From the NCBI GenBank assembly GCA_905178155.1, contig CAJINV010000033.1, positions 22,736 through 86,735 on the forward strand: a stretch of 64,000 nucleotides of DNA, written 5' to 3'. Numbering within the stretch: position 1 is the first letter of the stretch; each line of letters begins with the position of its first letter. Of this stretch, positions 1 through 64,000 are shown piece after piece. The position numbers and the translations under genes were made by a program. The notes under the pieces are model-generated. The model did no database searches. It saw only the letters and a list, made by a program, of their open reading frames with translations, and was not told the DNA's origin. Source of the DNA: Amoebophrya sp. A120. Lineage: Eukaryota; Protista; Dinoflagellata.

Positions 1-420
1 ATACCTTCTTGGCCAGGAGGCCAGTTTGTCATGCAGGGGGCTAGAAAGGATGCCCCGCTGCGAAATAGCAGACCGGACTTCGCCTTCAATGCTTATCGCA
101 GGAGCCTGCGGGCCGCCGCGGGCGACAGTAGTTGTCCGCGGCCCTTACCTATGCGCACGAAAACTAGCAGCGTCGACTGACATCCCACCCGGCCGCGGCC
201 ATGTTCTGGAAGCGACACATGTGGACCCTGGTCCACGTGTTGAAGTGGGCCGCGACCGCAAACTGCGGCCCGCGGCTCAAGAAGAAGAAGTGGGATTCTA
301 ATTAAAAGAAATGGTGGTGGCAGCCGCGCGGCGTCGCCGCGCGGCTGGTTTGGCTTTCGCGCTGGTTAGATTTTCGCGCACGCATTTGGTTACCAATATC
401 GCCCTCCGGGCGCGATCTTC

Positions 421-512
421 ATAGATGCAAGAGGGCGAATGTTTCATTTGGAAAGGTTTGCATTATGCAAATGCTCCCAAGTCCGGGGGCGGGGGCATTT
501 TTCATGGTAATA
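421..512. mobile_element. Right end of a family-B introner/MITE; left end lies outside the window
   Basis: ATAGATGCAAGAGGGCGAATGTTTCATTTGGAAAGG...GGGGGCATTTTTCATGGTAATA matches the end of 32643-32948 and the reverse complement of the start of 27443-27754. Confidence 0.8.
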
Positions 513-517
513 CGGTC

Positions 518-2729
518 CGGGCGCCCTTCTGTGTGGGTCCGCGGGACCACCCGGGCTACGACTTTGTGGTCGAGCCGCACGAGTATTCCAATGAAAAATG
601 CCCCCTCCCCATATCAAAACGGAAATCTGTGATGCAGATTTGTGGTCACAAATCAGCTCTGTGATGCTAGAAGGCAAAAGATGCGGACTGTAGTGCTGTC
701 TAGCGTGGGAAAGCCTTGCAGCTCCAGGATGACAGGAGGCAACTGGAAGTGGGAAACAGCATGACAGATTACCTGCACTTTAGGCCGCAGCTTCGTCTCT
801 TGGCCTTCTTGCAATACAAGTCGATTTGTGTACTCAAATACAGCATCACAAATTCGCGCATCTTCCGTTTCTGATATGGGGTGGGGGCTTTTTTCACTTT
901 GATAACGAGTGCTGGCGCTTCACCGGGTTTTTTCACCCGCGTACGAACGCGACCGCCGACTTGTCCCCCTGGTGGCCCTACCTCTCGTGGCACAAGTCGG
1001 CCATCCCGACCGTGTGGGAGCCCGTGGACCTGGACATCGAGTTGAAATTTTCGGAGCGCAGGGAAGAGAGCAAGCAGTACGCCGCGGCTTTGCGGTCCAA
1101 CTGCGTCGCAGAAAAAGACGCGCTCTACGAGGCGCATGACCTCCTGCCCGAGGTGTTCGTGCCCACCGTGCGGACCTTGCTCGGCTGCGCGCGGTGGTGC
1201 GCGCACCGCGACGACTGCGAGGGCTTCACCTTCTTTCGCCACGAAGCGCAAAACGCCCGCTGCCTGCCCAAGCGGCGGATGCGCGGCTCCGCGAAAACCG
1301 AAAACGACTGTTGCGACTCCGTGGTCATGTCATCTGAATGCCGGGCGGCGGGCAAGCGGCACGTGGCGGCGCCCTCCCCACCCTCGTATCCCCTGAAGCT
1401 GGTGACCGCAAGAACCTTGAACCCGGTGGCCTACCGCCAGGCGGTGCTTCAGGGCCAGGTGGAAGACCCGACGAAAGTGTACACCCGCGAGAACTACGCG
1501 GCGCGGGTGCTCAAGGACCAAGACCTGCACGAGGCCACGGACCGCGAAGTGGACCCTTTCTACGCGGCCCGCGAGTACGTGGTCCTCCCGCAGATGGGCC
1601 GCGAGGACGCCTACGTCCAGGTCGCGGTATTGCAAGGGAAAATCCCCCCTCCCCGTATTGAAATCGTATGCTGCTTCTGAGGTTTTGCGATGCGGATTTG
1701 TGACCACAAAGTCTGTCTGTCTTGCAGAAAGGCAAACGCAGACAGCTCGCCGTGTCATGCCGGCGATTTGTCAATGCATGTAAGGCCTACAGGGCAGACG
1801 TCTGCCATTCTTGACCATTCTAGACGCCTACACCAAAAGGACCACGCCTAGGCTTGCAATCTGCGTGCAGTCCTCTACTGCAAGACAGATTTGTACACAA
1901 ATCCCGCGGCACAGATTTCCGCTTTGATATGGAGAGGGGGGATTTCTCCTTTTGATACGCAGAGTGCTGTCACCACATCGGGCAGTTCATGTGGGACTGG
2001 AACTACCGACACGTGCACAGCGGGTACAGCCGCGTCCCGATCTTTGAGCGGCACCCCGTCTATCACACGGAAAGAGAAATAGAGCTACCACATTTGTAAG
2101 ATTTGTGATGCAAAAAGAACATAGTACTCAAGTCCAATTGCGCATGCTGTTGCTGGTATGCAAGACAACTTCTTGTACTACGCGTGATTGTAGTTTTTGC
2201 ATGTAAAAGTGTGGTAGCTTCTTTTCGGGCATAGCCTCCAGTCCTGTGTGGTGTTCTCCGAGGATATGACCCTACCGGGCGCGACCCGAGTCAAGTAGGA
2301 GAGTGCAAAAGATCTACTGCTCCTCATATCTTTGTCATGCGGCATACCGAGGAAATATAAATCCACGCTTTGCTTCTTGGTGGTGCTTTTTGCATCACAG
2401 ACTCCGGCAGCGGAAGCAGTAAGCCAAGAATCCCTTTTCGTGAGAGATTTTGTCATGCCCAGAAGCTGCACCTCTAAATGGTACGTACTGCCGCCGCTCC
2501 TGTGGTGCTCCTTGTTGTGGATGTCATGCCGACTACCTTTATAGGAGGGGGAGAGATAGGGCTTGCGCACCTTCATACCACGATCCGCGACGACATGGCC
2601 GCCGCACCGGGAGACGACATTGGGCGAGACCGGCGCTGGTGGCATGAAGAAACGGAGCCGCAGGTCCAGCAATCGTGGCCTATGCCTTGTGAAGATCACT
2701 GCTGTCAAAGTCAAGGAAAATGTCATTGA
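518..2729 (+). CDS. Hypothetical Cys/Trp-rich protein, multi-exon, 5' end outside the window; 3' end uncertain
   Basis: Removing elements 584-904 and 1628-1956 (each plus one TSD) joins ...YDFVVEPHE|CWRFTGFF...YVQVA|ECCHHIGQFMWDWNYRHV in frame. Exons are GC3-rich. Later exons (~2239-2264, ~2580-2729) are tentative. Confidence 0.55.
584..904. mobile_element. Introner element, family A1 (321 bp)
   Basis: TAT...ATA ends with G/C-tract TIRs; perfect TSD ACGAG (579-583, 905-909); excision restores frame; interior similar to 32999-33309 and 46090-46343. Confidence 0.92.
1628..1956. mobile_element. Introner element, family A2 (329 bp)
   Basis: TIR TATTGCAAGGGAAAATCCCCC / GGGGGATTTCTCCTTTGATA; TSD CGCGG/CGCAG; frame restored; reverse-complement homolog of 40574-40916. 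Confidence 0.9.
2061..2233. mobile_element. Degenerate introner (173 bp)
   Basis: TAT...ATA ends; shared AGCTACCACA/TGTGGTAGCT inverted core; TSD 3/5 (CCGTC/GCCTC); internal TGTGATGC. Confidence 0.5.
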
Positions 2730-4854
2730 TATCATTGCTGTCATTGTGCAATAGGGGGATGTTCTCACTTTGCATGTGCTGGCGCCTACTGCCTTGTCCG
2801 TCTCTCAATTAATTTCTGGATTCGTGTTTGCGGGAAAAATCAATGTCGCTAGATGAACCCGATGCTTGTTCGTCTTGACGACCCGTTTCGCATTCTTGAA
2901 TGACACCCGCTTTTCCTGACTCTGGCATCATAACAGTTTTGCAAGGCATACGGTACCCACTGCAGATGGCTCCCTAGAATTGCTTTTCGACGCGATGAAG
3001 TTCGTTATATGGCGAGAGGTGGAAACAAAAACAAATAAGTAACTTGACAAAATGACGCACAAAGTACTCACTTCGTATCTACACCTACAGCGACGCATAG
3101 ATACGCACTTGCTACAGCGACGCGTCGTGCTGTACTCTTCAAGGCGTGAAGTTGCGTAGGACGGTCGGTGCTCTTCTTTTATTTACCGTAGCTTGTTCTG
3201 TCTGGAACTGGTACCGGATTCGTTTCTCGAGTGTAATGGATTTTTTGAGCGACTGGCCGAGAATTGGAGAGAGAAAAATTGCTTCGAGGGACGAGGAGGA
3301 TGCGCTGTCAAGTTTGAAAAATAAGTACTAGACTCGGAAATCTTCTGGAAGCCGAAACGAGAACGACCAAAGTTTCACTTTCTCTTCGACCGGAAATCGA
3401 CTGTACAAACATCGTCCTGTCCCCAGGAATCTTTTCCATTGTCGCAAATCGGCAGGCTGCCACTTATTGAAAAGTCAAAGTCAATATCGCTCCTACAGTA
3501 CCCCATCGTGGTTCATCTAGAGTGCAAAGTAAAACCTGTCAAGCTGCACCCTCCTGGTCGGAGCGTGCAATTCGAGGTGGTGGTGGGAGAGAACAAAGAA
3601 AGACAGACAAGACATACTCGACGGAGAGAATTCTATACCACTACTTTTGTTTTACAAATACGGCCACTGCATCACGAGGATCGATCTGCGTACTAGGCTC
3701 AGTTCTTGGGCTGGAAAAATTCGTAGCTGGTTTTAGCTTGACCGTTTCTACTCAGCATCCACAGATCTCATGACGGATATCGCAAGAAAAAACTGTCTCA
3801 GTCTCAATTTGTACAGCGACTTTATTCGCTTTTTACTATATTACAGTGCTTCTCCACCTTTGTCATGCTGGACGCGCAAGAAAAGCAAGAAAGTCGCCCT
3901 TTGATGCGATTGGTTTGTCTTGATGTTGAGACTCAGACAGTGTTTGCATGCGATAAGCGACACCGTCGGGTGGGGCCCGAAAAACATCTTTACGCCGACT
4001 ACACTCTGCGGCAATTGGAGCGAGGACCGGTACTAGTGTTTATATGTTGGTTTTATCACATCTGGATCTGATTTCATCTGTTCGATTGCGTATTCTGCAT
4101 CACAAGTAGAACTTGCAAGAAGGTCATTGGCGTATGCATTTAGACGAATAAACTCCACTATCTGTATCACCAAAATTTAGGTGGGACAAGGAATTCCAGG
4201 AGAAGCAGCGGTATGCGAAGGTCTATGCGTTACCAGGCCGAGGGTCGACCGGTTGGACAAAGACCTCAGACGCGATCGGGGAGAACATGAAAGAAGAAAT
4301 GATCAAAAAGTATACACCCTTATTACTAGTTTGTCATGCAGTTTTCTAGTATGGTTATGGTAAACATAATGCGAACGTACGAAAAATCCACCCTCCTTGT
4401 CTGAAACATTCAAAACGTACCAAACTATTCAGGGTTACCGTGGTCCGGGAGATTGACGTGCTGAAGTATGCACAGCTGCTATCGAACAGAAGAAGTAAAG
4501 TTCTTTTCTTTTCTCGCTTCAAAACAGCATGTGAAAAAATAAACGCCGTGTATCTCTATCTGTATATGTTGATGCATGACAAACAGCTCTCGTTCTGTCC
4601 CGTGTTACTTACACGATCGACTGCAGGAGGCAGCTAATATACTGCTCAACATTACTTAGAAGTGCGGCTACGACGAGAGGACTCTTACACTCACGACTTA
4701 CGGTTGCAGTAGCGTCTAGCTCTTGTATAATTTTTCCTTTCTTGATGTTGATGATGCTGCTGTTTGCCCCGTGGTTGCTTCGTTCGGCTTTTTTGCTATC
4801 TTGAGCTGTGAAGAGGACTTTTTTCTTTTCCGCTCCATAGCCTCCCCCAGAGGA

Positions 4855-5176
4855 TATTGAGAGAAAAAATCCCCCCTCCCCATATTGAAAAGGTATGTTT
4901 CCAGAAATTTGTGTTGCGGATTTGAGGTCACAAATCACATCTGTCTTGCAAGAAAACAAGGGCAGAAGTTTCCGCCCCATTATGGAAGCGATTTGTCATG
5001 CTGTTAGCCCTAAAAGCGACCCGCTTGCCATGCTGAACAACTAGACCCATACGCCCCTACCTAGCCTGGGGATCTCGCCGCGATGCCTCTGCGCAATACA
5101 AACCTGATTTGTGTACACAAATCCAGCATCAGAAATTCCGTTTTGATATGGGGAGGGGGGCTTTTTCCTTTCGATA
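4855..5176. mobile_element. Introner/MITE, family A2 (322 bp)
   Basis: Perfect TSD GAGGA (4850-4854, 5177-5181); same length as 18719-19040 and its reverse-complement homolog. Confidence 0.92.
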
Positions 5177-7025
5177 GAGGAGATGTACAGCACACACAAC
5201 CGGCGCGACTTCAACGACCCGAACGAATATCCAGTATTAAAAGTGCCACTCCCGAGTGGAGCAGGTGGGATGAAAAATAACCGACTAAAGCTTTACTGTG
5301 TGTTAAGTATCATGATCTACTCACAGGTTTTCATTGAGTAATTCACATAGACGGGTGCTATGACGATCTGCAGTTGTTGACACGACGACGAATTACGTTG
5401 TTCACGCTCTCTCAAAAGCAGTATTATCATAGCTGATTGATTCAATGACACCTGCTCGACTGAGAAGTATTAAAAGTTTGGCTTCTATATCTTTCGCTAC
5501 GTCCCGCCGGAGCGCGCGCGCGAGGACGCCTTCGACCCGGAGTGGCTCGCGGAGTACCGAAAAACCTGGTACAAAGTTCAATGTTGATTCTTCATTGTAT
5601 GTCCTCTTCTCATCATGCATGGTGCTAGAGACGCAGACGGGCTTTCTGACTGGATCGGGCGGGCATTGCAAAGTGTCGTAAAGCTACATGAGAAATCGCG
5701 ATGCTACTTGTCATGCAGTAGTACTTGTAATTGAATTTCAATTTGAAAAATCATCAGGACCCACGCCGATGGTTGGCTGTACACGCGAAAGGAACAGTAT
5801 GCAAAACTGAAACTGTGGTGTGAGTTAGCGCGGCTTCTCAATAATTTGTGATGCGTGCTGTGTAGTGGAAAAAGAAAATTAGCATACAGCGGATGATTAA
5901 TAAAACTCTCAACATCATGGTTCTTACTGCCGGAGTCATGCATGTTAACATTGGTATACGAACCGTCTACATGATTCGCATGGCAAATTGATGACCCATA
6001 AAGGTAAGCAGCCGTTCACTCGATGCTTTGGTTCCATACAATCTTCAAAGGCCGTGCGTAAACCGACGAGGATCATTTTTGTACGCATGCTGTTGCAGTG
6101 GAGCTACAGCTACCAGTCGAACAAACTTAAGTAGGGCACAGAAACCTCCAGGCTGCACCAAACTGACGTAGATAATATGTCTTTCCCTCGATAATTGATG
6201 TCTTCCCCTCGAGTTCTATTAACGATGGCCACAACTACCCAAAATTGATGATGAATAGTAAAGGATAACTTTTCTTTCCGTTTTTCGAGCTTCCTGTTTG
6301 ACAGCTAAGAAATCTCCGCAGCCTCGGCGCAAGAACGTATGAACTTCGAATGTAGCTGTGAATGTGAACTAAAATTGATGAAATGAATACAACATAATTT
6401 TTATCTCCGAAATAGGTGCAAGTGCAACTACTACAAGTCGACTTTTCATCCCGGATCGAGCAGAATCAAGAACTTTTCTGAACTCGTTTATGTAGAAGGC
6501 AATTTGATGCAGTACAGAAATTTAAAGAATATCGAGAGCAGTTTATTGCTGAAAATGACAGGTGGATTGATGGAGCCATCGATTGCAACGCATTTCTCAC
6601 CACGGAAGATGTTCTTCACACTTGTAAATCAGGCAGTTCGTGAGCAGTTTCTGGCTCGCCTTCGTAGCTAATACAGTGCCGAAGAAGCTAGCTTGCGCTA
6701 CAACATTGCATTTCTGGTTTCATTCAAGACCTTTTTCTTTTTTTTAGATTTCGGTCGGCCCACCTCATCATGACAGCGACGATCTCCTTTGTTGTAGAAA
6801 GTTCGCCAGCTGCTCTTAGCAGATCACAGCATCTTCGATCGAGCTCATGCCGATCCCCGTCCCCTTGATCTCTTTCTGTTTCTTAGCCTTTTCCGCAACG
6901 GTAGTTCTTTTGTAAAGCAAATAAAATATTTGGATCTACATCACCGCCTCATGACAGCAGTCGTTTTCGAGTTGATAGGATAGCACTTTGAATTATTTTT
7001 CGAAGCATTTACTTACAAAGCAATC

Positions 7026-8418
7026 ATGTTTGCTACCGCTGCTTCATCCTCCAGCAGTAGCAGTAGTTCTGTCTTTCCAGGCACGGGCTCTTGCGCGCAA
7101 TCTTCCTGCGATCATGCTGGGCAAAACACGGCAGTGTCTTGCGGCGGTGGTGCACCTGCTTCTCCGTCCGGTGGCACAACCGCGCAACAGACCCTGTTCC
7201 ACTCCCCCTACACGAAGTATTTTCTGAAGCGAAGTAGGCACAGAAGCAACGGTAGTTCGAACAATTCAAGCGGCGCACAACAAGAGCTACAGTTCGACCA
7301 CCGGCGTCGAGAGCAGGTGCCTAACCAGGAAATTTGGGAGATTTTTCTGTCGGAGAAGTACCAGCAGCTAAATTTCTCGCCGCAGCAGCTCCAACCGCCG
7401 CTGGCCAGCTTCCAGTTGATCGACCCGACGCGCATCGGCGAGGGCTGTTTCTTCCGCGCTGTCGGTGCCGGCGTGATGGGCTACGGGCTGGGCATCCTGT
7501 TGGGCGGCTTCTTCCACAGCATGCAGCCCGTGGACCTGTCCTACGGGCATCTCTCCACTGCGGAGCAGATCCGCATGAGCTACAAGGGTATCAAATGCAA
7601 AAAGGTCTGGGTCTGGAATGTTGCCAGGTTTGTCATGCATATTTTGCATGACCACCGGAATGTCTGTAATACACGACCTAGCATCACAGATTTTTAGAGG
7701 GCTTCCTGATGCCTACTCCGCATGACAAATGCCCTCCCGGCGTAGCACAAACTAGACTCCTCTTGCTGGTCATGCAATACAAATTTGTTTAGAGTCCAAA
7801 AACAGCTTGACAAGTTGCAATCTTCCAGACCCAGACACTTTTGCATTTGATAAAGGGCTTCGGCGCCAGCTGCAAGCGCATGGGCCGGAACTTTGCGAAG
7901 GTGGGCATGGTGTACTCAACCACAGAATGTTATGGATGTGTCAGGATCGAAATCGACAAAATCGAAAAATTTGTAATGCGTAAAATGTAGCGTAGGGCAA
8001 GTAAGGCCTGTGTTGGGGAGTAGGCAAATGAGACCGATTGCAAGCCTGATTAGGGGAAGGCGATGCGCTGCCGGAGCAGCACGCCAGGAGCAGTCTTCTT
8101 TGCCCAAACAGCATGACAGACTGGATTTTGGTGCTCCCGAAATTTGTCATGCGCCACTTAGAAACTGAGGCTCCAAGTGGTATCGATTTTATGGATCACA
8201 AATTATTTCGATTTTGTTGATTTCGATTCTGACACTCCCATAAATGCCTCATCGAAAAGGAGCGCGGCTGCAAGGAGCTGATCAATGCCGTTTACGCGGG
8301 CTGCGCCACCGGTGGCTTCCTCGCGTTCCAGTCCGGGCCCGCGGGCATGGCGACGGGGTGTCTCGGGTTCGCGGCTTTCTCGCTCGCCATCGAACAGTTG
8401 ATGGGCAACCATGCTTGA
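7026..8418 (+). CDS. TIM22: Mitochondrial inner-membrane translocase subunit Tim22 (Tim17/22/23 family), ~268 aa; exons ~7026-7588, 7858-7930, 8248-8418
   Basis: Spliced product ...EGCFFRAVGAGVMGYGLGILLGGFF...MGRNFAKVGMVYSTTECLIEKERGCKELINAVYAGCATGGFLAFQSGPAGMATGCLGFAAFSLAIEQLM has the Tim22 conserved Cys pair, NFAxVG, and G-P-x-G...GFAAFS motifs. Confidence 0.9.
7589..7852. mobile_element. Introner element, family C (264 bp), TIM22 intron 1
   Basis: TIR TATCAAATGCAAAAAGGTCTGGGTCTGGAA / TTCCAGACCCAGACACTTTTGCATTTGATA; perfect TSD AAGGG. Confidence 0.93.
7931..8242. mobile_element. Introner element, family H (312 bp), TIM22 intron 2
   Basis: TIR TATGGATGTGTCAGGATCGAAATCGACAAAATCGAAA versus TTTCGATTTTGTTGATTTCGATTCTGACACTCCCATA; TSD AATGT/AATGC; excision restores the conserved TEC-LIEK. 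Confidence 0.9.
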
Positions 8419-9155
8419 GTAAAACGAGAGACGATTATAGGTGGAGAATTGATGCACTCTAACATGAAATGATGGACGCGCCATAAAACTCTTGTCTAAA
8501 TCCAAGATCTTCCAAGCGACACAATCAGAATCACGACGAGGCGACACAATCACAAATCTTCGGACCAAGCAAAGAACGATAATGACTGGCTTGAAAATTA
8601 TGTCGACAAGCAGCTTGTAGCCGTGTTGATCCGATGTGTTAAGTTTAGAATTGTCTCTCTATCGATGTAAAAAGCTGCCTGAAGTCAGCACTTTCTCTTT
8701 CGTGTCCGGTGTCGTGGAGTAAAAAGTAGAAGTACTTGGCAATACATGAAAAATCGGTATGCCGCATTTTTGCGTTTCCTTCGATTCTGTGTGGTCCGTT
8801 TGGAGGTCGGCTGCTTCGCAACCTTTACGCACTGTGTCTATGCAACTCGTCACACCGCCTTCCGTTCACATTGGTGGCAGGATCGGATTCCTTACTGTGA
8901 AGATCATCGTTTCATCAGTAAAACCAAGACTGGTCGTCCAACATATCCTTCCAAATCCATGATGGCCTGTAATGCCGCACTAGACACCCGAAAAAGCAGA
9001 GGCAAACAAGGTCGTCCACACGGCGCGTGACGTGGGTGATCTTCAGAGGACCGAAAGTGTTCTTCTGCTGTAGACTTGGAGTTTCTGCTCGAGCAGATTC
9101 GCAACAACAAATTAACTAGCACCATTCCTATGCATCGATATCTCCCGACGCAAAA

Positions 9156-12100
9156 ATGGACCAACAGACTCTTTCCCAGATGACCACCGCGCCCGCCGAA
9201 CGGATTCCGGTCTTTCTCGTGACCGGGGCGACGGGGGCGGGGAAGTCAACCCTGATCGCCCACCTAATCCAAGCGCTGCCGTCCAACCGGCGCGCGATTT
9301 TGATTCGCCACCGGCACGCCAAGGCGGCGATGCTAGAGACCTTTCCGCCCCCGCGGCTAGTGGTGGATGGAAAAAGTAGAAGTAGTGCTGTTTTTCACCC
9401 AGCGCACAGAAGCCTGAAAGCGCACCAGCCCTACGAAGCAGGAGCAGTTACACGGGACGACGAAGGTGTAGCTACTGATGTTATACCTGCACAAAGTTCT
9501 TTTTACGCTGTGCGCCACTTCAGTGAGGTTTTTGATTTCGGGTCCGGCTGCGTCTGTTGCGCCCCGGACGGCGATCTGATGCGGCAGCTTGTGGAGTTGC
9601 AGGCGGAGCTGAAAAGGGATCATGTTGAGACTGGAAGTGCAACAACCGTACGCGACGTCGAGGACGGTCGTCATCAACATGCAGGACCAACAACAGCTTC
9701 ATCATCTTCGCATTTTTACTACGCCCTATTTGTCGAGACGACCGGTTTAGCCGACCCACGGCCCTTTCTCCGCGTGTTTCAAACGGAGCCCACAGTCTGC
9801 GCGCACTACGAGCTGCACGCAATTCTGTGCGTCGTGGATTCGCTGCGGTGGGAAGCGACGCTGCAGGGAACTGGTGGTGAAGAGCCGAATTATCGTGGCG
9901 AAGGAGCTAGTGCTGTAGCTGGTTCTACTTTTCCTGGAAAAATTGCGGACGTTGACGGCGAGAGGACGACCTCCACAGAGAGCCTCCACTCGCGGGGTCG
10001 GGAACAGCTGCGCGTCGCAGACTTGGTGGTCGTGAACAACTTTCATTCTTCGTCAAGTGGTTCTTCTGCAGGCACAAAAAGCTACTCAGCTAGTACGAAA
10101 AGTAAAAGCAGTACTCCTGCGGCTTCAAGTCGTGTTTCTAAATCCGAAGTAAAAACATCGGAAGGTGAGGTGGAACTGCGAGTATTAGACTCGTCGCGCC
10201 AGCACCAGGAGCTGCAGCCACATCGTGTTCCCAAAAAGTTGCAGCGACTGGTGATGGAATGTTTTGTCGGGCGGAATGAGACCTCCACCGCGGGGGTGTG
10301 CGGGCGTCAAGCAGACCTGTCAGGCAGTACAGGTGGGGTTCTTGCTGCGTCGACTGAAGATCATGACAATCGTGTGGTGGCCTGGGCACCTCCTGTACTT
10401 AATACCACTGTGACGTCGAGCTCGAGAGGACGACCAGATGAAGATGCAGTGCTCGCGCCAAACAAAATTGTTTTCGAGCAATTTTCATCTGCACAGACTT
10501 CTACAGATGTTGAAGTATTCGAGGGCACGACCGAGCAGGTGGATGAAGACCGTCAAGAAGGGATGCCGAAATCTAGCTCCGCAGCGCGAGCGCCTGGGCT
10601 GAAGAACATGACTTCTCCAAATTTACTGCGGATTCGGAATTTCTATGAGAGAAGACAAGAAAGAGCACCTTCTGGTGTGCTGAACAAACAGGCACGGAAT
10701 AAAGGCGCGTCTGCCTCGGACGACACGGCTGGTAGGGCTGATTTGATGCCCGGTTGCGGCGATGCTTGCACCAGTGCAATGGGAACTACTGCTACTTGTA
10801 TGTACGAGGATTCGGCTATCGTTAACAAGCCCGCCGGAACTGCGTCCGAAAAAGAAGAGCAAGGTCATCAAGAATCTTCCAGTAGAAAAGATGGAGAGCA
10901 GACGCAGACACCTGCTGTGCCGCCAGGCAGCGGACACGTGATGTCTTCCGTTGTACCGCAGTTTTTCAGTTTGAACGCAGATCCGCTGGAACACGATCGG
11001 TCTTTTCAAACGGCCTGCGTATTCGGCGACGATTGCACTTTGCTCGACTTTGACCGCCACTGCACCCTGATGCTGACCATGATGACCGAGGGCGCTCTGC
11101 TTCGCGTGCAAGGCTGGCTGTCGTTCAATGTAGTGCATCAACTAGAACCTGCGACGCTATTTTCTACTTCTCGTCCCGCGGCGAGGAAAGCAAGCGAGCA
11201 GGGAGCTGCCGCACCTGCGAATGAGTCCTCTTCTGCTGCGTCTTCTACCTTAAAAGATGAATCAACGAGAACTTCTCCCAACTCCTTCCCACTACTTCCC
11301 AACCTCCTCTCCCCAACCGTGCTGATCGACGCCGTTGGGCCTTACCCGGTGACCATGAAGTTCCGTCCGCTCACGAGGTTGTTTGTCGCGCAGGCAGAAC
11401 ATGAGGGCGAGAGACATATTGACCGAAGAACTTCGATGACGATCGCCCCCTCCTGGGGCCTGCACGCGGGGGTGCACGAAGCCGTAAGTGAAAGTGGATT
11501 CGTGTGTATGGAAAGATGCACAGAGTAGAAAGGCCAAGACTTAGTATTTGCAAGGGGATGTTGACGTATGCCTCTGCAGAAGCAGATGTTATACATTTAC
11601 CAATGAGAAAGTTTAGTCTACTGAAATTCATCTGAGCTGCAATTTGCTCAACATTTCTACCGAGTTTATTTTCATTCTGCCACAGCACGACAAGCTAAGC
11701 TTCGCCCTATTCTTCTGTCTCCGTGTATATTCTGTTCCAGTTCGAAACTTTTCTTCTGTGGAAAACGGGGCAAAACGAACAGGGACCACTTGTCTTCCTC
11801 TCGCAATAAAAAGAAGTCCAGCGAGATGAACTCCACACGGACCGACTTTTTGGACTACGACTCGGAGATGCGGCAGGCTTTTCGCGCGGCGCCGCGGGGT
11901 CGGGGTTGGCGGTTCTACGACCTGAAGTTGGTGATGCAGGACGTGGTTGCCGAACTGAGGCACACAGTCGAGCGCTTTTTGATACTGCGAGAAACAAGCG
12001 GGGAAGGAGACCCAAACAAGCTGCAGAAAAATCCCGCTGGTCGGTCTTCAGGAGGACCACAAGCACGCCTTGAGGAGCTACGCGATGAACTCCCTGCTCC

Positions 12101-12509
12101 CGCCGCCACCGAGGACATTTTTCTCGCGAAGAGAAGGGCGACCGGGTGGGCGAAAGAATTAGTCGACGGTGTGCGGGAGGAATTTCGTGAACGAGTGTTG
12201 AAAACAAGAAGAGCGGACGCTTTTGATGTTTCGCCGGGAGTAGATTTCGTGGACGAGGACCAGTTTTTACCGGCTGAAAACAGTAGGCGTGGTGGTGTGG
12301 TCGATGAAAAGGGAAACCAACAGGTGGAACAAGACAGAATAAAACGACAAATACTACTTCTGCGCTACGAGCTGATTGGTGCGAACGCGGTGCTGGCCTA
12401 CGATCCGCGGGAAGATAGGCTTTTTCTGGCCGCGCACGACAAACGCCCCCTCGAGTGGACGGTTCGAGGGTCCGGCTTGTGGCTGCGCGAGGTGGGGGAG
12501 GAAAGGTGA
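9156..12509 (+). CDS. cobW: COG0523/CobW-family (G3E) P-loop metallochaperone GTPase, ~1045 aa, with a predicted GT-AG intron at 11525-11740 and a C-terminal extension
   Basis: Motifs VFLVTGATGAGKSTL, GCVCC, VETTGLADP, CVVD, EQLRVADLVVVN and LLRVQGWL. Splicing 11525-11740 adds DSKLFFCGK, which resembles the CobW_C terminal SxLVFIG, and joins ORF 11790-12509 in frame. Confidence 0.8.
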
Positions 12510-13963
12510 CTGGCGTCCATCTCTGCGACGACCCTCCAAGACGCAGCCGGCCGGGGGTGGGTGTGTCACCATCAGAAGTGTGCACTGCGAGCAGGATCGA
12601 GGGGTGCGCCATCTGCAAATCAAAAAATCGCACTGCGCAAGAAGTGAACACCGGGAAAGGTTTTTAGTCAGCACAGCAGACACTGCTATCTATCACTGCG
12701 AAAATTTAAATAAAGATGAACTACAGTGTTCCTAGGTGGGCTAGAGCAGCGAAAGAATCGGTTTGATCAACAACACTGGATCTAAGTCAGCATTTGGCCC
12801 TGATCCTGCTTCTTCACCATAGCAGCGACTTATCTTTATATCTTGATCTGGTGTAGCTCTTCTTCAAAACCGGGATAGTAACAGGAGGGCTCAAACACAA
12901 AAAGCAGGCATTCGCATTTTTGAGAGCAAGGGTCTGTCATCAACCCGTTCTCTTTTCGTTTGACCCTGCTTCGTAGTTGATCGCGCAGCCGTTTTATTTA
13001 AGGCTGAGATGCAGGAATTCGTTCATCTTTCTATAAGATTTTACGAATGAATCCCTCGCGCCCCGTGACACTTAGCAGGGTGAACGCTCCTTAATTTTTT
13101 TTTTCAGATGCGAGCACAAGATGCGAAAATGAAAAGGAGAATCATTCAACATTGAGCCTGCAGGTCCAAAACTAGTGAAGCATCTCCTAGATTTGATCTC
13201 CCGTGGCCCATTCGTGTAATTCTTTTTACCCCCCCTTATTTCGACATGATAGCACTCCTTCTTCTTGGTGAGTAGTTTTTGGCTGTGATTGGTACAGACG
13301 CGGCGTTTGGTCACACACAAATTCCTGCGGCTAAACATTATTCTTCTTGTCTGTTTTTTGGTCGGCTCCGTCTCCCTGTCTGTTTTTTAAGATTTCCTCC
13401 CGTTGGTATTGGTTTACTTTTGTTTTCATCTCTACAACTACGCTACGAGTTTTCAGTGACGAATGTATGAAGGCGCATACTTTTCATTTTTCCATCGTAT
13501 TTCAAGACTCTCTGTAATAGACCTGCAGAAGATTATAACCCGTGAAAGATTCATCTCTGCTTTATTTCCAAGAAGAAAAGAAGAGACATGAAAAAGGCGA
13601 CGGAGCAGGTCACTTTCTTCACTAGGCGTCGACAGTGAAAAGCAAAAAATGCAAGAACAGTTGCCCCTCCTTGTCCCAGCTAATTTTGCAGCGCTCGGTT
13701 ATCTTCGCGAGGAGCCGCGCCGCGCCCGGGAAAAAAAATATGTTCCGGTGGGTCGCGGTCTTCCCGATCTGGATCAGGAGCAGAATAGCAAGAACCGAGG
13801 AGTTGGCTCATTCCCGTAAAGAAGACAAGAATCCGGCGCGGATTTAAAGACATGTAACAACTTCTACATTATTTACCGAAGCGGGCTCTGGCTTCTGCGG
13901 ATTTGTTTCTAAGTAAAGCGAGAAGAAGAAGAACAACAAAATCCGCAGCGAGAACGGGAAGGG

Positions 13964-16900
13964 ATGTTGAAGCGTCCTGACGTTACAACGCCCCACATGT
14001 CGCGTCGACCCGTGCGGAGTTCAAGTCTCGCGAGGCGGGGGAAAGCCCGGGCGTACTTTGACCAATCGTCTACGACGTGCCGGGATGTAGCTGGCCTGGC
14101 GCGCCTTGTCCACCGACTACAACCCACGAAGAGAGCTGTAGTTTATTTCCCGCTACCTCTCTACGCGCCACTACTATTCCTACTACTTCTACATTTGGGC
14201 GGGTTGACGACACTAACGCAGATATTTTTCCCTGTCAGCGATGACGACGACCGGCCTGGGTCGACGTCGTCGACGACGGCGTCAGGAATTTTTAATCTGC
14301 CCCTCGCCCATGCGGCGCTGTCCGTGCCATCCGGCTACGAGTCCCTCATGTTCGACATCCGAGACCGTGTGCTGGTGTCGGAAAGAGACCTGGAGAAACC
14401 GAAAGCCGACCGGGTCTGCTACGCACTGGGGACAAATAGAGCTGTTGTTCATCTAGTTCTCTACGATCATCATAAGAAAGTGGTAAGTAGTTCTTTTGTA
14501 CGCAGCCTGGTGGTCCTGTAAAAACCGCTCCTGGATAGAGTACCAACATGCGGCCTAATCGTAGTAGCATCCATCTTGTAAAGACCCTCTACGTGGTAGT
14601 CCATCACTTTTTGCTCTCGTGTGGTCTTCCAGTAAATAAGTGCATGAAATAAAACTACCCCCCTTTCGAAGATGAGTGCGGGCTTCATCCTCGAAAACGG
14701 TTCTACACGTGCAACGGACGGCAAGCCTTGAGTGCAGCAAGTGCACAGGCAGAAAATTTCGAAGGAACTGCAAGAGCATCATGCATTTTTTCTGTATCGA
14801 TATCGAACTGAACAACAATCGTTCTGGAATGTCTCAGTTGCATAAGATCTCATCAACGGAGGGACCCTATTGTCTTCCGAACACCCAGCACTTTCTCGGG
14901 GATACGGTATTGCGTACTAGGGTTGTTTGTAGTTTCTTTTTGTTACGATTACCCAACAACCATGCAATGGATGTCCAATGCCGTTTGCCAATCCTAGGCC
15001 TATCTTCACCACCATGGCACTCTATGTGAAGCGGACATGGAGACAGTATTAATCTGTATCAACCTCCCAGGTGCTCTCCCGGCGTCTATTCGGTCCGGAA
15101 GCGGTGGCCGACGCGTTAAAGACTCTGAACGAGTACTTGCAAAAGCATTCCGACGAGCTGTTTCAGAAGTATCGGCAGAAAATGAAGAAGGCCGCCGCGA
15201 GTAGCGCCGCGCTGCCGAACGGGAATGCTGGCAGCAGTGCCACGAAGTCTGGGGCCGCCAAAGACCAGGGCGCTCTTGCTTCTGGCTCGGGCTCCTCTTC
15301 GAGTAGAAATCAGGTCACAAAACTCTCCAGTGAAGGGAGCGGAATATCAAATGCGAACAAGGGCAAGGATCTATCCCAAGCTGAAGCTCCTGCAACCTCG
15401 CAAGTGGAGCTGGACTCTTCGGGGGGCGGTCGGTTCGATGACATGATGAAGACCATTTTTCCGGAGGGACTCGAAGCCACAAACGTTACTGTGGAGGACC
15501 TCGGTATCCAGAGTGAGCTTATTTCTGCCATTGTTCACGATGAACTTGAACATGAAATGCACAAACTACACTCTTGCATTTAGATTAAAAATTGCGTAAA
15601 TTTACTATAAGCAGCATGACAATTGGTGTCGGCTTCTGAGGGGCTACTTCTAGTAGATGAAGTTTGTTGTGGTTTTTGTACCGTATGTAGTCCAACGGCG
15701 GGAATAAGTTTGTACTCCTGCACACTCGACGCCGCGATGCAATTGATGCAGTTGATGGAGGGTGCGTTTCCGGAATCCGATTGGCCGGCGATGCGGGAGC
15801 AGCTGGAAGGGGTCAAGGAGAAGCTGCGCTTGAGAGAACAAGCGAAGCAAGCGTCTTCTGCAACGTCCAAAACTACAACCGGCACGACCGCAAGTGACCA
15901 CAGCGGAGATCAGACAGCCGGCGCCTCAAACGACCAAGGGACGAACAATGCGAGTGGTTCGTCTGCCAGTAGTTCCACAGAGAGCAAGAGAGAAAGGGTG
16001 AAGACGGAAGACGTGGTGGATGGCGACGAAGAGGGCCTGTTCGGCAACAAAACTGCGGAAGAAGAAATCGACGCGCCAAACGGGAACAATAGACCTACAC
16101 AGTCCTCCTCGTCCACACAGGAAGGCGACAACGCAAATGCCGCCGGAGCGGCTGACGAGCAGGGACGAGAAGAACCGACGGAGCAGGGTCATACTGCTAC
16201 GCAAACTCCTAATGCTGGTGCAGGTTCGGATAGTGGTCGTGCAGATACCAGCGAGTATGATAGTGGTACAGGATCTGGTTCTGGTGCGCATCAAGAAACA
16301 GAACCACCTACGGGCTCTTCCAGTCCGCAGGACCAAGGAACGTCGGCCCCAGGAGGCGTCCCCCCGCCGGGAGAACAAGAGGCTGGCAGTGGCGGAGGCA
16401 GCGGCGCCCCTACGTCAGGAGGTTCTTCTCCTGCCACGACGGCCTCTGAGCAAGAAGACCAGCCCCCACCTGCAGGAACTACGGGAACACCACCGGGTGA
16501 AAACAGTCCGACGGAAGCAAGTACGACTGCTACTGCTACTACTCCACCAGCAGCGGAGAGCAATGGCGCTGTTGTTGCCACCACGACCAGTAGTAACATA
16601 GAGGAGAGTTGGCGAACCTCCGAAGACATGCAACTGCTCCGCGAGCAGGCATACTTACTGACGGACAACCAGAAGCGGAAGCACAACGATTACGAGCACC
16701 GGCGGACGAACGAGACGCTGACTGATTGGCGCTCGGAAAAGCGCGCAGAGTTGTTCAAGTACGAACATGAAGGGCACTACGACAATAACCACTTTCAGCA
16801 GCAGGAAAAACGCGCTGTTTTTACGGACGAGTTTACACACACCAACCCGACGGCGTTCATGCGGTTTATGGAACTCTCACACGTTTTATTTACATTGATC

Positions 16901-19900
16901 ACTGGTGCAGGATTTGTGTAGTTTGTCATGCAAAATCACTACGACCAGCCACAGGCACAGCCACCACACGATTACTTCGCATGGAAAATTTTTCCTCTTG
17001 CGCCAAATCAATACCCGGGAAATCCTTGCAGAAGCTGTAATGCAAGACCTACGAGCACAAGCGAAGCTGAGCTCCCCCATTTAGTAACTTTTGCTCTACT
17101 TTTTGCACCTTCGCAAAATCACGTTGTTTATGGATTGCCGCGTTTGTGGTTTCATCGGTCGCTTTAGCATGATGACAACATCATGTAGTTAACAGCGATC
17201 AGTGCTGTCAGCACGTTTGAGAACGGCATACGTTTTACCGCACAGAAGTTCCCGGGAAACGCGTTTGATGCGCAACTGAAGAAGAGCAGCGACATGTACA
17301 GCCGCATGAAAACCAGGAACACGTTTGGCAGCAGTTTGTGGAAGAGGGCCACGCACGAGCACCCGCTCCTGGAGGAGGGCCACATGCCCGTCTTAAACAA
17401 TATGCTGACCATGTTGAGCGAGGCCTCCCGGAAGAGTTCTGGTAAGATTCTCGGTGGTGGAGACACCGGCTTCGACTCCGCAGAAAACGTAAATGTCCGA
17501 CTGCTCGAGGAACCCGAAGACCGCGCGGACGTGCGGCTGTTGGCGCGTTATCTCTGGCCCCAGTACCGATCCCTGAACAACATTTTCGAGCGCGCCGGCT
17601 ACAACTACCTGAGCAGCGTACCACTTTCTTGCGACTTGACACCCGTTTTTTTTTTTTCGTAAAGGTGCTGTCTACTAATACTTCTGCTTTTCAGTGCGTT
17701 GTGCTAAATCTATATGAGCTCCAGGTACGATAGATATGAGAATTAAAAATCACTCAACTACTTAAATTTAAATACTTCAGGATCGCGAGGACGTGAAGCC
17801 GACCCAGCAATCCCGCGAGTCCGTGTTCGCGATTGAGAGCAAATATAGCCGGAAGGAGGACTTCCCTCCCACCAGCAACCAGGTGCAGCACCCCTTCTGC
17901 TACGATAACTCCTGTTTGGAGCGGGACCTGGTCGGGATCCCGGAGAACGAAGTCTTTCTGGACGAAATCCAGGGCAAGCTGTACGAAACCGAATACCGGT
18001 ATTCGCGACCAGAGTTCCGCGCGAAGCAGTTGACTCCGACGACGAAGTTTTTCGGCGCGCAAAAGTACTACATCCGCTTCGGCCCGCGTAACCACTTCCG
18101 GAAGGGGCTTAGGCACAAACACTTGCAACGGCATTGGCAGTACAGCGGTATTACTGCATCCGCCGCGGCACCGCGGGTGGAGGACCAGCAGTCTTCAGTT
18201 GTAGATACTGCAGGCGGGGGTGATGCTGCTGCTGCACGGGACATAAATGTGCAAGATGAAACACAAACTGCATCATCCCCGGCCGCGTCAACAACTTCTA
18301 GTCCCTCTACTTCAACTTCCGTAAAACCAAAGCACCTGGATATTACACTGAAAAATGCCCCCACCCCAGGACTTCTTGCGAGCATTTGTATTGCAAACCT
18401 TTGCAATGGGAACAACCATCCCCGTCTTACTATAGTATCAGCATCACAAATTTGCCATGCTGAAAGGCTCAAATTTGTGCTGCAAAGGAGCCCACCGGCC
18501 GGCGGATCTGTTATGCAAAAGATACCTTGCGCGTCTAGATTCTATCTGCATCAGGAGGGCTCGTGCTTAGTCCTTTCATGCAAGACAAAAAGACTTTCAT
18601 TTGAAAACCTTATGCATGAGAAACTTTTGCAAATTCCAGGGTGTGCGCATTTTTCATCGTAGTACTGGACCCTCAATTGTCGACTTTTTACCTGGCGAAC
18701 CTACAGGAGGACCTGTCCTATTGAAAGGAAAAACTCCCCCTCCCCACATCAAAACGGAATTTCTGATGCTGGATTTGTGTACACAAATCAGCTATGTATT
18801 GCAGAGAGACATTGCGGCCAGATCCCCTGGCTAGGTAGGGGCGTATTGGTCTAGTTGTTCAGCACGGCAAACGGCTCCCCTTTAGGCTGAACAGCATGAG
18901 AAGTCGACTCCATAATAGGGCGGAAGCTTCTGCCCTTGTCTTCTTGCAAGACAAATCTGATTTGTGACCCCAAATCAGCAACACAAATTTTCGAAAACAT
19001 ACCCTTTCAATATGGGGAGGGGGGATTTTTCTTCACAATATGTCCACGCAGATGCTTTACCACCGCGGGTACGTGCACGGGATGACCTTCGAGGAAAAAC
19101 TCAGCCGCTTTTCCGTCGACCGCACGTTTTTGCGGTGGAAACCCAAAGAGCCGACGGAGCATTCGATGCTGGACCGCGACAATGCTGAGCAGTGGCAGGG
19201 GAAGGAGTACTCGAAGGAGCTACCAAACCAGAACGCGGTCCTGTCGCTCTTCTCCACGAAGACGGCAACCGTGACGGAAACGGTTCGACTTCCGACGAAA
19301 CCTGCGGTTGACCAATTGCGAGACAGCAAAAAGCTCGAGCGCCGTCTGCTCGACGAGTTTTCGCAAGTGCTTTTGCGCAAGCGGGCGGACATCGTGGAGA
19401 TGCAGAAGAAGGTCCAGGCGTTTGGACCGACCGACTTGCTGGAGAACGCGGGGGCTGGCATGCTGCAACGGCTGCAGACACTGGAACGAGACCTGGCGGA
19501 CCAAGAGCAAAAGTACGCCGCGTTTGCACTGGGGTATGTGGCAGAAGCCGGACCTACTGCATCTTTTTCGCAGCCGACTTCGCTCGACAGCTTGATCGCT
19601 TTGAAGCAGTTGCAGCAGAGTAGCAGTTCTAGTACTTCCTCCGCTGGTGGAAGTAGTAGTACTACGACAGCAACAAGTGCATCATCCTCCTACTCTCCGA
19701 CCGCTTTGTCCTCGAACATCACAATCGTGAACAGGTTGAGAGAGGCGAGCTACTACGAGAACATCGCGGCGTTTCCGACTCTGAGGGCGCTCGTGGAGAA
19801 GAGCAAAACGGCCGAGTCGACGAAGTTCGTGGCGGAAGCGGAAAAGATGGGTGGATCAATTCAACCAAAGAACGGAGATGGCGCGCCAGAGCGCCTGGTG

Positions 19901-22900
19901 GTGGATGACCAAGTCTTTGTCTCGAACAAGGCAGAGCGCATCGCGGAACTGCGACGGGCGGAAACCGGATTTTTGCTCGGACGCGGCGTGATTGGTGCGG
20001 CCCTCAACCGAAGGCACAGTGCGACAGTGGAAAATATAAAATCTTCCGATAGTTGTTTTACACAGCACACGACCTCCCCCGACAAGTCGTTGAGTCCTCT
20101 GGCAGCATCTGTTACTAGTTCTTCAAAAAGAACATCACCAAGCAGGAGCTCGGTGCACCATTATCCCTACAGCATGCAGCCAAAAAGGAACCAAAAGAAG
20201 CGGCTGAAGGTGAAGTTCCAACCCGAAAAAACCTGGGTCCTGGCGGCGCACGGCTTCGTCCCGAAGAGTGAGCAGAGTTGGATCACTTTGGAGCAGCCGG
20301 CCGTGGTTCGCGAGTTGAAGGTGTTTTTTGACAACAAGAAGCCATTGAACTTCGGCAAACTGGAAATTTCCGGCATGAAGCAGGGGGTGGAAATCTGGCG
20401 GCGGCACGTTCTGCAGCCTTCTGACCAGGCGGACTCCGCCTGTCCGGTCGGGTCCCGCGTGTTTTACCAGAAGGAGTCGCAGAAGAAGGTGCGCCAGGGG
20501 CGGGTGGTGCGCCATTTCCCAATGCTGGGGATGATGCAAATCGAGCCCTTCAAGGGGGGCAAGAACGGGAAGGTCCTTGGTTCGCGGTTCTCTGCCTCGG
20601 CCGCGAGGTCGTCCCGGGGGCAGTACCCCTACCGGTTTCCGGTTCTGTTCCGGAAGCAGTCCGAGGTGGCCAACGACAAAGGGATCAACTGTGCCAAGTA
20701 CGCCGTCACGAGGCACTTCACGAAAAAGCTGCAGGACGAAGGCATGGCTTCCACCGGGGCCGGGTTTGTGCGTCGTGATCTTCATCTCGGGGGGGAACGA
20801 GAGGCGGAGACCACGCTGACACCACCCACGTCGGTGGACGAAACTACAAGCAACAGTTCTAGAAGCAGCGCGGCTGCAGCAGGAACGCAGGCTAGTAAAA
20901 GTCAGCAAATAAGGCCGACGTCCGGAGGGTCCTCTGAGGACTTAGTTTTCAAAAAGAAGTCACCAATGTCCCGCCGCCGGCGCGTTGTGAAGATCACGGA
21001 CGGAGCATTGGAAACGGTCGACACGATCTTTTTCCGTTGGCAGTTGCGCAAACCCAGTCTCGCTGCGGATCAGGTAGAAGATCAAGATAGCGATAGCGCA
21101 TCTTCAAGAAGTAGTGGAGCAAATGCCCCTAGTACAACCTCATCTTCTTCAAGCCAAGATCCTTTTTGGGGCGTGGATTCTTTCACGCTCGCCTACGTCC
21201 AAGACCCGATTGCGCTCTGGGACGCCCACAACCTGCGGGAAATGTGGTACCAGGAGCAAATGCGGCGAGCGGAGGAGATCATTTGGACCAACGTGCGCGA
21301 CGCTTTTGAGTTCCCAAACAGCCCGCGAGACCGAAACCCGCAAGACGATTATCCTCGAGAAAAGTTCGTAGTACACCAAGCTGCACACCTTAAAGTAATC
21401 AAAATCTGGTGCTTTTTATTTTTTCTCACGAGAATAAAGCGACTGAGCTACAATAAAGGCAATGCTATACCATCATATGCAAAAGGAGAATCAGTATCAG
21501 AATGTTGTATCATGCGGAGAAGTAGAATGTTGAGATACTTGGAAAGTCATGCTGAACATCCACCAGCGGTGGACCACTGCCACTTGCTGTGACACGACAA
21601 ATGAATGCGGCATGGCGAAGAATATTTTGGCTTCCGGTTATTTCAAGTGCAGGTGTGCAGCTTTTCCGCTTGATAGCTCGGCGGCCGCGGGGGGAAACAC
21701 ATCTTTCGAGCCTTCGGAGAGCTTCGCGCAAGAGACCACTTCGTCCCTCCTGGAGGTGTCTACCCGGCAGCGCACCCACGAAATAGTTCGGACGGGCAAC
21801 GTGACGAATGGGCACACATACGACACCAGCGCAGTGAAGTCCTGGTCCGGAACCGGGTCGTACAACGACTGGTGGGCGAAGAATGCGATGTTCCGGGAGG
21901 AAGAGGAGGCGGGCTACCGAATCGTTTCCATGAACGTCACCGCCTGGGACTTTACTGCCGAGTGGAAAGCGCGGTCGGACTACAGGAAGGAGAAAGCGGC
22001 GCTAGAAGCGAAATATGAGTCGGAATTAAGTGCTTGGAAAAACCGAACGGGGACAGCAACAAGCGAGGGAGGAGCTGCGGCAGAGGCAGCAGCAGGGGTC
22101 CCGGATCCGGTTGCAAGTGCAACGTCTCCGCCGGCAGAAGATGGTCCACCTCAGCACGTCGAGACAGAACCCGTGAAACCGACGCTCCCCGTTCTGACCG
22201 ACCAAGATTTGAACCGCGCGGCGCACTCGACGGGCGGAAATGTCTACACGAAGCGGCGGTTTTGGTCCAAACACGCCGAATGGACGACGTATGGGCATGC
22301 GAGGCCGGGGGGCTGGTTCTACCATAACGTATCCAGGAAAAAAACTGTGTAAGTGTAACTTTCTTTGAGGAACAGCATCACAAATTTGCCCTACATGACA
22401 GAGAAAACCTGTCATGCATGGTTTGTAAGGGAAAACACACATGAAAAGAGGACTTCATGGCTGTCTGGCATGACAGGCGTAACTCTGTTGCATCTTCTGC
22501 AACACAAATTTACACTTACACAGTTTTTCTTTTTTTCTTGCATACAACGATCTGAAGTACCAGTACGACGCTTTTCTCCGCTATGCAAGAAAAAAACTGT
22601 GTAAGTGTAAATCTGTGATGCAGAAAATGTACAACAGTTACACTTGTCATGCGCGACATGCATGACCGGCTCGGTTCCTATATGTTTTCCCTTCCTATCT
22701 GCGCATAACAAGTTTTTCCTGTCATTGCAGACAAACTTGTGATGCTGTTTTCCCAAAAGACTTACACTAACACAGTTTTTTTCTTGGATATCCGCACGGT
22801 GTTCCCCGTCGTGACCGCCGGAAGTGGGGAGAAACAGACCATCTACCGGATAAAGTCCACCGACATGGAGTACAATTCCAACGTCGACGCGTTGACGGAG

Positions 22901-25900
22901 CAAGAAATAGAAAACCCTAAGTGGCTGCAGGTGATCAAGGAAAAACTGCTCTCCCTGCCCTTCCACGCGTGGAAGCTCCAAACGGACCAGTTTGACTTGC
23001 ACAAACTGCTCCCGGGCTTCCCCCAGGGCTTCCCGCCGGCCGAGTACGCAGCCGTGCAGGAAAAACGAGAACTGGCGCGATTTTTTATCTGGCAGCAGTA
23101 CGGGTTGTGGCTACGACGCCAGTCCGCGTATTGTGAGCGGTCCGGGACCGTGTACTGGAGCAAGTTGAAGCGGCCGTGTTTCAACGAGGGGCTGTTTGAG
23201 CACAGCAGTTACGACGTTTCGGACATTTTGAAGACCAGCAGCGTCTGGATCCCGGAGCAATTTTTGCAAACACCGACTATGACCGGCTCGGGCATGACAA
23301 ACACCGGGTCCTCCTCCTTCGCGGTGGCGAAAAAGAACGTGTACGACACGTACTCGGGTGGGGATAAAAGGTTCTACAACCGCGTCGGCACGGAGAAGGA
23401 CGGCGCGGTGAAACTAGTGCACGACTCGAAGCGCGACGGCTTTTACGGAGAGGGACACAACCCGGAGCGGTTGTCGAAGCTGATCGAGAGCAAAAAGCTC
23501 TTCAAGGAGCGCAAATACGACGACGTGCCCGCGGTGGCCTTCGACACGAGCCATTTACGGACCGCGGCCGACTGCATCCGCCTCAAGGCGGACTACGAGG
23601 CCGGGCGGGACGTGACGGGAAGGCAGCGGCGTGGTCTGCTGGAGGAGTCTGGTACTAGGAGCGAGGTGGAAGTACAACGACCCATCCCATTTACGAACAA
23701 CAACGTAGTTGTTGAAGATTTTTATCCGACGGAGGTGTCGAGGACGAGAGAAATAACGCGACAGGAAGATAAAAATTCACACCGCTTTCGGTCGTGGCAG
23801 GCCATCGGGAATTTGCAACTGCATCACCGGATGTACTGCGGATCCAACGACGCCATCTTTTTCGACGAAGCGGGTGGCGTCGGCCGCCACGTCAGCTTGA
23901 AAAAGTACCGAAACGCGTGGGACTTTTATCTCAGTCGGAATCGGGACGACCAATCAAACTCTTTTGAGGATACAGAGCCGAAAAGGGTAAAGCTCGACCC
24001 GTATTACAGTGTGGTGCAGGTGTTGCGGCAGGGGGACACGAAGATCAACGAGATCTCCGGGGCAGCGGTCATGTGGAGCAGCAACGAGTTGCTGACGTCC
24101 GATTTGCAGGTCATCAAGCGGTATCAAATGTAAAAATGTCTGGGTCTGGAAGGTTGGAACTTGTCATGCGAAATCTGAATCAGGCAAAAAACTGTGTTGC
24201 ATGATTGCCAAAAGTTGTGCACTTTTGACCTAATCGAGAGGCAGTTTCTCATGCAGGATAGGCATGAGAATGAGAAAGGTCTCGCAGAATCTGTCATGCT
24301 ATGTCCTACATACCACACCTCATGGGTCATGGAAAACCTGCATGCCAAATCTCGTAATCTTCCAGACCCAGACATTTTTACAATCCATAAGCGGTCCGAG
24401 CTGGAAAAGGCCCGGGTGCGGGAGTACAAACGGAAGTACGAGGGAAAACGGAATTCGGATGAGAACAAAGACGAAGCGAAAGACTTGCTCGGATTGATCT
24501 CTTCCATGGTCGGCTCGCTGTTCGGCTCTGGGGACAGCAGTAAAGAAGAAGCTTCATCCTCCGCCGATTCCGCGGCGAGTTTGGCAAAAGGCCCCGCAGG
24601 GTTTCTTATCGCGCCCACCGCGGTGTACACGAGCAACAGGCTGCTGCAGATTTTGGAAGACATCCTACAATACCCGGACTACTTCCTCTCGGGAATCGCG
24701 TTACCAAGGGACGTGGAGTCGCTGCAGTTGACGGATACTACTGGAATAAGGGACCGCGCCGGGGGGTCTTACTTCGCAGCGGATAATTTAAAAAATGCCT
24801 TTCCCTCCTCTAGAAATAGCCACAGCAAGAGCAGAAAGAAATCTCGTAGAAATTCCCGAAAAACTGCATCCAAGTCCACCTCTTCTGCGATCGTTGGCGC
24901 TGCGAAGCTGCAGTGGAACATGGTTTCCGTGGACGGGGAAACCGGCGAGCTGTGGCAGAACGGCACGAGACGGGTTTCGAAGCTCGATGGGGGGCCCAGT
25001 TTGCTCGTAGAGCTCGAGGAGGAACAAAATCATCTTCAACACAAAGAAGCGGCGCCAGCTTCCTCTACGATCCCGGGAGCGGAAGTAGATGCTACGACTA
25101 GCGGCGCAAGCGTCGCTTCGACCGTCGTAGCTGCGGGCGGGGAAGAACAAGGGGAAGCAGGAGTAGTACATGACGAGGCAAGATCTTCAGATTCACGACA
25201 AGGGGTGAACAAAACTCCCACCACGGTAGCCTCGACCGAAAATGATGCTCAGGTAGAAGAATCTTCCCAAGTGATTGTGCCGAAGAAATTCAGCAGAGCA
25301 GGATCAAAAAGTCACTCTGGTGAACCAACAAGCCCCAAAAATTCGTTGCTCGAAACCAACAGTCTGAACGACTTTCTGATCCAAACGGCCTACCTGCTCG
25401 GGTTCCTGGGCGAGGCGGCTTCGTACGACGACCAGGGCCAGCATCTCTCGGATTACAAGAACTTCGAACGGTTCTTCCAAACGGTGCTCGAGCAGCGGTC
25501 CATCGCGTTGTCGGAAGTGCTACGCGCCATGCGGGAGTACAAAGTTTTTGGGTACTATTCCCGCGAGTTGCTGGCAGAACATAGGAAAAGACAGAAAATG
25601 ATGCTGGAACAAGACCGCGGGAAGCAGGATAGTACTTCTAAGTGGGATCTTCATCATACACGAGTTGTAGAGGGAAGTAGAACATCAATATCGACACCAA
25701 GAAGAACTACTACTGCGTCTTCTAGTTCCTCTGCAGAAGGGGGAGAAGAAGACGGTGCAAGCGGGTCGGGATCGGACTACTCTTCAACGACAGGAGATGA
25801 ATCTACGGGGTCTGCTGGATCAGGGTCGTCCTCCGGCGTCGAGGGCAGTAGTAATTCAAGACATTCCGACTCCGTAGACACGGATCTTGGGGCGGATCTT

Positions 25901-27973
25901 CAAGCTGCCGCACCACCAGTCGCTCGCGAACAAGAAGAGAACGAGGCTGCTGGTGATGAAAGCAGGAACCCTACTAGAAGCGGCCCGGTGCTGTCCGTGC
26001 TCACGCCAGAGGATCTGGAAAAGTGCAAGCAGGAATCTTCGAACCGGCCCGATGGGAAGTGTACGATGACAGGTGAAGATTCCAGAACTACGCCCACTTC
26101 ACCTCAGCTCGCTGAAAATGGTAATAAAGCTCCTTCGGGATCGGGTCGTGCAGCTGTAGTATTAGAAGAGGAACATCACAGCCAGAACCCCTCTCACTCG
26201 ACCTACGAAGGAGCAGAAGAGGACGAGCGGATCAAAGTCATCGTAAAGCTTCTCGAAGAAAAGGCCGACCACTTGGGCCCGGCCGAGTGGGTGAAAACGG
26301 GCCAGCACTTTCAGGGCGCGTATTTCTGCGCGCAGGGGGAGACCCGGATGAAAGTGAGGTTCGAAAAGGTGACGCCAAAAACTGGAGTGGCAAGCATTTA
26401 CACGGAGGACCAAGACGCACCCTTGACAGAGTTGGAGGTACTGGCTATATCTTCAATGATTATATATAGATAATCGTCCTGGTCGTACTTTATTTTCAAT
26501 ACTAGATCGTGACGAGTACAACTCACAGTGTAGTTTGATTCAGCCCGAGCGTTCCTTTTGCAACCTGTTTGGTGTCTTCTTCCTCTTCACACGGTGAAGG
26601 TGAATCTCTATCATCTATTCATGATCTTATCGTGGTCCTACCAGTATTCCTTACGTTTCTCATTTTTATCACAGATCACCGCCCTTCTCTCTTTCGAGAC
26701 GGGTACTGGAATCAAAGGCAGTTTCACCCTGACCGGAACCGTTTTCCTGGACACGGGTATCATTCACCTGGACGGGAAGGAGTGGATCGAGCAGCCTGAG
26801 GGCTACAGCATGGTCGGGATCGTTGGCACGTTATCCTGAGTAAAAGCGTCCCCATCCCATAGTCAAGATGGGAAATCTGCTAGACAAAGCAGCCAGCTTA
26901 GGTTGTTACGCATGACACACTTGGCCTCGTAGTGTGAAAATCGTGTTTAGCTTGTTCAGCAGCATCACAGATCTAGCCTAGTATGCTGATCGGCGCATGA
27001 CAAATTCCAAAACGCGACTAGAAAACGCAGGTCATGGGGCTCCGCATGAGAAACATTTTGAGCATGCAGAATTGCATGACAGCTTCTATGGGGTTGGGAC
27101 GTGTTTACACAGGATACACGTTCTCCAGAAAACACATTGCGGGGAGGGACACCTTCATCAACTACATCGCCGCCACCGTGACCGCGGATTTCTGCGACTA
27201 CGCACGGGCGACCGACGAGTTTATCCCGTTAGAACTGGCGGTATGAAATGCAAAAGCATCGTACTAGTATAAATCGCATGACAAATTTCCTCAGCATGGG
27301 AAATGGAATCTGTGATGCTGATTGACCTTAGGAAAAAGATTTGTAATGCATAACTGCAATTGCTACGAGTACGATGCTTTTGCACTGGATAGGCGGAAAA
27401 AATCACCCCGGATAACGCCGACGAGGAACTCGACGACACCCGTATCACAGTGAAAAACGCCCCCACCCCCGAACTTGGGAGCATTTGTATTGCAAACCTT
27501 TCCAAATGAAACACTCGCCCTCTTGCATCTATCAGCATCACAGATTTCCGATCGTGAATAGCAAACATTTGTATTGCAAAATATCCCAGCAAGAGCGACG
27601 CTCGTCATGCAAGCGATGCGACACACGCCTAGCCTCTGCATCAGAAAGGTTCATCTTCATACTCCTTTCATGCATGACAAAAAATTTTCATTTGGAAACT
27701 TCGCATCACAAATTTTTGCAACTTTGGGGGTGGGGGGCACTTTTCACTGTAATAACCCGGCGGATTGTGCGCGCCATGCACTGGGAGCTGACCCGCCTGC
27801 GGCGTCGCTGGGGCAGCAAGCTTTCAACCATGTTCTCGGATATGCGGGCGGCGAAACAAGAGAAAAGCTCCGCCAAAGTCCTGTTTATGGACAGCGACGG
27901 TGGATCCTCGAAGGGGGGGAGCGCCGACGCGGCGAGTAACCTTTTTTCCCTCGTGAGCGACCTGCTGCGGTGA
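13964..27973 (+). CDS. Giant hypothetical protein (~3400 aa) with an N-terminal hydrophobic segment and ~14 introns
   Basis: Consecutive + strand ORFs join in frame through GT-AG introns (14483-15070, 16905-17195, 17618-17780, 21395-21566, 26438-26674), one unresolved intron (~15540-15725) and 8 introners. It could instead be more than one gene. Confidence 0.6.
18341..18664. mobile_element. Introner element, family B (324 bp)
   Basis: Left end TATTACACTGAAAAATGCCCCCACCCC, eroded right end GCATTTTTCATCGTAGTA; perfect TSD CTGGA; frame restored (KHLD-PQL). Confidence 0.88.
18719..19040. mobile_element. Introner element, family A2 (322 bp)
   Basis: Perfect TSD TGTCC; frame restored (EDLS-TQML); inverted homolog of 4855-5176. 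Confidence 0.93.
22330..22544. mobile_element. Introner element, family D (215 bp)
   Basis: TIR TATCCAGGAAAAAAACTGTGTAAGTGTAA versus TTACACTTACACAGTTTTTC...TTGCATA; TSD TAACG/CAACG; frame restored (YHN-DLKY). Confidence 0.9.
22582..22790. mobile_element. Introner element, family D (209 bp)
   Basis: Same TIR family as 22330-22544; perfect TSD TCCGC; frame restored (FLR-TVFP). Confidence 0.92.
24122..24389. mobile_element. Introner element, family C (268 bp)
   Basis: GTCTGGGTCTGGAAG TIR core; perfect TSD AGCGG; frame restored (IKR-SEL). Confidence 0.93.
26832..27116. mobile_element. Introner element, family E (285 bp)
   Basis: TIR TATCCTGAGTAAAAGCGTCCCCATCCCATAG versus CTATGGGGTTGGGACGTGTTTACACAGGATA; perfect TSD CACGT; frame restored (VGT-FSRK). 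Confidence 0.9.
27242..27391. mobile_element. Introner element, family F (150 bp)
   Basis: TIR TATGAAATGCAAAAGCATCGTACTAGTA versus TACGAGTACGATGCTTTTGCACTGGATA; perfect TSD GGCGG; frame restored (ELA-EKIT). Confidence 0.9.
27443..27754. mobile_element. Introner element, family B (312 bp)
   Basis: Perfect TSD ACCCG; frame restored (DDT-RRIV); inverted homolog of 32643-32948. Confidence 0.93.
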
Positions 27974-29419
27974 TACTTATCTGAGAATTATATCAGCGAC
28001 AAGGCTTGTTCCACATAGTAGCTCTGGAATGGTTGAAAGTTTGGTAAAAGTATCCGTATATGACCGTGTTTTACTTACTTATTTTGGTTTGATGACTTCT
28101 TTGTTTTGTGCTTGTCATATAAATGCGCGTATCAATCAGTTTCAGTACTTGAAATTAGATTTAGAAATGAAAAAGTAGTAGTCCGATATTGGCAGTTGGA
28201 GAAATACACGAAATGCAGCCTCTGTCGACATGGACATGTGCGGTGGGTGCCTAATTTCGCACGTAGTGCATCGATTTTTTGCAGTCGATGAAAACACAAC
28301 CCGACGACAGATGGAAAGAATGGAAATGACTTGCTTGTTGTCGAGCTCGAGTCTCATGGTCAACACGCGATGATCATAAAATATTGACAGGAAGTTCATC
28401 TCCCACTAGTAGTAGGCGAAATCGAAATGTTGATGGTTCAAAAGCTCCGGTACGAAAAAAATTACCCTGGCAGTACCGAAAATCATTTGAAAATTTTTGG
28501 ATCCTATGATCCCGCTCTCTCTCTTGCGAACGAAATATGTTCGGAAACAAGATGTTACCTCATTAAAGCATCACGAAATGCTTGGCCTCGTCGATGCATG
28601 CAAATCATTGCTGTGAGAAGTGCTGCACTCGGTGCTGTTTTTACGGCCCTGAAGGAGCAGACGAAACTCATTTATTATTTCACGTACAGATCCAGTTCCA
28701 GGCTCCTTTCGATAGTGACACATAGCAAGTCGGTGTCGGTCAAATTATAGTAATGTCAAGACAGAAAAGCTACATCCGAATCGCAGCTTTCGGTTCTGCA
28801 TCTGCATTGTCGTGGACACGCATGGATGGATTGCGATTGCTGAAATTGCCGATGATTTGAAATGGTTGTCGGTTTGAGAAAACGTAAATGGATTATGTCG
28901 GTCGTGGTTTTTTTTCTGGATCGCCATAGGAAGATCTCAATTTGTTTCTGCAGTATGAAAATGAAAATGTAAGAGGAATTTTTGAGCTTGCAGCACGAAG
29001 ATTTAGACGCTATGTCAATCCGTTTCTCTCTCGTTTCCATACCCACAGGACCCTACCATCGAGTTTTTATTCATCTTTCCCAGTAGTGTGGAAAAACAAT
29101 CAGTAATTTTTTCTAGCCTCTCTCTGTATAATAGTTTGATTTTGTTTTAAAGAGACTTGTAGTCGCAAGTAGGTTTTCAAGCCTCTATCTTCAGTGGTTG
29201 AGTACATGATCGTTCTATAGTCGGTGTGTTATCTTCTGAACGCCAACACATTTCACTAAACGACGACACAATTAAGTAAAGCTACGACCTGAGTCCACAC
29301 AAATGCAAAAATCTTCTCGTGTATCTACTTCTTACAGGTGCAGTATTTTGTAAAAAAGTAGATTGCGCAAGTGCGATACTTCACTAAAAAAAAATTAGAA
29401 TAACTCATAAAAAAGTAAT

Positions 29420-32400
29420 ATGAATCCCACTGCCTCATCTGAAACCGCCGACAAGAACGCCCGGACCTACCTGCAGACAGCTGGCTCAACGAATTATGGG
29501 GCGGGAAACAAGTCGGCAGGGCCAATATCAGCAGAGGCTACTTCAGCTTCTAGGCTCCTCCCGACGCAAAGCAGTGTGAGTGCCGCCTCAGCGATCCCGG
29601 CCCCGATAGAGCGCGCGGCTTCACACCTGCGGCCGACTTTATCCGTTTCCCACAAAAATACGAACCTGCAACAACAGAACAACCATGGGACGCAGAGCTG
29701 GGCGTGGTCTTGGGCACGGGGGTCGACGACGACGGCGGGGGGCAATCATGCTGGTGCAGGAGCTGCGGCACATCTTGCTCACGAAACAGGCATAGGTCAC
29801 ACGGCGGACGGAGCGGCAACACAGAACGGAGTGGTCGGTGGAGCGCATGGACCACATCATGCTCTTCCGCCGGCGCATGGTGGACAGCAGCACCAAGAGT
29901 TGCACCCGCCGCAAGTACAGGAGCAGCAGCAGCAAAATGGTACAAGTACAGGGCAGTTTCAGAATCAGAAGGGCAAAGGAAAGCAAGGCAGCTTTTCATC
30001 TGGTGGAGCAGCTACTTCTTCCAAGAATTATACGGCATCGGTCCAGCGGGCCGACACGTTCAACAGTGAGAGCCACGATCATCAAACTGGCGGCCACAGC
30101 GACGACGACGCGGTGTGGGTGCAGAACATTTACGAGTTCATGCTGGCGCTGCAGGAAGACGCAGACTTCCGGAAGCAGGTCGACCTCCCCCCGCTTTCCT
30201 CTTTATCCCGACTTTCCTCCCAGCAGCCCCAGGACCCCCCGCAGAAGACCAAACGCGGGCGGCACAAGGTCGAGGCGAGTGCGTTTTTCCGGTATCTGCG
30301 GACGAAGGGAATACTCGATGACGACAACCGCGTGTTCCCGGTGCGGGTGCGCGCGAAGCAGGTTTTGGACTGTCAGAAGCGCGGCGGAAAGTGGTTCGAG
30401 CTGTACGCCGCGGAGGAGCGGCACCAGCTGCAGAGGGCCGCGAGCTCCCTCGGCAGTCGGTCACCGGCATTGTCTTTCCGCAGTAAAAACAGCGCGGAAA
30501 ATTTCGGCAGGGACAGTCAGTTGAGCTACGCCAGCGGCAGTTTATTTGGGAACAAGTATGGGAGTAAGGACGGGCAGTTCACTGGAGACACGAGCAATCT
30601 GGAGGACGGAGAGGCGACATTTGTCTTGCAGGGGTTCCCGAGCGTCTCCACCGCGGGGGGCGGGACAATCTCTATTGCACATCAACAGCCCTCGAGTACA
30701 TCAAAACTGCTACAGGACGATCATGACAACAACTATTTCAGTGCCGCCACGCTGGAACTACGACCTGAACCACAGGCGCAAGCAGTAGACTACCCGAATT
30801 TATTGCAGCAAACGGAGGAAGATGTTGTCGAGGGGGAGCAACACTTACTCCTGAAAGACGACAACAAAACCTTCTTCGCGGAAATGACGGATGACGACCG
30901 GACGCCCCTGACATTAGCGGAGGAGAAGGATTTGCTGTTATCCCAAACCGAGTTCATCTTCATTGTCCGCGGTTCGCCGGAGATCATCGCGCGGGCCTGC
31001 GCGAACGATTTCGTGATGAAAGACTTCGACGACTTCCAGACCGATTGCTTCCAGATCTACCAGGATCTGAAGGACCACTGCAAGGGGGCGAAGGCCTCCT
31101 ACATTCCGCAACTGCAGTCCCAGAACGAAAACTGGTGGGCGGTGGCCGCCTGCACGGTGGACGGACAGCGGCTGGCGATCGGAGATTTTGCGATCGAATT
31201 CTGCCTGCAATCCTGCTCCAAAACCATCACGTATGGGGCGGTGTTGGAGGGGGTGGGTGTGGAGCAAACCCACCGGCACGTCGGGTGCGAACCGAGCGGG
31301 ATGATTTTCAACGCACTCGCGTTAGACCGGAACGGGTTGCCGCACAACCCGCTGATCAACTCCGGGGCGATCATGTGCGCGGGGATCTACTTCGCGGCGG
31401 CCATCGAGCGGAAGATGGAGTCGGCGAAAAAGATGGAGGAGCAACAGCAGCTAGAGATCGAGCGGAGCTTGAAGGGAAGCTTCGACGAAGAGATGAGTCA
31501 AGATTTAGTACTAGAAAATGATCAGAAGCAAGAAGATGACACGACACTAGAAGATGAAGAGGACAACAGTAGATCCGAGACGTCTTTCCCCGCCTTTAAT
31601 ACGCTGCCGCCGAGAAGCAAATCCTGCCCGGAGCATGTGATGCTGGAGGGGAAGGCGAACAGCTGTTCCTCCGTGCTGGAGGAAGGCGTGCATCTTGGAA
31701 AGGAGCATAATGGAGCTGCAATCAACATCAAAAACGGTATCGTGGACGTCGGCCCTTCATTAGGTACGATGACCGGAGGTGCTGGGTTAACGAATACGAC
31801 CGCAGCTCCTGCTCTATCGACCGACGGCTCCTCCGACCACGGTTTGAAATTGGAGAGCAAAGCGTTTACGTTTGCCTCTACGTCCCAGGAGTGGACGGTG
31901 ACCAATCCACCTCCCGGGGCAGCAGGAGCTTCTGTTGAGGAATCATCTTCAATGGGATCTTCGAGTACAGCTCGTCCTCGTGCTGGAACTACAAATGATG
32001 TCAACAAAGCGAGCGTTGAAGGTTTTTACACCAACAAGCCCCTAGTACTTCCCACCCTCCCCTACGGTGGGGGTTTCGGCCTAGATTCGGAGATCACGAC
32101 AGACATGGACCAGCAACCACCCCCGCCACTCAGAAAAAGGCACACGACGCACGCAGATGGCGTTCTTTTGTCAGCAGGAACGTCAACTATGACGTCCAGA
32201 GGAAATAAGAGAACAGAAACGGAAAGAAATAAAGGGCAAAATGGCGCGAGCAGTGCGGAGGAACCACCGCCCACAGGTCGTGACAATATTAACATGAAGA
32301 TTGCGAACAGCAAAACCAACACTGGTTACCAGCAACCGCACCAACCTTCCGGAACAGAAATGCGAAATAGAATACAGATGAATCCCGAGATAAATAACGT

Positions 32401-35400
32401 TGCCAACGGGAGTACTACTACCGGTCCCACCACTGTCGTTCATCCGGGGGAACAAAACAACAATAATAGAGACAATAACAACGAAGACGACGATGATGGT
32501 TTGCTGACGGACATTCCGAAAATCATGATCGAGTTCATCCAAAACTTGTCAAAGGACGAAAACATGAATTGCTCGTCTCTCGCCGAGGCCTCAGGCCTGT
32601 CCATCGAGCAGGTTTGGAAGATTCTGAAGCGCGGGAATGTGGTATCACAGTGAAAAATGCCCCCCACCCCTGAAATTGCAAGAATTTGTGATGCGAAGTT
32701 TCCAAATGAAAGCTTTTTGTCATGCATGAAAGGTGTACGAATCTTTCTGATGCAGATTCTAGTCGTGTTTTGCATCGCTTGCATGACAAGCACCGCTCTT
32801 GCTGGGATCTTTTGCAATGCAAATTTCTGCTATTCACGATCGGAAATCTGTGATGCTGATACACACAAGAGGGCGAGTGTTTCATTTGGAAAGATTTGCA
32901 ATACAAATGCTTTCAGGTTCGGGGGTGGGGGCATTTTTCATTGTAATACGTGGACTACCTGAACACCCCGGGCACGAACGTGTACCACGAAACCCCGGTA
33001 TCAAAAGGAAAAATCCCCCCTCCCCATATCAAAGCGGAAATCTGTGATGCAGATTTGTTGTCACAAATCAGCTTTGTCATGCTACACGGGAAAAGATGCG
33101 GACTGTAGTGCTGGGTGGCGTGGGGGAGCCTTGCATCTTCAGCATGATAGGAGGCAGCTGAGAGTGGGCAACAGCATGACAAATTGCCTGCAAACGAGAC
33201 CACGACTGCGGCTCTTGGCCTTCTAGCATGGCAAGTCGATTTGGTACCTCAAATCCTGCGTCACAGATTTCCATTTCGATATGGGGAGGGGGGATGTTTC
33301 CGTTTGATACCCGGGTGGGGTGCCGGGAAGGGTGTTTGAGCCCTGGAACGAGGCGGAGATGCTGGAGTACGAGGAAAAGGAGCTGGAAATGCAAAGGTTG
33401 CTCGGTCTGGAAACCGACACGCACAATAATTTTGACGACGTTTACGATCATAATTTTTACGGCGACGAAAATAATCCTTCGACGAACAACAAGTCAGTCC
33501 CAGCGTCGACGCATGCGTTGCGGAGGCGGCACTCGAAAGAGAGGATGGGGCGGAGAGCAAACCGGAGGGACTCCTTCACGGCAGCAGGAGGGGGGAACAA
33601 TGAACTGAGTGTGAGCCCCCCGGCGAGGGGTGGAGCGTCGAATCTCCAAATAAATGCGCGGAACAAGAAAAGCCAGAACGCAGCGCGGGCGAGGAACATC
33701 CAGCTTGCAGTGACAAAATCGAAGGAAACGAAAGACGGTTCATCTGCCGCTCTGAAGCAGGAGCAAACGATGAAAAGTAAGAACTCGACAGCCAAATCGA
33801 ACAATTCTAGGTACAACAATAGTAACGAGCGCGCCGCCAGTCCGGAACAAGACTCTTCAGCTACCGGAAAAATGTCAAATGCTGCGCTCGTGCACCACCC
33901 GAACAATTATTCGGAAGCAGACAACTACGAGAGCAACAGTAACCGGCCTTCTACAGCCCTGTCGCAGTCCGGCTCCGAGCAAGTCGTGTTTTCGCCGGAA
34001 TCGCGGACCGCAAGTGCAACGTTCGATACGGAAGTACTAGACGTTGGTAGTTCATCTTCGCAACAACTGTTGTGCCAAAACGCGGTATCAACCGCCGTTC
34101 CAACGCGTAAGCCGAAAATCGCGTCGGCGAGCAGTCCGCAACTGAGTCCAATCCGTGGCAGGTCGCCGGAGAAGAGGGGAGCAGGAGCAGGTGCTGTTGT
34201 TCCGACGGTGAAACTAGCTAACGGCGAAAATGTTGATCATGATCAGAAAATAAACACAAAGGACCACAATCCGAATCTGCTGCTTTTAACCACCACCGCA
34301 GCGGACGACCACATGGGCCACCAGCAGCACAGCGGAGATGTTGTTGTTCAACATGATCACTCTGTTGGCAACAACTTCCATTTGAGCAGTGGGGATAAAG
34401 AAGTATTAAAGCCTACTTCAACGTCTCAGACGAACAAAGGAACAGAAACCTGCAAGAAGCAGCTTCCCGTTGTCCCGCAACATGATCTTCACAACGGGAC
34501 TACCACCAGCACGACAAAGACAGACGACAGCACCTCCAGTGACAACAACAATAATGGTTCCCCAGACCGCAACTACAGCACAAGAACCCAGAACCTGTCT
34601 GCTCGCAACGAGGATCACAGCTCGGCGTCTTCCTCCGTCGGAGTGCTCGATAATCAGATTATTAACAATGACGATGATGTAGCATTAAATCCCCCACAGG
34701 TCCTCGTGGACCAGAACCCCATGAACACGCTCGGCGACTACGTGGACCAGTGCCTCCGCGAGATCCAGCAAATGTGGTCCCGCCTGGGCGGTCGGCGGAA
34801 GGTCGGGTACGACGAGGACGTGTTTTTGTCGGAGGCGAAAACCGCGGACCGGAACTTCGCGCTGGCGTATTACTTGAAGGAGAACCGAGCCTACCCGGAT
34901 TTAGTGAACGGTTCCCACTGCGGACGCGACTCGCTGGTCAATGAGGTGCTGGACTTCTACTTCAAGCTCTGCGCGCTCACCGTCGACTGCGAGACCCTCG
35001 CGATCGCCGCCGCGACGCTGGCGAACGGGGGGGTGTGTCCGACCACCGGGGAACGGGTTTTGAAGACGGAAACCGTGAAGCACATTCTCAGCATGATGTA
35101 CAGCTGCGGCATGTACGACTACTCGGGCGAGTTCGCGTTCCGCATCGGCCTCCCGGCGAAATCCGGCGTGGCGGGGGGTATCATGGTGGTCGTGCCGAAT
35201 TTGCTCGGCTTCGCGACCTTCTCCCCCCCGCTGGATAAGTACGGCAACAGCGAGCGGGGCCGCGAGTTTTTCTCTCGCCTGATCAACGTGCGCAGGTTCC
35301 ACAATTTCGATATCACCGAGTCCGGGGGCGGCTTTGGAGGAGGAGGTGCCGGAACAACGAGTACGGGAGGTGGCGGTGCTAATATTTCTGCCGCAATAGG

Positions 35401-35827
35401 TGGACCTGGACCGGCCGGCGGCGGCGGTGGACCGCAGCAACGAACCTCGCCAACCACCACCGCCACAGATCAGCCGCCGCGAACGAGTTTGATTGGATCC
35501 GACCGGGGGGACACCCTGCCGGCGTGGCTGTTCGACCCGAAAATGCACCTGATCCAGCTAGCGGCGGTGGGTGACCTCGTCAGCTTCAACCGCATGCGGC
35601 TGTCGGGGACCACCGACTTCTACGGCCAGGACTACGACCAGCGCACGCCCCTGCACCTCGCCGCGTCCAACGGGCACTTGTCCGTCGTTCGCTTCTTGCT
35701 CGACAATGGCCACCCTCTGGACATGAAGGACCGGTGGGGCGGCACGCCGCTCGACGACGCGTTGCGGGAAAACCACGAAACCGTGGCAAACTTTCTCATG
35801 CTGCACTACCAGCGGTTGCAGGGATAA
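29420..35827 (+). CDS. GLS: Glutaminase (kidney-type/GLS-like) with C-terminal ankyrin repeats, ~1926 aa; exons ~29420-32642, 32954-32998, 33315-35827
   Basis: KASYIPQL, CTVDGQR, catalytic QSCSK, VGCEPSG, PHNPLINSGAI; later RNFALAYYLKE, SCGMYDYSGEFAFRIGLPAKSGVAGG, SPPLDKYGNS; ankyrin motifs DYDQRTPLHLAAS and DRWGGTPLDDA. Confidence 0.93.
32643..32948. mobile_element. Introner element, family B (306 bp), GLS intron 1
   Basis: TIR TATCACAGTGAAAAATGCCCCCCACCCC / GGGGTGGGGGCATTTTTCATTGTAATA; TSD TGTGG/CGTGG; frame restored. Confidence 0.92.
32999..33309. mobile_element. Introner element, family A1 (311 bp), GLS intron 2
   Basis: Perfect TSD CCCGG; frame restored (ETP-GGVP); interior similar to 584-904. 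Confidence 0.93.
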
Positions 35828-36719
35828 TTTGATCATGATGTTGAGATAAACTAACCAGTAGTACAACGGATTTTTTTCAAGAGTCAGCTTCATGATGGGC
35901 CACGACTACGTACTGGCAAGATTGAACTGGTGACAGGAAGCTGTTCTGGAGCTTTTCTTGTGTGCTGACGGGTTCAGCTTGGACAGTGATATTGACACGA
36001 GACCGAAAAAGACGTGGAACAAAACTTCTGCCCGTCTATGTAAGTATAAAACTTCGGTTCCGGTCGATCAGCATGTGTGCGTCGATACGACTTTTCCTCT
36101 TGTCAGAAAGGACATGATGTGGTGACTTGGGTTGAACATGTTCGTAGTTATCTTTTCGTTCTTCATAGCACGCGCAGCGGAGGACAAGCACAAGAACTAC
36201 AGTAGGCCGCCCCGGCTGCTATTTGGTATCATTGTTCATGGTCGTGATGGAAAAGGAAAACAAACACAAAGTGTGTGCATCGTTAAGCTGCATCACAAAT
36301 CACATTGTGCCAGGTTAGAAATGAAGTAGTCGAAAAGTGAAGAGAGAAAGATGAGTGAGACATGTCGTGAGTGTTTCGTACACATATCGGCTTCACGTTT
36401 ACAAGGCCGAGGCGAGCACGGGGACCTCGTATGATCATGTCAGTGGAATTTAGTTTTTTCGTGCGTCAATCATTCATTGATCCTGATTCGTGAAGCAGAT
36501 GCAGAAGCATTTCGTTTCTGTAGTTGTGCTGACAAGTAGGGGAGAGTAAATGATGAAAATATGATCCACTGAAATTTAGTAAATTCGTTTTCGTTTCTTA
36601 CCTGTAGTTACATCGCAGAGAAGAGGGGAAATGCAAATACTTAGTATGACACAGAAATATCATGAATCCGGTGAGCCAATAAACCATAAGCATAATCATG
36701 TTGAAGTGCGCCCGCCGCA

Positions 36720-39700
36720 GTGGAAGGAAGTAGAGGAAATCATCCTCTCACGACGCGACGTCAACCTCCTGCAACAGAACGACTGCGGCGTGCTTATGTA
36801 GTTGGTGCAGCCATTATTTCTGGTCGTGGCACGGCGGGCGGTAGTAGGAAGACATCTCTACTACAACTACCGCTGCTGCTGTTCCATTTATCACTGAGGA
36901 TGGTGCTCTCCGCGAGGACGTCGACGTTTTCGGCCGGCGCTGCCGGGGCGAGCACCAGCACCGCAGTCGTTGTTACACGACACTTCTGTTCTTCTTGGCT
37001 CCTTCTTTTCTTGTTCTTCGGTGCGCAGAAGATGCTACCATTTGGTGCCAGAGCGACTGTTCGGGACGAAAGAAGAAGTAGCCAAAGCGCCGACGTCGAC
37101 GTGCGGCCCGGCGGGGAAACCACCACGAGTTCGAACGAGGAAGAGGAAGAGCAGAAGCTGCCAAGAATTGGTCACGAGCGGACTACAACAGGAGCCCCAG
37201 CCGCGGCCGATGACTCCTTTGACGATGATGTTGTTCGTCGTGGTGCAGGCGAACAAAAAAGACGGAATAAACCTGCCCGCGGCGCGAGTTCCTACAAAAC
37301 TCCTCTGCAGCCCGAGGAAAATGCGCTCTTCGACGTGGTTCTTGAAGGGAGTGCACCAACTACTTCTAGAAGAGCCACGGCCAATCAGGCCGCCGCGCCA
37401 GCGTCCGGCGGTCGCGCAGCTCTTGAAGTTGGGGCCGCAGGCACTGGAGCAGCCATACCTCCTCCAAGAACAACGGAAGTTGTGGACTTGCTTCTCGAAC
37501 AAGGGCCTGTGGAACAAGATGAAGACCAGGCCGAGGACGTCGCGTCTGAGCAGCCGGAACACGAACAGCAAGAAGTTAACAAGCCAGAACAACACCAAGA
37601 CCGGCCTCTTGAAAAGCATCTTCGCGATCATCTAGTTCATGTTGTTAAAAATAACGACCCGCATCACTGTCCGAACCTACGGGGCGGTAGAACCTCTACA
37701 AGTGATAGCAGTTTAGCAACGTCTTCAAGTAGTAGGGCAGCTGCAGCTGCTTCAAGTTTCTCTACTACTACTGTGGTACAAGTGGAAGAAGTAGTGCAGG
37801 AACAGGTCGATGAAGAAAATAAACCATCGTGGTTCCTCAATTCAACGGGGTCATCACCAATATCATCGGCAGAAGATGAAAATAAAAGCGGAGAATCAGA
37901 ATCTCTTACGTCCTCGACGTCGGACTTTGTACAAAAGACTGCTGGAAGATCCGTTGTGAGGACCACCTCCGACGAGTTCCAGAAGAAGGAAGGAGAAGAA
38001 AAACAACAACACCAAGAAAAAGAACAGCAGCGCACAAGGGTGCAAGTCGGAGACCTGCTAGGATGTGCGTGCAGTGCTGGAGAACCTGCGTTCTCTCTTT
38101 CCGAGGATTTTCTCGACCGGCGGTTTGCGTGGGCTCGTCTCGAGCCTATTTGCAAACCACCGGCCTTCTGCCCCGTATTTGGGCGACCCTACTACGTCCC
38201 GTGGAACGCCCCGCTCTCTCTAGTGGACCAGCTTGGCAAAAGCCCACGCTATTTAAAAGCCAACAAGCGCTTGGTGGGGTCCACGCGGCACAACTTGGTA
38301 GAGCTGCGATATCAACATGATCAAGAAACAGAACCCCCGGGGAGGAGGACGGGCGGCCGCTCGCCTGGTGGTGCTGAAACCGCCACAATCTCGTCACCTC
38401 CGGGAAATAAAGCAGCCACCTTGTTGGGCCGATGCGCAGGCGCTGGCCGCAGCCGCTTATTCTCGAATCTTCTCTACTCCTACAGTCGACCGAGACGTGG
38501 AGCTGTTATCTAAAGAGCTTGACGCCCAGTTCGATGCGGAAGAGCTCGCGAACGCGTACGAGGAGGATGGAATCGACGTTGGCCTGGCCCTGAGGCAGCT
38601 AGAGAACAACCCGCCACCGGGAGCTTTCGTCAGGCCGGTCACCGCGCTCTTTGACTTGGACGAGGTGGAGTCCGACGGAAGAAGGACGGGGCTGCTTGGC
38701 CGCTGGAACTCGCAGACCAATGCGGACCCGTTTTATTGAAAGAAAAAACTGTGTTAGTCTTAGTGTAGGTATTTCAGAAAGTGCGATATTTTTTAATAGC
38801 GAAAGTTCAAGACTTTTTAAAAAGCAGGCATGTCCGGTTTTCTTAATACTGCCTGTGTTGTGGTGCTTGGAATGCAAGTAGCTAGCGGCTGCTTCGGTAA
38901 TAATTGTCTTGAGCTAGTTAAGGATGCAGGACTCATGTTTCTGCTTCGAAACCCGCTGGGCATCGTCGTAGTACTCCTCCATTCCGGCACTTGTTGCGTT
39001 TTCATTTTGAGAAGAGAAAAGTCCGAAGAGTTGAAGGCGGAAAAGATAACTTTATGAGTGTAAGCGCAAAGCTAAGTCTTTAGGTCGCGTTGAAATCGAG
39101 GCACTTTCTCGACCCCCCCTGACCACCCCCCCAGCGCGAAAATGAAAATGGTGCACTCGCAATTTTCTCTTTCCTAATCCCGACCTATAAAAACAAAAAA
39201 GAATGATCAGTGTAAATGGCCATCTTGGGAAAGAGATCCGAATGAGTGTAGTGCAATTTCTGGAGGTCCTTTTGACCCCCCCAAGGAGAAGAGTTTCTCT
39301 GCTACACTCGTCGTTTTCCCTTTTCCGGGATGTGGCCTACACTTTCACTGTTCTGTTTTCCCTGCCCGAATTGCAGTCAACGCCATTCGCGCGCGGGTTC
39401 TGGAACTTTCGGCCTCCTTATACTTTCAGCGTTCGGGCTTCTGGAGTCCTGCCTCCTTAACTATTCACATATACCGAAGCAGCCGTAGCTAGTTTTGACT
39501 ACATAAATTCGCCTTATAAACGTCAACACATGATACCAGGTCGGGCATTGCGCCACAGCTTGAGAGTTTTTTAGTTTTGCACATCAAAAAAAGTAGTGAT
39601 TTTTGCAACACCTACACTAACGCAGTTTTTTCTTTCAATATGTTTCTCCTCCGCTTCACTCCAGACCTCGACGTCCCGCACGCGCGGTACAACATGTCCA

Positions 39701-41104
39701 GTTAGGGCGGAAAAATCGGCAAATATCATCATTTTTGCAAGCGCACTTGTTTGGGGGGTAAAAAAAGGTTTTTTGTCGGGGGCGGAACATCTTGGAAGCC
39801 GACACGCCTCGCGTGTCACTTCATCTTTTCCACAGGAAACATGATAGCTGAGCTTCGGAGATGCCGCAACACCAAGACCAGAAGCAGGCCACAGTGCCTT
39901 CGCTCTGTGCGTTGTCGCTCAGATGGCCGGACGCTGTGTCGTGGGCCCGCTCTTCGAACAGTGGCCGGGCCGCCTCCCTGACCGGGGCTCGACGAGGCCC
40001 TTCGCCCGGAGAAGGAGGCCCGGCCAGGGGAGGTGGTCAGGGGGGTGCATTTTTGCCCCTCCCGGACACCCCTTCCGGGCACCCCCTTCAGGCAGCTTTG
40101 GGGTAGCCTATGCCGACCCCCTCATCCCCATTGGAAACTGCCGATTTTGCGTGCCCAAAAAAGGTAGCCCAGAGGCAGCCCAAGCCGACCCCCCTACTCC
40201 CCCCCCTTCGGCACCCCCCCGGAAGCACTCGACTGCTGGCGCGTCCGCCTTCTCCATATCCGGTCGGAGAGGGAGGATGAGAAGATATGTGGGCGCGTCC
40301 GGAATTGAATGCAGGACATTGGGTGCGGCATCCCGCGCCAGAGGGCCGCAGGCGGGTGGAGCTTCAACAAAGTCCGGCGGTTTTATTGGAAAAAGGGGAG
40401 GGCCGGATGGCGGACCGTAACACCGAAGTGCGGCGCCAACATCTAAATGGCCAACAGGAAAAAAAGCAGTACCTACACCCCCAACAGCCAGAATCTTTTT
40501 ACCCCCCCAAAAAGTGCGCTTGCAAAAATGATGACATTTGCCGATTTTTCCGCCCTAATCCAGAGTCACGCACTATTGAGAGGAAAAGTCATTCCCCCTC
40601 CCCATATCAAACCGGAAATCTGTGATGCGGGAGCGGGATTTGAGTACACAAATTCACATCAGATTTGTCTTGCAGTAGAGGACGGCACGCAGATCGTGAG
40701 CCTAGGTAGGGGCCTTTTGCTGGTGTAGGCGCCTCGCATGGTAGACGTCTGCACTGTAGGCCTTACAGCATTACAAAGCGCCTGCATAACGTGGCGGACT
40801 CTCTGAATTTGCCTGCTTGCAAGACAGGCAGCAGGATTTGCGACCTCAAATCTGCATCCCAGATTTTCAGCGGGATATGTTTTCAATATGGGGAGGGGAG
40901 ATTTTTCCTTGCAATAACAACATGTCCAGAGTCATGCACGCCTCGGAGTTGTTCTTGATGAACCCGCACGGCACAAAATCTACAACACCTGCTCCCGCAG
41001 CGGAAGCGGCGCACTCTGGAATTTCATACGTGTTTGATTCAGCACGTGATTTTTTCTCTTGGGGGTCGAAGGCCGAATTTGATGAATTGCTATGCTTGAG
41101 GTGA
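36720..41104 (+). CDS. Hypothetical membrane/secreted protein, multi-exon; internal frame switch near 38300-38500; 3' end uncertain and may extend to ~42250
   Basis: 597-aa ORF with N-terminal hydrophobic stretches overlaps a second ORF (38317-38739). The second ORF joins in frame to 39646-39701 and 40917-41104 after introner removal (ADPF-LLRFTPDLDVPHARYNMSRVMHASELF). Confidence 0.45.
38734..39640. mobile_element. Long family-D TIR element/introner (907 bp)
   Basis: TATTGAAAGAAAAAACTGTGTTAGT...ACTAACGCAGTTTTTTCTTTCAATA; TSD CGTTT/TGTTT; frame restored; no recognisable transposase ORF. Confidence 0.85.
39702..40558. mobile_element. TIR element with TTAGGG...CCCTAA ends (857 bp, ~60-bp TIRs)
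   Basis: TTAGGGCGGAAAAATCGGCAAATATCATCATTTTTGCAAGCGCACTT versus AAGTGCGCTTGCAAAAATGATGACATTTGCCGATTTTTCCGCCCTAA; perfect TSD TCCAG (39697-39701, 40559-40563). Confidence 0.9.
40574..40916. mobile_element. Introner element, family A2 (343 bp), flanked by a 23-bp direct repeat
   Basis: Inverted homolog of 1628-1956. Right flank ACAACATGTCCAGAGTCATGCAC (40917-40939) matches the split left flank 39689-39701 plus 40564-40573. Confidence 0.88.
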
Positions 41105-41223
41105 TTTCTCTAAAGAGTTCACTACTCAGAGTATTGGACTTTGCGACTGCTGCAGATCGAGCTGTCTTCGAAGCACCGCCACGGCTCCGGTGGCTTTGTC
41201 TTCTCTCGTGTGAAGGGTACATG

Positions 41224-41495
41224 TATGGATTGCAGATACTTTGTCTGGGTCTGGAAGTATGGGCGAGTTTGTCGTGCGTCTCGCGGACCAGGACGGCGCA
41301 TATGGTCTGGAATGCACACAGAAGCATCATAGATTCTGCGAGACCTTCTTGCTGTCTAATATCCTGCATGAGAAATTCGTCCTTAGCAATTTTTGGCGGC
41401 GTTCATGAGCACAGGGTTTTTGTTTATCGTTGACACTTGTTCTCATACCAAGCTGCATGATCCTTTCAGACATCCAGAGACTTTTCCACTTGATA
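41224..41495. mobile_element. Degenerate family-C element
   Basis: TATGGATTGCAGATACTTTGTCTGGGTCTGGAAG left end; interior is an inverted homolog of 24122-24389; right TIR and TSD eroded. Confidence 0.65.
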
Positions 41496-41564
41496 ATGTG
41501 TACGACTACGTGAACGGGCAGGTCGCCCCCGCGTAATTCGCGAACCCGAACGGTGACGTTGTCA

Positions 41565-41874
41565 TATGCATTGCAAATATGCCTGGGTCTGGATTTGTGA
41601 TACGAAAGTTGCGCCGTGGCGCCACGATCTGTATTGCATGAAGGGAACAAGTGGCCAGTTTTTTTGTTGTGCAGGAAGGTGGTAGTTTGTAATGCCAAAT
41701 ACGAATGAACTCGCATTAAGACCCGAAAAACTTCTTGCGGCGCGTTTATGCCGTGCAAAAGGCTGCGTTGATGTAATGCCAGACTCAGCATGTGCATGAC
41801 AATGACTTTGACTTACTTTCAAATTCAAATTTATATCCAAGCAGACCGAGACCCTGGCGTCCTTGCAATGCATA
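41565..41874. mobile_element. Degenerate family-C element
   Basis: TATGCATTGCAAATATGCCTGGGTCTGG...TTGCAATGCATA; no clean TSD. Confidence 0.6.
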
Positions 41875-41915
41875 CGCTCTTGATTCCTTTCACCGAATGC
41901 TTTTCCGGGTACGTT

Positions 41916-42175
41916 TATCCAAGGAAAAAGATTTTTGATAGTGTGACTGTAGTGAGTCTGTGATGCCTGCGCACCATAGAAGATATTTGCGTCTGTAATC
42001 CATCTCCATCTGCATGCAAATGCGTTTTATTCACATAACAAGTACAACTTACTATCTGCGCATGACAGGAGGCTTTTGCTGTCATAAAAAAAAACAAATT
42101 TCTTTCTGTTCACTGTTAGTTTTACTTTTCCCCAAAAAGAGAAAATACTAAGAGACACACTTTCTTTCTGGCATA
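41916..42175. mobile_element. Degenerate family-D-like element
   Basis: TATCCAAGGAAAAAG...TTTCTTTCTGGCATA; internal TGTGATGC and GCATGACA; TSD eroded. Confidence 0.4.
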
Positions 42176-43880
42176 ACAGGCCGCGCTCGTGCGGTACGCC
42201 GAAGATCCTGACTCTCCCGGCGCCGTCTCCTATGGCCAGGCCAGGTGTTACAATCTCAATTGTTTATATATGAATAAAGATGTGGATTATTTTTATTTCG
42301 GTTTTATATTGCGTGAACCACACGAGGAAGTGCGAAAAGCGCGACGCTTTCCATCTTACTGGAAGATAGGAAGCGACGCGTTTTTCGCAATACTTACAAC
42401 AAATTGTGTCAGATAAAAAGTCTAGTGCGCTTGTAAGCTGCGAAGCTTGCCATGCGCAACATTATTCCTGCGGTGATAGGCCAGATTAATCAGCAGCACC
42501 AGCATTTGCATCACCATCACGAATTTTCGCTTTACTCATGGCAACGTTTTCTGATATTGTAAGCGGGGTACATCTCCAAAGTTGGCTTTTTTGGCGACCC
42601 AGACGCGGTGGCGGAAGTCCTACACACTCGGCCACCCGAAAGTGCTACACGCTCGGCTACCCCCTGAGGATTGATTTCATATCTGCCAAGTCTGCATGGA
42701 GTTTGCACGAAATAAAGGGCGTCTTGAGTGACAACATGATAGATGTGTTTTGCGTAGCATGAAGCTGGAGGTGGAGCTGCTGCTTCAAGAATCGATGAAC
42801 AACTACAATCCAGCACTTATCGAAACTTCTCTAGAAGTAGTCGTGGATGAATGTTTTTCGATTTCAACAGTACCGATCATGAAGTTTGCATTCTTGGAGC
42901 TGGAGCGCAGTTTTTGAGAGAGTGAAGATTCGCTGCGTCGACTGGCAAAGTTGACATGTTGAGCAGAGGCCATCGTGCCGGAGGGAGTTGAGAAGGGGAA
43001 GAATGAGAATCAAGAGTCGAGAAATATTTATACGAAATGCCGTCCTTCCGCGTCGATTGATCTCGTCGATTTTCCAGCGTCTGTGTCGTGGCAGATATGT
43101 CCGAAAAAGTGCTGCTGCTACCTACTTTGATTATAGCCAAGGAATTTAGAAGAAGGTCGATTTAATTTGGATTACAAGGTCGTGTAGTGGTTGTGGTGTT
43201 GAAAAGACGAGACAGATGCAGATCAGGAGTAAAAGCCGCTAATATCCGAGTGCGAGCGATAAAAGTTAACCTTTCATCACTTTCTCCTACTTGAATTTGA
43301 AGAAATTCAGCCTTCATCCAACCATTATCCACTGCAAAAGCATCGCATAATTGGTAAAGTGTTGCCGGAAAAATGAAAATACATGCACAGATGAGAGACG
43401 TCTTTTCTTACCTGCACCTGCTGAATGAATTTGGCATGCAATTGATACCAGTGTGATGCAGCTTTTGCAATGCATAAGCGTGGACGGGTTTCTAGATGTC
43501 ACGGAGCTCGAAGACTACGTTCTCGGAACATATCGACTGCAAATATCGAAGATCTGGCTCCTGCTTTGGAATCAAGTCGTCATGCTAGTAGTATAGTACT
43601 ACGAGTGACACTGACAGACAAACTGCATTACTTAAGCGGCCGAGCATGACAAATGAAAAACTATTGAGCGTAGAAATGCCTTAGAATGCGGATGAGAAGT
43701 GTCGTTTTTGCATCACAAAGAAGCAGCGCTTCGATTTTTGGACGTCCGCGGTCTGCATCATTTTTACACGAAGTTCATCTACTTGTACTTTCGGACTTCT
43801 TGTTCTGCATTCGAAATCGAATTCAGTGCCGCATCACGACGAGTTTTGCGAAAACCATCGTGTTTCACACAAGGAGTCAG

Positions 43881-46800
43881 ATGAAGAATATTATTTGCAG
43901 TGTTGATACTAGAGCAGTTTCTACAGCCACGAGAACGTCTACTCCGTCGAGTACGACTACAGTAGGGGCTTCTTGTGAAGAGAGCAGCAGCAGGACGGTG
44001 TCGCGCAGTGCGGGCACTACTCCTACATCTTCTGCCGGTGGCTCCAGCTCCACGACCAGTGCTGCTTCGCGAGCAATTCGGACGTTGTCGTCAAGTTATG
44101 CACCTTCCGTCTCCCTTGGTTCGTCAACTTCCAACATGACTGTGCCCGTTGTGACCTACACCAGTCGCCGGCTGCCGCTGTTCGACCTGTGGCGCAGTGT
44201 CGGGATTTTCTTCCTTGTCATCCTCTGTGGAGTCACAATCACGGTATTAAGCCTAGGCTGTGCCATATATTTGTTTCTGCTTTCACCATTCATTGTTTGC
44301 TTACTATGTGCTGGTAGGGCTGCCGTTTATTTGATGATGGCATAAGGAATTCTTTCTACTCTAGACTTTCGCTTGTTTCAGTTTCTTTTTCCGAACAAAT
44401 TTGTTACGTATGTACTGAGTCTTAGTAGTAGTAGTTCCACGGAAGATCTTCTGTTCGGCTACCAAGAATTCTTTGTGTTGTCTCGTCCAGTAAGAAAGAC
44501 AAAGAACACAATGATCAAACTCTACAAAAATCGCACAGTGGCAGCATCTGACCTCCTCTCTGCTACCTGCGTCGCCAAAATCGTCCCCCGATCAAACAAA
44601 TCCGCTGGACGAGGTTCGTGGGAACAAACTGACCACGACATTATCCTACAGCAAAACGTTCCTGCCCTAGTAGAGTCAAGATGGAGACTTTGCAACGCAA
44701 ACCATGAGGCTTTGGCTGTTGCGCATGACAAGTTCTTTGGGCTCGTAGTGTAATAATCCTGTTTCGCTAGTGCAGCCGCGGCGTGAGCAATCTGCGATCT
44801 CATTCTGATGCTAGCATCACAAACTTCCAGCTACCATAATAGTAAGAATTGCGTGTCACGTTGGCTGCGCACGAGAAACTTTCTAGGCCTGCAGATTTGC
44901 ATTACAATTGTGGGGTGGGAGCGTTTTTCCGCAGAATACACACCGCCCCGGAGTCTCGCGTTCGACGACGACTGGCTGCAGTTAAAGGGGGAAAACACGT
45001 TTTTGCAACTGAAGGAACTGCAGCAAGAGCAACTGGGACAAGGGATGACCAAGATGGACAAGAAGCACACGGTCGTGATGAAAACGGGAGAAGATAAATC
45101 GCACCAGAACAAGAAATATCAAATGCAAAAATGTCTGGGTCTGGAAGAGAGTAAACTTGTCATGCGGTTTTTCATGACCCAGGAGGTCTGGAATGCGGGA
45201 CCTAGCATGACAGAGTCTGAGAGGTTTCTGCCATGCCTATCCTGCATGAGAAACTTCCTCCAAACTTGGTCGAAGTTGGACAGCTTTTGGCACTCATGCA
45301 ACACAGATTTCTGCGTGATTCGATTTTAGCATGACAAGTTCCAACCTTCCAGACCCAGACATTTTTACATTTGATAAGAAAGTGGAACAAGGAGCAAGCG
45401 CAGCAAAGAAATCATCCACAACCTTCACCCAGGAACAGCAGGTGGCCGCACCCAAGCACGCCGCCAAGGGAAAACCGAAGGGGAAAGCGAAGGAGCCTCA
45501 CCCGGAACCAGAAGAATCGGAGGAGGAAGGATCGCCCGAGGATGGCGAGAAGGAATATGAAAAGTGTAAATCCAAATTCTTGTTATTTGTCTTGGTCGCT
45601 GCAAAATAAGTAGACGGAGTGTTGCAAAAATGCTTGATGACTGTCATGAAACATCAAGTGAAACGTCGCTACACGACTTTGTAAGCAGGCATGTCGCACT
45701 ACGAGGACGAGGACGAACTATCGCTGTGTCTATGTTCAGGTACTACAGCTTTTTTTCCCAGTACCATGATTATACATGTTGATCCGTCTACACACGGCAC
45801 CATACGACCCTGACACAAATTGGAATTTTTGTGAGCGACACATAGGAGAAGGAGAAACACGACGAAGATGAAGAGAAGGAGGATGGTGAGGGGCCAACGA
45901 CCGAGCCGCCGCTGGATGACGGCAAGATGACGCTGTACGTGATCATCGGCATTCTGCTTTTCTGCCTGCTGGTCACGCTCGGCTTGCTGGCGTACAAGTT
46001 TTCCCAGACCACCACCAGTGCGGGGTACGGGCGCGCGAGCAAGGGCGGCAAGAAAGGCGGCAAAGGCGGCAAGACGATGGGCGGCGGAGTATCAAGAAGA
46101 AAATTCCCCCCTCCCCATATCAAAACGGAAATCTGTAGTGATGCAGATTCGTGGGAAAGCCTTGCACCTTCAGCATGGCAGGAGGCAGCTGGAAGTGGGA
46201 AACTGCATGACAAGTTGCCTGCAACCAAGGCCACAACTGCGGCTCTTGGCCTTCTAGCATTACAAGCCGACTCGTGTACTCAAATACAACAGCATCACAA
46301 ATTTCGTTTTCGATAGGTGGAGGAGGGATTTTTTCTTTCGATACGGAGGAAAGGGGAAGGGCAAAATGCCAGAAGAAGACCCGTTCGCCGACGACGACGA
46401 GAACGCCGGAATGATATCAAATGCAAATATGTCTGGGTCTGGAAGAATGCTGATGTTTGTCATGCTGTTTTTGCATGACAGAAAATGTCTGTCATGGAAG
46501 CCCTAGCATCACAGATTTGGATTTCGAGAAGCTTCCGCATTGCTTAATCCGCATGACAAATCCCCCATTTTGGTGACAGGAAATGGGCACCTTTTGCTGC
46601 CTATGCATGATAATTTTTTGGTGTTGTGAAATGCGCATCACAAGTTCGCATCCTTCCAGACCCAGACATATTTGCAATGCATAAATGATGGACGACTACA
46701 ACGATGACGGCCCCGGTATGGGATAATTCTCAACTGTTACATTCTCAACCGTTCCATGAATTTGCGATGCGAGAATGTTGGCAAAACAAGGCAAGTAAGC

Positions 46801-47047
46801 AAGAGGGGGAAGATTGCGCGTTTTGCATAATACAGGTTTGGCGCAGATTTTAATGCTAAGCATCGAGCAGTTGCAGTTCGAGAACTTGCCATGCGAAGCA
46901 GCTTGATCATGCCCTAGGTACCGATGGCAATTTTGCATGACAGCTTTATATCGTAAGCAAATTGAGAGTGTAACGCTTGAGAATCCCTCCATAGCCGGGG
47001 GCTACAGCGCCGGCGCGGGGTACGGGGACGACCAAAACTACTACTAA
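43881..47047 (+). CDS. Hypothetical membrane protein with two hydrophobic segments and a Gly/Lys-rich then acidic Tyr-containing tail; 7 introns, 5 of them introners
   Basis: GT-AG intron 44244-44538 joins GVTIT-WQHLTS. Introner excisions join to ...MTLYVIIGILLFCLLVTLGLLAYKF...GGGGKGKGKMPEEDPFADDDENAGMMDDYNDDGPGGYSAGAGYGDDQNYY*. Start could be 43686. Intron ~45565-45845 is unresolved. Confidence 0.6.
44642..44938. mobile_element. Older family-E introner (297 bp)
   Basis: TATCCTACAGCAAAACGTTCC...AGTCAAGATGG resembles 26832-27116; TSD GACAT/CACAC; frame restored. Confidence 0.7.
45117..45376. mobile_element. Introner element, family C (260 bp)
   Basis: Perfect TSD AGAAA; frame restored (QNKK-VEQG); close to 52518-52779. 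Confidence 0.93.
46090..46343. mobile_element. Introner element, family A1 deletion derivative (254 bp)
   Basis: Perfect TSD CGGAG; interior matches 584-904 minus ~60 bp. Confidence 0.9.
46415..46683. mobile_element. Introner element, family C (269 bp)
   Basis: Perfect TSD AATGA; TIR core ATATGTCTGGGTCTGGAAG; interior related to 7589-7852. Confidence 0.92.
46717..46993. mobile_element. Introner element, family G (277 bp)
   Basis: TATGGGATAATTCTCAACTGTTACATTCTCAA versus TTGAGAGTGTAACGCTTGAGAATCCCTCCATA; TSD CCCGG/GCCGG; frame continues to the stop at 47045-47047. Confidence 0.82.
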
Positions 47048-48226
47048 AAAGGACCTGCGGGTAGAAGATAGTTCTTGCCGAACAAAGGCAAGAGGGATGA
47101 GCATTTTAATGTTCTGTCGGAGAACACAAAGACAAACCACTGCTTAGTACAGTGAAACAATAGAACAATACGACAGAGTAGAAGAAGTACTTATTTGCGC
47201 CAACTGTGCCGTCCAGCCTTGTTCAGACACAGAAGAGACGAACAAGAATTTTACACTAAACAAGAGAAGAACATCATCGAGTGCAACCAGCACACTCGAG
47301 CGAGAGACGCTATTCCGAGAACCATTTGTGAAATTGAAAAAATTAAGATGAATGTACAACAAAAGCAAAGTGAGATTGAGTCTTGTTTCTATTGTATGAT
47401 TGAGTTTTTACTCATTTATTCAGGTAGTTTCTGTAGTGTACCAACCTAGTTCGAGAACGAGTTGAACCTATATCCATCTAAACGTCAGGTTGTTGCGTGT
47501 GTTTCACACTGTTTCACTGTACCTTAAAGTTTCTTCACGCAAAAAAGTGAAGTTAAATAAAGTTGAGAAACAAATCGACTATGCAGCTCCACGTACCTGC
47601 AAATGAAATTTGAATTTGTGCACAAAAAAGGAAAGTTGTACGATGAAAAAAAACAGAATACGCGAGTGAGTACACGTAACACGCTGCGTCTTTGGCCGCG
47701 TGCATCAGTTTGTTCCTCCGTAGAAACTGTTTTCCTGAGTCACTTGTGGGTCGTCCTCTCGAGGTCGTCATATTCTGTGTCGCAAATAAAGTTTTCCAAA
47801 GTTATTTTCCCTGCGGTCCACACCTCGCTCATGATAGATGATCCATAATTAGAAATAAGGCTTCGTGGATTTGTTTTCATCGTCAATCGTTGAATCATAG
47901 TCGTGAGTCGTATTTTCGTAAATCCTCGTATTCGGAGGAAAAAGGAGGGTCGTCGTCGTAAACTCGTAGTTCCACCGTCGACCCAAGAACTGTATTGACG
48001 AGGACAACGAACATGCAAGTGTTGATGCGTCTCATGTCTCCCAAAGCCTTCGGGAATTTCAACGTGTCTCTCGTGCGTTAATTACTGCCATAGAAACTAC
48101 GCGAAGAAGGTCGTACAGTGCCAGGAGGTTTACTACGAGTGCGTTTTTTTGCAAATAAGTAACATAATAAATTTGTCGCGCTTCGCCTTCGTTCCACTTG
48201 CACAAGTACTTACTACGCACAAGAAA

Positions 48227-48871
48227 ATGGACATTCCCTACGAGCGTTTCAATCTCCTCGAGACCCTCCCCGAGACGCAGGAGGCCGTCCCCTGATATCC
48301 TGTGCAAAAGTCCTATTGACGTCGTGTCTACTGGTCCTACAACAACTTGCGGCCATGCAAGACAGCTCTGTCTCTGTTGTTAGACCTGAACAAAAGCTGC
48401 ATGACAAACTTGTTGAACAAAAGCTGCGTTGTTCTTGTTGAGAAATTTTGTCATGCGAGCGCGTGTGCGACACCGACACCGACACGAAACACTTTTGCAG
48501 CCCTGCATATCTGGATGCAGAAGTGGATTTCGCCCCACCAGCGGTTTAACTGGCACCACAAGAGGGACGCGGACAACTGGAACCCGCGCGACGCACCCCC
48601 ACCCATGGAGTCGAACAGCGGAAAGTTGATCGCGTACAACGGCTCCAAGGCCTACAACCACCTGTTCCCTGAAAAGCAGTTGCAGCGGTCGGATTCCGCT
48701 CCTCAGTTTCCCGCGAGAAACAACTGGAAGGTGAACAAATACGGGCCAAAGGAGCCGGCAAGGCTCGGCGGGGGGATTTCCAGCTGGCAACCCAGTCACT
48801 CCGATGTACAATTTGGTCTTTGGTTTTCTATGTTCTTTGATGGTAGTGTGTCGTGCGTTTCGAAAATTTGA
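48227..48871 (+). CDS. Small hypothetical protein; 3' end uncertain, with a possible further exon near 49258-49342
   Basis: MDIPYERFNLLETLPETQEAVP joins WMQKWISPHQRFNWHHKRDADNWNPR after removal of 48296-48509; GC3-rich codons. Confidence 0.5.
48296..48509. mobile_element. Older introner (214 bp)
   Basis: TAT...ATA ends, TGCAAAAGT/ACTTTTGCA inverted core, internal GCATGACA and TGTCATGC; TSD CCTGA/TCTGG. Confidence 0.7.
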
Positions 48872-51800
48872 TGTAAATTTCTTGTCATGCGAATATTAAG
48901 TAAGGAAGCATATTAAGCTGCACATGATGTTGTAGTTTCACGAATCGAACAATATATGGTATCAGGTTTTGTGGGGTTACCCCAAGGGTTTTGAGAAGTG
49001 GAACAAGGGCTCTGAGATGACCAGAATTCTGAACGTATGATAAGGAGAAAACCTTGCGGATTCGCATCTTTTGCACGTGCTGCGTAAATTTCTAAAAGCC
49101 ATGTATGAATCATGGCGTTGTACTAGCAAGATTTTTATGGTAGAAGTTTCGTTGCTGGTCGAGATATTCGAAATAATGTGCACGGTCCTGTAATCATGCG
49201 GAAGCAGTAGCTAGCAATTAGCATCCTCAACTTCGAACGACCGAGCCATTTGTGCAGTGGTCGAATCCGCTTGATGAATCATTTTTCTCCATACTTCCCC
49301 GCGCCTACCACCGGTGTCCTGCAGTACCGCGGCGGACCGTAAGCCGAATCAGAATGCTGCTCACGACGGTGATGAAATCGGGAATTTTGATCTGTACGTA
49401 CGCATTTTTGTTGAAGTAATAGTATGAGTTGCCTTGCAATTGAAATTACAACTATTGGTATGTTGTTACTGTATCGATGAAACGGAAGATCTAGTTAATT
49501 GTACAAAAATAATATTTATAGCAAGACCCTGCCTGCGATAGGATCGCTATTTTTATTGTACACCGACGAGGGAGTAGGAAGAGGAACTACAATATTAAAG
49601 CAAGACATCGCGTGCCGCAACTACTTTTGATCTGCAATAAAGCAAGGACACCGACGCTACAGAGATATCTCAAACACTTCCGAATTCATTGTACATGTAG
49701 ATTCGAGATTTTGTACTATTTGTTGAACAAGACAAACCAAGTCTCCACGACTTTTACAGGGAAGAACAATAAAGCAAAGCGCAGGCCTGCATGCGAAGCT
49801 TTCCTGAACGACCCCGATTCAATGAAAATCATAGCAAGAAATAACAAATGGAAAGTTATCGTAGGAGGAGCGACAATATCATGGTCCGACGAGCCTTGCC
49901 AAATTTACTTTGGTTGCTCTTGTTCTCCCTCTTTTTTCCCCTTCAGCTTTCATGCTTGGCCGCAACGATCGTGAGATTTTTGTTTGCGAAAGAAGATCGA
50001 AATAAGTACCACGAGCCAGATCTGGATCTTTCAAGTATTTGATCCGCGCGTTTACTGTGATTCTATTTGATCAAAGCCATTGTAAGACCGGCTTTCTTGA
50101 TGGGCTTTTTTGTGCCCGAGGACGAGAAAGTGAAAGTGAAAGAGAAAGAACTACTTACCGTGGTCGATTCTGATCTTGATGAAGTTTTTTAGAGGTGGTC
50201 TACTTTCTAACTCTAAGGAGGATCACCCTGATAATTGTCGCCCCAGCGGCGACCACAACTTTTTGAATTTTGATTTCACGCTCCCATTGCATTTTGATTC
50301 TCAGGTGTCACTGACAGAACATGTTGATGACGGAGAACTGCGCACTGTTGTAGTTTTTCTATCAAGTAGAATGAACTAATACATAGGCCTACTAAAGACG
50401 AACTTTGTTCGTGACAAAGGATCGCGAACGCGAAGTTGAAAAAAATTTTACAGGGTTTTAAAACGGTAGAGGTGACGAGAAAATGAAAAACAATCGAAGT
50501 CTACTACTTATTACGCCCAGAAATTATACTCGTTGTACTTGTACATGTACTGGTTCAGTGTTGTATTGATGTAAAGCATAAGTAATATAATTTTTATCTC
50601 AAGAACGGCCATAGCCCGCCGTCGGAGTTACAATCTATACTTGATTCACGTTGACCATTGTACAACTTCCTCCGGAGTCGATTTTTATACGATTACCCGA
50701 GCTCGCCGTATTGGTTTTGCCAGCGTGAAGAAAAAGTTTGCAGCCTGTCTGCACGACAAGTCAGCGAGAAGAAAGTAAAATTTATTGATTTTACAAGAAC
50801 TGGAAATAGGGAGTCACGTTGCCCGCAGAGGAGACTCTCAAAGTAAGTATATAAATCGCGACATGTGACATCAAGATCTCCTTCTACCACCACAAGCGAA
50901 AGAGAAACGAAAACAAACCAATTTCGTGATTTAACCGAAGCAAAAGTTGCTTTTATAGATGTGACGTGGATCATAATCATGTGGTTTATCCACTACCTCT
51001 CGTCTTTCGAAATTATAACAACCTGCCTACGGCCAATATTGCGACAAAAATAAACCCGACACTCCACAATTTTCTACTAACCTTGCCGTTTGATTGAACC
51101 CGAATCTATTTCACGACTCGGCGTTCGATTTCAACACAGCAGGCGCAAGTTTATAAATACAATTTTATGATGTACTACACCAGCATCTCTGACGAGCACG
51201 AGCAGCTCTAGGGACCGCTACTACTACGCCAAAATAAACCGGACGAGTCGTTAAAGGACTTACTCTCGACCCGACCTCTGCCGTCGGACTCTCTTGATAT
51301 ACTTCGTACTAAAATTTACGCACACTCGTGTTATAGTTCACTCCTTTTGACCTCGTAGGTTTGCTTGTTTTGTAGTTTGTAACTTGGTCGCCTATTAGAG
51401 TGAGTGGCTCCGGTTCCTCGCTTTGTCATGTAGACAGATGCCGTCTTCCTAGTCCTCAGCGATTTAATCTATCTGATCGCCTTTGAAGACCACACTGTGT
51501 GTGCAGAGGAGCAGCACTTGTTGGTACTACCAATACAACAACCAAGACAGTACTCTCTCGCGACAGTCTTTCGACTAGTAGACCCTTCTTGAAATATAAA
51601 TTTCTTGCGAAAGATTTGTTTGTCGAAGAGGTTCTGCGCGAAAAATCTATGAAATAAAAGCTACGACAAAGAAAAGAAATTTTAACAAGTAAAGAGATTG
51701 GCGATTTCTTGATGCCACTACACTAACTTTAGACTTCATTGCCGCGACCCGTTCCTGTCTCGCTTGTGAACTTGTTTTAAGTAAGACATCCTTCTTGGCT

Positions 51801-52419
51801 GGAGGACGAAGTTCTTTTACAAGGCGCGTACGAGGACCACCGAGGTAGAAGTAATTCCGCAGGCTCGAGCAGGAGCCGCTGTGGTATTGTATCATTCGCT
51901 AGCACGACAACCAAAGCGACACTTAGTCCCGTCCGTGCAAGATCGGAGGAGGACGATTGGCCACCAAGATGCCACGGAAGTGGACCGTCGCAGGAGCTTC
52001 ACTCGAGAAACGCAAACCACAGGGACGAGTCAAGCGTTAGGAACGGAAGTTGCAGATCATGAACAGGTACTAGGGCAGCGCCAGCGGAGGATTTTTTTTA
52101 TACTTAATACTATACCATGTTGGAGTTGTCCACTCCGTCTCTGGTGGGTCCTCGTTGGTGGAAGTGCCCGGCGTCTTCGCGAGGACCTCGACGCAAGCTG
52201 TGGGGCGACACAAGAAGAACAAAGGCATCCTTGAGCACGACTGGAACGAGGCGTTTGCTATGTATGACAAAAATGTCTTCGAAGCCTTTCTCTCTTTCTG
52301 GAGAGCAAACCCGCGCCGGCTCTGTCCTGACGAGGCTAGTGCTTTTACTCCTCACGACCTTTCACCTCGAGCATGTGTCCACAACTTCGGGTACGTACAA
52401 TAAAGCAGTCGTGGCTGCG

Positions 52420-55400
52420 ATGACTACAGCGCCGAATGGACAAACAAATAGTAGACCGAGCTGGTGGCGGACCATGCTGTTCGGGAGGACGTCGGGCAGT
52501 GGTGTAAGTACACCAGGTATCAAATGTAAAAATGTCTGGGTCTGGAAGAGTGCAAGATTTGTGATGCAGGTTTTCCATGACCCATGAGGTCTGGAATGCG
52601 AGACCCAGCATGCCAGATTCTTTGAGGTCTCTATCATGCCTCTCCTGCATGAGAAACTCCCTCTCAACTTGGTCAAAAGCGGACAGCTTTTGGCACTCAC
52701 GCAACACAGACTTTTGCATCATTCAGGTTTAGCATGACAAGTTGCATTCTTCCAGACCCAGACATTTTTACAGTTGATACCAGGCTCATCAACTCGTCCA
52801 ACTACCGGCGAAATAGGACCTTCTGGCGAAAGTGGCGTGGACGAGCGAGTCCGCGGACAACACCAGAGCGAAGAGATGATCCTTGCACAAGAACCAGGAT
52901 CTTCATCGCCTGGTGAGCGTCGTGCTTCCCCCACACACCGCCACCAGGTCGGATACGCTAAAACATCAAATACGGCCGCGAGTGTTCTTCCTCCCGCCTC
53001 ACATTCACCGGAGAGCATGCTTCGCGAGTTCTTTACTGGCCAAATCGATGCAGTTTCTGCCAACTCCGATTTTACTACTGCCGCGTCAACAACTGGTGTT
53101 GCAAAAACTTCAAAAACTAGTACCCCGGGTCAACATCTGGCGCTGGCCGCAGCACAGGTGCCGGTAGCTGCTGACAGAGACGTTTTTGGAAGGATGAAAA
53201 GGGAGGAGCAACGACCGGCAAAAACGTTGGACGTGTCTTCTAGAAGTGCTGCGCACCATTATGATAAAGCTTGTAAGCCGGCTTTCGCGTCAACCAAAAG
53301 CGGGTCGGTGTCCTCGCGGACTGGAGGACAACATCATTCTTCTCACTATAACCATATTAACCGGGAGACGAAAAGAGACAAAGGATCAGCTCTCAAGAAA
53401 AAGGAAAGTCAACGTAAGCCAGAAGAACACGAGAGAACCGGATTCCTGACTTCGGAAAACGAGAGACTACGACGGGAAAGGAGAGAAAAAGAAAAAGCCT
53501 CGCGGTCCAGTTATTCATCTTCCAGGAGTGGCGCGGCGGCTAGTACTGCTGCGGTGCACGACGAAGTACCACCTCGTGGAGGTGTTATTCCTCCGACCAC
53601 GCTTCGCCGCGGACAGCTTTCGCCCGAGCAGTTGCGGCAGGAGCGCCTCAGGCAGAGTATGGCCGCGACCTCCGACGATGAGTACCTGCAAATGATGGGA
53701 CTAGATCTGAAACACACGCCGCCGACAGCCGCGGGGTACATTCTCGGCTACCGCGGGCCGCAAGGGCGGCGTGGTGCTAGGCGTGGAGCAGGTGGTAGCA
53801 GCAGTAAAAAACCCAAAGGAAGTAGCAGGACTTCCTCTAGTGCAGCTAATGGACGAGTAGAGATGACAGCACCAAGAAGTAGACCAGGTCTAGATCTTGG
53901 GTACTATCAACAACCTTTTCCGCAGCATCACCTCCCAGTAACAGACAGTACGTCGGAAGAGCCAACATCTTCAGAGAGCTGCCACACCAGCAGCCAAAGC
54001 AGTAGTGCCGCCTCCTCGGCCTCTTCGTCGCCCGTTTCGTCCGCGTCTTTCGCGGCTTCTCTTGAAGACCGGGTGAGCTTGGAACGAGATTTCGGACACT
54101 TGCAGATTGGGGGCGGCGCTGGCGCAGAACGAGAAGTAGACCAAGGAACTGTAACTAGGCAACTACAGGGAGGACTAGGGCGAGATGACGAGGAGGACCA
54201 GTTATGTGGTTTCGATGTGGAGCAAGAATCGAATGACGACGTAGAACCTCTATTTGGGCGCAGACCGCACACCACGCAGTATCGAAGAAGAAGAAGCGAT
54301 GCTGAGGGAGATAATAGTTCTAACTCAGCATCTTCCGCCGGCAGTGGAAGTTTGATAGTTGCATCAACAGCACCAGACTCAAAAACAGGACGAGCTGGTC
54401 TTTCTTCATCATCTGCGGTACCTGTTCTAGAACAGGACCTTCCCAGTACCCCCTTCGACAGCGCTATGCAGAAACGGGCCGCGTCGCTGCGAAGAAACAG
54501 CTCCGAAACTGCTGCAGAGGAAAGAAGCAGCGAAGAGTTATCTTTGTCTCCCGCAGGAGCTCCCCTCTCGCCAGGTGCAGCTACTACGCACCGGTCTCGC
54601 CCAAGAGTCCGGAGCCGAAGCTCTTTCTCCTCGGATTCCGCCGCGGCGTCCACCCGGGCGCCGAACAGCGACGACGATATGAAAACCACCCCGCGGAGCT
54701 TCCAGGGAGGAGGTCCTGCTCGTCCACACGGTACTACTAGAACCAACAAACTAGTCAAAGATCATGGACTGAAACCGAAAAGACGAAAGGGTGGGCCGGG
54801 AATATTAAGTTGCGGATCTTTATTCGGGACGCCGACTGCTCAACACGCGACAAAGGAGCATGATCAACATCTTGACACTCCTGCTGCGTTATTTCCTGCT
54901 CCGAGGACGTCGGAGGACTACACCGTGCGGGGTGGGCACAAACAAGAGCAGCCAGTGCAGCAACAACCGATCGTGGAGGCAGGTTCAACATCGTGGATGT
55001 TAAACGGTTGGACTAGAAGCGGCGGACAGGAACCGCAACAACAGGAGGCAAGACAACAGCAGGGCCGCACGACCAAACCAGCTAACGAGGACCACGGGGC
55101 TTCCATTCCCGTCATTACCTCCTCCGCGCCGATCCTTTCGCCGCAGCCTGTCCGCGTGCCTGCTGTGGTGGGTGGCACCGCAATGCTGACTAGAGGAGCG
55201 ATTTCGCACCTTTTTTCGCAGCAGCTGCAGCCAGTCCCCGAGGTGGACACCAGTGCGTCGTGTAGTTCTGGGTCGTCGGGAACTTCGTGCGACGAGGGGC
55301 GGGGTAACAAGCGCGAGAAGATCCTCACGACTGATTCTACTGGAGGCGACATAGTTACCACTTCTTCTACTAGCGCTGCAAAAGTGAAAGAACAGGAACC

Positions 55401-58400
55401 TCCGCGCGTTGCTCAGGTTCCTGACGGCGTTCCATTTTACAAAACTGAATACGGTGGCAGTGCCGGCGTGGAAGTAAAAGAGGCAGCGGGCGGTAATTCA
55501 TCTCACCATGGCACGACAATTCGAGAACACCAGCACAACAAAGTGCTTCGCACCGGCCAGACGGCATTGAAGCAGTCTTCTTCACCCGGGGGCACCAAAA
55601 CAGCGACCGGCGGAGCTACTAATACCGAGGGAGGATTGAATAAACGAAGCGTACTACTGTCGTCTCATCATTCAAAGCGCAGTAGCAGAAAAAATGGTCC
55701 TCGTCTACCCCCTAATTCTCCGAAAAGCCAAGTTCTATTTCGGGACCCGCCCTACGTCGACACTACTTCCCAGGCACTCGTGGGCGGCATTTTCGATAGC
55801 TTAACGAGTCAGGGTCACGGTGCTTCTATGGTAGGACGATCTGCAGCAGGCAGTAGTGCTTCAGGAGCTTCTGGCTCTGCTGGCAGTAGTCCGCGGAGTT
55901 TCTATATGGCCGAGGGGATTGGCGGCTCGCCGATCACCTCAGCTGCTTCCTCTCCGCATACTTCTCCGGTGCTAGCCGCGGCGCCGAACCAGGGGGCGGG
56001 GTTTTTGAAATCGGGGCCGTCGTGCGGGGGCTATGACAACAAGCACGACAAGGGAGATCAGCACAGGAGCATCGTGGTAGAAGATGGACAACAGGATCCA
56101 AAGGACGTCGATGCCGAACAGGAACTACACCCGGCGGACTTTGACCTCGGACAAGCGGTCAGCGAGGTCGGCAGTCTGGTGCCGGAGCAGGTGGTAGCCG
56201 ATTTACGCAAAGCGCAGCAAGTAGAAGTGCAACAGCTGCAAGAGGAACGGGATGATTTTGTCAGAAATATGGGCCGGCATATAATTCCGACCGATCTACC
56301 CTCTGTACAACTAGACGACAGGAGACAACTACAGCAAGACGACAGGACACAAGGACAACAGCAAGACCAGCGGCGCCTGTTCTCATTTCCGGGGCTTCGA
56401 AGTAGAAGACCTTCGGAAGACCAGGGGTCCTCACTTTACGTCAATGTGCGGCAGCGGATTGCCGATATCGAGAGAAAAATGTTCGGACGCAGTAGTAGAG
56501 CTTCTACAGAACAGGCACCAGGAGAAAATAATCTTCAACCAGAACAACTGCAATCGATTGCGGCGGTGGTAGCTGCGGAGCCAGTGCGCAACTACAAAGA
56601 GAGTTGTCAACCTGCATCCTCAGAAGCAGCCATCGCAGGTGGTGGAAAGAACAAAGACGCGGCTCTGAAAATGCAACAGGAAAGAACACAGCAGCAGGGG
56701 TGTTATAATGGGGGACCACATGCGGCACAGGAGAAGCAGGGATGCGAAGGGCTCGCGCTACAAAATAGTAGGAACGTCGACTCGGCAATAGTACAACCTG
56801 ATGAATCTACAGGAGCCGCGGCGAATCTGCTCTACCCAGTACAACTTCCGATACGTAAGATCAGCAGTGTGAATTCTGTGGCTAGCACGCTCCCCGAACA
56901 AAACATGGTACCAGGAGGAGCCTCCAGCCTCAGCCAGGAGCTGGGTTGTTGTAGTTCCCTTCTCCCTTCGCCGGACATGTCGCCCGGGCCGGCCAGCCCG
57001 GTGGGCGGGTCCCCATCCCTCATGGAAGAGGAGGAAGAGGATACGCAGGAATTAATTCCCCGTGGCTTCCAAGGATCATCTTCTACGAAGCCGACCGGCC
57101 CGGGACAGTTTGAAAATCTACTTCCGCCATGCGAACCAGCAGAACGGCAACTGACGCAGGAACACACGCCGCTGTTTGTTATGCAGATCAACGACCAAGT
57201 CGCGCGGAATGAGATAGACGGAGGCCACGAGGAGGCAACTGTAAAGGAAAAACGCACGTCGAGTCTTCTATTTCCGAGCAGTAGAAGTAGACCCGCCGAT
57301 CATGATCCGGCGGCAATTCCCCGACCTGCCTCGCCTTTTGGCGATTGTCATCAAGAAGAAGTGGACACTGTCATGGATGTAGACGATGGAGCTCTGACTG
57401 CAGCCGACATGGAGCTTATGGGCTTAGATTCCTTTCTCGTAAGAGCCCCCGCAACAAAAAATAAAGATGGCCGTCGCGAAGATGAAGAAGTGGATCCTGA
57501 GAAGTTTTTGCCTTGGAAGAGAATGGCAGCGCAGGGACAGGGACGTAGAGGCGTGTCGCCGGAGAACAAAATCACACGTCCCACGCCGAAACCACCTCGT
57601 CAAGAACAGCAAGGCTTCTTGCCTCTGGTGCGCACCGAGGCGGTACTTGTACCCGCGATTGATATAGAAAGCGACTCGCATATCGGTTCTCCCTCCTCGT
57701 CGCTGGTCGATGTGCATCTTCCGGGTAGTTTTGGGGCTGATGGTCAACAACAACAACCTCAGGAGCTTCATCAACAGAGCGCAGCGGCTGATATTACAAC
57801 TTCTGCTGTTTTATCAGCATCAGCCTCCTCGGCTTCAGGCTCTGCATTCTGGGCGGGAGGGAGTGCCGCACCAATTGTGGTCGCCCAAGATACCGACCCG
57901 ATTGTTCCTGCTTCTGCTTCCAGTGCCGCACCTACATCGCTCGCCGCGCCGGGGGTATTTTCTTCATCCGCTGGAGCCGCGACTGCAACGATCGGACGGC
58001 CTGCACCCGATTCTTTTTTTACTCCGAGCCCGGCCTTGATTGCGTCCTCCACCACCGCTGGCCTTTATCCCCAGGGAGGAGCCGGTGAGGAGCACACGAC
58101 CCCTGGTCGTGATGATTGGGACCGCGACGAGGGGCTGAGCGACCGGTCGCGGTCTCGTTCGATCACCCCGCCCCCAAATTTTATGCACGGAACTGCCACC
58201 TCCACCTGGGGCGCCATTCCGGCGGGGCCGCTAGCGCAGACGCAGCACACCATGCGGCAAGCCGTCAACGGCTACCACGCTCGGGAGCAACAGGAGCGGG
58301 CGGCGGGAAGGCAGCAGCAGCAAGGGCAAGCCGCAGTTGTAGCTGCTCCCGCACAACAAGCAGATGAACTACCCCCTCGCGGCCAACTTCAGAGTACGGC

Positions 58401-58935
58401 TGTGCCAGACGCAGAAGGGGTGTCGAATGTAGTGCAAGAACCCACGACTGCAATTTCTGGTGCTGTCGCAGGGCGAGAAAATACGAGCATAGGAGGAGTC
58501 GTGCAACAAGAAGGAGCTGCCGCTCGTCCCTCTGCACAGCTGCCAGGTATTATACCTGGCGCACAGGAGCAAGAGCACGCAGAAGTTTCATTCAACAGAA
58601 GTGCTAGTGTACCGACTTCAACCCCAGCTAGCAGTGGCAGTGGTCCGCCAGGTCGTGGTACTAGTGGTAGCCATAATTCTAGTAACCCAATAAATCCTGC
58701 AACAGTAGTTCCTGCTGGTGTCCCTCCTCCTGCCACCGCGGCCGTTCTTAACCCAGCAGCATCTTCCCCAGCCGTTATCAACCCAGCAGGTGGTCAGCAG
58801 CCGAGGAGGAGGACGGTCTCGTTTGGGCAAGGACCTCGAGAAAACGTGGAAACTATTCAGATCGAGGCGGTGGGAGAGACAATGCGGGACTACGGCCGGT
58901 ACCTGCAGCAGCGGCAGTCCACCTCGGGGCAGTAA
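52420..58935 (+). CDS. Very large low-complexity (Ser/Ala/Gln/Pro-rich) hypothetical protein, ~2080 aa; start uncertain
   Basis: 6.1-kb open frame joined in frame to the upstream exon (GVSTPG-SSTRP) across intron 52517-52783; no recognisable folded domain. Confidence 0.75.
52518..52779. mobile_element. Introner element, family C (262 bp); yields a canonical GT-AG intron at 52517-52783
   Basis: ~48-bp TIRs; perfect TSD CCAGG. Confidence 0.94.
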
Positions 58936-61900
58936 TAATAGTGGGAGCTCACCGAGGTGGCTTTCCTTCAGTTCGTTGTTGCTTTCCTTAGTTCGTTGTT
59001 GCTTTCCTTCATACAGCCTTTCTATCTCAGCTTTCTTTCAATTCACAACAAAAGACATTCAGTATCAGTTTCAAATTCAATTTCAACCATTTTCGTTATA
59101 TCGCAAGTTTTCTCAACAGATTCCTATCAAAAGCAGATCGTTATACAAAAAAGTCACGCGGTATATTACCGTCAGGATTGCCCAAGAATGCCAATACTTT
59201 CAAAAAGAAAAAGTTATCACTTGAGTGCGCAAGCGCGAGCGCTATGACAAGATATTCATCCAAATAATGCAGTGCAGGTTCCGGTTTTATTTTTTTTTTT
59301 TACGCAGATATTTATCTTTTTATGGGATATGATTTTCATTTTACGCAGATACCGGAAGAACTACGGCTTTACTGAAATCCTCAAACGAACTAAGGCTGAT
59401 AGCGTAGATGAGTGAGGTTGTCACACCGGAATAGCAAAGTTTTTTCTCTTTGTAGTCCAAGACTTCAAGAATGCGTTTCCCTTTTCACACTTCGTATGGT
59501 TTATTTGCTTTTCCTGGTTTAATGAATAAGAAGGCCACTACATCAATCTTCATCTGCCCCTGAAGAAAAATTCCGACTCCTCGTCGTATTTACTTTTTGT
59601 GTTTTTCTGCAAGAACCTTTAAACGCGAGTGGTTGAAGATACTGGCACCAGAAGCCGGGGAAGTGAAATACTGTAACTATGATGTGTTTGGTGTGCAGCC
59701 TCCATTCATTTCTAGTCCCAGCGACTATAATCACACAACTAAAATAAATTAGAGATGAAAGAGTATTAAGTAGTCTATTAGCTACACTAGATTTCAATTT
59801 CATGCTCGGCAAGCGGGGCTGTGGCTGACTCCCGATGGACCAGGCAAAGATTCTGGGCCGTCGTGATTTCAGCCAGGGAAGATAGGCAGTTTAAAATCCC
59901 CTCTGGGAAGATAATTTTTTTACAATGCAAAAATAGATCAGGAGTAGATGCAGTCAGTCCGACGTGCTGTCGTGGCCGAATCGAATCGCGCAGAGAGTAT
60001 GCAATAAGGTGTGGACGATGAATGGATACTAGAGGTTAGGACTCTAGCAGCTGTTTGGTTTTTATGTTCTTCTGCTTTCTTTCACGACTGTATTGACTAG
60101 TAGCATTCCGCCGCATCTTGAAAGCATTGATAATTCCAGTTTCCGTTCGGCCACTAGTAACGTGGGCATGAATCACTCGACCAGATGATATATACGGGCC
60201 TTGTTTGTTTTTACTAGCAGTTTCTGGTTTATTTTTTTACCTCGCTTGTGCTATAGCTTTTGGTTGCCTTTAAGAATTATGCTCTACAATTAAAACGCAA
60301 AGAGATCATGCACAGCTTGCTGCTGCAGGGTCGTCCGCCTCCGAATTGCTGCTCGTTCCCCTACTTCTGTGGTAGTTGCATTGAAACTTTTTAAAGTTGC
60401 ATGATCAAGACCATATAGAAATTTCAACTTAGCACCCAGAATTATGGCAGAACTTAAACTACTTCTACAGCATACTTACACAGGAAATGGAAAAGCAGTA
60501 GGATATGAAGCGAAGTGACTCTTACTGCGAATAAGCACAACAAAGTCACGGTCACTAGCAAGCAACTGTCTACACCTTAAGCTTGGCACCAAAAATAGTA
60601 GCACGAGCAATACCAATTAAATCAAAATGAGCCGCTTGTGATGCGATTACTCGGCATTCATCTACTAGTCTGCTGAGTGGTAATATGCGTCTTCACCAAA
60701 CGGTATCACTATCATTCAAAACAAATGTAAGACTTCACGCCTCCGTCAGGCAAGCTCAAGGCTGTATGTTGTGTATGATTTGAAAAGTTTTTTTTTCATT
60801 TTTCGCGAGGAGCATACCAACAACTCACTTACTTCATCATTTCGAATGTTATTCATCCTCATCCACAGAAAGTTCTTTAAATACGAATATTTGAAAAGTT
60901 GATATATCGAATGGATGGGCATTAAAGAAAAGACAAAGCACAAGCAACGCAGCATCTGTGAAGACCAAAGTGGCTGGTTACTCTACTATGCTTAGAGGAT
61001 CTTTGACTTTGAGACTGTCAATTCTCGTTCTCTATCTAGATCTTCTACAATATCAAAAGCACTCTCACTCTACTATTTTGCCTCCGTTAAATCGTGCCAT
61101 TCTATGCGCTTTTACTAGAGTGCTTCGATGAGGAGGTTCAATTTCATAAGAAAACACACGACGGCATGACTAAGGACTTAAACCGAGGTGGTTACACCAC
61201 AACCTTTCAGCGCCTAGCAACTTGTGGCTCTTGGAAGATTTTTTGCTTGTGGCAAAACCTTGCCCATTGAAAGCGGTAGCGTGATGCGTAATTTGATCAT
61301 TTTTGCCAAGCAAATCTTTAGCCACGAGATGTGATCGAGGCACGCGAATGGTTGTCTCAACTACCACAACAAGTCACATCGGTCCTCGTCTGCTTACATA
61401 TATAATTTGGGCAAAGTTTTTTAATATTTTTCAATAGCTTTATTTCGCTTTCTCATTTTGTTTCCTGTCCGACCGGACCACGGCGCATTTTCGCTGCAAG
61501 ATGCAACTGGGGTATTGCAATCGCTCGATGCTATACTCCATTGGGTATTTGCAATTCAGTATTTTTTACGTGAACACTAGTTCACAGGAAAGCGAAAGTC
61601 CCATGGTCCGGCGTTTAGTTTTTTTTTTCCGCACCTAGAAATATATTGCTAAGCACGCTTGTACTATTATATTGTTACAAAATCTTCCACGACCACGAGT
61701 TGATGCATCTTTGCAACGGCAACAGTATGGGGAGCCCGTACATGTGCACGACCAGCACGGTGCTGGTTCGGTCGAATAAGCGCAGTTACGAAAGATGAAT
61801 ATCTTCACCATTGCTGTGCCAAAAATTTGCTGGTTCCACTTCCACCGGGGGAATACGTAAAGCTGTCGTGGAGCTTGTGGCGATCCTATAGAGCAGCGCC

Positions 61901-63080
61901 ATGCATCACAAACAGAACCAAGCGTGATAACGGTAGGCTTTAATTATCATGATACCAAAACTTCAAACATATATTACTGGAGCCACCAGTAGATAGCACA
62001 ATATCAAAAGTGCTATCACTCTTGTTAGCCCCTGCACATCAACCAGAATCCACTGTGAGCATAGGCATACCTAGTATCCCTTTCTCTAGAAAGGCGTGCC
62101 TGCTTGTACAGTGGACAAGAAACATTTAGCTATGTAGGAGCACCTTTTCAAGCGGAAAAGAAATTCTAAAATGGAACTACAATGTTGACCTCCTTTTGAG
62201 GCGGAAAAGGAAATCAGTTGAAAAGTAGAATAACAAGAGAGAAACAACCAGTGGACCAACATTTTATTGCACCCTCGAGCTGGAAGCGGGTAAATTTTGC
62301 AAAAGGCAGAACACTCGTGGTCCGCGATACGAAATGGTGCGTCTTGCGGCCCTTGCGGCAGGACAAACTACATGTACTTCTACTGAACGTATGGCGCCGC
62401 GGCCCACATATTTCGTACAGGGACAGGAGTAACACAACCGGCGCCCACTACAAATCAAACGAAAATTGTTGAGCGAGCTCTACTCCGAGCTTGCAAAAAA
62501 CAATGAAAAAACACCGGGTCACAGTTCTTGACTATGACACGATGACGGACCCACTATGAGACCTCCAAGTAGAGCCTCTCACCCTCATCGATTGGAACTG
62601 CTTTTTGTACATTATTCAAGCGTTGTAGACCTCAGCTTCAAGAATTCGAATGTGTGCTGCGCCCGCACACGACGCTGCGCCGAGAACCCACACGAGAGAC
62701 TTCACGAAGAGATGAATCCGCTTGCATATTGCCTTTTTTCTTGTTGTTCTACTACTTATCGATTTTGATAATTCACTTACACTGTGGATTGAGTGCACTT
62801 CTGCCACTTTTCCACCGTTTTTTCGAATTGAAGCTGCGAAGTCACCACGTACAAAAGAAAAATAGATGTTGCAAACGAAATAAGAGGTCCCCGTACGAGA
62901 TCTCCACGCCACATGTACTTCATCGATCTCAAAAAATGTAGATCTACAGGCACAGATGCTTGAAGTGATTTCTCAAAAGACATGACACCACACTGTGAAA
63001 TCCACCGTATACGGATCCGTACGTACGAGAAGGTCCGAGAAAGAAAGATCCTGAGTCTTGATCTAAAAACAAAATCAAAC

Positions 63081-63245
63081 ATGGTGTTGAAGGTGATCCA
63101 TCACGCGCAACGTGGCGAATTTGAAGAAGATCTTCCCGATCAACGATACTTGTGCGATCTTTTCAACCATTTTGCAAAACGACTCTACTCCACTGCTTTC
63201 ATCGTCTCTGCTGCTACAGTGGGAGCTTTATATATATATTTCTGA
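63081..63245 (+). CDS. Possible small protein (54 aa) with a hydrophobic C-terminus
   Basis: ATG after an A-rich leader; MVLKVIHHAQRGEFEEDLP...TAFIVSAATVGALYIYF*; no recognisable homology. Confidence 0.25.
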   Translation: MVLKVIHHAQRGEFEEDLPDQRYLCDLFNHFAKRLYSTAFIVSAATVGALYIYF

Positions 63246-63520
63246 TATAATTATAATCTTAATCTCCGAAAGAGGAAGACAAGAGCAGGGCACGTGGCGT
63301 TGTGCACAGAATAATTTGATGTTCTACAACAGCAAGTGCATAAAGTTAATAAAGTTGTAAGAACTAAAAGTAGGCGACCAACATACAACAACGCTAGTAG
63401 AACCTGCGACAGAGTAGAAGTTGTCACTTTTTGATACAAAACTACAGTTGCTTTTTCTTGTACTATTCTACTTTTCCGTGCTGTATGAATCAAAAACACG
63501 ACATTAGAAACTTTTAGATC

Positions 63521-64000
63521 ATGGGGGGTTTTTCGCGGCGCAACCGGAAGCAGAGCCAGCAGGCTGGCGGCGAAGTGAGCATGACTTTGTCCCTGCTGCA
63601 AGACCGGATAAAACGGGACTCTCTCGCGTACAAACAGGAGTTTCAAGCGCAAGTACAGCACTTCGAGTCCGTTCTCGAGCTTTTGCTCCTCAACCCGCAG
63701 AAGCCCTCGAAACAGTTCGATGAGCAGGTGATGTTTCTCGCGCACGTATGCCCCTATTATGAATACAAGGACTTCCCGCAGAAAATCATCAAACTGCTGA
63801 AGGAAAAATCCAACTTACTCCACGCCCAAACGCGGAAGGTGCTGGTGCAGGCATTGATTCTGCTGAGGAACCGGAACCAGTACGAGTTGATCGACGCCCT
63901 GCCGCTCCACTTTCAGCTGCTGGCTTTGGACGACAAAAACGTCCGGTCCATGGTGCACACCCACATCGTCCGCGATGTGCTGCGCATGAACGAGAAGAGT
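63521..64000 (+). CDS. SDA1: SDA1 homolog (60S ribosome biogenesis factor), N-terminal part, runs off the window
   Basis: LSLLQDRIKRDSLAYKQEF...NPQKPSKQFDEQVMFLAHV...ALILLRNRN...DDKNVRSMVHTHIVRDV matches the SDA1/SDAD1 N-terminal pattern (LQNLIKRD, LVMF, ALILLRNK, YTHIVTDI). It is absent from the ORF track because it has no stop in the window. Confidence 0.9.
   Translation, partial: MGGFSRRNRKQSQQAGGEVSMTLSLLQDRIKRDSLAYKQEFQAQVQHFESVLELLLLNPQKPSKQFDEQVMFLAHVCPYYEYKDFPQKIIKLLKEKSNLLHAQTRKVLVQALILLRNRNQYELIDALPLHFQLLALDDKNVRSMVHTHIVRDVLRMNEKS

What the first reader, a model, noticed from the sequence alone, without database searches (positions are those of the whole stretch)
584..52784. Multi-family transposon-intron system: TAT...ATA MITEs with 5-bp TSDs must be excised precisely without GT-AG
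Seen: about 25 well-bounded elements from at least 8 TIR families interrupt coding sequence, including conserved TIM22 and glutaminase. Removing the element plus one TSD copy restores the frame. Only 52517-52783 gives GT-AG. At 583-909 a GT...AG pair exists but using it shifts the frame into a stop. Established: introner-type non-canonical introns with inverted and direct repeats are reported in Amoebophrya, and DNA-transposon introners in Micromonas and Aureococcus. Inference: a structure-guided or protein-guided removal pathway recognises the paired TIRs rather than splice dinucleotides. DNA-level excision in a somatic or stage-specific genome is an alternative.
Basis: partly seen in the sequence, partly recalled or inferred. 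Interest (0 to 1): 0.85.

Follow-up and report, generated by a model that had tools for sequence, protein, structure and literature searches.

The report
Amoebophrya transposon introns cut by ruler
Small transposon copies that interrupt genes of the marine parasite Amoebophrya A120 are missing from spliced transcript contigs, cut one base before and four bases after their own ends rather than at GT-AG; these introns were described in 2021, but this fixed cut position is sharper than the published text and likely reflects an altered splicing machine.

Summary
The window is Amoebophrya sp. A120: removing the elements gives TIM22 and glutaminase identical to NCBI's A120 proteins. The TAT...ATA elements with 5-nt direct repeats are the 'introner elements' of Farhat et al. 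2021 (PMC7789003). Contigs of four probable RNA runs (one sample) skip element plus 5 nt at 9 of 9 pre-called sites and at 5 decayed ones.

What this adds: all 13 non-canonical joints fit one register, N-TAT...ATA-N4 (3 mismatches; next best of 81 registers 12). The paper's legend calls the border variable or unknown. The cut needs neither GT/AG nor a matching TSD, works in both element orientations, and persists in 4 of 5 decayed copies with no predicted terminal hairpin. A GCATGAC motif is shared by 21 of 26 families.

Most likely machinery: an altered U2 spliceosome (0.55), since every donor keeps U+2 A+3. Main rival: a Euglena-like non-spliceosomal pathway (0.33). Excision from DNA is unlikely.

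The parts
584..904 (+). TAT-type element, family 4, perfect 5-nt TSD; predicted intron 583-908 in a PAN-domain gene
   Evidence: no RNA laid
1628..1957 (+). TAT-type element, family 4, TSD 4/5; predicted intron 1627-1961
3778..3955 (.). TAT-type element, singleton, TSD 3/5; not shown to be in coding sequence
4855..5176 (.). TAT-type element, family 4, perfect TSD; coding context not shown
7026..8418 (+). TIM22 (Tim17 family) gene with two element introns; spliced product identical to P0001
7589..7852 (+). Family 0 element in TIM22; intron 7588-7856 (GT..GG), skipped in contigs of 3 of 4 runs
7931..8242 (+). Family 6 element in TIM22, TSD 4/5; intron 7930-8246 (TT..TG), skipped in 4 of 4 runs
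11507..11729 (+). Decayed element in a CobW-domain gene; intron 11506-11733 (GT..CT), skipped in 2 of 4 runs; no predicted terminal hairpin
14420..14844 (+). Decayed element (starts TAC), TSD 1/5; intron 14419-14848 (CT..AT), skipped in 1 of 4 runs
15505..15724 (+). Decayed element (ends ACA), TSD 4/5; intron 15504-15728 (GT..CG), skipped in 1 of 4 runs at depth 3.9
16867..17230 (+). Decayed element, TSD 4/5; intron 16866-17234 (TT..TT), skipped in 2 of 4 runs
17618..17780 (+). Canonical GT-AG intron in the same large gene (internal control)
18341..18664 (+). Family 8 element (ends GTA), perfect TSD; intron 18340-18668 (AT..GG), skipped in 2 of 4 runs
18719..19040 (+). Family 4 element, perfect TSD; intron 18718-19044 (CT..TC), skipped in 2 of 4 runs
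21350..21675 (+). Decayed element, TSD 1/5; intron 21349-21679 (TT..TC) cannot slide and fixes the register; skipped in 3 of 4 runs
22330..22544 (+). Family 2 element, TSD 4/5; intron 22329-22548 (GT..AC), skipped in 4 of 4 runs
22582..22790 (+). Family 2 element in the orientation opposite to 22330, perfect TSD; intron 22581-22794 (CT..CG), skipped in 4 of 4 runs
24122..24389 (+). Family 0 element, perfect TSD; intron 24121-24393 (GT..CG), skipped in 4 of 4 runs
26438..26674 (+). Canonical GT-AG intron, skipped in the same contigs as element introns
26832..27116 (+). Family 3 element, perfect TSD; intron 26831-27120 (TT..CG), skipped in 4 of 4 runs
27242..27391 (+). Family 1 element, perfect TSD; intron 27241-27395 (GT..CG); loose ends in 4 of 4 runs continue with the next exon
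   Evidence: table 7
27443..27754 (+). Family 8 element, perfect TSD; predicted intron 27442-27758
29420..35827 (+). Glutaminase-ankyrin gene; spliced product identical to P0004 (1926 aa)
32643..32948 (+). Family 8 element in glutaminase, TSD 4/5; intron 32642-32952
   Evidence: annotation, no joint seen
32999..33309 (+). Family 4 element in glutaminase, perfect TSD; intron 32998-33313
38734..39640 (+). 907-nt TAT-type element, TSD 4/5, holding a nested 602-nt TIR element (38885-39486)
39702..40558 (+). 857-nt TTA...TAA element with 81-nt TIR and perfect 5-nt TSD; removal plus 5 nt keeps the frame; no Pfam transposase hit
40574..40916 (+). Family 4 element flanked by a 23-nt duplication (5-nt TSD 2/5); removal in the register keeps the frame
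41565..41874 (.). Decayed TAT-type element; coding context not shown
41916..42175 (.). Decayed TAT-type element; coding context not shown
43326..43476 (.). Decayed TAT-type element; coding context not shown
44642..44938 (+). Family 3 element, TSD 3/5; predicted intron 44641-44942
45117..45376 (+). Family 0 element, perfect TSD; predicted intron 45116-45380
46090..46343 (+). Family 4 element, perfect TSD; predicted intron 46089-46347
46415..46683 (+). Family 0 element, perfect TSD; predicted intron 46414-46687
46717..46993 (+). Family 7 element, TSD 4/5; predicted intron 46716-46997
48296..48509 (+). Decayed element; keeping the base before TAT in the exon would give a stop codon
52518..52779 (+). 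Family 0 element, perfect TSD; predicted intron 52517-52783 is the only GT-AG case

Best explanation
These are the published introner elements of Amoebophrya A120, MITE-like insertions with 5-nt target duplications that are absent from spliced transcript contigs, cut one base before the opening TAT and four bases after the closing ATA, likely by an altered U2-type spliceosome that reads the element's own ends as splice signals. Steps: (1) insertion by a DNA transposase or integrase that makes 5-nt duplications (inferred from TIR, TSD and copy number; enzyme not found). (2) Removal of element plus 5 nt, which restores the original exon exactly (shown in contigs). (3) The 5' cut is placed so that the intron reads N-U-A, as the canonical donor reads G-U-A (register shown; reading by U6/U5 or a protein in place of U1 inferred). 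(4) The 3' cut is set by distance from ATA, with no AG (register shown; ruler inferred). (5) Because both ends carry the same motif, either orientation is spliced, and the long hairpin likely helps young copies but is not predicted in most old ones. I put RNA-level removal in this register at about 0.9; the confidence below is for the whole account, including the spliceosome as catalyst.
For: Host and identity; A120 IR motif TAT + 7 nt + AAA and 3-5 nt DRs in PMC7789003. Skipping of element plus 5 nt at 13 of 13 non-canonical joints listed, with canonical introns skipped in the same contigs. Only offset 1 is allowed by all 13 joints; best of 81 registers by 3 against 12 mismatches; chance of the fit per decayed joint at most 0.012. 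T at +2, A at +3 and A at -5 in 14 of 14 supported introns; both canonical introns also start GTA. All 9 predominant A120 splice pairs in the paper's Table S4 start N-T, and the 7 of 9 A25 rows I saw start TT where the A25 IR starts TTA: two element classes, two offsets, both giving U+2 A+3 (my inference). No GT or AG choice: first base A/G/C/T 43/42/33/32 and AG 12 of 150 oriented copies in metagenome loci. Orientation 34:33 in family 0. A120 keeps 83 of 89 spliceosomal proteins and U2, U4, U5, U6 with U1 not found, while a strain with mostly GT-AG introns has U1 (PMC12005148). Tunicate precedent for MITE-derived non-canonical introns spliced by the spliceosome (PMC11282704, PMC13326754).
Against: No direct evidence for the catalyst: no lariat, no branch point. 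Positions +1, -1 and -2 look free, which by my recall of spliceosome structures fits the active site poorly; Fritillaria keeps preferred ends. The shared GCATNACA motif lies about 33-55 nt from the 3' end in most families, but its candidate branch A is not better kept on the sense strand (38 of 259 changed against 24 of 241). TIR conservation is symmetric (183 against 168 changes over positions 1-20, 98 copies), which transposition alone would explain. TA at +2/+3 is also simply the TIR. The exact offset rests mainly on one non-sliding joint (21349) plus two joints flagged 'between: not known'; all four runs are one sample and RNA is a guess by the tool. In the window G is the first base in 14 of 32, more than in the metagenome set. 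A U1-70K homologue exists in A25 (PMC12787238), so U1 may only be divergent.
Confidence: 0.55

Rival explanations
1. Same RNA-level register, but cut and joined by a dedicated non-spliceosomal nuclease and ligase that binds the TAT/ATA ends (and perhaps the shared internal motif) and measures 1 and 4 nt, as proposed for Euglena nonconventional introns.
For: Architecture N1-TAT...ATA-N4 parallels Euglena's N3-CAG...CTG-N5, a complementary triplet pair with fixed spacers (PMC12501133). Free terminal bases, both orientations, strong hairpins in young copies (z -2.7 to -13.5 in 21 copies), symmetric conservation.
Against: U+2 A+3 matches the canonical donor in A120 and, by Table S4, in A25 with another offset. 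4 of 5 decayed, spliced copies have no predicted terminal stem. No such enzyme is identified; none lies in the window.
Confidence: 0.33
2. The elements are excised from DNA in a transcribed stage, like ciliate IESs, and the RNA merely copies the cleaned gene.
For: The elements look like DNA transposons; RNA contigs cannot by themselves tell DNA excision from splicing. The joint table of the DNA-like run was cut (15 shown, 466 not shown).
Against: Contigs of run X5 pass through four whole elements (41916, 43326, 46717, 48296) at depth 42-45, the depth of exon contigs. At 21349 the flanks match at 1 of 5 positions, yet the join is exact. The 4 of 4 joints that can tell the register from its mirror follow transcription direction, although elements lie in both orientations; that alone is about 1 in 16 by chance.
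Confidence: 0.04
3. The joints are reverse-transcriptase template switches across hairpins between direct repeats; real mRNAs keep the elements or use cryptic GT-AG sites.
For: Hairpin plus direct repeat is the known setting for such artefacts (recalled); 8 of 13 joints are at such sites, and only cDNA-type contigs were seen.
Against: The joint at 21349 has no shared bases and no predicted stem. One 7,564-nt contig skips several elements in series. Unspliced TIM22 stops at residue 223, before most of its Tim17 domain, and the spliced form aligns with two other TIM22 relatives. The GT-AG option at 583-909 shifts the frame.
Confidence: 0.03

Closest known systems
Introner elements among the non-canonical introns of Amoebophrya A120 (Farhat et al. 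2021, PMC7789003; abstract, sections 10-12 and 16, passages and supplement passages read; figures not seen)
   Same: Same organism; IR starting TAT + 7 nt + AAA; 3-5 nt direct repeats (5 bp in Fig. S19 legend); many families; RNA-supported; no internal transposase; hairpin model.
   Different: The Fig. 3 legend calls the splice sites variable relative to the hairpin and the border unknown; here one register fits 13 of 13 joints, including decayed copies. Orientation, branch point and a shared internal motif are not discussed in the passages read.
Nonconventional introns of Euglena (PMC12501133 passages; PMC11282704 section 6)
   Same: MITE-like origin, complementary terminal triplets, fixed spacers with the longer one 3', sliding borders from direct repeats, unknown machinery.
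   Different: CAG/CTG with 3 and 5 nt against TAT/ATA with 1 and 4 nt; Euglena prefers a purine at the start of the next exon, not seen here (84 of 150); circular product reported there, untested here.
MITE-derived non-canonical introns of Fritillaria (via PMC11282704 section 6 and PMC13326754 passages; Henriet 2019 not read)
   Same: TIR/TSD elements spliced without GT-AG in a genome that keeps the U2 spliceosome.
   Different: Fritillaria has preferred ends (AG-AC, AG-AT) and keeps U1; A120 ends are free at +1, -1, -2 and U1 was not found.
DNA-transposon introners of Micromonas, Aureococcus and others (PMC9860276, PMC12130899 passages; Huff 2016 not read)
   Same: Non-autonomous TIR elements that create introns and restore mRNA length using the TSD.
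   Different: Those carry or co-opt canonical splice sites; here only 1 of 33 window elements and 2 of 142 metagenome copies are GT-AG.

Membership tests
Amoebophrya A120 introner elements | Host is Amoebophrya A120 | tested here: met
   P0001 and P0004 are named Amoebophrya sp. A120 and are identical to the spliced models
Amoebophrya A120 introner elements | Terminal inverted repeat starting TAT, then about 7 variable nt and 3 or more A | tested here: met
   TAT in all families; the A run in families 0-4 and 8, absent in 5-7
Amoebophrya A120 introner elements | 3-5 nt direct repeat at the exon borders | tested here: met
   5-nt repeat in 136 of 163 strong-TIR copies in metagenome loci; 23 of 33 window elements at 4/5 or better
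Amoebophrya A120 introner elements | Repeated, in families | tested here: met
   26 clusters among 269 elements; summed contig depth above 88,000 against about 45 in single-copy DNA
Amoebophrya A120 introner elements | Removed from transcripts at non-GT-AG borders | tested here: met
   13 joints and one loose-end join; runs are one sample, RNA inferred
MITE (non-autonomous TIR DNA transposon) | Short, TIR, TSD, no transposase | tested here: met
   7 ORFs of the two long window elements have no Pfam hit below E 0.25
MITE (non-autonomous TIR DNA transposon) | Mobilised by an autonomous partner with the same ends | not testable with these tools
   No whole genome held; longest same-ended stretches in fetched loci are about 1 kb with ORFs of at most 150 codons where checked
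U2-type spliceosomal intron | GT/GC-AG ends | tested here: not met
   0 of 14 supported element introns
U2-type spliceosomal intron | Branch point adenosine | tested here: inconclusive
   Candidate motif at a fitting distance, but no sense-strand excess conservation
U2-type spliceosomal intron | Lariat intermediate, snRNP dependence | not testable with these tools
   Only contigs; raw-read runs X8 and X9 gave 10 and 1 reads
Euglena nonconventional intron | N3-CAG...CTG-N5 and purine at the next exon start | tested here: not met
   N1-TAT...ATA-N4; purine in 84 of 150. It works alike but is not a member
Euglena nonconventional intron | Excised as full-length circle | not testable with these tools
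   no suitable reads
Micromonas/Aureococcus-type introner | Canonical splice sites carried or co-opted from the TSD | tested here: not met
Programmed DNA elimination (IES-like) | Absent from the DNA of the expressing genome | tested here: inconclusive
   Present at full depth in run X5, life stage unknown, joint table cut

The most novel reading that the evidence does not exclude
A120 runs a second, complete splice code, N-TAT...ATA-N4, read by a dedicated machine that is not the ordinary spliceosome and that arose in parallel with Euglena's N3-CAG...CTG-N5 code. It turns any transposon with these ends into a harmless intron in either orientation, keeps working after the hairpin and TSD decay, and the GCATGAC motif shared by unrelated families is the binding site of its factor.
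Probability: 0.3. Interest if true: 0.8.

Novelty: already known. Interest (0 to 1): 0.45.

Why it matters
The elements and their non-canonical splicing are in print, so the finding itself is not new. How they are spliced is still open. A fixed register turns 'variable borders' into a testable code: it predicts the exact ends of the excised RNA for tens of thousands of introns (29,850 repeated introns in PMC7789003), tells where to look for lariats or circles, gives gene finders a rule for this genome, and allows a direct comparison with the Euglena code and with the tunicate spliceosome. I did not find the register stated in the passages read or in five searches, but the figures of PMC7789003 (Fig. 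3, S19-S25) and Roy et al. 2023 were not visible to me and may already show it.

Tried and rejected
Whole-genome search for an autonomous element: no genome held. Pfam on 7 ORFs of the two long elements: nothing credible. Family 0 TIR in viral contigs: 0 matches. Rfam on the window: 0 matches. No listed holder was on record as RNA; X1-X4 are taken as RNA because they skip GT-AG introns. In one search the DNA-like run filled the joint table, so no joint was seen for the 32-52 kb elements; those rest on frames and, for glutaminase, on NCBI's annotation, which may derive from the same kind of RNA data and is not independent. My first guess that G is selected before TAT (14 of 32 in the window) did not hold in metagenome loci (42 of 150; family 0 22 of 84). 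The branch-point reading of GCATNACA found no support. Rows dropped: one search used 150 of 252 metagenome elements (no stop, strand margin above 5, 60 nt of flank); one search used 142 of 237; one search used 98 of 191; strand was called by a codon model, which agreed with the + strand at all 6 RNA- or annotation-supported TIM22 and large-gene elements with joints that it scored, but is unverified in those loci. A false call at 24607-25631 (inside an exon) was dropped. I could not resolve the introns at about 45555-45848 or 2083-2400 without RNA.

Full report
1. Observation. A scan for TAT...ATA pairs with inverted ends, a probe search for further termini and the RNA joints give 33 TAT-type elements of 150-907 nt between 584 and 52779. 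Fifteen have a perfect 5-nt direct repeat and eight match at 4 of 5 positions. A scan that assumes no terminal letters finds 16 TIR-plus-repeat elements against 0-1 in each of five simulated windows. Thirty-two were clustered with metagenome copies into 8 multi-member families and 10 singletons. Removing element plus 5 nt opens the frame at 28 of 33 sites: for example a 3,156-codon frame from 15 to 28 kb after removing 11 elements and 2 canonical introns, a 1,041-residue CobW-domain protein, TIM22 and glutaminase. Other removal lengths break the long frames.

2. What it is. TIM22 exon 1 is 100% identical to an NCBI protein named Amoebophrya sp. A120, and the spliced TIM22 and glutaminase equal the A120 proteins letter for letter. 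Farhat et al. 2021 (PMC7789003) report that over 60% of A120 introns are non-canonical, that many carry 8-20 nt inverted and 3-5 nt direct repeats, that A120 IR motifs start TAT, then seven variable bases and at least three A, that 29,850 repeated introns form 1,954 families, and that U1 snRNA was not found. The window's elements match that description. The system is therefore already known, from this genome.

3. RNA evidence. Contigs of runs X1-X4 (one sample, one study; RNA is the tool's guess, backed by their skipping two GT-AG introns) laid on 7400-27399 give 15 joints: 2 canonical and 13 not. Eight are at elements I had called beforehand, a ninth (27242) shows as a loose end continuing into the next exon in 4 of 4 runs, so 9 of 9 pre-called sites are supported. 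Five more joints reveal decayed elements. Every one skips element plus exactly 5 nt. Two of the five are seen in one run only (depth 5.6 and 3.9).

4. The register. Direct repeats let a joint slide, but decayed repeats narrow it. The joint 21348-21680 cannot slide (3 of 4 runs, 255 nt a side) and puts the intron start one base before TAT and its end four bases after ATA. Offset 1 is the only value allowed by all 13 joints. Scoring all 81 combinations of 0-8 nt at each end without prior TIR calls gives 3 mismatches for 1/4 and 12 for the next best; the chance that a random interval of the same length and slide fits with at most one mismatch is 0.003-0.012 for each of the five decayed joints. 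In 14 supported introns T+2, A+3 and A-5 are invariant, T+4, T-6 and A-7 hold in 13, and +1 and -1 to -4 vary. At 48296, keeping the base before TAT in the exon would give a stop. The nine predominant A120 splice pairs of the paper's Table S4 all start N-T, as this register predicts, while its Fig. 3 legend calls the border variable or unknown. I could not see the figures.

5. What the machinery does not read. A TIR pattern fetched 144 metagenome loci from one assembly; they share families with the window at 67-91% identity and yield 252 elements, 5-nt repeats being the rule (136 of 163 strong-TIR copies). In 150 copies oriented by a codon model, the first intron base is A 43, G 42, C 33, T 32 and the last two are AG in 12; GT-AG occurs in 2 of 142. 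Family 0 lies 34:33 in the two orientations, and the two family 2 copies at 22330 and 22582, which face opposite ways, are both skipped. So neither dinucleotides nor orientation matter much. TSD identity is not needed (1 of 5 at 21350 and 14420). Twenty-one intact copies fold far better than shuffles (z -2.7 to -13.5, 12 shuffles each), but the five decayed, spliced copies do not (z 0.4 to -2.4), and four have mean mirror-pairing probability 0.01-0.02. A protein-stabilised short stem is not excluded.

6. Shared internal motif. GCATGAC (either strand) is in at least half the members of 21 of 26 families, 15 of them singletons; TGTSATGC and its mirror occur 7.5 times per kb in window elements against 0.09 in coding and 0.22 in intergenic DNA, and not in the two canonical introns. 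It sits about 30-55 nt from either end in most larger families. Its TGC/GCA core is well kept in both orientations, and the A that could be a branch point is not better kept on the sense strand. It may be a transposase site or a host-factor site; it is weaker in decayed copies (2 hits in 1,413 nt).

7. Mechanism. Shown: TIR/TSD anatomy, high copy number, removal of element plus 5 nt from transcript contigs, the 1/4 register in 13 joints. Inferred: insertion by a transposase or integrase making 5-nt duplications (PMC12130899 describes an A120 TIR family with Copia/Gypsy-like ORFs; a link to these families is untested), and the catalyst. I favour an altered U2 spliceosome (0.55): the donor reads N-U-A like the canonical G-U-A, in A25 the IR starts TTA and the predominant introns start TT (7 of 9 rows seen), which again gives U+2 A+3; nearly all spliceosome parts are present and U1 is not found, whereas a strain with mostly GT-AG introns has U1; tunicates set a precedent. 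Against it stand the free terminal bases, no branch signal and symmetric conservation. The rival (0.33) is a separate nuclease-ligase like the one proposed for Euglena, whose code N3-CAG...CTG-N5 has the same build. DNA excision (0.04) and template switching (0.03) fit poorly for the reasons given under rivals.

8. Novelty. Already known as a system; the register, the independence from TSD match, orientation and predicted hairpin, and the shared motif are refinements that I did not find in the text read (searches). They rest on one RNA sample, 13 joints and a strand model. Earlier notes of this scan describe position-set 3' cuts in other dinoflagellate and marine protist genomes; I did not test them. 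Interest 0.45: little surprise in the elements, but a concrete rule that makes an open question testable.

Noticed in passing
window 39702-40558: 857-nt element with TTA...TAA ends, 81-nt TIR and perfect 5-nt TSD, inside an apparent exon. Its start (TTA, two purines, G) fits the motif that PMC7789003 gives for strain A25, not A120. Removal plus 5 nt keeps the frame; no RNA cover; no match in the fetched loci.
   Followed up: partly
window 38885-39486: 602-nt TIR element with other termini nested inside the 907-nt element 38734-39640.
   Followed up: partly
window 40574-40916: Element flanked by a 23-nt duplication instead of a 5-nt one; removal in the register would leave an in-frame 6-codon tandem repeat, a way for insertions to lengthen proteins.
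   Followed up: partly
window 421-512 and 41242-41495: Partial or decayed elements with only a right end recognisable.
   Followed up: no
window 2070-2450, 5650-5950, 45555-45848, 48790-48960: Stretches rich in the TGTSATGC motif without clear TIRs; likely further decayed non-canonical introns.
   Followed up: no
window 29420-35827: Glutaminase of 1,926 residues whose catalytic domain is split by an insertion of well over 800 residues, with C-terminal ankyrin repeats.
   Followed up: partly
window 1-64000: All genes I could model lie on the + strand (PAN-domain, TIM22, CobW-domain, a 3,100-codon unknown, glutaminase, a 2,000-codon unknown, SDA1), as in the co-oriented blocks described for Amoebophrya.
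   Followed up: no
window 32642-33313, 22329-22794, 46089-46997: Elements often come in close pairs that leave exons of 30-70 nt; metagenome contigs show the same (joints). Spacing against nucleosome linkers was not tested.
   Followed up: no
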